A stretch of DNA of 64,000 nt from Mobula hypostoma (taxonomy: Eukaryota), in assembly GCF_963921235.1 (NCBI RefSeq), contig NC_086097.1, forward strand, positions 107,138,001 to 107,202,000, in the 5' to 3' direction. The translations under genes and the position numbers were made by a program. The notes under the pieces are model-generated. The model made no database searches. It saw only the letters and a list, made by a program, of their open reading frames with translations, and had not been told where the DNA came from. This document shows, one piece after another, positions 1 to 64,000 of this stretch. Position 1 is the first letter of the stretch. Each line of letters opens with the position of its first letter.

Positions 1-2798
1 CCCCCCTCAATCTCCTAAATTCCAGAGAGTATAAGCCGAGTCGATCCAGTCTTTCATCATATGAAAGTCCTGCCATCCCAGGAATCAATCTGGTGAACCT
101 TCTTTGTACACCCTGTATGGCAAGGATGTCTTTCCTCAGATTAGGGGACCAAAACTGCACACAATACTCCAGGTGTGGTCTCACCAAGGCCTTGTACAAC
201 TGCAGTAGTACCTCCCTGCTCCTGTACTCGAATCCTCTCGCTATAAATGCCAGCATACCATTCGCCTTCTTCACCGCCTGCTGTACCTGCATGCCCACTT
301 TCAATGACTGGTGTATAATGACACTCAGGTCTCGTTGCACCTCCCCTTTCCTAATCGGCCACAATTCAGATAATAATCTGTTTACCTGTTTTTGCCACCA
401 AAGTGGATAACCTCACATTTATCCACATTAAATTGCATCTGCCAAGAATTTGCCCACTCACCTAACCTATCCAAGTCACCCTGAATCCTCTTAGCATCCT
501 CCTCACAGCTAACACTGCCTCCCAACTTTGTGTCATCCGCAAACTTGCAGATGCTGCATTTAATTCCCTCATCTAAGTCATTAATATATATTGTAAACAA
601 CTGGGGTCCCAGCACTGAGCCTTGCGGTACCCCACTAGTCACCGCCTGCCATTCTGAAAAGGTCCCGTTTATTCCCACTCTTTGTTTCCTGTCTGCCAAC
701 CAATTTTCTATCCACATCAATACCTTATCCCCAAAACCGTATGCTTTAAGTTTGCACACTAATCTCCTGTGTGGGACCTTGTCAAAAGCCTTTTGAAAAT
801 CCAAATATACCACATCCACTGGTTCTCCCCTATCCACTCTACTAGTTACATCCTCAAAAAATTCTATGAGATTCATCAGACATGATTTTCCTTTCACAAA
901 TCCATGCTGACTTTGTCCGATGATTTCACCGCTTTCCAAATATGCTGTTATCACATCTTTGATAACTGACTCTAGCATTTACCCCACCACCGACGTTAGG
1001 CTAACCGTCTATAATTCCCCAGTTTCTCTCTCCGTCCTTTTTTAAAAAGTGGGGTTACATTAGCCACCCTCCAATCCTTAGGAACTAGTCCAGAATCTAA
1101 AGAGTTTTGAAAAATTATCACCAGTGCATCCACTATTTCTTGGGCTACTTCCTTAAACACTCTGGGATGCAGACCATCTGGCCCTGGGGATTTATTTGCC
1201 TTTAATCCCTTCAATTTACCTAACACCACCTCCCTACTAACATGTATTTCCCTCAGTTCCTCCATCACACTGGACCCTCTGTCCCCTACTATTTCCGGAA
1301 GATTATTTATGTCCTCCTTAGTGAAGACAGAACCAAAGTAGTTATTCAATTGGTCTGCCATGTCCTTGCTCCCCATAATCAATTCACCTGTTTCTGACTG
1401 TAGGGGACCTACTTTTGTGTTAACCAATCTTTTTCTTTTCACATATCTATAAAAGCTTTTACAGTCACTTTTTATGTTCCCTGCCAGTTTTCTCTCATAA
1501 TCTTTTTTCCTCTTCCTAATTAAGCCCTTTGTCCTCCTCTGCTGGACTCTGAATTTCTCCCAGTCCTCAGGTGAGCCCCTTTTTCCTGGCTAATTTGTAT
1601 GTTTCTTCTTTGGAATTGATACTATCCCTAAATTCCCTTGTCAGCCATAGGTGCACTACCTTCCTTGATTTATTCTTTTGCCAAACTGGAATGAATAATT
1701 GTTGTAGTTTATCCATGCAATCTTTAAATGCTTGCCATTGCATACCCACCATCAACCCTTTAAGTGTCATTTGCCAGTTTATCTTAGCTAATTCACGACT
1801 CATACCTTCAAATTTACCCTTCTATAAGTTCAGAATCTTTGTTTCTGAATTAACTATGTCACTCTCCATCTTAATGAAGAATTGCACCATATTATGGTCA
1901 CTCTTACCCAAGGGGCCTCTCATGACAAGATTGCTAATTAACCCTTCCTCATTGCTCAATACCCAGTCTAGAATAGCCTGCTCTCTAGTTGGTTCCTCGA
2001 CATGTTGGTTCAAAAAACCATCCCGCATACATTCCAAGAAATTCTCTTCCTCAGCGTCCTTACCAATTTGGTTCACCCAATCTATATGTAGATTGAAGTC
2101 ACCCATTATAACTGCTGTTCCTTTATTGCACGCATTTCTAATTTCCTGTTTAATACCATCCCCAACCTCACTACTACTGTTAGGTGGCCTGTACACAACT
2201 CCCACCAGTGTTTTCTGCCCCTTAATGTTATGCAGCTCTACCCATATCGATTCCACATCCTCCCGGCTAATGTCCTTCCTTTCTATTGCGTTAATCTCCT
2301 CTCTAACCAGCAATGCTACCCCACCTCCTTTTCGTTCATGTCTGTCCCTCCTGAATATTGAATATCCCTGAATGTTGAGCTCCATCCTTGGTCACCCTGG
2401 AGCCATGTCTCTGTGATCCCAACTATATCATATTCATTAATAACAATCTGCACTTTTAATTCATCCACCTTGTTACGAATGCTCCTTGCATTGACACACA
2501 AAGTCTTCAGGCTCGCATTTACAACACTCTTAGCCCTAATACAATTATGTTGAAAAGTGGCCCTTTTGGATTTTTGCCCTGGATTTGCCGGCCTGCCACT
2601 TTTACTTTTCACCTTACTACTTTTTGCTTCTACCCTCATTTTACACCCCTCTGTCTCTCTGCACTTGTTCCCATCCCCCTGTTGTGAACTAACCTCCTCT
2701 CTCCTAGTCTCTTTAATTTGATTCCCACCCCCCAACCATTCTTGTTTAAAATCACCTCAGTAGCCCTCGCAAATCTCCCCGCCAGGTTATTGGTCCCC
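1..2798 (-). mobile_element. CR1-clade LINE, lineage A (ORF1 C-terminal tip plus frameshifted APE-RT ORF2), runs off window start
   Basis: ORFs 2316-2735, 1822-2385, 996-1442 and 382-978 carry APE motifs (GITETW, VYRPP, GDFN, SDH) and RT motifs (YLDFQKAFD, GVPQGSVLGP, FADD). Confidence 0.95.
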
Positions 2799-2946
2799 CA
2801 TCACATCTATCTGGGTAAATCACACTTGACAAAGTGTAACAGGCAGAATACATAAGAGCAAACCGGTTTATCTCTATTTTGACTTTAGGAGGACCTGTGA
2901 TATAGTGCCATATAAGAGATTATTAAAGAATATAATGCTGTATATT

Positions 2947-3020
2947 GAATGTCGACTGTTTATTCCTTTTCGTAGATGCAGCCTGACCTGCTAAGTTCCT
3001 CCAGCATTGTGAATGTGTTA
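2947..3020 (+). repeat. Partial PLE pLTR (3' half of the hammerhead region and downstream)
   Basis: gtcgactgtt...agatgcagcctgacctgctaagttcctccagcatt matches the pLTR tails at 48817-48880 and 12590-12640(-). Confidence 0.6.
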
Positions 3021-3366
3021 CTCTGCCTGTGACTGTCTGTGTCTCCCTCTTGCTCGCTGCTGCCGGAGGAAGTCCCTGTGTTCAACTGGTCTCTCCCTCT
3101 CTCCCTTGATGCTGTCAGCGGATGGTGCCAGAGGCCTGGGTCTTGAACAAGGTTTAATTGATGCAGTTTGTGGATTCCACTCTGTAGTTCATGCTATGAT
3201 GTGTTTCTGGTTTTTAGTTGCTCCTTTTTTTTGTTGCTATTTTAGGTGATTTTGATCGGGGAAGCCTGCAGATATGATGAACGACAGCGCTAGATTGAAC
3301 TGAAGTTAGCTGAACTGAATATGCCTGGACTCAGTTAAACATTGATAATAAATGTATTTTGAATCT

Positions 3367-4560
3367 TAGAAACATAGAAACATAGAAAAATAGGTGCAGG
3401 AGTAGGCCATTCGGCCCTTCAAGCCTGCACCGCCATTTATTATGATCATGGCTGATCATCCAACTCAGAACCCCGCCCCAGCCTTTCCTCCATACCCCCT
3501 GATCCCCGTAGCCACAAGGGCCATATCTAACTCCCTCTTAAGTATAGGCAATGAACTGGCCTCAACTGTTTCCTGTGGCAGAGAATTCCACAGATTCACC
3601 ACTCTCTGTGTGAAGAAGTTTTTCCTAATCTCAGTCCTAAAAGGCTTCCCCTTTATCCCTATGACCTAAGATTCTGTGACCCCTTGTTCTGGACTTCCCC
3701 AACATCGGGAACAATCTTCCTGCATCTAGCCTGTCCAATCCCTTTAGGATTTTATACGTTTCAATCAGATTCCCCCTCAATCTTCTAAATTCCAACGAGT
3801 ACAAGCCCAGTTCATCCAGTGTTTCTTCATATGAAAGTCCTGCCATCCCAGGAATCAATCTGGTGAACCTTCTTTGTACTCCCTCTATGGCAAGAATGTC
3901 ATTCCTCAGATTAGGGGACCAAAACTGCACACAATACTCCAGGTGTGGTCTCACCAAGGCCTTGTACAACTGCAGTAGTACCTCCCTGCTCCTGTACTCG
4001 AATCCTCTCGCTATAAATGCCAGCATACCATTCGCCTTCTTCACCGCCTGCTGTACCTGCATGCCCACTTTCAATGACTGGTGTATAATGACACCCAGGT
4101 CTCGTTGCACCTCCCCTTTTCCTAATCGGCCACCATTCAGATAATAATCTGTTTTCCTATTTTTGCCACCAAAGTGGATAACTTCACACTTATCCACATT
4201 AAATTGCATCTGCCATGAATTTGCCCACTCACCCAACCTATCCAAGTCACTCTGCATCCTCTTAGCATTCTCCTCACAGCTAACACTGCCACCCAGCTTC
4301 GTGTCATCCGCAAACTTGGAGATGCTGCATTTAATTCCCTCGTCTAAGTCATTAATATATATTGTAAACAACTGGGGTCCCAGCACTGAGCCTTGCGGTA
4401 CCCCACCAGTCACCGCTTGCCATTCTGAAAAGGTCCCGTTTATTCCCACTCTTTGCTTCCTGTCTGCCAACCAATTCTCTATCCACATCAATACCTTACC
4501 CCCAATACCGTGTGCTTTAAGTTTGCACACTAATCTCCTGTGTGGGACCTTGTCAAAATC
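3367..4560 (-). mobile_element. 5'-truncated CR1 LINE, lineage A, with 3' hairpin and (TTTCTATG)n tail
   Basis: ORF 3637-4530 is RT C-terminus; aaacatagaaacatag tail at 3369-3386; near-identical to 57490-58657. Confidence 0.95.
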
Positions 4561-5149
4561 TTGAAGAAATAAATAAATGGATCCCTTTCTGGTTGAAGGG
4601 CTGTGAGTAGTGGTGTGTCAAGGGGATCACTGCTGCAGCCTCAGAGGTTCATAATCTATCGTAATGACTTGAAGGCAGGGCAGGGGGAGAGGTGTGGAAT
4701 CACAAGTAATATATCCAATTTTATAGATGATACCAAACACCCAGTGTTTTGGTGTGGGTGGTGGTGACATGATAGAGGCCACAGGAGACTCCCTTACTAG
4801 AACACGTACTCACAAATTGCAGGTTTCTAGCAAAGACCATCAAGATTTTTGGCCGAGGACTGTAGATCATCTGTTGAGGTGAACGTACATTTCCAGATGT
4901 TCAAAAGAAGTCTCAAAGCACCAAACACCATTGAAAGCTCTGCAAATCTGACAAGTGCCTGTGCAGGTGCTGCTGTTCTGTTGGAGACCTTGGAGTATAT
5001 TTGACTTTCCAAGTTCCCATGCTCCTCAAACATCCCTGGGTCTGCAATGGTGCTATAACAACTGAAGTGTTGTCTGGAAAGGCTGCTTTTAATTCGATTT
5101 AAATGGGAAACAGTTCCTTGAACAACTCTTGTCAGTATTACTTCCTGGA

Positions 5150-6135
5150 ACCATGAATTCCCCTCCATCATTGTTAACAAAACCCTTGAGAGCATCTTAT
5201 CCAATTCTAAGGATAGAGCTCTCCTAGTCCTCACCTTCCACCCAACTGGCTTCCACATTCAATAGATCATTTTCCGCAAGTTTGTTCACCTCCAAAGGGA
5301 TTCCACCACTTGGTATATCTTCCCCTGTCCTCCACTTACATCATTTCACAGGGACCATTCCCTTTGTAATTCCCTAGAATTTTCTTCTGTTACAACCAGC
5401 CACCCCTATCTGATGGCAATTTCCCTTGTACTTCTTCACCTCTTTCCTTCCCACCAAACAGGAGCACAGACAATCTTTCAAGGTGAAGCAGTGAATCACT
5501 TGCACCTCTTTCAACCTAGTGTACAACATTCAGTGTTCACAATGTGGTCTTCTCTGGACCAGACAAGCCAAATACAGATTGTGTGAGCATCTTGGAGGAC
5601 AGCTGCTTTCAGGCAACAGCACCCTTTCTACTTTAATTCTCCACTGCACCTTCATTCTGTGACCTCCTGTGCTGCTACAAAGAACCCAATGCAAGCTTCA
5701 AGGACCAGCACCTCATCTTCAGTCTGAATACATGCCCCTTTCTGGACTTCAGGTAACTTGATTTATCTGTCTTTTTTAGTCAATCAAGTGCTATTGATTC
5801 AGCTTCTTACTTTTCCTTTCTTTCTCCAGTAGTAGAAGACATGCCCAGCATAATCTTCTGGGCACACCTGCCTGCTCTGTATCTTGCAACTCCTATGTTT
5901 TCTTTGATCTCAGTTCTTTTGTCCATGTTTTCATTCTGTTATTGCTCCCATTCACTCATTCACCGAGTACTTTGTTTACAGTTTATCACCATGGTCACTT
6001 GATTTTATCCTATCAGAGACATCTGCCCTCCATGCAGCTAACAAGCTTCCTTTCAGTCCACAATTCTGAAGAAGGTTCTTTGACCTGAAACACTAACTCT
6101 GTTTCTCTTCCTACAAATGCAGACCAAACTGTTGA
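5150..6135 (+). mobile_element. Old degenerate Penelope-like element (linker/GIY-YIG region, 3' UTR, decayed hammerhead)
   Basis: Decayed homology to the PLEs at 22862-23866 (ctcaccttccaccc, ttcaaggtgaagcag, cacctcatcttc); ctgaagaagg...ctgaaac at 6066-6091. Confidence 0.7.
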
Positions 6136-6139
6136 CCAT

Positions 6140-6530
6140 TTGAAACTATGAAGGATCTTGAGTTGAGAAGACGATATAAAGAGGCTTTAGAGAACATAGA
6201 CAAGCTAAGTTTGTGTTGAGAATGTGGCAGATGGAACATAATAATGAAAAATGTGAGGTCATACACTTTGCTGTGCAAAATAGAAAAGCATTTTTAATCA
6301 AAGGTGATAAATTTTAAAATATTAGTATTCAGAGATACCTAGGTGTCCTTCCACACAAGTCACTAAATGTGTAGCAAGCAATTAGTAAGGCAAATTAGTC
6401 TTTATCAACAAGAAAATTTCAGTGCGGGAGTAATGATGTCCTTCTGTATTTGTATACAGCCTTGGTGAGATGACAGCTAGAAAATCATGTACAGTTTTGG
6501 CTTCCTTACCCAAAAGAGGACATTAATGGA
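6140..6530 (+). mobile_element. Old CR1 RT fragment
   Basis: tggcagatggaa...aaatgtgaggtcatacactttg and ccttggtgaga resemble CR1 WQM..CEVIHF..LVR. Confidence 0.6.
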
Positions 6531-6534
6531 GAAC

Positions 6535-7040
6535 ATAAAAACAAAAGATTTGGCGGATGCTAGAAGTCCTGAGAAACACGCATAAAATGTTTGAGGAACT
6601 CCGCAAGTCAGGCAGCACCTATTAGTTGAATGAACAGTCAATGTTTCAGACCAAGACCTTTCATGAAGACTGGAGAGGAAGGGGGCAGAGGCCAGAATAA
6701 GAGGTGAGGGGAGGGAAAGGAGTACAAGTTGGCAGGTGATAAGTGAGACTAGATGAGGGGAAAGGTGAGTGGTTGGGGAAGGCAAAATGAAACAAGAAGT
6801 TGAGAAGGGATAGGTAGAAGAGGTGAAGGGCTGAGGAAGAAGGAATCTAATGGAAGAGGGCAGTCTACTATGGAAAAAGTAGAAAGAGGAGAGGAAACAG
6901 GGAGGTGAGGGGCAGGGGAAGAAATTTAGAAGCAGTGAGAGGATAATCAGAATGAGGAATGGAAAAATAGAGAAGGGGAGGAGAAATTACTGGAAGGTAG
7001 AGAAACTGATACTCATGCCATCTGGTTGGAGGCTACCCAG
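6535..7040 (-). mobile_element. PLE 3' portion (endonuclease C-terminus, pyrimidine-rich UTR, pLTR with mutated hammerhead)
   Basis: Collinear with 12538-12970; hammerhead remnant at 6635-6672. Confidence 0.8.
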
Positions 7041-8410
7041 GCTAAAGTCACCTGGACCAGATGGACTAAACCCAAGAGTTCTGAAAGAGGTAGCTGAAGA
7101 GATTGTAGAAGCAATGGTAGTAATCTTTCATGAATCACTACATTCTGGAATGCTTCTGAAGGACTGTAAAATCACAAATGTCACTCTACTCTTTAAGAAG
7201 GGAGGGAAGAAAATTACAGGAAATTATAGGCCAGTTAGCCTGACTTCAGTGATTGATAAGATGTTGGAGTCCATTATTAAAGACAAAGTTTTGAGGCACA
7301 TGATAATATAGGCAAACGTTGATATGATTTCCTTAAGGGGAAATCTTGCCTGACAAATCTGTGGGAATTCATTGAGGAAGTAACAGGCAGGATAGACAAA
7401 GGAGAGTCAGCAGATGTTGTTTTCTTGGATTTTTCAGAAGGCTTTTGACAAGGTGCAGCAGATGAGGCGGCTAAACAAGATAAGACCCCATGCTATTAAA
7501 GGAAAGATGCTAACATGCATAGAACATTGGCTGACTGGCAGAAGGCATAGAGTGGGAATAAAGAGGACCTTTTCTGGTTGGTTGCAGTAGCTAGTTGTGC
7601 TCTGTAAGAGTCGGTGTTGGGTCCCCTACTTATCACATTATATGTTAATGATCAGTGACAGAATTATTGGCCTTGTAGACATGTTTGCAGATGATACAAA
7701 GATGGATGGAGGAGCAAGAAGTGTTAAGGAAGTAGGGAGTTTTTAAAGGACGTGGACAGATTAGGATAATAGGGGAAAAAGTGGTAGGTGAAATACAGAG
7801 TAGGGAAGTGTACAAAAAAGTCATGCGCTTTGGTAGAAGGCATAAAGGTGTGTAGTGTGTTCTAAATGGGGATCAAATTCATAAATCAGAAGTGCAAAGG
7901 GACATGGGAGTCTTCATGTGGGATTCTCTAAAGGTTAACTTGCAAGTTGAGTTAGAGGTATGGAAGGCAAATGTAATGTTAGTATTAATTTCCCAAGAAA
8001 TGAAAAATTAAAAAAACAGGATGTAATGCTGAGACTTTATAAGGCTTTGGTTAGACTGCATTTAGGGCATTGTGAGCAGTTTTGGTCACAATATTGAAAA
8101 AATGAAGGACTGGCATTGGGGAGGGTCCAGAGAAGGTTTAAGAGAATAATCCTGGAAATGAAAGGATTAACCCATCAGATGCATTTGCTGGATTTGGCCT
8201 GTACTTGCTGGAGTTTAGAAGAATGGTGGGGGGGGGGGTAAGGGGGAGGATCTCATTGAAACCTACTAAATATTGAAAAGCCTAGTTAGTGTGGATGTAG
8301 AAAGGATGGGTCCAGTAGTAGGGAGAGTCTGGGACCAGGCGGCACAGACTCAGATTACAAGAATGTCCCATTAGAACAAAGATGAGGAAAAAATTCTTTA
8401 GCCAGAGTTT
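7041..8410 (+). mobile_element. Degenerate CR1 ORF2 (RT)
   Basis: KSPGPDG...NYRPVSLTSV in ORF 6952-7311; continues with stops and frameshifts. Confidence 0.9.
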
Positions 8411-9715
8411 ACTGGCATGGATTGAGGAATGGCTGACAGGCAAGAGGCAGTGAGTGGGAATAAAAGGGGTCTTTTCTGGTTGGCTGCCAGTGTCCAGTGG
8501 TGTTCCTCTGGGGTAAGAATTGGACCTACAACTTTTCATATTTTTTTCAATGATTTGGATAAGGAATTGATGGTTTTCTGGCAAAGTTTGTGGATGATAT
8601 GAAGAAAGGTGGAAGGGTAGTTAGTGCTGAGGAAGTAATGCAATTGCAAGAGGACTTAGACAAATTGGAAGAATGAGCAAAAAGTGGCAGATGGAATGCA
8701 GTGTTGGAAAAGTAGGATAATGCATTTTGGTAAAAGGAACAACACTGTGGACTATTATCTAACTGGGGAGAAGGTTCATCAGAGGTGCAGGGGGACTGAG
8801 GAGTATGTGTGCAAGACTCACAGCAAGTTAATTTACAGGTTGAGTCTGTGGTAAAGAAGGCACTTGTTTCAAGGGGAATAGAATGTAAAAGCAAGGAGAT
8901 AATGCTGAGCCTTTATAAGACACTAGTCAGGCTGTACTTGGAGTATTGTCAACACTTTTGGGCCCCATATCTCAGAAAGGATGTGTTCTCAGTGAAGAGA
9001 GTCCAGGGGAGGTACATGAGGATGATTCCAGGAATGAAGGGGGTTAACATACGAGGAGAGTTTGGCAGCTTTGGGCCTGTACTCACTGGAATTTAGAAGA
9101 ATGCGGGGATCTCATTGAAACCTACCAAATATTAATATGAATAGAGAGGGTGGATATGGAGTGGATATTTCCTTTGGTGGGGGTATCCATAATTAGAGGG
9201 CACAACCTCAAAATTGAGGGATGACCTTTTAGAACAGAGATAAGGAGGAATTTTATTAGCCAGAGAGTGGTGAATCTATGGAATGCTCTGCTACAGACAT
9301 TGGTGGAGGCCAAGTCTGTGCGTATATTTAAGGTGGAAGTTGATAGTTTCCTGGTAAGTCAGGGCATCAAAGGATACGGCGAGAAGGTAGGTATATGAGG
9401 GATCCGAGAGGGATCTGGGATCAGCCATGATGGAATGGTGGAGCATATTCAATGCCTACTGAATACTCAAATGGCCTAATTCTGCTCCTATGTCTTATGG
9501 CCTTATGGCAAATTTGTGGAATTTATTGGCCACAGTCATGGGGTATATTTAAAGCAGAAGTAATATGTTTTTGTTCAGTAAGGGTGTCAAGGTTATGGGG
9601 AGAAGACAGGCGAAAGGTATTGAGAGGGAAAATAAATCAGTCATAATCAAGTGGCAGAGCAGACTCAAAGAGCTGAATGGCCTAATTCTGCTCCTCTGTT
9701 TTATGGTCTTACGGT
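8410..9715 (+). mobile_element. Second degenerate CR1 RT/3' end plus an additional CR1 3' tail
   Basis: LYKTLVRLYLEYC motif; two tails aatggcctaattctgctcc at about 9471 and 9676. Confidence 0.85.
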
Positions 9716-9879
9716 CTAAAATGTGGTATTGCTCCTTCATCCTAAATTTGGCCTCATCATGGCAGTAAAGGAGGCCATAGACAGATATGTCATTATGGGA
9801 ATGGGAAGTCCCATGGGAAGTCGAAACAGGTAGCTACTAGAAGATCTTGCTTTTGACTCATTCACTAGGTAACTCTGTT

Positions 9880-10306
9880 TAGATTAGATTATGAGGACAC
9901 TCAGTCCTCATTTATTGTCATTTAGAAATGCATGCATGCATTAAGAAATGATACAATGTTCCTCCAGAGTGATATCACAAAAAAAAGGACAAACCAAAGA
10001 CTAACACTGACAAGACCACGTAATTATAATATACAGTTACAGCAGTGCAAAGCAATACCAGAATTTGATAAAGAGCAGACCATGGGAACGGTAAAAAAAA
10101 GTCTCAAAGTTTCAATCGACTCCCGATAGTCCCCAATAGCAGGCGGCAGAAGGGAGAAACTCTCTCTGCCATAAACCTCCAGGCACCGACAACTGTCGAC
10201 GCATTGGAAGCACCTGACCATAGCCAACTCTGAGTCCGTCCGAAAACTTCGAGACTCCGACTAGCCCTTCGACACTGAGCACCGAGCACTATCTCTGCCG
10301 AGCGCT
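9880..10306 (-). mobile_element. 5'-truncated non-coding retroposon with (AATCT)n tail, same family as 61343-62018
   Basis: Reverse complement matches about 61590-62018; it interrupts an old PLE 3' UTR homologous to 5950-6130. Confidence 0.85.
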
Positions 10307-10309
10307 GAG

Positions 10310-10460
10310 TTCACAGCTTATCACCAGGGTCATCCTGATTTTATCCTGTCAAAGTCACCCACACTCCCTGCAGGTAACAAGCTTCCTTTCTCTGCACAGT
10401 TCTGATGAAGGGACTTTGACTGGAAGTATCAACTTGGTTTCTCTTCCCACAGATGCATCT
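10310..10460 (+). repeat. Old PLE 3' UTR/pLTR with decayed hammerhead (10398-10434)
   Basis: agtt-CTGATGA-agggactttgact-ggaagtatc-aact; collinear with 5975-6130. Confidence 0.65.
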
Positions 10461-12054
10461 TCTTCCCAACTCAAGATAGCACAATGCAGATTCACTAGAC
10501 CGGTTTATAGGTTACTGCATGAAGAGAGATAGTGAAGTCTATGCCTGTATTCCCTAAAGTTTATGGGAATAAGATAAGTTCTCACTGAAACTTAAAAAGC
10601 ACTTACAGGTCTTGGCACAGATAAAGGCAAGATTGTAGAACCAGGGGTCTCACAATGGGGCTGGGCATAGAGGATTCAAATGAGGAGAACTTCCTTCACA
10701 TAGTGGATGGTGAATCTTTAGAATTCTTACCCCAGAAGCTCAGTCATTGAGTTCATTCAAAATGGAGAATGATAGAGTTCTGAATGTTAAAGGTTTCAAG
10801 GGATGTGGGAATAATGCAGGAAAATGGAGTTGAGATACAAGATCAGCCATTTTCTTGACGAATAGTGACACAGGCCTGAAGGGACAGATGGCCTACTCCT
10901 GCTTCACGTTGCTGCTTTCTTGTTTTCTTATATCGCTGTCATACTACAAAAATATAGCCATCCGTTTATTCATGTCCAGCAGAGTAACGTTAGGTTAAAA
11001 GGAATAGCTTAGAGTCCAAGTTTTAGTCACAGTATTTCCGTATGTCCCTAGGAACTTCTAACACTTCATTATGTGAAAATGCCATATAAAGTGATCCTTC
11101 TAGTTAATTACCAGCATTGGCGCAAACTGATTATTTCTGTTTCTTCAATGTATTTTTAACATATGGCATTGCTATACGCTGGAGTCAAATCAACATAGCA
11201 CAAGATTTGTTGTGATGATCTGCTTACTCTGCACACTTTTGGAACTCCTCAGCTGCAACTAATGTGTCAAATGTCACAAATTACAATTAACTTGTCCAGG
11301 TACATGCCATGCAAAAAATTAAAGTGAAATTGTATTCATAGCATCAAAACTAGACTTGTCAGGACCTAATTTCATGACAAAATGATGGAAAAAATTAAAT
11401 GTATAGATTTGATAGAGGCAAATTCTGATTCTCTAACTGTATTTACATTTGATGAGGTAATGAGAGTTAAAATAACGTGGCCAATATTGTATACTTAGGT
11501 TTTCAGAAGTCATTTAATAGGGAATAAATAAAAGAGGTTGGACAACCTACAGTTGCTTTTTCTGGAGTTGTCGAGGCTGAGAGGTTATAGAGACTTGATA
11601 GAAGTATATAAAAGTATGAGAGGCACAGATAGAGTAGATAGTTGGTATCTTTTTCTCAGGGATGAATATCTATTATTGGAGGGCATGCACTTAAGCTGAA
11701 AGGGATAAGTTCAAACGAGATGTGTAGGGTAGGTTTTTTTTTACACAGGGTATCTTTTTTTTACACAGAGTGGTGGGTGCCTGGAATGTGCTGCCAAGGG
11801 TAATGGTGGAGGCAGATACAGCAGAAACTTTATAAAGGCACATTAAAAAGCTGTTCCTGTGCTCTACGGTTCTATGTCCTATATTCTACTTTTGGATGCA
11901 GGTTAGCAGAACAGAAGCCCAGAAAGTAAAAGGAGCAGTGGCAGCTTCAATAAAAAGTTGGCTAAGAGATAAAAAGCTAAGGGGAAGCATTAGGATCACT
12001 TCTCTTCTTGATATCTATAACGATTTTAACTTGGCAATGTAGCATATAAATGCA

Positions 12055-12535
12055 AAGTCAGAATCAAGATTATCATCACTGACATGTGTTGTGAAATTTG
12101 TTGCTTTTATGTGGCAGTAATAGAGTGCAATATATAAAAACTTCATAAAGGTTACTATAAATTATAATGAGATTCTTTTTATGGACCATTCAGAAATTTG
12201 AATAGTGGAGGAGAAGAAGCTATTCTTAAAACATTAGATGTGGGTATTCAGGCATCTGTATCTATTCCCTGATGGTAGTAATACGAAGATGGCAAAGGTC
12301 TTTAATGATGGATGCTGCCATCCAGAGGCACTACCCATTGAAGATGTCCTCAATGACATGGATTGCTGTGCCCATAATGGAACTGACTAAGTCTACAGCC
12401 CTCTGTAGCCTCTTACAATCCTGTGCATTGAAGGTCTCATAGTGAATCAACTAGTCAGAATGTTCTCCACTCTACATCTATAGAAATTTGCTAGTCATTG
12501 GTGGCATTCTCAAACTCCTAATGAAGTATAGCTGT
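12055..12535 (-). mobile_element. Rex1/Babar-like 3' fragment
   Basis: Reverse complement resembles the RT C-terminus/3' UTR at 34670-35130 and 49990-50440. Confidence 0.6.
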
Positions 12536-12630
12536 CGGTAACACAAAATATTCTGCAGATGCTGGGGTCAAAGCAACACACACAACATGCTGGAGGAACT
12601 CAGCAGGTCGGGCAGCATCTGTGGAATGAA

Positions 12631-12668
12631 CAGTCAACGTTTCGGGCCAAGACCCTTCATCAGGACTG
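12631..12668 (-). ncRNA. Minimal type I hammerhead ribozyme motif, intact core
   Basis: Minus strand CAGTC-CTGATGA-A-GGGT(CTTG)GCCC-GAAAC-GTT-GACTG: 5-bp stem I, stem II, palindromic AACGTT in place of stem III, GUU triplet. Confidence 0.85.
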
Positions 12669-13228
12669 AAGAGGGAGGGGGCAGGAGCCCTATAAAGAAG
12701 GTAGGAGGAGGGTGGGAAGGAGAAGGCTGGTAGGTGCCAGGTGAAAAACCAGTAAGGGGAAAGATCAAGGGGTGGGGGAGGGGAAGCAGGGAGGTGATAG
12801 GCAGGAAAGGAGAAGAAGGAATAGGGGAAAGCACAATGGGTAGTAAGAGGTGGAACCATGAGGGAGGTGATAGGCAGAGTGAAACTGGGATGGAGGAAGG
12901 GAGGGGGAGGGAATTACTGGAAGTTGGAGAATTCAATGTTCATGCCAAGGGGCTGGAGAATACCCGGATGGTATATGAGGTGTTGCTCCTCCAACCTGAG
13001 TTTGGCCTCATCATGGCAGTAGAGGCTCATGTATGGACATATTCGAATGGGAATGTGAAGCAGAGTTGAAGTGGGTGGCAACCAGGAGATCCTGTCTGTT
13101 GTGGTGGACGGAGCGGAGGTGCTTGATGAAGCGGTCCCCCAATCTGCGTTGGGTTTCACCGATGTAGAGGAGGCCGCACTGGGAGCACCAGATGCAATAG
13201 ATGACCCCCACAGACTCACAAATGAAGT

Positions 13229-13425
13229 TGCTGGTGAACGCAGCAGGCCAGGCAGCATCTATAGGAAGAGGCGCAGTCGACGTTTCAGGCCGAGATCCTG
13301 ACGAAGGGTCTCGGCCTGAAACGTCGACTGTGCCTCTTCCTAGAGATGCTGCCTGGCCTGCTGCGTTCACCAGCAACTTTGATGTGTGTTGCTTGAATTT
13401 CCAGCATCTGCAGAATTCCTGTTGT
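13229..13425. mobile_element. Miniature fold-back PLE pLTR insertion with 13-bp TSD
   Basis: 74-bp inverted arms 13225-13298 and 13306-13379; TSD tcacaa(a/g)tgaagt at 13216-13228 and 13426-13438. Confidence 0.9.
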
Positions 13426-13959
13426 TCACAAGTGAAGTGTTGCCTCACCTGGAAGGACTGTTTGGGGCCCTGAATGGTGGTGAGAGAGGAGGTGTAGAGA
13501 CAGGTGTAGCACTTACGCTTGCAGAGATAAGTGCTGGGTGGGAGATCAATGGGGAGGGACATGTGGACCAGGGAGTCGCGGAGGGATGATCCCTGTGGAA
13601 AGCGGAGAGGGGTAGAGAGGGAAAGATGTGCTTAGTGGTGGGGTCCTGTTGAAGGTGGCAGAAGTTGTGGAGGATAATGTGCTGGATCCGGAGGCTGGTG
13701 GGTGGTAGGTGAGGACAAGGGGAACTCTGTCCCTGATGTGGTGATGGGAGGAGGGGGTAAGGGCCGAAGTGTGGGAAATGGAGGAGATGCGGGTGAGGGC
13801 ATCATTGATGATGGCAGAAGGGAAGCTACGATCCTTAAAGAAAGAGGACATTTGAGATGTCCTGGAACGGAAAGCCTCATCCTGGGAGCAGATGCGGTGG
13901 AGACGGATGAACTGGGAATAGGGAATAGCATTTTTGTATGTGACAGAATCGGAAGAGGT

Positions 13960-14600
13960 ATGCCTTCTCTGACGATATCAATATGTCAGGCCCAGGATAA
14001 ATCCTTTGAGATGTTAATGCCAGGAACTTAAAACTGCTCACCTTTTCCAGTGCTGACCTGCTGGTTTGTATTCTACCAACTTATTCATGAAGTCCATAAT
14101 CAATTCCTTAGTCTTACTGATGTTGAGTGCAAGTTTTTAGTTGTAACACTATTCAACCAGCCGATTTATCTCACTCCTGTGTGCCTCTTCATCACCACCT
14201 GAGATCGTGCCAACAATTCTGTCACTGGCAAATTTATAGATGGCATTTGAGCTGTGCCTAGCCAGCCAGTTGTGAATGTAGAGAGAGCAGAGCAATGCGT
14301 TAAGCAAGTATCCTTGAGGTGTGCCGCTGTTGATTGTCAGAGATTTCTTTAAGCCAGCCTGGTTGAAGGCCCAAAAAATGATTGAGAAGCAATCAGGGTG
14401 TTCTGTCTCATGACTGTTGGTAATGGAGCTGAACCCCTCCAGTGCAGGCTTAACGTCTGCCAGGGGTTGAATATACTTTGCAACCAGGATGATGGCAGAA
14501 AACTCCCTTGGCGGATAGAACGGACGACACTTGACAACCTGATGTTCCATGTTGGGAGGGCAGGACTGAGACAGAACTACCACATCTATGCACCATAATG
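13960..14600 (-). mobile_element. Rex1/Babar LINE fragments (APE plus RT, internally deleted)
   Basis: ORF 14149-14844: KCRPFYPPREFS...TINSGTPQG...AIYKFASD. Confidence 0.85.
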
Positions 14601-14924
14601 AGTTAATCATGAATACCAAAATTGTAGTAAAAACTGAGAAAGATTGTAAAAACATTGTAGAGATAGGTGTGTGATTGAAATGGGGGACTTCTGGAAGATG
14701 CTGTTTAATACAAGTAAATATGAATTTATGTATTTTTGAGCAAAGGAACAAAAAGTAATCAAAATTAAAATGAGTCCGAGATGGTTGAAAGGTAAGACCA
14801 CAGGAAGTATTGAAAAATAGAGGAACTTGGATGTATAAGTCCAAGGATCCTTGAAAGTGGCAACACAGTTAGATAAAGTGGCAAAGAAGGAGCACAGCAT
14901 ACCGACCTTAGCTATCAGCCCACA

Positions 14925-16325
14925 AGACATAGAAACAGAAATAGGTCATTCAGCCCAGCGAATCTGCTCCACCATTCCATCATGGCTGATCCTGGATCCT
15001 ACTCAATCCCATACACCTGCCTTCTCGCCATATCTTTTGATGCCCTGACCAATCAGGAAACTATCAAATTCTGCTTTAAATATACCGATGAACTTGGCCT
15101 TCACTGCAGTCTGTGGCAGAACATTCCACAGATTCACTACTCCATGGCTAAAAAAAAAATTACTCCTTACCTCTGTTCTAAAAGGTCGCCTCACAATTTT
15201 GAGGCTGTGCCCTCTAGTTCTGGATACCCCCACCATTGCACCATGAGTTCATCCACCTTATTCTGAATGCTACATGCATTTAAAACCACCACCATCAGCC
15301 TTGCATTCTTCGCCCTTCTGAATTTTGCCTTTGTGGTACAATTTAACTCTTTCCTCTGTCTGCATTTGTACCCAATCTTTGGCTTTTCCTTCCTTACATT
15401 CATGTTACACCCATCATTTACTTGTAAACCTGCTGGCTCATCCTCAGCTCTCTGATACTGGTTCCCATCCCCCTGTCATATCATTAAACAACTCTCACAG
15501 CTGTAGTAAACTTGCCCACAAGAATATTAGTCCCCCTCGGATTCAAGTGCAACCTGTCCCTTTTGTACAGGTCACACCTGCCCCAGAAGGGGTCCCAATT
15601 ATCCAGAAATCTGAATCCTTACCCCCTGCTCCAATTCTTCAGCCACCTGCTACCTCATTCTATTCCTATCCTCTCTGTCGCGTGGCAGAGGCAGCAATCC
15701 TGAGATTACTACCTTCGAGGTCCTGCTTCTCAGCTTCCTTCTTAACTCCCTGAATTCTGTTTTCAAGACCTCCTCCCTTTTTCTATCTACAAACGTTTGT
15801 ATGTCATTGGTACAAATAGGTACCACGACCTCTGCCTGCTCACTTTCTCTTTTCAGAATATTGTGGCCACGTTCAGAAACATCTCAGACCCTGGCATCTG
15901 GGAGGCAAACTACCAACTGTGTTTCTTTTTCATGTCCACATAATTGCCTATCTGTTTCCTAACTATAGAGTCCACTATTACTGCTGCCATCCTCTTCAGT
16001 TCCCTACTCTTCTGAGCCTCAGGGCCAGATTCGGTGCCAGAGGTGTGGCCACTGTTGCTTCCCCCATTAGGTTGCTCCCCACCCCCCCAATGGGGTAGCA
16101 GTACTCAAATTGGAGTACTTATTGTCGAGGGCAATGGCCACAGGGGTGCTCTCCACTATCTGACGTTCTCTCTTACCTCTCCTATTTATCTTTCTCCTGT
16201 ACCCTAGGGGTGACTGTAGCTCTGTAGCTCCTGTCTATCACCTCTTCACTTTCTCTAACAAGCCGAAGGGTCATCGAGCTGCAGCTCCAGTTCCTTAACA
16301 TTGTCTCTAAGGGTCTGTATCTCGA
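14925..16325 (-). mobile_element. CR1 remnant: ORF1 esterase region and ORF2 start adjoining a CR1 3' end
   Basis: Homologous to 43200-44290 (gtaccaatgaca, cttgaatccgagggggactaat); CR1 3' end at 14925-15230. Confidence 0.8.
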
Positions 16326-18151
16326 CAAACACAGTGAACAGTAGCGCTCTGAGGTGTGTGGTAAAGCAAAAGGATCTGGAAATACAGGGACTGGTGTGTG
16401 TTCCCTCGACTTCCTGAAGTCCACAATCCTTTATCTTACTGATGTTGAATGCAAGGTCGTCGTCGTGGCACCACTCAATCAGATGATCTATCTCACTCCT
16501 CTATGCTTCCTTGTCACCATCTGAAATTCTGCCAGCAATAGTTGTGTTATTATCACATTTATAGATGGCATTTGAGCTGTGCCTAGCCACACAGTCATGG
16601 GTGTGGATTCAGTGAAGAAGTGGGCTAAGTACATACTATTGAGGTTGATTGTCAGTGAGGAGGATCTAAGGCAGAGTGGAGAGCCAGTGAGATTGCATCC
16701 ACTGTAGATCTATTGTGGAAATAGGTAAATCGCAGTGGGTCCAACTCCTTGCTTAGGCAGGAGTTGATTCTGATAACCACCCTTTGAAGCACTTCATCAC
16801 AGTAGATGTGTGTTCAATTGGGCGATAGTCATTGAAGATGCTCATTCAGCTCTTATTGGGCACTGGTATGCTTGTTTCCCTTTTGAAACAGTTGGGAAAC
16901 TCCATCTGCAGCAGTGAGAGATTGAAAATATCCTTCAACACTCCTACCAGTTGGTTAGAACATGTTTTCAGTGCCCTACTGGGTATACCATCAAAGCCTG
17001 ATGCCTTGTGAGTGTTCACCCTTTTGAAGGATGTTCCGATATTGACCTCCAAGACAGAGACCACAGGATCACCAGATGCTGCAGGGATTCACATAGGTGT
17101 AGTTTTATTCTTCCTTTCAAAGCCTGCATAAAAACTGGTGAGCTCATCTGGGAGAGAAGTATCACAACTATTCATGAGGTTATGTTTCTCCCTGTAGAAA
17201 TAATGGCCTGCAAACCCTGCCAAAGCTGATGTATATCCAATTCCTTCTGTAACTTCGATCAGAATTGTTTACTTGCTCTTAACATAGCCTTCCATAGGTT
17301 GTACCTGAACTTCCTGTATAGTTTGGATCACGAGCCTTGAATGCCGCAGACCTAGCCCTTGGAAGACCATGAATTTCCTGGTTTCACAGATTTTTAGTTT
17401 GGGAGTGTCCAGTAGGTCTTAATGAAGTTGATGACAACTGTGGTATATTCATTCAGATTCTAAGATGAATCCCTGATTATTGTCCAGTTCACTTTGAGTA
17501 GTCTTGTAAGTTCTCCTCCGCCTCCCTTGACCATACCTTCTTGGTTCTCACCACTGGTGCAGTGGTTTTCAGTCTCTGCCTGTTTCTGGTTGGGCGCCGG
17601 ATGCTCGGAGAGATTCGGCGGGGGCCATGGTCAAGTGGTCGGTGACTTGGGCCAGCTCCCCCACTGGATTTAGTCTGGTGAAGAGGGTGTGAGGACACCC
17701 AGCAGGACTAAAAAAAGACAAGACCTGACAAAGGGCAGATGAGCTCCTTGTGAGCCAATGACCATCTTCAGTGGAAGAGAATAAAGCCTCACCACGTGTT
17801 GTCACAATGGTGGGGGCATTGGGAGCAAGGGTGGACCCAAATGCAAGACACATCTTGTGAGGTTACATAGATTTAGTTTTTTGTTCGATACCAGGAGAGC
17901 AAGGCAGAAGCAGGAATAGCGAACTGGACAAGGACTCAGGACTACGACTAGGCTGGGACCAAGGGTCTGGGCTTGGACTCGGAATCGGATCCCGGAACTA
18001 GAGGAGACTCGAAGAGGCAAGGGTATGGACTCCGAGCCCGAGACTGGGCAAGGACCCAGTACCTGGGTCTTGCCTCGGGCTCGGACCCCAGAACCAGACG
18101 TGGACATGACATGGGCTAGGGAGAGGAGGAACATGGAACCATAGACACATT

Positions 18152-18323
18152 CACAGAACACAGAGTCGGGACCCCTCCTTGGGGACAGGACATAGGACCA
18201 GGACTCACACACAGAACAGAGAGCCGGGACCCCTCCTTGGGTACAGGACATAGGGCCGGGACTCACACACAGAACAGAGAGCTGGGACCCCTCCTTGGGT
18301 ACAGGACATAGGGCCGGGACTCA
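18152..18323. repeat. 58-bp tandem repeat x3
   Basis: cacagaac units start at 18152, 18210, 18268. Confidence 0.95.
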
Positions 18324-18611
18324 TGACGCTCTGCGGGGCAACGGCAAGATGATCAGACTTACCCCACGGAGGCGAGGACAAGACAAGACAAGACATGGCC
18401 CCCCCGCGGGGCAACGGCAAGATGGCAAGACTTACCCCACGGAGGCGAGGACCAGACAAGACCAACACGAAAGCACACCAGACAGTACCTATCTAGCTCC
18501 AGCGATAGAACTAGACTGAGGTGCAGCCGAGAGCTGCAGACGAAGGCTAGAGGCGAGAGGGGCAGAGAAGGGATACAGACTGGGGGGGGATAGGACAGGA
18601 ATCACAGACCG

Positions 18612-18880
18612 CCAGGGCCAGGACTCAACTTGGAACTTGGAAGCCACCTGGGCCAGGACTCGACTCGGAACTTGGAAGCCACCAGGGCCAGGACTCGACT
18701 CGGAACTTGGAAGCCGCCAGGGCCAGGACTCGACTCGGTACTTGAATGACACCAGGGCCAGGATTCGATTCGGTACTTGAATGCCACCAGGACAAGGACT
18801 TGATTTGGTACTTCAATGCCACCGGATCCAGGACTTGACTTGGTACTTGAATGCTGCCGGAGCCAGGACTTGACTTGGAG
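18612..18880. repeat. 35-bp tandem repeat, about 8 units
   Basis: ccagggccaggactcgactcggaacttggaagcca units at 18612, 18647, 18682, 18717, 18752, 18787, 18822, 18857. Confidence 0.95.
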
Positions 18881-19301
18881 CCTTCGGATAGTGGCGAGCT
18901 CTCGACTCGGCCCGGGAACAGTAGACAGCGGTTCTTGATTCCCGCTTTGGCGGGGTAACTTGACAGGGTTGCTCTGGTGAGGAAAGGCGAATTACCGGCA
19001 CTCCCTTTGGGCGGAGACTAGGCTTGCTCCGGCCAGATGACATTGGCATGCCGTACCTTTGGTGACTTTGCAGACGCTTCTGCGCTGAATGGCTGAAAGC
19101 CAGAGACTATAAACTACCGGTTCAGCCGAGCGTTAATTGCCTCTAATCACCAAAGCCGAGGGACACAGGAAGACAGTGAATCAACGGTCCGGATCGTAAC
19201 ATAAACAAGGTAAATTTAAAGGGACCCTGATCCGGACCATGACATGTATCTACAAATCGTATGCTATGCACTTAGTTAGAAGAGACATGATGAACTTGGG
19301 C

Positions 19302-19466
19302 GCTGCACCGTGTGCCTGGACCTGCCCAAGGAAGGGCTGAGCTTGAAGAAACGGCTGCGGCTGGAAGTCGACACGGCCTCGGGCTCGAGTTCGGCGGGGG
19401 CAGCGGCAGGCGGTGCCAAGGCGGCCAGTGAGAACAAACTGGAGGAGAGGCTGTACTCGGTGCTGT
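19302..19466 (+). pseudogene. ZFTRAF1: Captured, circularly permuted fragment of ZFTRAF1 (CYHR1) N-terminal coding region
   Basis: 19304-19465 translates [54 protein letters not shown]; vertebrate ZFTRAF1, recalled from memory, reads KKRLR...[20 protein letters not shown]. Confidence 0.85.
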
Positions 19467-19986
19467 TGCAAGATTGAAGAAGATGGAGGTGCGTAGTCGC
19501 CAACCCCGGATTCGGGACGGCACCCACTGACTGACTAACTGACTGTACACCAGGAGTAGAAGTACAGCCGTGTGATTGGACTTTCCAAAGTGCAAGTGTG
19601 GAATGGTACAGGAAGCAATCTTGATGGTGGAATTACAATGGTCAAGTGTGTTGCGTCCTCTGATTTCACAGATGATATGTTGGTGGTAGTAGGTCAGAGA
19701 CTTCTTCAAGCTGGCCTGGTTGAAATCCCCCACAGTGATAGAAGAGGCATCAGGATGGCTTTTTGTGACTGCTGATCATGGTGGTCAGCTCCTTCAGTGC
19801 CTAATGTCGACCAAGGGTGGGATGTATACCACGACCGGGATGATGACGGAAAACACTTTCAGCAGACAAAGTACATAGCAGTTCCTGATGTCTCTCTACT
19901 ATTGTAATCTTGCTTTAAGACCTTCATTTTTATTTTCCAGAGACTGTACATTGGCCAGCAGGATAGAAGATATTTTAGGTCTAAGG

Positions 19987-20066
19987 TAGGTGTTCCCAAC
20001 CTTTTTTATGCTATGGACTTCTACCATTAACCGAGGGGTCTGTGAACCCCATGTTGGGAACCTCTT
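19987..20066. mobile_element. 80-bp hAT-type MITE
   Basis: TIR-like taggtgttcccaac...gttgggaacctctt; 8-bp TSD gtctaagg (19979-19986) / gtctaaag (20067-20074). Confidence 0.75.
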
Positions 20067-21374
20067 GTCTAAAGGCTCTGCATTTCAATCTGACTTGCAG
20101 AACAGCATGCTTTTCTCATTTCTTTTTTCTTAAAGAGGAACTGCATTTGTGACTTGAATCTGCTGTCTGGGGTCTGCTGATTTTGAGAATTGATAGATTT
20201 TTTAAAACTACTTAAAGCGATGTTGCTAACTGAAGTACCTATGACTGTGACTGTGGATTTCAGGTGCAGTAGACCTAACTGGAAATATTTGATGATTCCT
20301 CTTGGAGCTGCACACAAAGAGGCACAGTTTATCGGCACCACCTTGGGTGAGATAAGAGCTAAAGGTTGTAGGCTTAGTGTGAAAAGTGAAATATTGAAAG
20401 TGAATCTGAGGGGCAATGTCTTCGTTCAGAGGATGGTGTGAGGGTGGAGTGAGCTGCCAGTGGAAATGGTAGATGTGGTTTTAATTTAAGAGAAGTTTGG
20501 AAATGTATATGGATGAGAAGAATATAGAGCTATATTTTAAGTGCATGTAAATGGGACTTAGCAAAAGACAAGATCAGCATAAACTAGATGGGTGAAAGAG
20601 CCTCTTTCTGTGCTGTATTATTGGCAAAGAATTGAAGGCTGGTTAATGGAATTAGTATAGGTTGGAACTTGATGGCTGACAGACACAGTGGACTGAAGGG
20701 CCTTTTCTGTGCCATTGACATCATGACCACATGACTATCTGAGACACAAGAATGTTGTAAAGGAGGCTGTATTCTGGATGTAATCCCATACTATCCAAGA
20801 GGGTTGTACTTTGATCTCAAACTACAAGGAAAAGACTGCGTTAGAGCTGAAAGAAACTGGAAACATTGAGGTAAGGTAAAGAAATGTGAAATATTAGGAT
20901 TGTTCTTAGGGCCAGAGGAAACTCAGTGGAATTTTAGAGTTGTGATAAAGTTTCTTTATAGACATTCTGAACAAAGCTCTCTTGCCCCCCAACCCCACCA
21001 CACAGTATATCTTCTGTTAGAAAACTGGAACCTGGCTAGTCAGTGCTTGAAATCAAAAATACAAGATAATGAAGAAATACAATCACTAATCTCTGCATTT
21101 GCAAGCACCATTTTGGATATTGACACTCTTTATGTCTGAGAAGAAAGCTTCAAGCTGAGAATACATTTTGTGATGAGCAAGATATTAACAGCCTATAGCA
21201 ATGAGAGGGTTGTGTTATACCTGGTGCCATGACAATAAGGTCTCATATGAGTTTTGCTTCAGAGGACTTGATAGAGCTCTTTAATTGGAAATAGAGATGT
21301 ATAGTTATCATGCAACACACATAAAAGTTGCTGGTGAACGTAGCAGGCCAGGCAGCATCTCTAGGAAGAGGTGC

Positions 21375-21410
21375 AGTCGACGTTTCAGGCCGAGACCCTT
21401 CGTCAGGACT
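21375..21410 (-). ncRNA. Minimal type I hammerhead ribozyme motif, intact core
   Basis: AGTC-CTGACGA-A-GGGT(CTCG)GCCT-GAAAC-GTC-GACT on minus strand. Confidence 0.85.
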
Positions 21411-21705
21411 AACTGAAGGAAGAGTGAGTAAGGGATTTGAAAGTTGGAGGGGGAGGGGGAGATCCAAAATGATAGGAGAAGACAGGAGGGGGAGGGATGG
21501 AGCCAAGAGCCAGACAGGTGATAGGCAAAAGGGATACAAGAGGATCATGGGACAAGAGGTCCGGGAAGAAAGACAAGTGGGGGGGGGAGCCCAAAGGATG
21601 GGCAAGAGGTATATTCAGAGGAACAGAGGGAGAAAAAGGAGAGTGAGAGAAAGAATGTGTGTATAAAAATAAGTAACAGATGGGGTACGAGGGAGAGGTG
21701 GGGCA

Positions 21706-22830
21706 TTAGTGGAAGTTAGAGAAGTCGATGTTCATGCCATCAGGTTGGAGGCTACCCAGACGGAATATAAGGTGTTGTTCCTCCAACCTGAGTGTGGCTT
21801 CATCTTTACAGTAAAGGAGGCCGTGGATAGACATGTCAGAATGGGAATGGGATGTGGAATTAAAATGCGTGGCCACTGGGAGATCCTGCTTTCTCTGGCG
21901 GACAGAGCGTAGATGTTCAGCAAAGCGGTCTCCCAGTCTGCGTCGGGTCTCGCCAATATATAAAAGGCCACATCGGGAGCACCGGACGCAGTATATCACC
22001 TCATCCGACTCACAGGTGAAGTGTTGCCTCACCTGGAAGGACTGTTTGGGGCCCTGAATGGTGGTAAGGGAGGAAGTGTAAGGGCATGTGTAGCACTTGT
22101 TCCGCTTACACGGATAAGTGCCAGGAGGGAGATCAGTGGGGAGGGATGGGGGGGACGAATGGACAAGGGAGTTGCGTAGGGAGCGATCCCTGCGGAATGC
22201 AGAAGGGGGGGAGGGAAAGGTGTGCTTAGTGGTGGGATCCCGTTGGAGGTGGCAGAAGTTACGGAGAATAATATGTTGGACCCGGAGGCTGGTGGGGTGG
22301 TAGGAGGATGGAGTGAGGGGAACTCTATTCCTAGTGGGGTGGCGGGAGGATAGAGTGAGAGCAGATGTACGTGAAATGGGGGAGATGCGTTTAAGAGCAG
22401 AGTTGATAGCGGAGGAAGGGAAGCCCCTTTCTTTAAAAAAGGAAGACATCTCCCTCGTCCTAGAATGAAAAGCCTCATCCTGAGAGCAGATGCGGCGGAG
22501 ACGGAGGAATTGCGAGAAGGGGATGGCGTTTTTGCAAGAGACAGGGTGAGAAGAGGAATAGTCCAGATAGCTGTGAGAGTCAGTAGGCTTATAGTAGACA
22601 TCAGTGGATAAGCTGTCTCCAGAGACAGAGACTGAAAGATCTAGAAAGGGGAGGGAGGTGTCGGAAATGGACCAGGTAAACTTGAGGGCAGGGTGAAAGT
22701 TGGAGGCAAAGTTAATAAAGTCAACGAGCTCTGCATGCGTGCAGGAAGCAGCGCCAATGCAGTCGTCGATGTAGCAAAGGAAAAGTGGGGGACAGATACC
22801 AGAACAGGCACGGAACATAGATTGTTCCAC
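21706..22830 (-). CDS. PLE polyprotein C-terminal part: RT (YIDD), Cys-rich linker, GIY-YIG endonuclease; 5'-truncated
   Basis: 374-aa ORF: YIDD, FLDL, YYKPT, IPFSQFLRLRRICS, PCKRNKCYTC, VIYCVRCSRCGLLYIGET, R-F-EH, LEE, GMN. Confidence 0.9.
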   Translation of the reverse strand: MEQSMFRACSGICPPLFLCYIDDCIGAASCTHAELVDFINFASNFHPALKFTWSISDTSLPFLDLSVSVSGDSLSTDVYYKPTDSHSYLDYSSSHPVSCKNAIPFSQFLRLRRICSQDEAFHSRTREMSSFFKERGFPSSAINSALKRISPISRTSALTLSSRHPTRNRVPLTPSSYHPTSLRVQHIILRNFCHLQRDPTTKHTFPSPPSAFRRDRSLRNSLVHSSPPSLPTDLPPGTYPCKRNKCYTCPYTSSLTTIQGPKQSFQVRQHFTCESDEVIYCVRCSRCGLLYIGETRRRLGDRFAEHLRSVRQRKQDLPVATHFNSTSHSHSDMSIHGLLYCKDEATLRLEEQHLIFRLGSLQPDGMNIDFSNFH

Positions 22831-23732
22831 AAACCCAACAAAAAGGCAGGCATAGCTAGGACCAACGTATTATTCTTCGTAACTTCCGCCACCTCCAACG
22901 GGATCCCACCACTAAGCACATCTTTCCCTCCCCCACTCTCTCTGCATTCCACAGGGATCGCTCCCTACACAACTCCCTTGTCCATTCGACCCCCCATCCC
23001 TCCCCACTGATCTCCCTCCTGGCACTTATCCGTGTAAGCGGAACAAGTGCTACACATGCCCTTACACTTCCTCCCTTACCACCATTCAGGGCCCCAAACA
23101 GTCCTTCCAGGTGAGGCAACACTTCACCTGTGAGTCGGATGAGGTGATATACTGCGTCCGGTGCTCCTGATGTGGCCTTTTATATATTGGCGAGACCCGA
23201 CGCAGACTGGGAGACCGCTTTGCTGAACATCTACGCTCTGTCCGCCAGAGAAAACAAGATCTCCCAGTGGCCACGCATTTTAATTCCACATCCCATTCCC
23301 ATTCTGACATATCTATCCACGGCCTCCTTTACTGTAAAGATGAAGCCACACTCAGGTTGGAGGAACAACACCTTATATTCCGTCTGGGTAGCCTCCAACC
23401 TGATGGCATGAACATCGACTTCTCTAACTTCCACTAATGCCCCACCTCCCCCTCGTACCCCATCTGTTACTTATTTTTATACACATATTCTTTCTCTCAC
23501 TCTCCTTTTTCGCCCTCTGTCCCTCTGAATATACCCCTTGCCCATCCTTTGGGTTCCCCCCCACCCTTGTCTTTCTTCCCGGACCTCCTGTTCCATGATC
23601 CTCTCGTATCCCTTTTGCCTATCACCTGTCCGGCTCTTGGCTCCATCCCTCCCCCTCCTGTCTTCTCCTATCATTTTGGATCTCCCCCTCCCCCTCCAAC
23701 TTTCAAATCCCTTACTCACTCTTCCTTCAGTT

Positions 23733-23768
23733 AGTCCTGACGAAGGGTCTCGGCCTGAAACGTCGACT
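23733..23768 (+). ncRNA. Minimal type I hammerhead ribozyme motif, intact core
   Basis: AGTC-CTGACGA-A-GGGT(CTCG)GCCT-GAAAC-GTC-GACT; predicted cleavage after GUC at 23764. Confidence 0.85.
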
Positions 23769-24101
23769 GCAGCTCTTCCTAGAGATGCTGCCTGGCCTGC
23801 TGCGTTCACCAGCAATTTTTATGTGTGTTGCTTGAATTTCCAGCATCTGCAGAATTCCTGTTGTTAGTATAGTTATCATGATTGCTTCTTGCATTTTCAG
23901 GCCTGTCAGAAATTCTGCTAGCAATGGTAAACTCAGAGAAGTCTGGCAATATGTTTTTTGCTGAACGTTAACCGAACTTTAAGTCTGTCTCGTGCTATAT
24001 ATAAGCAGTCTATCATTAGTATACTTCTAGATAAGGAACATTATTGTGTCTAATGATTAAGCTCTCAGATTTCACAGAACCTTCGCAGAAGGACTCAATT
24101 A

Positions 24102-24440
24102 GGGTGACACGGTAGGTAGTGCTTAGCGCATCACATTACAGAGCTTATAATCACTAATCAGGGTTTGATTTCCTTCCGCTATCTGTGAGGAGTTCATGCG
24201 TTCTCCCATGACAGTGTGGGTTTCCTCCTGATGATCAGGTTTCCCCCCATATTTCGAAAGACCTACACTTAGGGTAGGGTTAAGTTGTGGGCATGCTATG
24301 TTGGTGCCATAAGCAGGGCAGTTTTTGGCAGGCTGCTCTCAGCACAATCTTCCAGCAGTGTTAGTTGTTGATGCAAAATGATGAATTTCACTGCATGTTT
24401 TGATGTTTTAACATACATGTGACAAATAAAACTAATCTTG
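24102..24440 (+). mobile_element. tRNA-derived V-domain SINE (degenerate)
   Basis: A/B-box-like head; gtgtgggtttcctcc...ggtttcccccca core; catgtgacaaataaaactaatctt tail. Confidence 0.75.
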
Positions 24441-24629
24441 TTTTAAAAAGCTAATCTCTACTATGGAAACTGAGACTTCTGCCATATATGTTCAGCTTGT
24501 ATATAGGGTGTCAGAATGGATCCACAAAATGCATTCTAACAATTTTTCAAGGATTGCCAAGACAATGCTGTAAGAGTGTAGCAGCATCTAATGGAGAACA
24601 AACACGTCCTCTTCCGGAATGATAGCATT

Positions 24630-24970
24630 GAGCCATAAGACCATAAGAAATAGGAGCAGCCAGGCCACTCAATCCATCAAGTATGCTCTGCTATTCAGCC
24701 ATGGCTAATTTATTTTCTCTCTCAATCCCATTCTCCTGCCTTCTTCCTGTAACCTTTGATGCCCTTACTAATCATGAGCCTGTCAAAATTGGCTTTTGCT
24801 ATACCTACTGATTTGGCCTCCATGGCCATCTGTGGCAAAGAAACCTGCAGATTCACCACCCTCTGGCGAAAGAGATACCTCCTCATCTCTGTTCTGAAGG
24901 GACGTTGTTCTATTCTGAGGCTATGCCCTCCGGTCCTAAACTCTGCCACTATTGGAAACATCCTCTCCAT
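24630..24970 (-). mobile_element. CR1 3' end
   Basis: MFPIVAEFRTGGHSLRIE...QRVVNL; ccataagaccataaga tail. Confidence 0.85.
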
Positions 24971-26159
24971 GCCTCCTAACTCCTATTCACCTGTGCTCGG
25001 TACACTATCCAGCCTACACTGCTGCTATCCATGCCACAGTTTTGGGGGCTTTTCAGACCTCTTGCCATTCAAGATTAGACTACACAGTAACCTGCTATCT
25101 GCCCCACTGACACCAGCAGCTTTCCGCCACCCCTGCTGTAGCTGCTGGGGTAAAATTAAAAGGGAGCATCATGAGCTATAGACATATTGAAGGTTTGTTT
25201 GTCTTTTGTGACATGGGGTCATTTATAAATGCATAATGAAATATTAATTTTGTGTTGACTTTTTGCATTGCAAGTAAATGCTGTTGTGGTCAAAATGAGA
25301 AGGAAAATGAATTGGGCTGCCATTAGTGATAAGTGGGTGTTGTGGTTATGGGTACCACAATTGAATGAATTATCTGACTGGAAAGGAACTGGCTAGGTTG
25401 CCTCCTCCTTCTGTTACTTAGCCAAATACTGAATAGCAGATAGCAAGAACTGTACCCCATGATTGTGAAATACTATGGATTTTGGCACCAATGCTGCAGA
25501 ACTGCCTAAGAAGCAGAGGAAATATTGTTTCGGCAAACCATTGCTCTACTCTATCAGATTTTGTGGAGCACATCTTTGCATTCTGTTCACATATGCATGG
25601 ATTGTATACTAAATTCAAAAACCATGTTGTCAACAGACAAAAAACACTTACCCAGTGAATATGATTTAACATAGCTGGTATCGAGGCAGTGAACTATCTT
25701 TCATTTGCAAACCATCTTTGAAATTTCACTATATATTTCTATATACATGTGATAAAGAAATTGAATCTGAAACTGGCATGTAGACAGTTCATGGTAAAGC
25801 CTGCAATACCTGCACATCTACTTTTACACTTGGTCTAAATACTGTATACTTCTTTGACAAGAGAATGAAGAAGTGGAGAATGAAGGGAGTTGGTGACCTG
25901 TTTTATGCACCTCTGGATAGTAGACTGCTAGAAGGTGAATACATCTTCATTTTCAGTCTTGAAGGAGTCTAATGCATAGAAGTTCATGTCCAAGGTTATC
26001 TTAACACCACTGGCAATGTATTCACCATTTCTCTGAGATCAAGGTGGCAGATTTGAGTTTCAGCACTTACAGAAATATAAATATTTCACACATTGTTCAT
26101 CACTGAAGTTCATGCAGGAGAATTGCTCCCTGAATAAAACAGGGGCAGCTTGGAGCCCT

Positions 26160-26205
26160 TCTCCTTCCCTCCTCCTCCTCCTCCTCCTCCTCCTTCTCCT
26201 CCCTT
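26160..26205. repeat. (CCT)n microsatellite
   Basis: Direct inspection. Confidence 0.9.
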
Positions 26206-26329
26206 TTCTATAACTCTGGCTTACTCACAAGCCTTTTGCTGCTTTTCCCAAAGACATTATTTTCTCAGTGCTTTTATTTTACAAGAGCTTTGTGTTAAAG
26301 TCTGAAGATAAGGCTAAGTTCTTCAGCAC

Positions 26330-26420
26330 CAGTCCAGATGAAGGGTCTCAACCTGAAATATTGACTGTCCATTTCCTTCCACAGATGTCTATCCGGCTGA
26401 GTTCCTCCATCACTGTGCTT
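26330..26420 (+). repeat. Solo PLE pLTR remnant with mutated hammerhead
   Basis: CAGTC-CAGATGA-AGGGTCTCAACCT-GAAATATT-GACTG at 26330-26367. Confidence 0.7.
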
Positions 26421-27159
26421 TTTACACCAATCCCTGCAGAGCTTAACAAATTTAGAAGTGTCAGAAAGCACCAACAGTGAGTAGAATTATGGCAACAACC
26501 AGCAGAATTTTACTTTCAACTAATCTGCAGTAATTGATGTGCCCTTTAATGTGACTGCTTCCTCTGCTGAAGCTGAGCCTTACTGTGGTTAAACCACAGT
26601 TAATTGTTGGATCACTGTGATCCTAAGGAAATTTTGGTGTGAAATCAGTGCGTGATTTATGTCACAATCTGGCATTAGTTGGACAGCATTTTTGCAACAA
26701 AAAATGACACCCATATTATGCAGGAAGTTTTGCACCTGAAATATTTTACCATGAGATCTTCTATATCCCTTCCAGCAAATCTGAAGTCATACTGTTTTAA
26801 TTGGAATATTATCAAGAGAGTATTGAAGGGAAATTAGCACTCTTGAAAGAAATGCACATTATATATTAGGCTATTAAAATGCTGATATTACATAATTATG
26901 TTTATAAGAAATAACTAATTTGGTGGCAGTGTTACTGATGATTGATAAAGTTAAAGAAATAAGTGACTCCATAGATTATCACATTCCTATCTCCATTTAT
27001 GCCGTGGAGATTATCAGAGATTGTGAAGTTTTCACAGTGTGGTTGGCTAACTGTGGGTCATCTAGATCTATGCAGAATTTAAGAAATATATTTACTATGG
27101 TGCAAAATTCCTTTGACAAATTTGAACGTTTTAAACAATAGCCACTCACCTTCCGTATT

Positions 27160-27578
27160 ACATAGAAACATAGAAAATAGGTGCAGGAGTAGGCCATTCG
27201 GCCCTTTGAGCCTGCACCGCCATTTATTATGATCATGGCTGATCATCCACCTCAGAACCCCGCCCCAGCCTTCCCTCCATACCCCCTGACCCCTGTAGCC
27301 ACAAGGGCCATATCTAATTCCCTCTTAAACATAGCCAATGAACTGGCCTCAACAGTTTCCTGTGGCAGAGAATTCCACAGATTCACCACTCTCTGTGTGA
27401 AGAAGTTTTTCCTCATCTCGGTCCTAAAAGGCTTCCCCTCTATCCTCAAACTGTGCCCCCTCGTTCTGGACTTCCCCAACATCGGGAACAATCTTCCTGC
27501 ATCTAGCCTGTCCAATCCCTTTAGGATTTTATACGTTTCAATCAGATCCCCCATCAATCTTCTAAATTCCAACGAGTA
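27160..27578 (-). mobile_element. Short 5'-truncated CR1 lineage A copy
   Basis: Near-identical to 3375-3800; gtatt on both flanks is a possible TSD. Confidence 0.92.
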
Positions 27579-27699
27579 TTCCCATGTTATTTTACGGAGC
27601 ATAACCTTTATTAATTTATACCTCCTGGCTTTCATTAGATAAGTGATGAAAGCTGTATCTTCTCTTATTTTTTATTTTTTCATCTTTTGGTACATAGGC

Positions 27700-28090
27700 A
27701 TTACTGCCCATCCATATGAGGCCCTCTGCTTGATGGGGTTAACCGTGGATGTTTTATCCCAGTTATCTACTTGTTATGCAAACCAGGACAGTACGATATG
27801 GAGAGCAAGCTATTTTCCATGTAGCAGGCTCCCCCCTTCACACAGCTGATGAATCCAAAGAAACGGCAGAGACTGATAAAGTTTGGCACCAGCAGTGTCG
27901 CAGGAGTTGTCAGTAAGCATTGAACTCAATATAGGATTGCCTTAGGGACTCCAGCTCTGGATTTTTTCCATAGAGTTTACTCCAGAAGCCTTCCCTATGA
28001 GTGGGTAAAGCCACAAGGCAATGGAGGTTTGAGATCAGAGTTTACCTACTCGATAAATAGCCAACCACAGCTGACAAGGCCTATCTGATC
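27700..28090 (-). repeat. Non-coding interspersed repeat, possibly derived from an RTE 5' region
   Basis: Minus strand gtcagctgtggttggc...aaactctgatctcaaacctcc resembles RTE-type 5' UTRs from memory; unverified. Confidence 0.35.
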
Positions 28091-28769
28091 AAGATTCATT
28101 TATTATCAAAGAAGGTATAAGTTATACAACCCTGGGATTTGCTTGCTCACAGGTAGCCACAAGGTAAGAAACCCAAAAGAACCTAACTAAGAAAAAAAAA
28201 GAATTAAGATAAAAGACCACCACTCAATCAATGCAAGAGAAAGAAAAAAATCATGCAAACAATTGATGCGAACAACAACAGCATTCCAAGCCAAAACTGA
28301 ATCTTTCAACTGGAACCCTGGAGTAGGCCCAAAGACTTGCTTATCAGTTCATCATATTAGTGGGCATGGAGCACAGCTGGGGTAGTCTTCATGGTCTCAG
28401 CACCTTGGAGATGACCATCGTGGAGAACGAGCGAAATTGGGCCTCTTCCTGACTGACACCTTGTCTTTTCAGTCTATCTGGGCCGGCGTTTAAATTTTGT
28501 CAGAAATAACTAGTTTTAAGGCACCAGTGGCCCAGCTTTGCCCATTCTGCAGTCAATAGAAACAGTTCCGCTAGGTTTAGTAGCTAACCCCATCCATATA
28601 TACCCTTGAAACACAGAGTCAAGTTCCCTTCATGGACCACTATGGTCTTTTTGGTCAAGGTACACTCTCACTATAGATCTGTTTAGAGATTCAACTTGGT
28701 TACAGGCTCTTTCAATGAGCCCACGCTGCTCAATTACAGGCATGTGACCAATTAACCTACTAACCAGTA

Positions 28770-31527
28770 CCATAAGACATAGTAGCAGAATTAGACCAAT
28801 TGGTCCATCAAGTCTGCTGCACTATTTCATCATGGCTAATCCATTTTTCCTCTCAGCCCCAATTTCCTGCCTTCTCCCCTTATCCCTTCATGCCTTGAAC
28901 ATCAAGAATCTATCAACCTCTGCCTTAACTATAAAGACTTGGACTCCGCAGCTGGCTGTAGCAATGAATTCCACAGATTTATCACCCTCTGGTTAAAGAA
29001 ATTCCCCCTCATCTCCATTCCAAAAGGACATCCCTCTATTCTAAGGCTGTGTCCTTTGGCCTTAGGCTCTCCCACCATTGGAAATATCTGATCCACATCC
29101 ACTCTATTAAGACCTTTCACTATTCGAAAGGTTTCAATGAGTCACCCCTCATTCTTCTGAATTTCAGTGAATACAGGCCCAGAGCCATCAAACGCTCTTC
29201 ATGTGACAAGCTCTTCAAACCTGGAATCATTTTCATGAACCTCCTTTGAACCCTCTTCGGTTTCAGCACCTACTTTCTGAGATAAGAAGCCCAAACCTGG
29301 TCAGAATACTTCAAGTGAAGCCTCACCAGTGCTTTATAAAGTCTCAACATTACATCCTTGCTTTTATATTCAAGTCCCTTTGAAATGAATGCTAACTTTG
29401 CATTTGCCTTCCTCACCACCAACTCAACCTGCAAATTAACCTTTATGGAATCCTACAGAAGTATTCCCAAGTCCCTTAGTGCCTCAGTTTTTTGTATTTT
29501 CTCTCCATTTAGAAAATAGTCAACTCTTTCATTTCTTCTACCAAAGTGCATGACCATACACTTTCCGACACTGTATTCCACCTGCCACTTCTTTGCCCAT
29601 TCTCCTCATTTCTCTAGGTCCTTCTGTATCCTCTCTACTTCCTCAAAGCTACCTGCCCCTCCACCTGTCTTTGTATCATCTGCAAACTTTGCAACAAAGC
29701 CTTCAATTCTAATACCCAATATGTAAAAAGAATCAGTCCCAACATAGACCCCTGTGGAGTACCACCGGTCAACCAGAAAAGGCTCCCTTTATTCCCACTC
29801 TTTGCCGCCTGCCAATCAACAACTGTTTTATCCATGCTAGAATCTTTCCTGTAGTACCATGGGCTCGTAGCTTGTTAAGCAGCCTCATGAGTGGCACCTT
29901 GTCAAAAGCCTTCTGAAAATCCAAATACACAACATCAACTGATTTTCCTTTGTCTTTTCTGCTTGTTATTTCTTCAAAGAATTCCAACAGATTTGTCAGG
30001 CAAGATTTTCCCTTGAGGAAACCATGCTGACTATGACCTATTTTATCATGTGCCTCCAAGTACCACAAAACCACATCCTTAACAATCGACTCCATCATCC
30101 TCCCAGTCACTGAGGTCAGACTAACTGGTCTATAATTTCCTTTCTTCTGCCACTCTCCCTTCTTGAAGAGTGGAGTGATAATTGCAATTATCCAGTCTTC
30201 TGGAACCATTCAAGAATCTAATGACTCTTGAAAGATCATTACTAATGCCTCCACAGTCTCTTCAGCCACCACTTTCAGAACCCTGGGCTGTACATTTATC
30301 TACCTTCAGATCTTTAGTTTCCCAGGAACCTTCTGTCTAGTAATGGTAACTTCACACATTCATGACCCCTGACACCTGGAACCTCCACCAAACTACTAGT
30401 ATCTTCCACAGTGAAGACTGATGCAAAATACTTATTCAGTTCATCTGTTATTTCTTTGACCCCATTACTACCTCTCCAGCATCCATTTCAGTAGTCCAAT
30501 ATCCTCTGTCACTTCTCTTTTACACTTTATGTATCCAAAGAAACTTCTGGTGCCCTCTTTAATATTGGCTAGCTTACTTTTATATTCCACCTTTTGTGGG
30601 TATTTGAAAGTTTCCCAATCCTCTAACTTCCCACAATTTTTTTCCTCTATTACATGCCCTCTCTTTGGCTTTTATGTTGGCTTTGACTTTTCTTGTTAGT
30701 CACGGTTGTATCATCTTGCCTTTACAATACTCTGCCTCTTAGGGATGTAAATATCCTGCGCCTTCTGAATTTCTTCCAGAAATTTCAGCCATTGCTGCTC
30801 TGCCATCATTCCTGCTAGTGTTCTTTTCCAGTCAATTCTGGCCAACTCCTCTCTCATGCCTCTGTAATTCCCTTTACTCCACTGTGATACTGATACATCT
30901 GACTTTAGTTTCTCCTTCTCAAAATTCAAGGTGATTTTGGATCATATTATGATTACTTACCCCTAATGGTTCTTTTACCTTAAACTCTCTAATCATTTCC
31001 AGCTCATTGCACAACACCCAATCCAGAATTGCTGATCTCCTAGTGGACTCATCCATGAGCTGCTTAAAAAACCCATCTCATAGGCATTCTAGAAATTCCT
31101 CCTCCTGGAATCCAGCACCAGCCTGATTTTCCCAATCTACCTGCATATTGAAGTCCCCCATGACTATTGTAACATTGCCCATTTTCTTTCTCCTATTGTA
31201 ATTTGGGGGTCTGTATATAACTCCCATCAGGGTTTTGCAGTTCCTTAGCCCTCTTCATAATGATTCAACAACTTCTGACCCTATCTCACCTCTTTCTAAT
31301 GATTTAATTTCATTTTTTTATCAACAAAGCAATGTCACCCCCTCTGCTTTTCTGCCTGTCCTTTTGATACAATGTGTATCCATGGACATTAAGCTCCCAG
31401 CTATAATCTTCTTTCAGCCATGATTCATTGATCCCTACAACAACACACATGCCAATCTGTAACTGTTCTACAAGTTCTTCTACCTTATTCCATATACTGT
31501 ATCCATTCAAATATAACACCTCCAATC
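28770..31527 (-). mobile_element. Degenerate CR1 ORF2 (lineage C-like), APE to 3' tail
   Basis: ORFs 31310-31579, 30711-30929, 29769-30209, 28929-29120 are homologous to 53360-55588. Confidence 0.92.
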
Positions 31528-31536
31528 TTATAAATG

Positions 31537-31670
31537 CAAACATGAGGAAATCTGCAGATGCTGGAAATTCAAGCAACACACATAAAAAATGCTGGTAAAC
31601 GCAGCAGGCCAGCCAGCATCTATAGGAAGAGGTACAGTTGACGTTTCGGGCCGAGACCCTTTGTCAGGAC
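31537..31670 (-). repeat. Solo PLE pLTR beginning at the hammerhead motif
   Basis: Minus strand gtc-CTGACAA-AGGGTCTCGGCCC-GAAACGTC-aactg through gcatctgcagatttcctc. Confidence 0.85.
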
Positions 31671-31801
31671 CCAACAATGATGAAAGAATAACAACAGCAA
31701 TATTTTTTGTTTGAAGTCAGGACGATGTAAAATTTGGTGATATTCTCAGCTGCCTCCCGTTCCTGACTGCTGGATTATGAGGAGTTGTTATAATAGAAAA
31801 T

Positions 31802-32862
31802 GGCAGGCAGCATGGTAGTGTAGTGGTTAGCACAACACTTTACAGGACAAGTGACCTGGGTTTATTTCCACTGCTGCCTATAAGGAGTGTTACGTACCTG
31901 TAACGATATAAATGAACCAGCAACAATAGACCACATGTGGATTCTGGTTTTGATGTTAAAACCACTATCTTTATCAGTATCTACTTAATATAGCAACTTA
32001 AACAAGAATAATCAAAAGTTAACAGTGTTATGAGTATACATATGAGTAAATATAACTCCCAAACTATTGAGCTCGGGGGGGCACCAGGCTTAAAATCTTG
32101 AGATGGTAAGGTATGAAAATTCAGTTCATCCACAGATTAAATGATGTGAGAGAGATATTTGTAATCCAAGGTGAATGTCGAGAGAAGGCCTTTATGTCGT
32201 ATTGCACAGGTTCCACAGCGGTAAACAGGATAACAATCGCCGTAGGTTTTACCCATCGTCAGTCCAAATCCACTTACAAATTATCACCAATAGTAGCTTA
32301 TCACAGGGGTACCGTCTTCAAAGGGAACTACCACCCAGGCAAGGATTAACACATAGGTAGATTCCACAAGGTTGCCCCAATCACACAACATGATAGCCAC
32401 TTATCGATACTCAACCCACCCTTGTGGGCACTCAGAAGTTCCAACCAGTGACCCCTTAGCACTGGCTTCCTTCTATTGTCCGACTCCAACTGCGACTGAC
32501 TGTGTGTGAGTGAGTGTCCTTGCTTAAATCAAAACAAGCTGCAGAGTCCCATAGCTCTGCCCCTCTCTCCTTCTCTCTTAGTAAGACAAACAGGAGCCGA
32601 GAAAGCCAGTGGCTGATGTCACTCAGGCACTCTCTCTTAAAAATGACAGTCCATGGCAAGATAAATCTGGGGGTTCATCACAAGAGTTTGTATGTTCTCC
32701 CTGTTACCGCGTGGGTTTCCTCTGGGTGTTCTAATTCCCTCCCGCAGTCCAAAGACGTACCGGTTGGTAGGCTAATTGGTCATTGTAAATTGTCCCATTG
32801 ATTAGGCTAGGGTTGTTGGGTGGCACTGCTTGAAGGGCAGTATCTCAATAAATAAATAAACT
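31802..32862 (+). mobile_element. V-domain SINE split by an LTR insertion
   Basis: Head ggcagcatggtagtgtagtggttagcac at 31802-31887; core gcgtgggtttcctctgggtg resumes after 32683; (AATA)n tail. Confidence 0.85.
31888..32682. mobile_element. Probable solo LTR (795 bp)
   Basis: TGT...ACA termini; 4-bp TSD ggag/agag (1 mismatch); cleanly splits the SINE. Confidence 0.7.
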
Positions 32863-33387
32863 AAGCAAGGTCGTATACGATGCAGCTATACATGTTTAGC
32901 ATGGCGGATGGCATGACACCTAAAAGGTTGTTTTGTCTTGACTGATACTGAGCTTCTTGAATGTTGTGTCAGCTGTACTTACCCAGCTATGTACTGACTT
33001 GCTCCTTCGTAAAAATGTTTCAGTATGTCACTTGCCACATCATATGTATTCAGTCTCAAATGTGCTCTTATTGAGCGACGATGCTTAAGTGGCTGGCCCA
33101 GATGAGTTTCAGGTCGCAGTGACCTCCACATATTGAGGGGGTGGGGGGAAGTTGTGATGGTAATACACTGAATGCCATAGGGTTGTTTGTTTCACTCCCA
33201 TCAGGGAAGAGGCTATGCCAGGACCACCGGACTCAAAAACAGTTATTTCCCCCAAGCTATCAGGCTGAAAAACTCCTCCACCCATTAACTCACCCCAGCA
33301 ACCCCTACCACCACTATGTACACGTCACCTGGCATCACTCTATGTACAGTACATACAATCAGCCTTTGTACTATAAAGGAATGTGTC

Positions 33388-36168
33388 ATAGAGAAGTACA
33401 GCATAGACAGGCCCTTCAGTCCATCTAGTCAATGGCAAAAGCATTTAAACTGCCTACTTCTGTCGACTTGCACTAGGACCATAGCCTCCATGTCCCTACT
33501 TTCCGTGCACCTATCCAAACTTATTTTAAATGTTGAATTTGAGCTCATGTGCATCACCTGTACTGGCAGCTCATTCCACACTATCATGACCCTCTCAGTG
33601 AAGAAGGTTCCCCTAATGTTCCTCTTAAACTTTTCACCTTTCACCCTTAACCCATGGCCTCTGGTTGTCGTGCCACCCAACATCAGCGGGAAAATCCTGC
33701 TTACTTTTACCCTGTCTATACCCCTCATAATTTTGTGTACTTCTATCAAATCTCCTCTCAGTCTTCTATGTTCTAAAGAATACAGTCCCAACCTATTCAA
33801 TCTTTCCTTATAACTCAGGTCCTTCAGACCCAGCAACATCATTGTAAATTTTCTCTGCACTTTCAGCCTTGTTTTCATACTTCCCATAGGTAGGTGACCA
33901 ACACTGCATACAATACTCCAAATTAGGTCTTACCAATGTCTTATACAACTTAAACATAACACCCCATCTTCTATACTCGATACATTGATTTAAGAAGACC
34001 AATGTGCCAAAAACTTTCTTTATGACCCTATCTACCTGTGATGCCACTTTCAACAAATTATGTACCTGTTTTCACAGATCCCTTTGTTCTACCACATTCC
34101 TTAGTGCCCTACCACTCGCTGTGTTAGGCCTACCCTGGCTGGTCCCACCATTCCCACAATCCTGATTGAGAAGTTACAGAACCTGGGCCTCTGTACCTCC
34201 CTCTGCAATTGGATCCTCCACTTCCTAACTGGAAGACCACAATCTGTGCAGATTGGTGATAATATCTCCTACTCACTGACGATCAATTCTGGTGCACCTC
34301 AGGAGTATGTGCTTAGTCCTCTGCTCTACTCTCTCTATACCCACGACTATGTGGCTAGGCATAACTCAAATACCATCTATAAATTTGCTCATGATACAGC
34401 CATTGTTGGTAGAATGGTGGAGATGAGTGGGCGTACAGGAGTGAGATATGCCAACTAGTGGAGTGGTGTCACACCAACGACCTTGCACTCAACTTTGGTA
34501 AGACGAAAGAGCTGATTGTGGACTTCGTGAAGGGTAAGATGAAGGAACACATGCCAATCCTCATAGAGAGATCAGAAGTGGAGAGAGTGAGCAGTTTCAA
34601 ATTCCTGGATAGCAAGATCTTCGAGGACCTGACCTGGTCCCAACATATCAATGCAGTTATAAAGAAGGCAAGACAGCAACTATACTTCATTAGGGGTGTG
34701 AAGAGATTTGACATGTCAACAGATACACTCAAAAACCTCTATAGATGTACCATGGAGAACATTCTGACAGGCTGCATCACTGTCTGGTATGGGGGGAAGG
34801 GCTACTGCACAGAACTGAAGGTTACCATCAGCTAGGAGGTACAGAAGACTGAAGGCACACATTCAGTGATTCAGGAACAACTTCTTCCCCTCTGCCATCC
34901 AATTCCTAAATGGACATTGAACACATGAACACTACCTCACTTTTTAAACATACATTGTTTTTTTTTTGCATAATTTTTAATCTATTCAATATAGATATAC
35001 TGTAATTGATTTATTGATTTATTTATGTATTTTTCCCTTCTTCTATATTATGTATTGCATTGAACTGCTGCTACTAAGTTAAATTTCACAATACATGCCA
35101 GTGATAATAAAGCTGATTCTGATTCTGATTTGAAGTGTAAAACCTCACATTTGTCTGCATTAAATTCCATCTGACATTTTTCAGCCCACTTTTTTGGCTG
35201 ATGCAGATCCCAGTGCAAGCCATGATAGTCTTATTCACTGTCCACTACACCCCCAATCTTGGTGTCATCTGCAAATTTTCTGATCAAGTTAACCACATTA
35301 TCATCCAGATCATTGATTTAGATGGCAAACAACCAAGAACCCAGCACCGATCTCTGTGGTACACCACTAGTCACAGGCCACCAGTCAGAGAGGTAACCCT
35401 CTACTACCACTCTCTGGTTTCCCCCAGAAAGCCAATGTCTAATCCAATTTACTCCCTCATCTTGAATGCAGAGAGACTGAGCCTTCTTGACCAGCCTCCC
35501 ATGCGGGACCTTGTTAAATACCTTGCTAAAGTTTATGTGGACAGCATCCACTACCTTGCCTTCATCCATTTTCCTGGTAATTAATTTGAAAAACTCTATT
35601 AAGATTTGTCAGACATGACCTATCATGCACAAAGCCTTGCTGACTATTCTTAATCAATCTATATCTATCCAAATACTCATATATACCCTTAGAATACCTT
35701 CCAATAACTTTCCCAAAACTGATGTCAGACTCACAGGCCTATAATTTCCTGGTTTCTTTTTTGAGTCCTTTTTAAACAGCTTAACATCATTGGCTTTCTC
35801 CAATCATTTGGTATATTTCTTGTTACTAAGGATGTTTTAAATATCTCTAGCAATTTCTGCACTTGCCTCCTGTAGGGTCCAAGGGAACACCTTGTCAGGC
35901 CCTGAGGATTTATCCACCTTGATTTGCCTCAGGGAAGCAAACACCACCTCCTCCTCTGTAATCTGTACAGAGCCTATAAAGTTGTTGCCACTTTGCTTCA
36001 CTTCTATAGACTCTGTATCCATCTCCCAAGTAAATACAGATGCAAAGAATGTATTTGAGATCTCCCTCATCTATTTTGGCTCCATACAAGGATTATCATT
36101 CTGGTCTTCCAGAGGACCAATTTTGTCCCTTGCAATCTTTTTGCTCTTTAACATATCCGTAGAATCCA
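33388..36168 (-). mobile_element. Degenerate CR1 ORF2 interrupted by Rex1
   Basis: ORFs 35837-36070, 35318-35569, 33808-34056, 33429-33887. Confidence 0.88.
34151..35130 (+). mobile_element. 5'-truncated Rex1/Babar LINE with (ATTCTG)n tail
   Basis: [20 protein letters not shown]...KFAHDT; KTKELIVDF; YRCTMENILTGCITVWYG. Confidence 0.92.
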
Positions 36169-36860
36169 TACAACTATATAACATATAACAATTACAGCAC
36201 GGAAACAGGCTATCTCGGCCCTTGTAGTCCATGCCAAACTCTTACTCTAACCTAGTCCCACCGACCTGCCCTCAGCCCATAACCCTCCATTCCTTTCCTG
36301 TCCATATAGCTATCCAATTTAACTTTAAATGACAACATCGAACCTGCCTCTGCCACTTCTGCTGGAAGCTCATTCCACACAACTAACACTCTCTGATTAA
36401 AGAAGTTCCCCCTCATGTTACCCCTAAACTTTTGCGCTTTAACTCTCAACTCAGGTCCTCTTGTTTGAATCTCTCCCACTCTAAATGGAAAAAGCCTATC
36501 CACGTCAACTCTATCTATCCCCCTCATAATTTTAAATACCTCTATCAAGTCTCCCCTCAACCTTCGATGCTCCAAAGAATAAAGACCCAACTTGTTCAAC
36601 TTTTCTCTGTAACTTAGGTGATGAAACCCAGGTAACATTCTCATAAATCTTCTCTGTACTCTCCCTATTTTGTTGACATCTTCCCTATAATTTGGTGACC
36701 AAAACTGTACAGAATACTCCAAATTTGGCCTTGTACAATTTCAACATTACATCCCAACTCCTATACTCAATGCTCTGATTTATAAACGCCAGCATACCAA
36801 AAGCTTTCTTCACCACCCTATCCACATGAGATTCCACCTTCAGGGAACTATGCACCATTA
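36168..36860 (-). mobile_element. CR1 lineage B 3' fragment
   Basis: Highly similar to 40351-41060; ORF 36252-36722. Confidence 0.92.
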
Positions 36861-38779
36861 AGCCTGCCTGTCCTGGTAGACCTATTGTCTCTGTTTGCTC
36901 CCGCCCCACCAAACTCATTTCTACATACCTCGGCAAGGTTTTATCCCCCCTTGTTCAATCCCTTCCTCCCTATGTTCGTGACACTTCTCACACTCTGAAA
37001 CTTTTTGATGATTTTAAGTTCCCAGTCCCCCACCACTTTATTTTCACCATGGATGTCCAGTCCCTATATACTTCCATTCCCCATCAAGAAGGTCTCAAAG
37101 CTCTCTGCTTCTTTTTGGATTCCAGACCCAACCAGTTCCCTCTACCACCACTCTGCTCCGTCTAGCGGAATTAGTCCTTACTCTTAATAATTTCTCCTTT
37201 GGGTCCTCCCACTTCCTCCAAACTAAAGGTGTAGCTATGGGCACCTGTATGGGTCCTAGCTATGCCTGCCTTTTTGTTGGCTTTGTGAATCAATCTATGT
37301 TCCAAACCTATTCTGGTATCTGTCCCCCGCTTCTCCTTCGCTACATTGACGACTGCATTGGTGCTGCTTCCTGCACGCATGCTGAGCTCGTTGACTTCAT
37401 TAACTTTGCCTCCAACTTTCACCCTGCCCTCAAGTTTACCTGGTCCATTTCCGACACCTCTCTCACCTTTCTAGATCTTTCTGTCTCTATCTCTGGAGAC
37501 AGCTTATCTACTGATGTCTACTATAAGCCAACTGACTCTCACAGCTATCTGGACTATTCCTCTTCTCACCCTGTATCTTGCAAAGTGCCATTACCTTCTC
37601 GCAATTCCTCCGTCTCCGCCGCACCTGCTCTCAGGATGAGGCTTTTCATTCCAGGACGAGGGAGATGCCCTCCTTTTTTAAAGAAAGGGGCTTTCCTTCC
37701 TCCACCATCAATTCTGCTCACAAATGCATCTCCCCCATTTCATGTACATCTGCTCTCACTCCATCCTCCCGCCACCCCACTAAGAATAGGATTCCCCTTG
37801 TCCTCACCTACCACCTCACCAGCCTCCGGGTCCAACATATTATTCTCTGTAACTTCCGCCACCTCCAAAGGGATCCTACCACTAAGCACATCTATCCCTC
37901 TCTGCATTCCGCAGGGATCACTCCCTACGTGACTCCCTTGTCCATTTGTCCCCACCATCCCTCTCCACCGATCTCCCTCCTGGCACTTATCCTTGCAAGC
38001 GGAACAAGTGCTACACATGCCCTTACACTTCCTCCCCTACCACCATTCAGGGCCCCAGACAGTCCTTCCAGGTGAGGCGACACTTCACCTGTGAGTCAGC
38101 TGGGGTGATATACTGCATCCGGTGCTCCCAATGTGGCCTTCTATATATTGGCGAGACCCGATGCAGACTGGGAGATCGTTTCGCTGAACACCTACGCTCT
38201 GTCTGCCAGAGGAAGCAAGATCTCACATTTTAATTCCACATCCCATTCCCATTCTGACATGTCTATCCACGGCCTCCTTTACTGTAAAGATGAAGCCACA
38301 CTCAGGTTGGAGGAACAACACCTTATATTCCGTCTGGGTAGCCTCCAACCTGATGGCATGAACATTGACTTCTCTAACTTCCGGTAAGGCCCCACCTCCC
38401 CCTCGTACCCCATCTGTTACTTATTTTTATGCACACATTCTTTCTCTCACTCTCCTTTTTCTCCCTCTGTCCCTCTGAATATACCTCTTGCCCATCCTCT
38501 GGGTTCCCCCCCCCCTTGTCTTTCTTCCCGGACCTCCTGTCCCATGATCCTCTCGTATCCCCTTTTGCCTATCACCTGTCCAGCTCTTGGCTCCATCCCT
38601 CCCCCTCCTGTCTTCTCCTATCATTTCAGATCTCCCCCTCCCCCTCCCACTTTCAAATCTCTTACTAGCTCTTCTTTCAGATAGTCCTGACAAAGGGTCT
38701 CAGCCTGAAATGTTGACTGTACCTCTTCCTAGAGATGCTGCCTGGCCTGCTGTGTTCACCAGCAACTTTTATGTGTGTT
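36860..38779 (+). mobile_element. 5'-truncated Neptune-type PLE (RT, GIY-YIG, pLTR with G8-mutated hammerhead at 38683-38718)
   Basis: MGTCMGPSYA, RYIDD, CKRNKCYTC, VIYCIRCSQCGLLYIGET across frameshifted ORFs. Confidence 0.93.
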
Positions 38780-38790
38780 AATAGAATGGG

Positions 38791-40012
38791 TGTTATGTTT
38801 TGTAGCTCCAGAGACAAATCAAAGAAAAACACAGGAGTCGGGATGATGGTTACTTAGTTTTTTCTTTAGTGAAGTGCTCACATATGATGTGGTGGCATAA
38901 TAACATATGCCATTCATGTACATCTTACATATAATCCATGATGAGTTATGTGAATAAAGAATGCTTAATCAAACAATATATTTACAATATTACTGAAATA
39001 TTAAATACACTACAGTTCCCTCTACTTAGCTATAAACTCCACCTGAATATAGAATGCATCTCGACTCAAATATGTAACATTTTGTTCTCTAGTCATATGC
39101 ACAGTATACTAAATAGTAGAACTGCTTATATAAACATCCACATCATTGTAAATTTTAAATCGTCCCATTCAGGCCTAAAGATTTAATCGCTGTGGAGGAT
39201 ATCTAACGCCTTTCCTGACAGGGGTTTGAGTCACTCTGTTTTGCAGGTGAGACTTCTGACTGTGAAACTATCTCAGGTTATGGGGCCCCTTCCATGGTGG
39301 TTGTTGAAGTTGGCTGTGGGACTGCAGGAAGTGATCATGGCAGCTCTGGACACTTTTCTTTTCTTACAATTGATTCTCCTCAACTGATTGATGCATTGTT
39401 TCCAGGATACATCAGATGCAATCTCCACTGTGCAGGTGAATGGTCCAGTTCTGTCCTTAGTCTTTCCAAGTACCCACTTTTGATCACCTCTGTAGTCCCT
39501 CGCCAGGAATGAAATATCAAACCTTCTTTGATGAACATTCAATTTGTCTCAGCTGTTTGTCCTTCTGTGATTGCATCTGAGGAAATCCAAGCATGAGCGC
39601 GAGGGACAACCCAGGAACAGTACAGTTAGTGATTTGTTGGTTGTGGAGTGTACTGCATTGCAATAGGTAAGGAGGAAATTGGCGAGCTTCTAATTCAATA
39701 TCAGTGTAGTATGTTCTGCTGACAATGCTCGCAGTGCATTCTTCAGACGCTGGACAAACCTTTACTCGTTGCCACTGTTATGTTTTGTAACTCCAGAAAC
39801 TAATCATAAGAAAACACAGGAGCTGGGATGATGGTCTACTTAGTTCCTTCTTTTTATGAGGCACTCACATGTAACGTGGTGGCATAGTGATGAATGCGAT
39901 TCACGTACTTCTTACATATAATCCATTATGAATTATGTAAACAACAAAGAATTCTGAATCAAACAATATCTTTATAATATTGCTCGTATTACTGAAATAT
40001 TAAATACATACA
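38791..40012 (-). mobile_element. Internally deleted Gypsy LTR retrotransposon (two LTRs, PBS, integrase C-half, PPT)
   Basis: LTRs 38791-39014 and 39776-40012 (TG..CA); exact 5-bp TSD atggg; PBS TGGCAACGAG at 39765-39774(-); PPT at about 39016-39027(-); RFVQRLKNAL...KLANFLLTYCNAVHSTT and ARDYRGDQKW...GP integrase remnants. Confidence 0.9.
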
Positions 40013-40350
40013 ATGGGGACAAAGCAGAAACAGTGAACAGAAGTAGATAATCTGCCATGATTTTATTGAATAGTGGTGCAGGTCCAAAGAGCCAACTATT
40101 CCCGTTCTCATTTTCTGTCTTTCTATGAAATTGTTAAAGATAGTTGAGTTTAGACATTGCTCAAAGGAGCTCCTGCAATGATGTACTAGGGCTGGGATAA
40201 ATGAACCTCCAGTATGCTCAGCCCTTACCAAGACTCCTTAATGCTGTCTCAAGCAGTTGTCCTGGCAAAATCCCAACCAATCATCTAGAGTGGGTTGTTG
40301 GTGAGGTGTGCTCCTTTATAGCATAATCAAATGCACCCTCTGCTACCAAT

Positions 40351-43300
40351 CATATAACCATATAACCATATAAGAATTACAGCACGGAAAGAGGCCATCT
40401 CGGCCCTGCTAGTCCGTGCCAAACTCTTACTCTCACCTAGTCCCACCGACCTGCACTCAGCCCATAACCCTCCATTCCTTTCCTGTCCATATATCTATCC
40501 AATTTAACTTTAAACAACAACATCGAACCTGCCTAAACCACTTCTGCTGGAAGCTGGTTCCACACAGCTACCACTCTCTGGGTAAAGAAGTTCCTCCTCA
40601 TGTTACCCCTAAACCTTTGCCCTTTAACTCTCAACTCATGTCCTCTTGTTTGAATCTCCCCCACTCTCAATGGAAAAAGGCTATCCACGTCAACTCTATC
40701 TATCCCCCTCATAATTTTAAACACCACTATCAAGTCCCCCCTCAACCTTCTATGCTCCAAAGAATGAAGACCTAACTTGTTCAACCTTTCTCTGTAACTT
40801 ACGAGATGAAACCCAGGCAACATTTTAGTAAATCTCCTCTGTACTTTGTCAATGTTATTGACATCTTTCAATAATTCGATGACCAGAACTGTACACAATA
40901 CTCCAAATTTGGCCTCACCAATGCCTTACACAATTTCAACATTACATCCCAACTCCTGTACTCAATGCTCTGATTTATAAAGGCCAGCATACTAAAAGCT
41001 TTCTTCACCATCCTATCCACATGAGGTTCCACCTTCAGGGAACTATGCACCATTATTCCTAGATCCCTCTGTTCTACTGCATTCCTCAATGCCCTACCAT
41101 TTACCATGTATGTCCTATTTTGATTAGTCCTACCAAAATGTTGCACCTCAGATTTTTCAGCATTAAACTCCATCTGCCATCTTTCAGCCCACTCTTCTAA
41201 CTGGCCTAAATCTCTCAGCAAGCTTTGAAAACCTACTTCATTATCCATAATGCACCTATCTTAGTATCATCTGCATACTTACTAATCCAATTTACCACCC
41301 CATCATCCAGATCATTAATATATATGACAAACAACATTGGACCCAGTACATATCCCTGAGGCACACCGTTAGACACCGTCCTCCAATCTGACACACAGTT
41401 ATCCACCACTACTCTCTGGCATCTCCCATCCAGCCACTGCTGAATCCATTTTACTACTTCGATATTAATTCCTAACGATTGAACCTTCCGAACTAACCTT
41501 CCCTGTGGAACCTTGTCAAAGGCCTTACTGAAGTCCATATAGACAACATCCACCGCTTTACCCTCGTCAACTTTCTTAGAAACCTCATCAAAAAATACAA
41601 TAAGGTTTGTTAAACATGACCTTCCATGCACAAATCCATGTTGACTGTTCCTAATCAGACCCTGTCTATCCAGATAATTATATATGCCATCTCTAAGAAT
41701 ACTTTCCATCAATTTACCTACCACTGACGTCAAACTCACAGGCTGATAATTGCTAGGTTTACTCTTAGAACCTTTTTTAAACAATGGAACAACATGAGCA
41801 ATATGCCAATCCTCTGGCACCATCCCCATTTCTAATGACATTTGAAATATTTCTGTCAGAGCCCCTGCTATTTCCACACTAACTTCCCTCAAGGTCCTAG
41901 GGAATATTTTGTCTGGACCTGGAAACCTATCCACTTTATTTTCCTTAAAAGCGCCAGTAATTCCTCTTCTTTAATCGTCATACTTTCCATAACTACCTTT
42001 CTTGTTTACTTTACCTTACACAATTCATATCCCTCTCCTTAGTGAATACCGAAGAAAATAAGTTGTTCAAAATCTCCCCCATCTCTTTTGGCTCCCCACA
42101 TAGCCATCCACTTTGATTCTCTAAGGGACCAATTTTATCCCTCACTATCCTTTTGCTATTAATGTAACTGTAGAAACCCTTTGGATTTATTTTTACCTTA
42201 CTTGCCAAAACAGCCTCGTATCTTTTAGCTTTTCTAATTTCTTTCTTAAGATTCTTTTTACGTTCTTTATATTCCTCGAGCACCTCATTAACTCCAATCT
42301 GCCTATATTTATTGTAGATCCCTCTCTTTTTCCTAACTAAGTTTCCAATATCCATTGAAAACCATGGCTCTCTCAAACTTTTAACCTTTCCTTTCAACCT
42401 AACAGGAGCATAAAGATCCTGTACCCTCAAAATTTCACCTTTAAATGACCTCCATTTCTCTATTACATCCTTCCCATAAAACAAATTGTCCAAATCCACT
42501 CCTTCTAAATCCTCTTGCATCCCCTCGAAGTTAGCCTTTCTCCAATCAAAAGTCTCAACACTGTGTCCAGTCCGATCCTTCTCCATAATTATATTGAAAC
42601 TAATGGTATTGTGATCACTGGACCCGAAGTGCTCCCCAACACATACCTCCGTCACCTGACCTATCTCATTCCCTAACAGGAGATCCAACACTGCCCCTTC
42701 TCTAGTTGGTACCTCTATGTATTGCTGCAAAAAACTATCTTGCACACATTTGACAAACTCCAAACCATCCAGCCCTTTTACAGAATGGGCTTCCCAGTCT
42801 ATATTTTTTGAAAATTAAAATCTCCAACAATCTCAACCTCGTGCTTACTACAAATATCTGCTATCTCCTTACAAATTTGCTCCTCCGGTTCTCGGTCCCC
42901 ATTAGGTGGTCTATAATACACCCCTATAAGCATCACTACACCTTTCCCATTCCTCAATTCCACCCAAATAGCCTCCCTAGACGAGTCCACTAATCTATCC
43001 TGCCAGAGCACCGCTGTTATATTTTCTCTGACAAGCTGTTGCCCCTCTGACAAGCTCTCCCCCTCTTGCCCCTCCAATTCTATCACACCTGAAGCAATGA
43101 AATCCTGGAATATTTAGTTGCCAATCACACCCCTCCTGCAACCATGTTTCACTAATAGCTACAACATCATATTTCCAGGTATCAATCCATGCTCTAAACT
43201 CATCCACCTTTCTTCCAATGCTCCTCGCATTAAAATAGATGTATTTAAGAAACTCTCCACCTCTTACTCTCTGTTTATCCTTAATGGAGCAAACAACTTT

Positions 43301-44450
43301 GTTATCTTTTTCTTCCTTTTCCCCTACATCTTTGGTCTGAGTGCTCCCTATCTCTGTCCCCTGTGTATCCTCCCTCACACACTGTCTACTAGCTTTCTCT
43401 ATTTGTGAACTAACCTCCTCTCTCCTAATCTCTTCAATTTGATTCCCACCCCCCAACCATTCTACAAATGTTTGTAGTTTAAAGTCACCTCAGTAGCCTT
43501 CGCAAATCTCCTCGCCAGGATATTGGTCCCCCTAGGATTCAAGTGCAACCCGTCCTTTTTGTACAGGTCACACCTGCGCCAAAAGAGGTCCCAATGATCC
43601 CTCTTGAATCCCTGCACCCTGCTCCAATCCCTCAGCCACGCATTTATCCTCCACCTCATTGCATTCCTACTCTCACTGTCGCGTGGCACAGGCGGTAATC
43701 CCGAGATTACTACCTTTGCAGTCCTTTTTCTCAACTCCCTTCCTAACTCCCTATATTCTCCTTTCAGGACTTCTCCCCTTTTCCTACCTATGTCATTGGT
43801 ACCTATATGTACCATGACTTCTGGCTCCTCTCCCTTCCACTTCAGGGTATCTTGGACGCGATCAGAAACATCCTGGACCCTGGCACCAGAGAGGCAAACT
43901 ACCATCTGGGTCTCCGGACTACATCCACAGAATTGTCTATCTGACCCCCTAACTATAGAGTCCCCTATTACTACTGCCCTCCTCTTCCTTTCCCTACCCT
44001 TCTTAGCTACAGGGCCGGACTCTGTGCCGGAGGCACGGCCACTGTTGCTTCCCCCAGGTGTGCTCTCCCCCCCAGCAGTACTCAAACAGGAGTACTTATT
44101 GTCAAGGGGCACAGCCACTGGCATACACTCTCTAGTACCTGACTCTTCCCCTTCCCCCTCCTAACCGTGACCCACTTGTCAGCCTCCCGTGGCCCCGGTG
44201 TGACCACCTGCCTGTAACTCCTCTCTATCAACTCCTCACTTTCCCTGACCAGACGGAGGTCATCGAGCTGCAGCTCCAATTCCGTAATGGGGTCCCTTAG
44301 GAGCCGCATCTCGGCACACCTGGCGCAGATGTGGACGTCTCGGAGGCTGGGAGTCTCCAGGACCTCCCACATCCGACACCGAGAACAGCAAGCTGCCCTC
44401 ACACTCATACTTCCCCCCTTTCCTCAAATAACAGGAAAAAGTGAAAAACC
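40351..44450 (-). mobile_element. Near full-length CR1 lineage B (zinc finger/esterase ORF1 plus APE-RT ORF2, frameshifted), (TTATATGG)n tail
   Basis: ORF1 44082-44408 and 43462-44124 (CxxC...HICARC, GDS, GTND, DGLH); ORF2 pieces 43456 to 40533 (YADD). Confidence 0.95.
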
Positions 44451-44746
44451 AAATATTTCTCCCCAATATGATTGAGGAGAAATTCATAGCCAGTAATTAG
44501 TCAACATGAACAGGATGTATTTGGACAAATCTCCTCCCATTTTCTTTCACTCTTCTACCTACTCACTTTCAAGAACTCTACAACAAAGGTTCTCAGATTT
44601 TTTTTGTACATTTTGGCTTTTTTGCATAGCACATTGGTTGTTTGTCAATCTTTGTTTATGAACAGTTTTTCACAAATTCTAATGTATTTCTTTGTTTTTC
44701 CTGTATGACTGCAAGAAAGCAAATCTCAAGGTAGTATAGGGTGACA

Positions 44747-47700
44747 ACCATGAAAAGAGTGGTGAGGACTAGAGAGTCAGTGACAGCCCGGAGAGACGGC
44801 AACCAGGGCAGAACGGGCTGGCAACCCAATCTGCGTCCTCTGAGAGGAGGACTCCCACAAAAGCCACAAAGAATCTAAGGAAAAGATACCTCCAGGGGTG
44901 CCCGAGAGGCGGGGAGGATGAGCACCCCAGTCGGATGGACACAACGACATCAGACCCAGGCAATGAACAAACGACGATGAGGAAGCATGTGGCAAAATCT
45001 GCAAGAACGATCGTGGCTTGAAGATCCACCAAGCGAGGATGAAGTGTCTGGCGGGAGCAGGAGCAGCACAACGCGCAGGTGTCCAGCCTGGTGAGACGAA
45101 GGAGAGGCCAGGCCCGGAGTCATCCCATAGTGCCCGGAACCTCCAAGTGTTGCAAACTAATGCCTCTAACATGAAGTCTAACAGGAGGTGGATCAAATGG
45201 CCTGCAGCTAACATGACTTCACTGTGGACACAGTTTGATGACGATGTTAACCAAATTCTGGAGGCAACGACGAAGGGAGGGGTTGATAGGAAGCTGCAAA
45301 CCATGACAACAATTATTGTTAGTATCGCAGCTGAACGGTTCGGAGAAGAGGAGAAGGAAGGCTCCAAAACATCTTACTCGAAGAACCAAAGAGCATCGAG
45401 GATCCACAACATCAGGCAGGAGATGAAAGCGCTGAAGTCCCGATACAAGGAGGCAGGAGAAGAGGAGCACATTAGCTTGGCCCAGCTGATGTGCATACTA
45501 CGAAAGAAGATCAGGGTCCTCCGCCGGGCAGAGTGGCATCGGAGGTGGCGGCGTGAAAGGGCCCGAAAACGTGCTGCCTTTATCGCCAACCCCTTCAAGT
45601 TCACCAAGGAGTTGCTGGGGGAGAAGCGCAGTGGGAAACTGGCCTGTTCGCAGGAAGACATAGACCAACATCTGAAGAAGATATATAATGATCCTGAAAG
45701 AGAGCAGGAGTTGGGAGAGTGCAACATCCTAATAGACCCACCAGAACCGGATGTGCAGTTCGACATGTCAGAGCTGCAGCTAAAGGAAGTCAGAGAGGTC
45801 GTCCGCAAAGCAAGGGCAAGCTCGGCTCCAGGACCAAGCAACACCTCGTACAAAGTGTACAAGAACTGCCCCAAACCCCTGCTGCATCTGTGGAAGATCC
45901 TGAGAATCTTCTGGAGAAGGGGGAAGATCCCAGAACAGTGGAGAGTGGCTGAAGGGGTGTGGATCTCGAAGAAGGAAAATGCCACCCAGATAGATCAGTT
46001 TCGCATCATCTCCCTGCTGTGTGTCGAGGCGAAGATCTTCTTCAGTGCAGTTTCTAACCGGCTGTGCACCTACCTAGCAAAGAACACCTATATTGATACA
46101 TCAGTCCAGAAGGGTGGCATTTCAGGGATGCCAGGGTGTCTGGAGCACATCGGTGTGGTGACACAGCTCATCAGGGAAGCCAGAGAGAACAAGGGCAACC
46201 TGTCAGTGTTGTGGCTCGACCCGGCAAATGCATACGGCTCCATTCCGCACAAGCTGGTGCAGCTCACACTGACCAAATATCATGTCCCCAGCAGAATCAG
46301 AGACCTTATCGCTGATTATTACAGCAACTTCAGGATGAGGGTCTCTTCAGGAGCAATTACATCAACCTGGCACAAGGTGGAGATTGGCATTATCACAGGG
46401 TGCACTATCTCAGTGACACTGTTCTCTCTAGCCATGAACATGCTCACTAAGTCTGCTGAACCAGAGTCCAGAGGGCCCAGAATGAATTCCGCTCAACGGC
46501 AACCACCTATCAGGGCATTCATGGATGACCTCACAGTCACCACAGAATCAGTCCCAGGCTGCCGGTGGATTCTGCAAGGGCTTGAAAAGCTGGTGGAGTG
46601 GGCCCGGATGAGTTTCAAACCTGCCAAATCAAGATCGATGGTGCTGAGGAAAGGGAAGGTGGAGAACAAGTTCCGGTTCAGCATCGCAGGCACAGCCATC
46701 CCAACCATCACAGAAAAGCCAGTCAAGAGCTTAGGCAAAGTTTTTGACAGCTCTTTAAGGGGCACAACATCCATTCAGGCAACCTTCACCGAGTTGGATG
46801 GCTGGCTGAAATCTGTGGACAAGTCTGGCCTACCTGGGAAGTTTAAAGCCTGGGTGTATCAGCATGGCATTCTTCCCAGAATCCTGTGGCCCCTCCTCGT
46901 CTATGCAGTTCCAATCTCGACAGTCGAAACTTAGAGAGGAGGGTTAGCAACCACCTCAGGAGACGGCTGGGGCTGCCAAAGAGCCTGAGCAGCATCGCAC
47001 TCTATGGACACCACAACAAACTGAAACTGCCCTTCAAATCCCTGGAGGAAGAATTCAAGGTAACAAGAGCCAGTGAAGTGCTACAATATAGGGACTCAAG
47101 TGATCCGAAGGTGGCTAGAGCAGGGATCCAAGTAAGTACTGGCAGGAAGTGGAGGGCAGAGGAAGCTGTTCAGGAGGCAGAGGCGAGGCTGCGTGACAGG
47201 AGGCTGGTGGGAGTGGTCACACGAGGCCGAGCTGGGCTAGGATCTTTTCCAACTCCCCAAATGGACACCAGAGGGAAGGAAAGGCGTCGTCTAGTTCAGG
47301 AGGAGGTGAGAGCAGTAGTGGAGGAGATAAGAGCCTGCAAGGTGGTGGGAATGAAGCAACAGGGAGCTTGGACAAGATGGGAGAATGCGGTTGAGAGGTA
47401 AGTGACCTCGGCTGATCCATGGAAAGCCGAACCACACCGCATCCAATTTCTCATCCAGGCAGTGTACGATGTGCTTCCAAGCCCATCAAACCTGCACACA
47501 TGGGGCAAGGCAGAGTCACCTGCGTACCCACTGTGCTCCAAGCGAGGAACCCTGGAGCACATCCTCAGCGGTTGTACAAGGGCACTTGGTGAGGGACGGT
47601 ACAGGTGGAGGCATGATCAGGTCCTGAAGACCATCGCTGAAGCCGTCAGCGCAGGAGTTCAGTGGGCGAAGCGGTCCCGACCCTCCAAGCAGACCATTGC

Positions 47701-48329
47701 CTTTCTCAGAGCTGGGGAGCAACCAATACCTGCCAAAAGAACATCTGCAGGCATTCTGACCTCTGCAAGGGAATGGCAGCTGTTGGTGGACCTCGAAGGG
47801 CAGCTGAAGTTCCCCAACCATATCGCAGCCACCACCCTACGACTAGACATTGTCCTAGTGTCTGAGTCTACTAAGCAAGTGGTGCTGCTGGAGCTGACAG
47901 TCCCATGGGAAGATAGCTTGGAGGAGGCCTTTGAAAGGAAGCTCTTCAAGTACGCAGGACTGGACAGCAACTGTCAGCAGGCTGGATGGAGAGCGAGGTG
48001 TCTCCCAGTGGAGGTTGGTTATAGGGGATTCGTAGCCCGTTCTTTAGTTACAGCCTTCAGCATTTTGGGCATCGAGGGAGAGAGGAAGAGGAGGGCCATC
48101 CGCAGTACCACCGATGCGGCAGAGAGGGCCTCAAGATGGCTGTGGCTCAAAAGAGGGGAGCCATGGAGTCATAAGTAGCTCGCCATCTGAACACAAGCTG
48201 GGGTCTGATCAGCCCTGGCTGGGTCACCTGGAGGAGGTTGTATGATGTTGAAAGATCCGAAACACCCGATGATTCCAGGAACATCACTGAAGATGTGTCC
48301 AGAAGCATCAATAGATGTATGTACACAGT
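44747..48329 (+). mobile_element. Hero-like non-LTR retrotransposon with restriction-like endonuclease, near full length
   Basis: N-terminal CGKICKNDRGLKIH; RT WLDPANAYGS, TGCTIS, FMDD (45018-46934); knuckle PLC...EHILSGC, RHDQVL, R(L)DIV...ELTVPWE, ERK..KY (47402-48178); imperfect 7-bp TSD ggtgaca/ggtaaca. Confidence 0.88.
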
Positions 48330-48404
48330 GGTAACATATATGTATCTTGATAATAAATTTACTTTAATTAGAGATGGCAGAAGTTATGAAAAGTAACTTT
48401 ATCT

Positions 48405-48915
48405 ACTGCCAGAATGTGGCCACACTCAGGCTGGAGGAGCAGCACTTTATATTCCATCTGGTAGCCTCCAATCCAATGGCATGAACATCGATTTATTGAA
48501 TTTATGGTAATTCCACCCCTGCCCCACCATTCCCATACCTGTTTCTCTCTCTCAGCTCATCTCCTTACCTGCCCATCATCTCTCTCTGGTGCTCCTTTCC
48601 TTTCTTCCATTGTCATCTGCCCTCTCCTATCAGATTACCGCTTCTCCAGCCCTTTATCTCTTTCACTTATCAGCTTCCCAGCTCTTTACTTCACCCCTCC
48701 CTCTCTCCCAGTTTCACCTATCACCTACCACCTTGTACTTCTTCCTCCCCTTCCCCCACCTTCTTGCACTAACTTCTCATCTTTTTTTCTCCAGTCCTGA
48801 TGAAGGGTCTCGGCCTGAAATGTTGATTTGTCCATAGATGCAGCCTGACCTGCTGAGTTCCTCCAGCATTTTGTGTGTGTTCCTTGGATTTCCAGAATCT
48901 GCAAATTTTCCCTTG
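48405..48915 (+). mobile_element. PLE 3' portion with hammerhead motif at 48793-48828
   Basis: ATLRLEEQH-like start; AGTC-CTGATGA-AGGGTCTCGGCCT-GAAATGTT-GATT. Confidence 0.85.
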
Positions 48916-49119
48916 TTTGTGGTCCATTTTTCTGCTTTAACACAATAATTAAGGTACATCTGTGTGGCTCGCTGCATTACTGCAAAGAGTATTTAAGAGG
49001 TTACCACACTACAGCAGGTCTGGAGTCATGTAGGTTGCCAGATTTCTTTCCCTGAGGATTGTAGGCAAACCAGCTAGGTTTTCAGACTTGTAAGTTCAAA
49101 ATGTTACCTGTTAAATTTG

Positions 49120-49445
49120 GTAGCATGGTAGCACAGCATGGTGGAATTGTTTTACAGCCTCAGTGAATTCCGATCAGCGTTCAATTCCTGCCACTGATTG
49201 TAAGAATTTCGTACGTTCTACACGTACCATGTGGGTTTCCTCCAGGTGCTCTGGTTTCCTTCCACATTTCAAAGACACATGGCAAGGGTTCAGGTTAGTA
49301 GCTAGTGAGCATGCTATGTTGGCGCCAGAAGTGTGGCGACACTTGAGGTCTGCCCTGAGCACAATTCTCACTGATTTGAATTAACACAAATGATGCATTT
49401 CATTGTATGTTTCAATGTATGTGTGAAAAATAAAGACAATCTTTA
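49120..49445 (+). mobile_element. V-domain SINE
   Basis: gtgggtttcctccaggtgctctggtttccttccaca core; same tail type as 24102-24440. Confidence 0.8.
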
Positions 49446-49989
49446 TTCAGAGCTAACCGAAGGATAGAAAATTTTGTAACAGATGCCTATATAGCAGAAG
49501 CATTTCAAAATTAAAATATCTCTGCAGCAACAGATGCCGACCAGGAAACCACACACAGCTTGCACAGATTTTGTCACAAAGTTAGAAAAATCACTATAAA
49601 ACATTTCTATATTTAATAACTATGCATGGAATATAATTATTTCAAGTATAATTCTTCTCTCTGTATTTTGTGTGCTTTCTTGAGTTTAACAGGGATGTCA
49701 AGAACCCAGTGCAAATTTCAAGTTTTTTGTTCATTTGCATTGTAGTGTGCTAATTGAGTAATTTACATTTCAAAATTGAATGCATATGCGATAGTGAAAA
49801 TGGGAGTAATTTTTCATTTAATGTATCTGCTATTCAGGATCTGGGCTCTGCTGGCAACCTGTTGGCCACTTCTAATCAGCTTTGAGAAGTTGGTGGTGAG
49901 CCACTGTTTTGAACAGCTGTAATCCTTCTGATGAAGATGTACACACAGTGCGGTATTAACTCCTTCTAATAACTACCATAAACACCATC

Positions 49990-50442
49990 CGATCAAATAA
50001 TACCGTGGAGGACATTCTAACTGGTTGCATCACCATCTAATATGAAGATGCCATTGCACAGATTGGTAAAATTTGTAGCGGTTTGCAAACTCAGCCAGCT
50101 CTATCACAGGGGTATTAGTTCCCGCTACCACCAAGGACATCTTCAAAAGCTGGTGCCTCAGCAAGGTGGCATCCATAATTAAGGACCACCATCACCCAGG
50201 ACATGCCCTCTTCTCATTCACATACTGAACATTTTAGGAAAAGCTTCTTCACTTCCGCTATCAGATTTCTGAACGGACAATGAACCCATGACCACCACCT
50301 CACTATTTTTGCTCTCTGTTTGCACTACTTATTTAATTTTTTAGTGTATTTCTTATTACAATTGATAGTATTTTTATGTATTGCACTGTACTGCTGCCAC
50401 AAAACCACAAATTTCATGACATGTCAGTGATTCTGATTCTGA
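49990..50442 (+). mobile_element. Rex1/Babar 3' fragment
   Basis: attctaactggttgcatcacc; gattctgattctga tail. Confidence 0.7.
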
Positions 50443-51564
50443 ATTACTTTCACGAACTACCAAAGATTCTGACCAAAACATTTAACTTAATTGTACCTAA
50501 CCTGACTGGTCTGGCTAGGAATAATTTTTTTGAGTTCTTTTCTCTGATTTTTTTTTTGCTGTTCACTACTGTTCACCACTCTCAGCTATCTTCTTTTTAT
50601 TCCTATCAGTGTTGTCACATGGAATCATGCATCTTGAGGTCAAGTCGGCTTTTGTTTCATAGTAGTTCATTCACAAGATGCTCCAATTCTAGTCTGACAA
50701 CAATATTTCAGATAAGCTGAAATCAAGCAGATCTCACATACAACACAAAATTAAATACATACAGCATAACAGCAAAAAATATGAACCAGGGCATTACAAC
50801 TGATTTTAAGTAATTACTAAAGAGGCTAGTTAATAGTCAGTTTTGTTACTGATCTCTGGTGTCGGATAAAGGGTAAGGAGAGATTCCTTTCCTCAAGAGG
50901 CACAAGTGAACCAGATGGGCTTTTAACAACAGAAGGGTATTTTCATTATTATCCAGTGTCAATACTAGCATTTTACGCAGCCTATGCCTACGTTCAGCAA
51001 GACCTGGACAATATATAGGCGCATGCTGATAAGTGGAATGTAACATTTTTACCATAAAGATACCAACCATTGACCAATTCCAACAAGAGAGAACCTAATC
51101 AACTGCCCCTGACCTACAGTGGTATTAACTATTGCTAAATACCCCCACCAAAGACATCATGGTGTCTTTGTCAACTCGTGTTTCAGTAGAACCAGCCTTA
51201 TAAGCACATTGCTGGGGGGGCTAGCATTAGGGACATCTCAGATTGGATCTATAACATTCCTAAGGAGGAGGGTAAGCAGACAGAGGTCATGGTCCACTCC
51301 AGTACCATTGGCAAAGACAGGAAGGGAGACTAGATTTTGCCAAGTGAGTTTGGGGAGTTAGGTGCTAATTTAAAGGCTAGCACCTCCAGATTGGTGATTT
51401 TAGGATTGCTAACCATGCCACCTGTTAGCAATAGAAAGATAATACAGTATATCACATGGCTAATGAGATGGTGTGGAGGGAGGGGGGGTGGTTTCAAAGT
51501 TTTAGATCATTGGACTCTCTTCCAGGGAGTGGAACTTGTACAAACAGGATGGTTTGCACTTGAA

Positions 51565-51790
51565 CTGTGCGTTCTCCCTGTAGATTTCCTCCAGCTGCTC
51601 CGGTTTCCTGTAACATTCCAAAAGACATATGGATTAGGATTAGTGAGTTGTGGGATGCTACGTTGGAGCAAGAAGTGAGCTGCCCAGCACAATCCTGATG
51701 ATTTGACTTGGCCAAGCAACGTATTTCACTGTATGTTACACTGCTTCAATGTACATGTGACAATAAAGCTAATCTTTAATCTTTGATCTT
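51565..51790 (+). mobile_element. Partial V-domain SINE
   Basis: ctgctccggtttcct core; catgtgacaataaagctaatctt tail. Confidence 0.7.
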
Positions 51791-51888
51791 TACTAGGGAA
51801 TTTGCATTGGGACTACAGAGCAGCTTGGGAGCTGAATTCTGAAGGAAGGCAGTTTTTTAAAAAACTTCGAGTGCAAGAAGGACAAGAA

Positions 51889-51900
51889 TGCGCAGGCGCA
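51889..51900 (+). promoter_or_regulatory. NRF1-like motif in the CpG-containing CR1 5' UTR
   Basis: TGCGCAGGCGCA, followed by tttaaaaag about 25 nt downstream; motif match only. Confidence 0.35.
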
Positions 51901-52213
51901 TGACATAACAGGACAACGCGAAGAGTTTAAAAAGACCACCCTATACAGCGGGCAGTGGAGTGAGTGGTAGCAGAGCGTAGGGCCTTGCTTCAATGGGCTT
52001 CAGCGGTAAACGGGAAGAGGCGAGAGCGAAGCTCCAACTCTTTTTTTTTCTTCTTCCCCCACCCCCTTTCGCGAATCGGCCTGGACAGACAGGAACAGTA
52101 GGGCTCTCACAGCTAAAGGTATGAGCTAATGGTTTAAAAAGTTCGTCTGTTTGGCGAGGTAAGTGAGTGAGTAGACTTATTTTTCCTGTTTCATTCCTGT
52201 AGAATTAGATAGC

Positions 52214-53137
52214 ATGCCTGCAGGGTTAGTGCTTTGTTCAAGCTGTCAGATGTGGGAATCCTGGGAGACCTCCAGCCTCCCCGACGGCCACATCTGTGCC
52301 AGGTGCACCGAGATGCAGCTCCTCAGAGACCGTGTTAGGGATCTGGAGCTGCAGCTTGATGACCTACTGCTTATCAGGGAAAGTGAAGAGGTGATAGACA
52401 GGAACTACAGGGAGATAGTCATGCCTAGGCTACAGGAGTCAGAAAACTGGGTCACTGTCAAGAGAGGGAAGGGAAATGCTTGGATAGTGGAGAGCAGACC
52501 TGTGGCTGTCCCCCTCAGCAACAAATATCTTGTTCTGGATGCTGTTGAGGGGGATGACCTGACAGGGGACGCCCACGGTGACCGGGTCTCTGGCACTGTT
52601 GTGCAGGAGGGAAGGAGGGAGAAGAGGAACACGGTAGTCATAGGGGATTCCATAGTTAGGAGAACGGACAGGAGATTCTGTGAGCCTGATAGAGATACCA
52701 GCATGGTGTGTTGCCTCACAGGTGCCAGGGTACGGGATGTCTCGGATCGGGTCCTGAATATTCTGAAGGGGGAGGGTGAGCAGCCAGTTGTCTTGGTACA
52801 TGTTGGTACCAATGACATCGATAGGACAAGGGAGGAGGTCCTGAAGAGAGATTTCTGGGAGTTAGGAAGGAAGCTGAGAAGCAGGACCTCCAGGGTAGTA
52901 ATCTCGGGATTGCTACCTGTGCCACGTGATAGCGAGGGCAAGAATAGTAGGATCAGGCAGATGAATGCATGGCTGAGAGACTGGTGCAGGAGGCAGGGCT
53001 TCAGATTCTTGGATAATTGGGATCTGTTCTGGGGGAAGTATGACCTGTTCAAAATGGACAGGTTACACCTGAACCCGAAGGGGACCAATATCCTGGCGGC
53101 GAAGTTTAATAGAGCTGTTAGGGAGGGTTTAAACTAA
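52214..53137 (+). CDS. CR1 ORF1 protein: zinc finger, coiled coil, SGNH esterase
   Basis: Uninterrupted 307 aa: CSSC...HICARC, VIGDSIV, HVGTND, DRLH. Confidence 0.9.
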   Translation: MPAGLVLCSSCQMWESWETSSLPDGHICARCTEMQLLRDRVRDLELQLDDLLLIRESEEVIDRNYREIVMPRLQESENWVTVKRGKGNAWIVESRPVAVPLSNKYLVLDAVEGDDLTGDAHGDRVSGTVVQEGRREKRNTVVIGDSIVRRTDRRFCEPDRDTSMVCCLTGARVRDVSDRVLNILKGEGEQPVVLVHVGTNDIDRTREEVLKRDFWELGRKLRSRTSRVVISGLLPVPRDSEGKNSRIRQMNAWLRDWCRRQGFRFLDNWDLFWGKYDLFKMDRLHLNPKGTNILAAKFNRAVREGLN

Positions 53138-55730
53138 TTTGGCAGGGGGATGGGAACCAGACTGATAGAGCGGAGGAAGGGGAAAACAAAAATAAATCTA
53201 TGATATTGAGCAGTAAAGATGTCAGGAAAGACAGGCAGGTGATGGGGCAAATTTATAGCCATTGGGATGAGTTGCAGTGCAATAAAGTTACAGTGAAATC
53301 AAAGAGAAAAGTACCAAATACTCGTCTTAAGGTGTTATGCACGCAGCATAAGGAATAAGGTGGATGATCTTGTCATACAGCTACAGATGGGCAGGTATGA
53401 TACTGTGGCCATCACTGAGACCTGGTTAAAGGATGCATGTCTCTGGGAGCTGAACGTCCAAGGATACACGGTGTATCGGAAGGATAGGAAGGTAGGCAGA
53501 GGGGGAGGCGTGGCTTTATTGGTAAGAAATGATATTAAATCATTAGAAAGAGGTGATATAGGATCGGAAGGCGCAGAATCTTTATGGGTTGAGCTAAGAA
53601 ATCGCAGGGGTAAAAGGACCGTGATGGCAGTTATTTATAGGCCTCCAAACAGCTGCAGGGATGTGGACTACAAATTACAACAGGAAATAAAAAAGGCTTG
53701 TCAGAAGGGCAGTGTTATGATAATTGTGGGGGATTTTAACATGTGAGTGGTTTGGGAAAATCAGGTCGGCACTGGATCTCAAGAGAGGGAATTTGTAGAA
53801 TGTCTGCGAGATGGCTTTTTAGAACAGCTTGTTGTTGAGCCCACTAGGGGATCGGCTGTACTGGATTGGGTATTGTGTAATGAACCGGAGGTGATTAGAG
53901 AGATTGAGGTGAAAGAACCCTTAGGAGGCAGTGATCATAACATGATTGAGTTCACTGTGACGTTTGAAAAAGAGAAGCCAAAATCTGATGTGTTGGCGTT
54001 TCAGTGGAGTAAAGGAAATTACAGTGGCATGAGAGAAGAACTGGCCAAAGTTGACTGGAAAGGAACACTGGCGGGAAGGATGGCAGAGCAGCAGTGGCTG
54101 GAGTTTATGCGAGAAATGAGGAAGGTGCAAAACAGGTATATTCCAAAAAAGAAGAAATTTTTGGAAAAAGGATGCAACCGTGGTTGACAAGAGAAGTTAA
54201 AGCCAAAGTTAAAGCAAAGGAGAGGGCATACAAGGAAGCAAAAATTAGTGGGAAGACAGAGGATTGGGAAGTTTTTAAAAGCTTACAAAAGGAAACTAAG
54301 AAGGTCCTTATGAGGGAAAAGATTAACTATGAAAGGAAGCTAGCAAATAATATCAAAGAGGATACTAAAAGCTTTTTCAAGTATATAAAGAGTAAAAGAC
54401 AGGTGAGAGTAGATATAGGACTGATAGAAAATGATGCTGGAGAAATTGTAATGGGAAATAAGGAGATGGCGGAGGAACTGAACGAGTATTTTGCATCAGT
54501 CTTCACTGAGGAAGACATCAGCAGTATACTGGACACTCAAGGGTGGCAGGGAAGAGAAGTGTGCGCAGTCACAATTACGACAGAGAAAGTACTCCGGAAG
54601 CTGAATAGTCTAAAGGTAAATAAATCTCCTGGACCAGATGGAATGCACCCTCATGTTTTGAAGGAAGTAGCTGTGAAGATTGCGGAGGCATTAGTGATGA
54701 TCTTTCAAAAGTCGATAGATTCTGGCATGGTTCCGGAGGACTGGAAGATTGCAAATGTCACTCCACTATTTAAGAAGGGGGCAAGGAAGCAAAAAGGAAA
54801 TTATAGACCTGTTAGCTTGACGTCGGTGGTTGGGAAGTTGTTGGAGTCGATTGTCAAGGATGAGGTTACAGAGTACCTGGAGGCATATGACAAGATAGGC
54901 AGAACTCACCATGGATTCCTTAAAGGAAAATCCTGCCTGACAAACCTATTACAATTTTTTGAGGGAATTACAAGTAGGCTAGACAAGGGAGATGCAGTGG
55001 ATGTTGTATATTTGGATTTTCAGAAGGCCTTTGACCAGGTGCCACACATGAAGGCTACTTAACAAGATAAGAGCCCATGGAATTACGGGAAAGTTACATA
55101 CCTTGATAGAGCATTGGCTGATTGGCAGGAAACAGAGATTGGAAATAAAGGGATCCTATTCTGGTTGGCTGTTGGTTACCAGTGGTGTTCTACAGGGGTC
55201 CGTGTTGGGGACGCTTCTTTTTACATTGTACATCAACGATTTGGATTATGGAATAGATGGCTTTGTGGCTAAGTTTGCTGACGATATGAAGATAGCTGGA
55301 GGGGCCGGTGGTGCTGAGGAAACAGAGAGTCTGCAGAGAGACTTGGATAAATTGGAAGAATGGGCAAGGAAGTGGCAAATGAAGTACAATGTTGGAAAGT
55401 GTATGGTTATGCACTTTGGCAGAAGAAATAAACGGGCAGACTATTATTTAAATGGGGAAAGAATTCAAAGTTCTGCGATGCAACGGGATTTGGGAGTCCT
55501 CGTACAGGATACTCTTAAGGTTAACCTCCAAGTTGAGTTGGTGGTGAAGAAAGCAAATGCAATGTTGGCATTCATTTCTAGAGAATAGAGTATAGGAGCA
55601 GGGATGTGATGTTGAGGCTCTGTAAGGCGCTGGTGAGAACTCACTTGGAGTACTATGGGCAGTTTTGGTCTCCTTATTTAAGAAAGAATGTGCTGAGAGA
55701 AGGTTCACTAGAATGATTCCGGGAATGAGA

Positions 55731-58657
55731 ATATTTGTATAAGGGCTAAGAGAGTTGTAAAAGTGCGCCTGAAGGCTTTGTGTGTCAATGCAAGGAGCAT
55801 TCGTAACAAGGTGGATGAGTTGAAAGTGCAGATTGTTATTAATGAATATGATATAGTTGGGATCACGGAGACATGGCTCCAGGGTGACCAAGGCTGGGAG
55901 CTCAACATTCAGGGATATTCAATATTCAGGAGGGATAGACATGAAAGAAAAGGAGGTGGGGGGCGTTGCTGGTTAGAGAGGAGATTAACGCAATAGAAAG
56001 GAAGGACATAAGCCGGGAAGATGTGGAATTGATATGGGTAGAGCTGCATAACACTAAGGGGCAGAAAACGCTGGCGGGAGTTGTGTACAGGCCACCTAAC
56101 AGTAGTAGTGAGGTTGGGGATGGTATTAAACAGGATTAGAAATGTGTGCAATAAAGGAACAGCAGTTATAATGGGTGACTTCAATCTATATGTAGATTGG
56201 GTGAACCAAATTGGTAAGGGTGCTGAGGAAGAGGATTTCTTGGAATGTATGCGGGATGGTTTTTTGAACCAACCTGTCGAGGAACCAACTAGAGAGCAGG
56301 CTATTCTAGACTGGGTATTGAGCAATGAGGAAGGGTTAATTAGCAATCTTGCCGTGAGAGGCCCCTTGGGTAAGAGTGACCATAATATGGTGGAATTCTT
56401 CATTAAGGTGGAGAGTGACATAGTTAATTCAGAAACAAAGGTTCTGAACTTAAAGAAGGGTAACTTTGAAGGTATGAGATGTGAATTAGCTAAGATAGAC
56501 TGGCAAATGACACTTAAAGAGTTGACGGTGGATATGCAATGGCAAACATTTAAAGATTGCATGGATGAACTACAACAATTGTTCATCCCAGTTTGGCAAA
56601 AGAATGAATCAAGGAAGGTAGTGCACCCGTGGCTGACAAGGGAAATTAGGGATAGTATCAATTCCAAAGAAGAAGCATACAAATTAGCCAGTAAAAGTGG
56701 CTCACCTGAGGACTGGGAGAAATTCAGAGTTCAGCAGAGGAGGACAAAGGGCTTAATTAGGAAGGGGAAAAGAGATTATGAGAGAAAACTGACAGGGAAC
56801 ATAAAAACTGACTGTAAAAGCTTTTATAGATATGTGAAAAGAAAAAGATTGGTTAAGACAAATGTAGGTCCCCTACAGACAGAAACAGGTGAATTGATTA
56901 TGGGGAGCAAGGACATGGCAGACCAATTGAATGACTACTTTGGTTCTGTCTTCACTAAGGAGGACATAAATCTTTGGGAAATAGTAGGGGACAGAGGGTC
57001 CAGTGAGATGGCAGAACTGAGAGAAATACATGTTAGTAGGGAAGTGGTGTTAGGTAAATTGAAGAGATTAAAGGCAGATAAATCCCCAGGGCCAGATGGT
57101 CTGCATCCCAGAGTGCTTAAGAAAGTAGCCCAAGAAATAGTGGATGCATTAGTGATAATTTTTCAAAACTCTTTAGATTCTGGACTAGTTCCTGAGGATT
57201 GGAGGGTGGCTAATGTAACCCCACTTTTTAAAAAAGGAGGGAGAGAGAAACCAGGGAATTATAGACCGGTTAGCCTAACATCGGTGGTGGGGAAACTGCT
57301 AGAGTCAGTTATCAAAGATGTGATAACAGCACATTTGGAAAGCGGTGAAATCATCGGACAAAGTCAGCATGGATTTGTGAAAGGAAAATCATGTCTGACG
57401 AATCTCATAGAATTTTTTGAGGATGTAACTAGTAGAGTGGATAGGGGAGAACCAGTGGATGTGGTATATTTGGATTTTCAAAAGGCTTTTGACAAGGTCC
57501 CACACAGGAGATTAGTGTGCAAACTTAAAGCACACAGTATTGGGGGTAAGGTATTGATGTGGATAGAGAATTGGTTGGCAGACAGGAAGCAAAGAGTGGG
57601 AATAAACGGGACCTTTTCAGAATGGCAGGCAGTGACTAGTGGGGTACTGCAAGGCTCAGTGCTGGGACCCCAGTTGTTTACAATAAATATTAATGACTTG
57701 GATGAGGGAATTAAATGCAGCATCTCCAAGTTTGCGGATGACACGAAGCTGGGCGGCAGTGTTAGCTGTGAGGAGGATGCTAAGAGGATGCAGGGTGACT
57801 TGGATAGGTTAGGTGAGTGGGCAAATTCATGGCAGATGCAATTTAATGTGGATAAATGTGAAGTTATCCACTTTGGTGGCAAAAACAGGAAAACAGATTA
57901 CTATCTGAATGGTGGCCGATTAGGAAAAGGGGATGTGCAATGAGACCTGGGTGTCATTATACACCAGTCATTGAAAGTGGGCATGCAGGTACAGCAGGCG
58001 GTGAAAAAGGCGAATGGTATGTTGGCATTTATAGCTAGAGGATTCGAGTACAGGAGCAGGGAGGTACTACTGCAGTTGTACGAGGCCTTGGTGAGACCAC
58101 ACCTGGAGTATTGTGTGCAGTTTTGGTCCCCTAATCTGAGGAAAGACATCCTTGCCATAGAGGGAGTACAAAGAAGGTTCACCAGATTGATTCCTGGGAT
58201 GGCAGGACTTTCATCTGATGAAAGACTGGATGAACTAGGCTTATACTCGTTGGAATTTAGAAGATTGAGGGGGGATCTGATTGAAACGTATAAAATCCTA
58301 AAGGGATTGGACAGGCTAGATGCAGGAAGATTGTTCCCGATGTTGGGGAAGTCCAGAACGAGGGGTCACAGTTTGAGGATGAAGGGGAAGCCTTTTAGGA
58401 CCGAGATGAGGAAAAACTTCTTCACACAGAGAGTGGTGAATCTGTGGAATTCTCTGCCACAGGAAACAGTTGAGGCCAGTTCATTGGCTATATTTAAGAG
58501 GGAGTTAGATATGGCCCTTGTGGCTACGGGGATCAGGGGGTATGGAGGGAAGGCTGGTGCAGGGTTCTGAGTTGGATGATCAGCCATGATCATACTTAAT
58601 GGTGGTGCAGGCTCCAAGGGCGAATGGCCTACTCCTGCACCTATTTTCTATGTTTCT
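55731..58657 (+). mobile_element. CR1 lineage A ORF2 copy nested in lineage C
   Basis: ORFs 55763-55996, 56081-57943, 57971-58570; 6-bp TSD atgaga at 55725-55730 and 58658-58663. Confidence 0.95.
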
Positions 58658-59119
58658 ATGAGAGGGTTAACATATGAGGAACGTTTGTCCGCTCTCGGAC
58701 TGTATTCCTTGGAGTTTAGAAGAATGAGGGGAGACCTCATAGAAACATTTCGAATGTTGAAATGCATGGACAGGGTGGATGTGGCAAAGTTGTTTTCCAT
58801 GATGGGGCAGTCTAGTATGAGAGGGCATGACTTAAGGATTGAAGGAGGCCCACTCAGAACAGAAATGCGAAGAAATTTTTTTAGTCAGAGGGTGGTAAAT
58901 CTATGGAATTTGTTGCCACGTGCAACAGTGGAGGCCAAGTTATTGGGTGTATTTAAGGCAGAGATTGATAGGTATCTGAGTAGTCAGGGCATCAAAGGTT
59001 ATGGTGAGAAGGCAGGGGTGTGGGACTAAATAGGAGAATGGATCAGCTCATGATAAAATGGTGGAGCAGACTCGATGGGCTGAATGGCCGACTTCTGCTC
59101 CTTTGTCTTATAGAATGAG

Positions 59120-61050
59120 ACAGGGCAGGTGAAAGAAGTGTATAGTGGAATACGTCTTATGATTGGAATGCCATTAGTTTAAAGATAATTATGGAGACAG
59201 ATAGGATTGGTCCTTGGGTTGAGATTCTAAATTGAAGAAATACCTATTTCATGGCATCAGAAAGGATTTGGCAGGTGTGGATTGCGACGGGAATGTTTGC
59301 TAAGTGTGAAGCCTTCAAAAGTGAAATATTAAAAGTATGGAGTTTGTATATTTCTTTTAGAATAAAGGTCAAGGCTAAAATTTTTTTGGAACCTTGATTT
59401 TTGAGAGGTATTGAGGTCCTAGTTAAGAAGAAGAAGGAGATATATCGCAAATAGAGACAGCAAAGAATAAATATGGCACTTGAGGAGTATAAGAAATGTA
59501 AGAGAACATTTAACAGGGCTAAATCTGATTGCTCTGGCAGACAAGGTGAAAGAGAATCTCAAGGACCTCTACAGATATATTAAGTAAAAGGATAGCAAGG
59601 GACAAAATTGGTCCATTTGAAGTATAGCGTAGTCATTTATGCATGGAGCCAAAAAGGACTTTTGTATCAGTATTTACTCAAGATATGGACATAGAGTCTA
59701 TATACAGTAACTGAGACAAAACAGTTGTGAAGTCATGGACTATATTTGGATTACAGAAAAGGAAATGCTTTCTGTCTTGAGGCAAATTAGGGAGAAGATG
59801 TCCCCTTGGGCCTTATTGGAGGCCAGTGCAGAAATTGCAGGGTCTCTAGCACAGAAGTATTTAAAACATTGTTAATAATGGGTGAGATGCTAGAGGACTG
59901 AAGCATAGTTAATATTCTTCATTCTTCAAGAAAGGTTCTAAGAATAAATTGGGAAACTACAGGCCAATGGGCCTGATGTCAGTAGTGGTTAAGTTATTAG
60001 AGGGTATTCTAGGGGATTGGATATATAAGTATTTGGATAGACAGCGACTGATTAGCCATTGTTTCTCAGCATAGGGTCCATAGACACCTTGCTTAATGCC
60101 ATTGGTCCCATGGCATAAAAAAAGCTGGGAACCCCTAGATTAGAGATAGTCAACATGGCTTTATGGTCGTGTCTAACCAATCTTATAGAATTTTTTGAGG
60201 AGATTTCTGGAAATATGATGAAAGAAAGTCAGTGTGCATTGTCTTCATGGAATTAGTAAGCCCTTTGACAGAGTCCCCCATGGGATGCTGGTCCAGAAGC
60301 ATCAGTCACTTGGCATTTAGGATTTGATTCCATATTGGATTAGTAGGAAAAGCTAGAGAATGGTAGTAGGTGCTTACCTCTGACTGGAGATCTGTACTAG
60401 CAGGAGTTGGTGCTGGGTCCGTTGTTGTTTATCATCTATATCAATGATCTGGATGTTAATGTGGTAAACTGAATCAGCAAATTTGCAGATGACACTAAGA
60501 TAGGGGGTGTAGTGGACAATAAGGAAAACTATCAAAGCTTGTAGCAGGATCTGGACGAGCTGGAAAAATAGGCTGAAAAATGGTAGATGGAACTTAATGT
60601 AGACAAGTGTGAGGTGTTGCACTTTGGGAGGTCAAACCATGATAGGACTTACACAGTGAATGGTTGGGAACTGAGGAATGAGGTAGAACAAAGGGATCTT
60701 GGAATGCAGATTCGTAATTTCTTGAAAGTGCATCACAGGTAGATAAGGTCAAAAAGAAAGCTTTTGGCATTTAACCTTTATAAATCAGAGTATTGAGTGA
60801 AGTTGCGATGTTATGTTGAAGTTGTTCAAGATGTTGGCAAGACCAAATCTGGTTTATTATTTGCAGTTCTGGTCAGCTACTGGTGGAAATTGTGGATGCA
60901 AGTTCAATTGAATCAATTAAGAAAAGTTTGGATGTGCATGAATAGAAAGGGTATGGAGGACTAAGGTCCAGATACAATTTGATGGGTCTAGGCAGAATAA
61001 CAGTTTGGCATGGATTAGGTGGGACAAAGGGCTTTTCTGTTGACCCAGAT
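59120..61050 (+). mobile_element. Old degenerate CR1 ORF2
   Basis: aactacaggcca, tttgcagatgacactaag, aagtgtgaggtgttgcactttggg motifs with many stops. Confidence 0.8.
60057..60137. mobile_element. hAT-type MITE, same family as 19987-20066 in opposite orientation
   Basis: ccatggcataaaaaaagctgggaacccct is the reverse-complement homologue; gattag on both flanks. Confidence 0.6.
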
Positions 61051-61342
61051 GAGTGCATTCCAACAGCCTTCAAGAAGCTCAACAACATTCAGAATAAGCA
61101 ATCTAGATGACCGATTACCTCAACCACCACTCTACAGTACATTTTCATTTATTCTACCACCAGCTCACAATGGCTGCAGTGTGTTATTCACAATCTGCAT
61201 GCAGTGGCTGTCTAGGTACTCTGACAGTAATTTCCGGCCCATGAACTCCGCCATCAAGAAGGATAATGGCAACAGACACAGGGACACCACTACTTGTAGC
61301 TTTCTCTCCAAGCTGCACACCATTCTCATTTGGAAAGAAGAG

Positions 61343-62018
61343 AAGATGGCAACGCGATGCAGCGCGCAGCGGGCACTCCTGTGATGAATATCTGTTATTT
61401 GTCAAGTAGGATGCCGTGCACAATCCTGATTTGATGGAGACAGACGTGAGAAGCATGGAGGAACATCTGGTGAAACTTCTGAAATGCCTGTTTCGCTGCC
61501 GCTGCTACTGTGCAATCCAGAATCTCCAGAGGGAAAGCCCTGAATCCTTGGCTTTGCCTATTGCTTGGCGGCTGGGGCCGGGGTCGAAGCGCTCGGCAGA
61601 GATGGTGCTTGGTGCTTGGTGTCGGAGGGCTGGTCAGAGGCTCGAAGTTTTCGGACGGACTCAGAGTCGGCTGTGGTCAGGTGCTTCCAGGGTGCTGCAT
61701 CAGCAAGTTTGCAGCCCTGGAAGTTCATGGCAGGGAGAGTTTCTTCCTTCTACCATCTGCGTGAGATGATGGGGCTATCAGGACTTTGAGACTTTTATTT
61801 TACCATGCCCATAGTCTGCCCTTTATCAAATTACGGTATTACGGTAGTGTTGTAACTATATGTTATAATTATGTGTTTTTTGTCAGTTTTAGTCTTGGTC
61901 TGTCTTGTGTTTTTCTGATATCATACTGGAGGAACATTGTATCATTTCTTAATGCATGCATGCATTTCTAAATGACAATAAACGAGGATTGAGTGTCCTC
62001 ATAATCTAATCTAATCTA
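61343..62018 (+). mobile_element. Apparently full-length non-coding retroposon (AAGATGGC start, AATAAA plus (AATCT)n tail)
   Basis: Second copy at 9880-10306(-); no recognisable ORF. Confidence 0.75.
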
Positions 62019-62154
62019 AAAAATATATATCATTTGTCACTAATTGTCATTGGCTATAAATTCTGGAACTTCCAATTTGATCTTCTCATGACCTTTGGGG
62101 ATTTCTTCTGAGTGCTCTGGTTTCCTGCCACATTCCAAAGACATACAAGTTGGG

Positions 62155-62490
62155 TTATTCCCCAATCTGAGCTTTTACCTCTTCTCACTTGCCTATTGCA
62201 AGCCCCTGGGTCTTCTCCTTCCCTTTCTCCTGTGGCCTTTCTCCTCTCCAGCCCTTAACACTTTCCTACCCACCTGGCATCACCTATCACCTTCCAGCTA
62301 GCCTTTTTCCCCCTCTCCCCACCTTTATATTCTGTCATCTTTCCCCTTCCTTCTCAGTCCTGAAGAAGGGTCTCAGCCTGAAACATCGAATGTTTATTTA
62401 TTTCCTTAGACACTACTGACCTGGTGAGTTCCTCCAGCACTTTGTGTGTGTTGCTCAGATTTCCAGCATGTGCAGACGTCCTCGTGTTTA
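62155..62490 (+). mobile_element. PLE 3' UTR/pLTR with hammerhead motif (62355-62392), inserted in a V-domain SINE (about 62095-62635)
   Basis: CAGTC-CTGAAGA-AGGGTCTCAGCCT-GAAACATC-GAATG; SINE core before and SINE tail after. Confidence 0.75.
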
Positions 62491-64000
62491 AGGTTAGTAA
62501 GTTATGGTCATGCTATGTTGGTGGTGGAAGCATGGTGACATCATGGGCTGCCCCCAGCACAGCTTAGTCTGTGGTGGTTGCATCACAGTTTTGATGTTTT
62601 GATGTACATATGACAAATAAAGCTAAGCTTTTATAACAGCATTAGGTGTACCTTCACCTGCAGGACTGAAGCACCACCATCTCAAAGGTATTGGGAATGC
62701 ATAATAAATAGTAGCCTTGCTATTGAAATGGAAATCCAAGTAAATAAATTAAATTTGACTAAGTGAATTTATATTTTCTCATTGTGTTTGTGGAATTTGA
62801 ACGATTCGAGATCATTAGTCCACCTACTCCAGTTATGTACTCAATTTGCCTCTGTTGATTGTCATACTAGTTATCTAATCTCTAGTAGTACTTTCATTTT
62901 CTATAACTTTGTGTCAGAACCTTGAAATTGTTTGTCAACAAAAATGTAATAACAACAATGGTTCTCATATTGTTAACCTGATGTTCCTTGAATGCAATGT
63001 TGTGCATGACTTTTAATAATTCTCAGTATTGTCAGCTGGAACATTTTGTTTTGAACTCTATTATTGAACCACTAGCCTTTGCTGGTAATGGAACAATACC
63101 ATTGGTTTAGGAGGCGGTTATTATTATCCTGCAGATTCCTCGCTTACACTGCTTTTTAGTCAGTCTGCTAAACCTCTGCATATCTACACATTTCAAACCT
63201 CCCAGGATATATATTAATTTTCACAATTTTTTCCATCTATTTCTGGAGTGAGGTTAATCTACTGCGCTCTGTGTTCACCTGACTTGCAGCCTTCACAGGC
63301 ATGCCTGCCACTGTTTGATCATCTTGGTGCTGCCACTTTCTTTCCAGCCCCTGGCTGTTCATTTTTATCAACCTCATGCTTGCATGAACTTTCTCTTGCC
63401 TCAAGGTTCAGTTTGCACAATTGCAGCTCTAGCTTTTACCAAGATTCATTTGCTTCCAGTCTGTGAAATTTTTCTTTCTGCTCATTAGGGTGGCAAATTC
63501 ACTTTTTATTTCTCATTGGATTCTTTTTATTGCATTTTAATTTAACTGATTTAATGCAATGCTTTTAATATTCACAAGTAATATATCGCTTCACTATCCA
63601 CTAGTTTTCACATGTTTCCCCTCACTGATTAACAAAGAGGTGGAGCATGCTGGACAAGTCCAGAGCTCCATATGGTAATGACTTAATAACCTGACCTACA
63701 TACTCCTGGAGAAGTCTACAAAATAAAGTAGACTCCAAAAGGCAAGTGGGCATCAGGAAGTGTAACACTGAGGCCAGCCTCCGAACACCTTGATGATTTT
63801 GACAGCTCACCGTCACCAAAGGCTTTTGAATTGTTTTTACTGTTGATGGTATTTGCCAAAGTACTCACTAAGATATTTCAACAACAATATCCACCAACTT
63901 AATAACTAAAAGGTTATGTTTCAAATAACTGCAAAAAATTTGTCCAAATTTCCAAGGTTTGCATTATGTTTCACAGTTGCTGACCTAAATACAATTTGGA

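Follow-up and report, generated by a model that had tools for sequence, protein, structure and literature searches.

The analysed window, a 64,000-nucleotide stretch of the Mobula hypostoma genome, carries numerous hammerhead ribozyme motifs together with insertions and open reading frame (ORF) remnants of Penelope-like elements (PLEs). All 12 motif sites listed in the original prediction, whose title counts about eleven, are present; its coordinates were a mixture of CTGA starts, AGTC starts and the low ends of minus-strand copies. Ten of these sites match the 36-mer at 23733 with 0-8 mismatches (30 Markov-shuffled windows contained no match at ≤10 mismatches), and those at 6066 and 10398 represent an older family, being 78.5% alike over 121 nt. 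A profile search of the window recovered 14 modules (reversed control: 0), the two additions being a partial arm (13275-13299, minus strand) and a partial copy (2948-3021, plus strand). The CUGANGA, GAAA and NUH core elements occur together in four of the 14 modules, and three are fully intact in core and stems, two of them being opposite-strand arms of one insertion. Apart from the three intact copies and those at 13298 and 48793, the listed sites (7 of the 12) have core lesions.

The first part of the window contains mainly old copies. The partial module at 2948-3021, missed previously, starts inside GAAA and continues into a pLTR tail. A C-terminal remnant of an old PLE ORF (5158-5732, plus strand; 37-49% amino acid identity to the full ORF) lies upstream of a decayed old-family hammerhead (6062-6098, plus strand) with stem I AATT/AACT and a lost cleavage triplet, which is followed by a decayed minus-strand copy (6636-6671; core TTCATGA, CATT). 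The paired change claimed for stem I at 10398 can be read in the sequence (AGTT/AACT), but the core of this old-family copy (10398-10434, plus strand) has decayed (GGAAG, TATC). An intact minimal hammerhead with a G10.1-C11.1 pair and a GUU triplet (12632-12667, minus strand) stands where an older PLE copy ends. An older ORF remnant (12923-13962, minus strand; 63-82% amino acid identity) is split by a young fold-back insertion (13229-13426), flanked by a 12-bp TSD with one mismatch (13217-13228 and 13427-13438). Its plus arm has a long tail and, at 13298, an intact core whose stem I is 5'-truncated, lying within a fold-back of -141 kcal/mol, and its minus arm is partial (13275-13299) with a short tail. 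Rfam matches to mir-3926 and mir-H2 at 13270-13334 merely reflect this fold-back.

The best-preserved copies belong to one young PLE insertion (21313-23866) composed of two head-to-head arms and flanked by a 14-bp TSD (21299-21312 and 23867-23880). The short-tail arm carries an intact minimal hammerhead (21375-21410, minus strand), ends at +66 from the cut site and retains an open, C-terminal 387-aa part of the ORF (21709-22869, minus strand) with the RT thumb, a Cx4Cx2C linker and GIY-YIG. The inverted, long-tail arm contains another C-terminal ORF part (22863-23434, plus strand) and an intact minimal hammerhead (23733-23768, plus strand), and ends at +102; the cut predicted after 23764 was correctly placed. 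With the minus-strand copy at 12632-12667, these two arms bear out the intact cores and stems I claimed at 12631, 21375 and 23733. TCAGTT(AG) (23727-23734, plus strand) sits at stem I's 5' edge, within the -21 to -39 zone of 5' ends discussed below. It resembles the initiator and YAG acceptor consensus sequences, and we presume a corresponding function.

Two decayed solo hammerheads are found at 26331-26366 (plus strand; CAGATGA, TATT), without an upstream pLTR, and at 31636-31671 (minus strand), where G8 is lost, the 5' end is at -31 and the tail is long. A frameshifted ORF remnant extending from RT to GIY-YIG (36860-38384, plus strand; 85-96% amino acid identity) and a decayed hammerhead lacking G8 and C15.2 (38683-38718, plus strand) follow. 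The older-family copy at 48793-48828 (plus strand), with a short ORF remnant at 48395-48504, had been called nearly intact; so it is, except that C15.2 is lost (TGTT) and the ACGT palindrome is therefore gone. The last copy, also of an older family, is decayed (62356-62391, plus strand; CATC, GAAT). As to the claim that all motifs stand in a PLE pLTR context, it holds inasmuch as the downstream pLTR tail, or at minimum its beginning, is retained by all copies; same-strand PLE ORF remnants within 800 nt upstream accompany 6 of the 12 listed motifs.

The full parent unit (3,513 bp) consists of a hammerhead, a 170-nt leader, the ORF, a pyrimidine-rich 3' UTR and the next hammerhead. Its single 1016-aa ORF, found outside the window at another genomic locus (L062) with hammerheads on both sides, encodes an RT, a linker and, C-terminally, a GIY-YIG domain; both Pfam matches (RVT_1, E=2.8e-5; GIY-YIG, E=0.0011) are below the Pfam cut-offs, and DKG, YIDD and CCHH residues are visible. 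The RT-EN linker CKRNKCYTC conforms to the CX2-5CxxC motif given in PMC8557442, where Nematis is likewise credited with a linker motif. Tandem pLTRs, an inverted 5' copy and a 30-40 bp tail, features of Neptune-type EN+ PLEs, are all present, and the element is classified by its sequence motifs as a Neptune-type PLE. The element does not qualify as a non-LTR retrozyme, a kind defined by tandem short units each with a hammerhead: at spacings of 95-125 nt, just 73 close same-strand pairs exist genome-wide, none of them in the window.

The motifs are supported as minimal type I hammerheads of PLE pLTRs. A minimal descriptor gave 26 matches in 1.064 Mb (none in reversed or complemented sequence), all 26 with the palindromic ACGT at 15.2-16.2 and without loop 3; among 10 Rfam matches at E≤10, no hammerhead family was found. 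A stem I of 4-5 bp and a stem II close the core, with 87.8% of cells paired vs. 5-47% in slid alignments, a control that leans toward structure. The extra nucleotide between 9 and 10.1 is A in 61 of 62 old copies, and the 10.1-11.1 position is G-C in 33 and G-U in 31 of 72 rows, the youngest family having G-U or an alternative A-U register. The covariation sought in a family alignment was at shuffle level (score 0.162 vs. 0.162), with 3 pairs showing double changes vs. 2.3 in shuffles, among 87 of 228 modules (the 86 without gaps and 10398, whose 3' end is shifted out of register by one base). The fold thus rests on motif identity and conservation between families. The T-A variant of stem I is associated within decayed copies of one family (11/18 vs. 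23/104, p=0.0014) and does not occur among the first 100 intact-core matches out of 186. Single motifs have folding z-scores near zero, and in the predicted monomer fold the core is paired with the cleavage site. Judging from published systems, cutting by the ribozyme would require either a dimer or the protein of the element, and selection would for that reason maintain it in lineages that are active but not in copies once inserted.

The expectation of a very large ribozyme family was borne out by genome counts of 51,903 exact young-family motifs and 88,610 intact cores (controls zero), i.e., about one intact core per 39 kb or 25,000 per Gb. Some 7.6e5 modules, mostly remnants, are extrapolated from 174 found in 800 kb of sampled DNA, a density equalled by the window (14 in 64 kb); 19 of the 174 are intact. 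Old copies decay neutrally, the core mutating like the tail (34/324, 10.5%, vs. 157/1625, 9.7%; CpG columns 40%). Young and old families have different majority letters in 4 of the 36 columns of the hammerhead, 8 of the 12 in the linker and 11 of the 38 in the tail; the four in the hammerhead (N7, 11.1, a base of the loop and a CpG column) are all at CpG sites.

Downstream of the cut site, copies terminate near +65 or +105; in the other direction they continue across it and frequently stop where the ribozyme begins, 21-39 nt upstream. Of 112,844 anchors, 102,756 reach +2, 99,616 reach -7, 78,729 reach -30, 60,828 reach -39 and 50,366 reach -63. The losses per nt over the successive intervals from +2 (0.39, 1.02, 2.87 and 0.79%), which upstream also contain indels and subfamily differences, are highest between -30 and -39. 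No more than 3% of young copies have their start at the cleavage site, and among 45 mapped 5' ends 28 lie at -21 to -36 and one at +1; an origin of copies at the cleavage site was rejected on these grounds, and the read-through indicates copying from uncut RNA. Of 40 inverted pairs, 39 combine a long-tailed with a short-tailed arm (p=7e-11 against 50%), and 8 of 11 fold-backs tested have TSDs of 13-16 bp. Unequal arms and read-through are together consistent with uncut RNA being copied from a pair of internal start sites. The protein would nick both target strands 13-16 bp apart, two cDNAs would be primed, one per start site, and their head-to-head joining would leave one long-tailed and one short-tailed arm.

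The pile-up at -21 to -39 would mark the 5' end of the element RNA, near the initiator-like TCAGTT. We tentatively propose, at odds well short of even, that the RNA begins with the first arm of the hammerhead it carries; cutting would then clip off a capped leader of 32-36 nt and switch the RNA off without releasing a unit-length molecule, and the ~100,000 young insertions would record that uncut RNA alone is copied, as two protein-primed cDNAs from different sites on the two target strands. The pile-up might instead be a structural stop, where the cDNA, having copied both hairpin arms of the hammerhead, folds on itself or anneals to a second cDNA, or be tied to the YAG splice acceptor located there. 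The GACG/CGTC and AGTC/GACT hairpin is indeed complete at -23 to -32, and self-priming has been proposed for junction palindromes (PMC3846280). However, self-priming of one cDNA predicts equal tails and stem annealing predicts arms at about -32 and +1, while 39/40 pairs are unequal, few have such arms and close pairs mostly have the ends of both arms upstream of the cut site. For splicing, a polypyrimidine tract and YAG precede stem I in most copies that retain the 5' flank, and in D. virilis the intron terminates at helix I (PMC4209133); yet copies ending at -28 to -36 show no common upstream exon. No GT..AG joint into either YAG site occurs among the 15 listed of 210 joints or among 11 others. 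Together, these alternatives to an RNA start are less likely than not. Release of a unit-length RNA by the hammerhead, its ligation into a circle and subsequent reverse transcription (the model of PMC4209133), with read-through produced by religation, is improbable: a circular template would likewise give read-through at +1 and tandem units exist (L062), but a circle has no 5' end to account for the maximal loss at -30 to -39 or the 28 of 45 ends at -21 to -36, and the copies are for the most part short or inverted, not tandem.

The suggestion that the motifs cut host pre-mRNAs found no support, since no host exon was detected. An exon-like Pfam match was absent from 75 of the 121 unique window ORFs (the other 46 lie within a LINE at 44.7-48.4 kb), and the longest 150 of 517 neighbouring unique ORFs yielded nothing but retroelement domains and a single weak DUF; short exons would escape such a search. 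The premise that this stretch is an intron is thereby neither supported nor contradicted. Most copies are broken or have no close partner, and scattered copies therefore likely do not cut host RNAs; the two best copies of the window lie on opposite strands of one insertion, facing away from each other. For cutting on a scale that matters, dispersed intact copies in introns would have to dimerise in cis or trans or be helped by the PLE protein. Many of the 88,610 intact cores must presumably be intronic, and the Anolis hammerhead cuts upon binding of the PLE protein (PMC11167929). Such cutting is nevertheless very unlikely given the neutral decay of old copies, the shuffle-level covariation, the share of 19/174 intact, the mere 73 close same-strand pairs, the many copies within fold-backs and the low in vitro activity of minimal hammerheads even as dimers (PMC4209133). 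Moreover, the dimer helix would be 4 bp, and the active dimer was modelled, without tertiary terms, at -11.5 vs. -30.3 kcal/mol for the inactive duplex. We assign a probability of about 0.85 to the reading that the motifs are hammerheads of Neptune-type PLE pLTRs carried as cargo from uncut element RNA, and that their scattered copies are for the most part decayed and probably without action on host RNA.

This ribozyme family is of an already known kind, the PLE hammerhead, at an unusual scale: ~25,000 intact cores per Gb, about ten times the minimal-hammerhead totals of PMC4209133 and near the axolotl retrozyme total. Literature searches turned up no tally of such motifs for cartilaginous fishes, although the supplements of PMC4209133 and bioRxiv 10.64898/2026.07.22.740005 may list them; the latter sampled one Chondrichthyes genome for tandem retrozymes. 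The value is mechanistic, as counts in young copies (cut-site read-through, the 5'-end peak at stem I, long and short pairing) separate models. The role of PLE hammerheads is called unclear in PMC8557442; an RNA start at the hammerhead would, if true, explain their purpose and lend in vivo support to two-strand priming. Combined with gene annotation, the 88,610 intact and several hundred thousand decayed copies would offer a strong orientation test of harm to host transcripts.

The minimal hammerheads of PLEs, reported in the fish elements Xena, Poseidon and Neptune (PMC4209133), share with the motifs described here the type I core, the extra nucleotide after A9, a stem I of 4-5 bp, the lack of loop 3, the palindromic 15.2-16.2, a location in pLTRs and a mostly solo or opposite-strand paired arrangement. 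They differ in number (~4,000 in coelacanth and ~9,000 in Xenopus vs. 88,610 intact cores) and in variability, those families being highly variable and supported by compensatory changes among copies, whereas ours is nearly one invariant motif with no covariation, a stem II of only 4 bp and, in the youngest family, G-U or shifted A-U at 10.1-11.1. The Anolis Poseidon element PAc (Frangieh et al., 2024; PMC11167929) similarly has a tail delimited by two internal RT start sites, cutting and extension of both strands, uncut RNA as template and no RNA-seq ends at the cut site; its hammerhead is protein-assisted and dispensable for insertion, and its copying from two start sites was shown in vitro. 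In contrast, our element has a Neptune-type linker, the first ATG of its long ORF lies 170 nt past the hammerhead start and not in stem II, and the evidence is genomic instead of biochemical. Insertions of EN+ PLEs (PMC8557442, PMC3846280 and PMC2377424) likewise include partial tandems, an inverted 5'-truncated copy, TSDs, a tail of 30-40 bp that is often confined to one end, and a promoter and intron in the pLTR; distinct here are the counted 39/40 asymmetric pairs, the 13-16 bp TSDs and the 5'-end peak at the ribozyme edge. Non-LTR retrozymes (PMC7229834; bioRxiv 10.64898/2026.07.22.740005), which reach up to 120,000 copies in axolotl, are also PLE-related animal repeats with type I hammerheads, canonical ones in the 2020 paper (PMC7229834), but form tandem units of 150-450 bp giving circular RNA, whereas the copies described here are dispersed or inverted.

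In the window, 14 modules (a hammerhead plus its pseudo-LTR, pLTR, tail) were found with a search profile derived from eight window copies, against 0 in the reversed DNA, and all 12 sites of the original prediction were present. They amount to only 12 insertions: two of these (13229-13426 and 21313-23866) are made up of two head-to-head arms apiece, within a single target-site duplication (TSD). The modules at 12632 (-), 21375 (-) and 23733 (+) proved fully intact, as foreseen; that at 13298 has an intact core and sits within a fold-back. Of the remainder, two are partial copies and eight have lesions in the core, many of them at CpG sites. Of the hammerhead searches proposed, Rfam gave no detection, whereas a minimal descriptor yielded 26 matches per 1.064 Mb (0 in each of two controls). 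The fold-back at 13229-13426 belongs to a young Penelope-like element (PLE) that landed in an older PLE copy, within its GIY-YIG region. Other repeats of the window include (i) a near-complete non-LTR element with RT (44967-48178, +), single in the genome sample, with a C-terminal CCHC and a restriction-like motif judged by eye, (ii) an array of 35-bp tandem repeats (18577-18913), and (iii) two inverted LINE copies (1-4617 and 55900-58621; 94-96% identical, ~53 kb apart), which we take to be of CR1/L2 type.

The predicted family is indeed very large: 3.48 Gb contain 88,610 intact cores and 51,903 exact young-family motifs (controls, 0 for both). A sample of eighty 10-kb stretches, chosen from large contigs by round coordinates, contained 174 modules (19 intact), which extrapolates to ~7.6e5 modules and ~8.3e4 intact ones genome-wide; the density of the window (14 in 64 kb) is the genome average and not a cluster. 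Coelacanth and Xenopus carry ~4,000 and ~9,000 minimal hammerheads (min-HHRs), respectively (PMC4209133), and an excerpt of PMC7229834 gives up to 120,000 axolotl retrozyme copies.

The open frame at 21709-22869 (-) terminates in a GIY-YIG domain and has relatives elsewhere in the genome (96% identical, frames >1,000 aa). At L062, a natural tandem of the element with a unit of 3,513 bp, a hammerhead (4191) precedes the ATG (4361) of a 1016-aa ORF, and another (7704) lies downstream of it. The protein shows DKG, RT motifs, a Cx4Cx2C linker and a CCHH-type GIY-YIG domain. Since this linker marks Neptune or Nematis (PMC8557442, excerpt), the element is provisionally filed as Neptune-type, by motif rather than by tree.

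In coordinates that set the cut site to +1, an anchor spanning +11 to +35 gave 112,844 matches, whose 5' reach, scored with four-base probes, extended to +2 in 102,756, -7 in 99,616, -30 in 78,729, -39 in 60,828 and -63 in 50,366. Copies read through the cut site: per-nucleotide loss is minimal across it (0.39%) and maximal at -30 to -39 (2.87%), and at most 3,140 of 102,756 copies (3%) start at the cut. Direct mapping agrees, with 28 of 45 5' ends at -21 to -36 and one at +1 (57 rows, namely anchor matches 1-30 and those of numbers 31-100 without the -39 probe, less 12 past -60 or with an indel). In L208, L168, L170 and L166 the 5' end falls between -44 and -46, directly downstream of an adenine at -47 that resembles a branch point (TACTCAC or TACTAAC); four cases are too few for interpretation. 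The 3' ends fall into two classes, near +65 (short) or +105 (long), and 39 of 40 inverted pairs (spacing within 4 kb at all loci analysed, a non-random sample) combine one of each, the marginals being 96 long and 86 short. Fold-back TSDs measure 13-16 bp in 8 of 11 cases.

We propose that the protein would nick both target strands and prime two cDNAs at two internal start sites, the cDNAs then joining head to head; two-strand nicking and priming from two internal start sites are reported in vitro for PAc, the Anolis Poseidon PLE (PMC11167929, excerpt). Self-priming of one cDNA is disfavoured because the tails are unequal, as is a circular RNA template, because a 5' peak exists. That peak is, at slightly better than even odds (about 0.55), the start of the element RNA, at a TCAGTT that we take to be initiator-like. 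Splice-linked and structural stops remain rivals, since most copies retaining 5' flank have a polypyrimidine-YAG acceptor-like site at this position, for which a D. virilis intron offers a parallel (PMC4209133), and since the hammerhead hairpin is completed there. A second conserved polypyrimidine-YAG, followed by an ATG, lies ~20 nt past the cut (window 23769-23790, all families); in the young family this ATG starts an upstream frame of 16 codons. Among the joints listed (15 of 210; contigs of guessed or unknown kind), none was a splice joint at this second site.

As stem III is A-C-G-U only, cleavage needs a partner. In the predicted monomer, core GACG pairs with CGUC (-11.0 vs. -7.0 kcal/mol). 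For the dimer, the active form was modelled at -11.5 kcal/mol, far above an inactive duplex (-30.3 kcal/mol); tertiary contacts are ignored in both cases. Published min-HHRs show no activity as monomers and low activity as dimers (PMC4209133), and the Anolis hammerhead cleaves only in the presence of protein (PMC11167929, excerpt). Same-strand pairs number 73 at 95-125 nt, the only spacing counted, and the two young intact copies of the window lie on opposite strands. A search of 75 window and 150 neighbouring unique ORFs revealed no host exon. The suggested cutting of host pre-mRNAs is conceivable in principle and unsupported by the present data. A 36-bp minisatellite of 13.4 copies (L231:308-788; contig G000:C40, ~14,479,107-14,479,587) has the bare hammerhead motif as its unit, with an A-A mismatch within stem I; judged by sequence, it is the sole observed arrangement that could dimerise readily in cis. 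At L232:1939-2374, three identical 145-bp units each contain inverted hammerhead arms.

Majority letters of 35 young and 36 old copies differ in 4 of 36 hammerhead, 8 of 12 linker and 11 of 38 tail columns, and contigs from other organisms part from the reference just 5' of stem I (loose ends at L062 4191 in 5 of 8 runs). Active lineages thus retain the motif. Inserted copies do not: the mutation rate is 34/324 at non-CpG columns of the core, 56/598 at the other columns of the hammerhead and 157/1625 in the tail. Covariation in the module alignment equals the shuffle level, with no excess, which is one half of the joint outcome (together with a lack of self-cleavage) that the original prediction had counted against itself. 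Its paired change in stem I is a real T-A variant of an old decayed family, but none of the first 100 intact matches (of 186 in all) carries it.

The motifs of the window and genome have the sequence features of PLE min-HHRs, to which they are likened in their working, and differ in that compensatory change was not found among the present copies. They probably belong to this already known kind of ribozyme, and published PLE insertions have likewise been described with inverted arms and with a tail on one side (PMC8557442 and PMC3846280, excerpts).

Follow-up and report, generated by a model that had tools for sequence, protein, structure and literature searches.

What could place a fragment of a host protein-coding gene, its two parts in swapped order, inside a retroposon? 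The question is posed by positions 19302–19466 of the window – the whole 64,000-nucleotide stretch of the Mobula hypostoma genome that was analysed – which a preliminary description had read as an exactly permuted, in-frame piece of the host gene ZFTRAF1 (CYHR1) carried by a retroposon. Translation of the plus strand from 19304 to 19465 agrees with that reading, and the best protein relatives of the piece are the ZFTRAF1/CYHR1 proteins of a sawfish and two skates (three hits among 698 candidates); a Pfam search with the 54-aa peptide of the window gave no match. The window holds one copy of the retroposon, split by a later LTR-like insertion of 1.45 kb, and its parts are as follows.

17585–17799, plus strand: retroposon head, part 1; rearranged hairpin-forming 5′ end and RTE-type LINE 5′ region; 83–93% identity to 19 other copies
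17800–19244, no strand given: LTR-like later insertion of 1,445 bp, bounded by TG...CA, with inverted termini of 5 bp and internal tandem repeats; outside the family
19245–19301, plus strand: retroposon head, part 2; LINE 5′ region, in which the LINE frame has its first ATG; 10 nt shorter than the LINE through a deletion
19302–19328, plus strand: block B, from ZFTRAF1 exon 1, where the RING finger starts; length 27 nt (40 nt in the usual unit)
19329–19466, plus strand: block A, ZFTRAF1 exon 1, 138 nt; directly precedes block B in the gene; 127/138 identical to parent positions 1370–1507
19467–19545, plus strand: RTE-type LINE 3′ end; last ORF codons, stop and (ACTG)n tail; 89% identity to LINE copy L127

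Over positions 17626–17797 the head is 86.6% identical to L127, a full-length LINE copy. The 1,445-bp insertion is missing from all 19 of the other copies and is flanked by a 5-bp duplication (17795–17799 and 19245–19249) with one change in each copy; it contains tandem arrays of 35, 58 and 73 bp, and its sole match in approximately 0.5 Mb of fetched loci was a partial one of 101 bp. No clear target-site duplication (TSD) was seen at the window copy. Elsewhere in the window, at 21308–23835, an inverted repeat of 846 nt (98% complementary) flanks a 387-aa minus-strand frame with a weak match to GIY-YIG (E 5e-4, under the cut-off); the region is likely to be a Penelope-like element with inverted ends.

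A first requirement is the source of the piece. Exons 2–4 of ZFTRAF1 lie on the minus strand of contig C5. When the 3.48-Gb genome was scanned with a degenerate pattern that spans the cut in native order, a single match emerged, likewise on C5, approximately 91 kb upstream of exon 2. Neither PF05605 nor PF21362, used as search profiles, led to the parent gene, and exon 1 is absent from the first 80 kb upstream of exon 2; intron 1 measures ~91 kb (C5:227999891–228091002) and intron 2 ~62 kb. The parent exon is single, lies in a CpG island and has an intact frame from its ATG to the splice donor. With parent positions counted on the reverse strand of locus L070, block A corresponds to 1370–1507 (C5:228091183–228091046; E 8e-55), and window 19302–19331 matches 1508–1537 at 30 of 30 nucleotides (E 2e-11), the last three nucleotides of this match being common to block A. 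In its usual form, as in copy L006, block B matches parent 1508–1547 (C5:228091045–228091006) at 39 of 40 positions. The attribution to the first coding exon of ZFTRAF1 is thus borne out by the parent exon itself.

The permutation is exact. Blocks A and B adjoin in the parent at 1507|1508 and stand in the window in the order B–A, with zero bases lost, gained or doubled at the cut. A test set in advance, namely whether 19331–19345 is contiguous with the KKR stretch in the parent gene, was run: the two are contiguous, and the reading survives.

The window copy proved to be one member of a non-autonomous retroposon family of approximately 580 bp, in keeping with the placement of the piece within a retroposon. 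The 165-bp query gave 927 first-look candidates in the genome, and 40 of the 40 scored were matches; 19 non-self loci align with window 17585–17797 and 19243–19543 as a single element. The proposed count of copies sharing the permuted junction, made with an 18-base pattern spanning the new joint, gave 481 exact matches in the genome (reversed control, 0). This pattern catches 13 of 29 loci picked by the head, and scaling up the 481 matches gives a rough copy number of ~1,070. At least part of the gene piece is present in 28 of the 29 loci picked by the head alone, from which it follows that capture happened once, in the family founder. Locus L062, which is without the gene piece, was left out of the family counts, and two duplicate loci were counted once.

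Copies are dispersed in the genome. TSDs of 7–18 bp, read by eye, are found at the 5′ end in 17 of 46 copies, and copies start at variable 5′ positions through 5′ truncation, both as expected of target-primed reverse transcription. A tree of 52 copies is star-like, and the majority sequence drawn from 46 copies matches the gene except at 3 of its 178 sites, both of which point to a single founder; head-picked copies differ from the family majority by 6.7%, or by 3.3% outside CpG. Two copies on C12, L086 and L087, lie 100 kb apart on opposite strands and do not differ in the 320 nt compared, a private deletion and the 3′ flank among them; they may be a recent inverted segmental duplication or may be an assembly duplicate. 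Close inverted pairs of copies also occur near L006 and L007 on C80. A sequencing-run search with the stretch found part of it in 20 of 24 rows (seven coded organisms, skin metagenomes), but the query included LINE and gene sequence and these rows are therefore not evidence of the permuted joint in other species; no RNA run was listed by this search.

The unit had been given as 165 bp, that is 55 codons, with the frame kept. This is true of the window copy, whereas the usual unit is 178 bp and not a multiple of three: among the 100 listed of the 481 joint matches, 93 have 178 bp, six have 165 bp and one has 172 bp. The 13 further bases of the 178-bp form continue the parent to 1547 (12 of 13 identical), and 178 bp is for this reason the original form. 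A standing of the 165-bp form as ancestor, or as a separate microhomology circle, is ruled out, since 13 parent bases cannot arise from the short form; as its sequence reads, it is a later 13-bp deletion between 4-nt direct repeats. Besides this deletion, eight short copies have no common non-CpG change that is absent from other copies, and the short form may be one subfamily or may reflect recurrent slippage.

The partner LINE is present in the same genome. Full-length copies, reached by walking upstream, are ~3.5 kb long and have a single long frame that passes through a reverse transcriptase (RT) domain (E 1e-28) and on to the final codons and (ACTG)n tail also found in the element; LINE copies whose upstream frame holds the RT domain end in this same tail. 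The element head is 86–89% identical to the 5′ region of five full-length LINE copies, while the tail is 90–96% identical to the 3′ 73 nt of the LINE, plus (ACTG)n, in seven LINE copies. In other left context the tail pattern has 210 matches in the genome, and 96 of the 100 listed are LINE 3′ ends. No separate ORF1 was seen in the partner LINE, and its putative endonuclease pieces, recognised by their motifs, gave no Pfam match. The single long frame, the size and the tail presumably point to the RTE clade, a placement that rests on architecture and not on a tree. Partner LINE copies are mostly 91–95% alike, to be set against the 6.7% by which element copies differ from their majority, and the two are of like age.

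Relative to this LINE the head lacks 7 nt at one place and 10 nt at another, its first 100 nt are rearranged, and the 5′ end of the element folds into a long hairpin (z −2.8), which is missing from the seven LINE copies sampled. The first 100 nt (L015 1190–1330 and other heads) repeat the LINE 5′ region in inverted orientation, with part of it deleted. One LINE copy (L124 1300–1381) is truncated at its 5′ end and bears there 82 nt from its own 5′ region turned round, in a twin-priming-like arrangement; L062 has, at ~1880–2160 on the minus strand, a (GAC)n-tailed 3′ end that we take to represent a second, different RTE-type family. A tRNA-like SINE head, prompted by an A-box-like word, was rejected, with 0 Rfam matches at E ≤ 1 in four loci and the head mapping to the LINE, as was a head from 7SL or 5S RNA (on the same search of the same four loci). 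A retrozyme-type self-cleaving ribozyme gave no Rfam match in the element, and a rough HDV-like descriptor, a weak test, found none in three LINE 5′ regions.

Between head and tail, the 178 bp of ZFTRAF1 exon 1 occupy the place of ~2.9 kb of missing LINE interior, and the element thus has no reverse transcriptase or endonuclease of its own. The left, inner and right joints are all blunt, with no base shared and none added. Among the 100 listed of the 210 tail matches there was no empty form (head joined to tail) and no pre-deletion founder; a further search of 12 loci yielded 11 variant copies and one copy interrupted by another element, with no empty or earlier form, and a single further match was an ordinary LINE. 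Since no such intermediate was found, the order of the steps was not seen. The anatomy of the element and its spread by the LINE are, in our judgement, close to certain, and far surer than any of the routes to the permutation considered below.

A central issue is how the permutation arose. An exact permutation of one round implies either that a closed circle was opened once or that two abutting fragments were joined in swapped order. The explanation that we place first, and for which confidence and doubt are about evenly balanced, is that the interior – the exactly permuted 178-bp piece of ZFTRAF1 – was captured once from an opened circle of DNA type. First, 178 nt of the CpG-island first exon would have come free and had their two ends joined without microhomology; the product, most probably a germ-line DNA microcircle of mononucleosome size, would then have been opened once, at a hairpin tip. 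Either the LINE reverse transcriptase, jumping from end to end, or end-joining repair would have set the opened piece between the 5′ and 3′ ends of the LINE, with loss of ~2.9 kb. Because it kept the LINE 5′ region and the 3′ recognition tail, the chimera would have been mobilised in trans by the LINE protein and spread in a single burst to ~1,000 places; the window copy would afterwards have lost 13 bp and gained the LTR-like insertion. That a circle was opened and integrated had been suggested in the preliminary description: the circle is retained as the leading idea, but an integration of the circle at the window locus is not supported, capture having taken place once in the founder.

The size of the original unit, 178 bp, is that of a mononucleosome, as the suggestion of a nucleosome-like circle anticipated, and its composition is 71% GC with a CpG observed/expected ratio of 0.7–1.0. 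Germ-line eccDNA, in the account given in the relevant part of PMC10581685, includes a 175–185 bp class that is GC-rich and enriched at 5′ UTRs, and about two thirds of these circles lack perfect microhomology; in the 178-bp reading there is likewise none at the circle joint. The cut divides a 6-nt hairpin loop exactly in half, and the stem beneath it is 6 bp of perfect pairing. Only two perfect stems of at least 6 bp occur in the circle, which give 3 centre bonds and 7 loop bonds among 178, and in eight of eight single-stranded DNA folds the cut is in the top 1–6% of unpaired bonds. The hairpin-centred cut is nonetheless a hint only, because the test was made after the fold was seen. In RNA folds of the unit the cut reaches only the top 6–26%, and in 150-nt RNA windows over the exon it is paired. 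Bluntness discriminates little, given that a triple of joints without microhomology is expected in 16% of random joins. The fuller version of the DNA-circle account – a germ-line microDNA of mononucleosome size from a CpG-island exon, which a LINE took up whole after a nick at a hairpin tip and which became the body of a thousand-copy element – is plausible from the sequence, although we would sooner doubt than accept it in all its parts.

The piece is sense to both the mRNA and the LINE, lies entirely within an exon and sits in an RT-dependent element, and on these grounds an RNA template fits at least as well as a DNA circle. RT jumping, which the preliminary description had set beside the circle, is kept there. 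The route would involve no splicing: a 178-nt mRNA fragment would have been cut once in a hairpin loop and the abutting pieces kept together, to be joined by jumps of the LINE RT (LINE 3′ end, A, B, LINE 5′ part) or by an RNA ligase that joined or circularised them beforehand. We consider this route a tentative one, somewhat improbable but a serious contender. Sense orientation, a fully exonic piece and three clean joints are what it would produce, and the sources, as far as their consulted parts extend, supply precedents for its steps: non-LTR RTs can jump from one template to a separate one where pairing is slight or absent (PMC8857657), RtcB ligation precedes the formation of U6/L1 chimeras (PMC6789731), RT can cross open structured RNAs whose ends are close (Dong et al., PMC4897178), and 15 of 17 human mRNA/L1 chimeras are sense (bioRxiv 10.1101/2025.02.02.635956). 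Yet at least three joins are required, with pieces of two RNAs in one order, and the mononucleosome size is left without a reason. The unit, moreover, folds only modestly better than shuffles (z −1.85), and four of the five break sites tested (the cut, the A start and both LINE breaks) are predicted to be paired in local RNA folds, only the B end being open.

An origin from a spliced circRNA is unlikely. Here the exon-1 donor would have been back-spliced to a cryptic acceptor within the exon, giving a 180-nt circle that later lost 2 nt beside the junction in the founder. The circle ends had been singled out for a check of microhomology and splice sites, and the second of these lends the idea some substance: block B ends 4 nt before the exon-1 donor, block A begins with AG, and a 2-nt deletion turns the predicted joint into the observed one. 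A length of 180 nt would also make the whole chimera one frame from LINE ATG to LINE stop, and the great length of intron 1 counts in the same direction. Against this, the two extra bases occur in 0 copies genome-wide and in 0 of the 100 listed joint matches, the acceptor is poor (G at −3; nine pyrimidines and one T in 20 nt), and an extra event is needed exactly at the joint; we regard back-splicing as quite improbable. Still less probable is a head-to-tail duplication (A–B–A–B) from which exactly one unit was captured or left by deletion, which would derive the B–A order from ordinary DNA rearrangement but is opposed by a parent exon that is single and intact, by the coincidence (of order 1 in 100) of taking exactly 178 of 356 bases, and by copies among which none was seen with longer flanks.

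It might finally be supposed that the piece was retained because it is useful. In the usual form a 93-codon frame opens at the first LINE ATG, continues through block A, which is read in native frame, and closes at the LINE stop; such a frame may aid ribosome access or escape from decay, or may give a peptide or small RNAs that act on ZFTRAF1. At least 90 codons are kept in 16 of 41 copies with an intact start, and at each of the two outer joints LINE and gene are both in codon phase 1 (a chance of ~1 in 9), but the frame was noticed after the fact, stops are rare in GC-rich DNA, the 165-bp form of the window stops after 24 codons, two of the piece's three fixed changes are non-synonymous, and copies decay mainly at CpG, like neutral repeats, and we hold usefulness to be the least credible suggestion of all. 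The gene piece is most likely a passenger, and the element is one old accident with no sign of function.

If the piece was captured from a tiny circle, it would be a rare fossil of such a circle entering the germ line, and it bears on whether the ~180-bp circles that abound in germ cells ever find their way back into chromosomes and are passed on. Single circle integrations are hard to read after decay; here the joints of the founder are preserved in ~1,000 copies, and because parent gene and partner LINE are in the same genome, every joint is known to the base. The element also illustrates how new non-autonomous LINEs with a cargo of host coding sequence can arise. Inserts that are exactly permuted and flanked by the two ends of a LINE are a searchable signature, and their size, strand and source would separate DNA circles from RNA circles. 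Should the microDNA-circle reading be true, microDNA would be heritable raw material for transposon birth, and LINE interiors could be mined as traps for ancient small circles.

Among the papers listed by the literature searches there was none on the element, and neither CYHR1 nor ZFTRAF1 occurs in any of 15 listed in one of them; a consensus may nevertheless be deposited in Repbase or Dfam. The closest architecture is that of the bipartite non-autonomous RTE LINEs Bov-A, RTESINE1/2, WALLSI3 and MAR4_MD (Kojima 2018, PMC5786205). With these, as that paper describes them in the portion consulted, our element shares the 5′ region and 3′ end of an RTE-type LINE, the deleted interior, the microsatellite tail and mobility in trans. 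Whereas they consist solely of LINE 5′ and 3′ parts, here a permuted 178-bp piece of a host coding exon fills the deletion; the same portion of the paper names no exon-filled case, and the word ‘shark’ is absent from its main text. With 178 bp of host exon between the LINE parts, the element is a variant of the bipartite RTE LINE and not a plain member.

Non-colinear sense copies of genes fixed in a genome, some of them amplified beside retroelements, are known as circRNA-derived pseudogenes (Dong et al. 2016, PMC4897178, in the part consulted), and to this extent the piece is like them. Those pseudogenes join a donor to an upstream acceptor across exons, whereas here both ends lie within one exon, off splice sites, and the piece makes exactly one round; membership in that class was rejected, for the joint is not at splice sites, block B falls short of the donor and no copy has the predicted joint length. 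LINE-1/mRNA and U6/LINE-1 chimeras offer another parallel, with first-exon sequence joined in sense to a LINE and long first introns (bioRxiv 10.1101/2025.02.02.635956; PMC6789731). As the available text of these sources has it, the piece in such chimeras is at the L1 5′ end, colinear and mostly in single copies, and the strings ‘permut’ and ‘circular’ occur 0 times in the former; ours, by contrast, is internal, permuted and within a spreading family. The likeness to germ-line microDNA, or mononucleosomal eccDNA, extends to a length of ~180 bp, richness in GC, origin in a 5′ gene region and the frequent lack of perfect microhomology (Hu et al. 2023, PMC10581685, within the part consulted). In that system the circles are free, in sperm and their precursors; what the genome of M. 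hypostoma presents is solely an integrated and amplified footprint.
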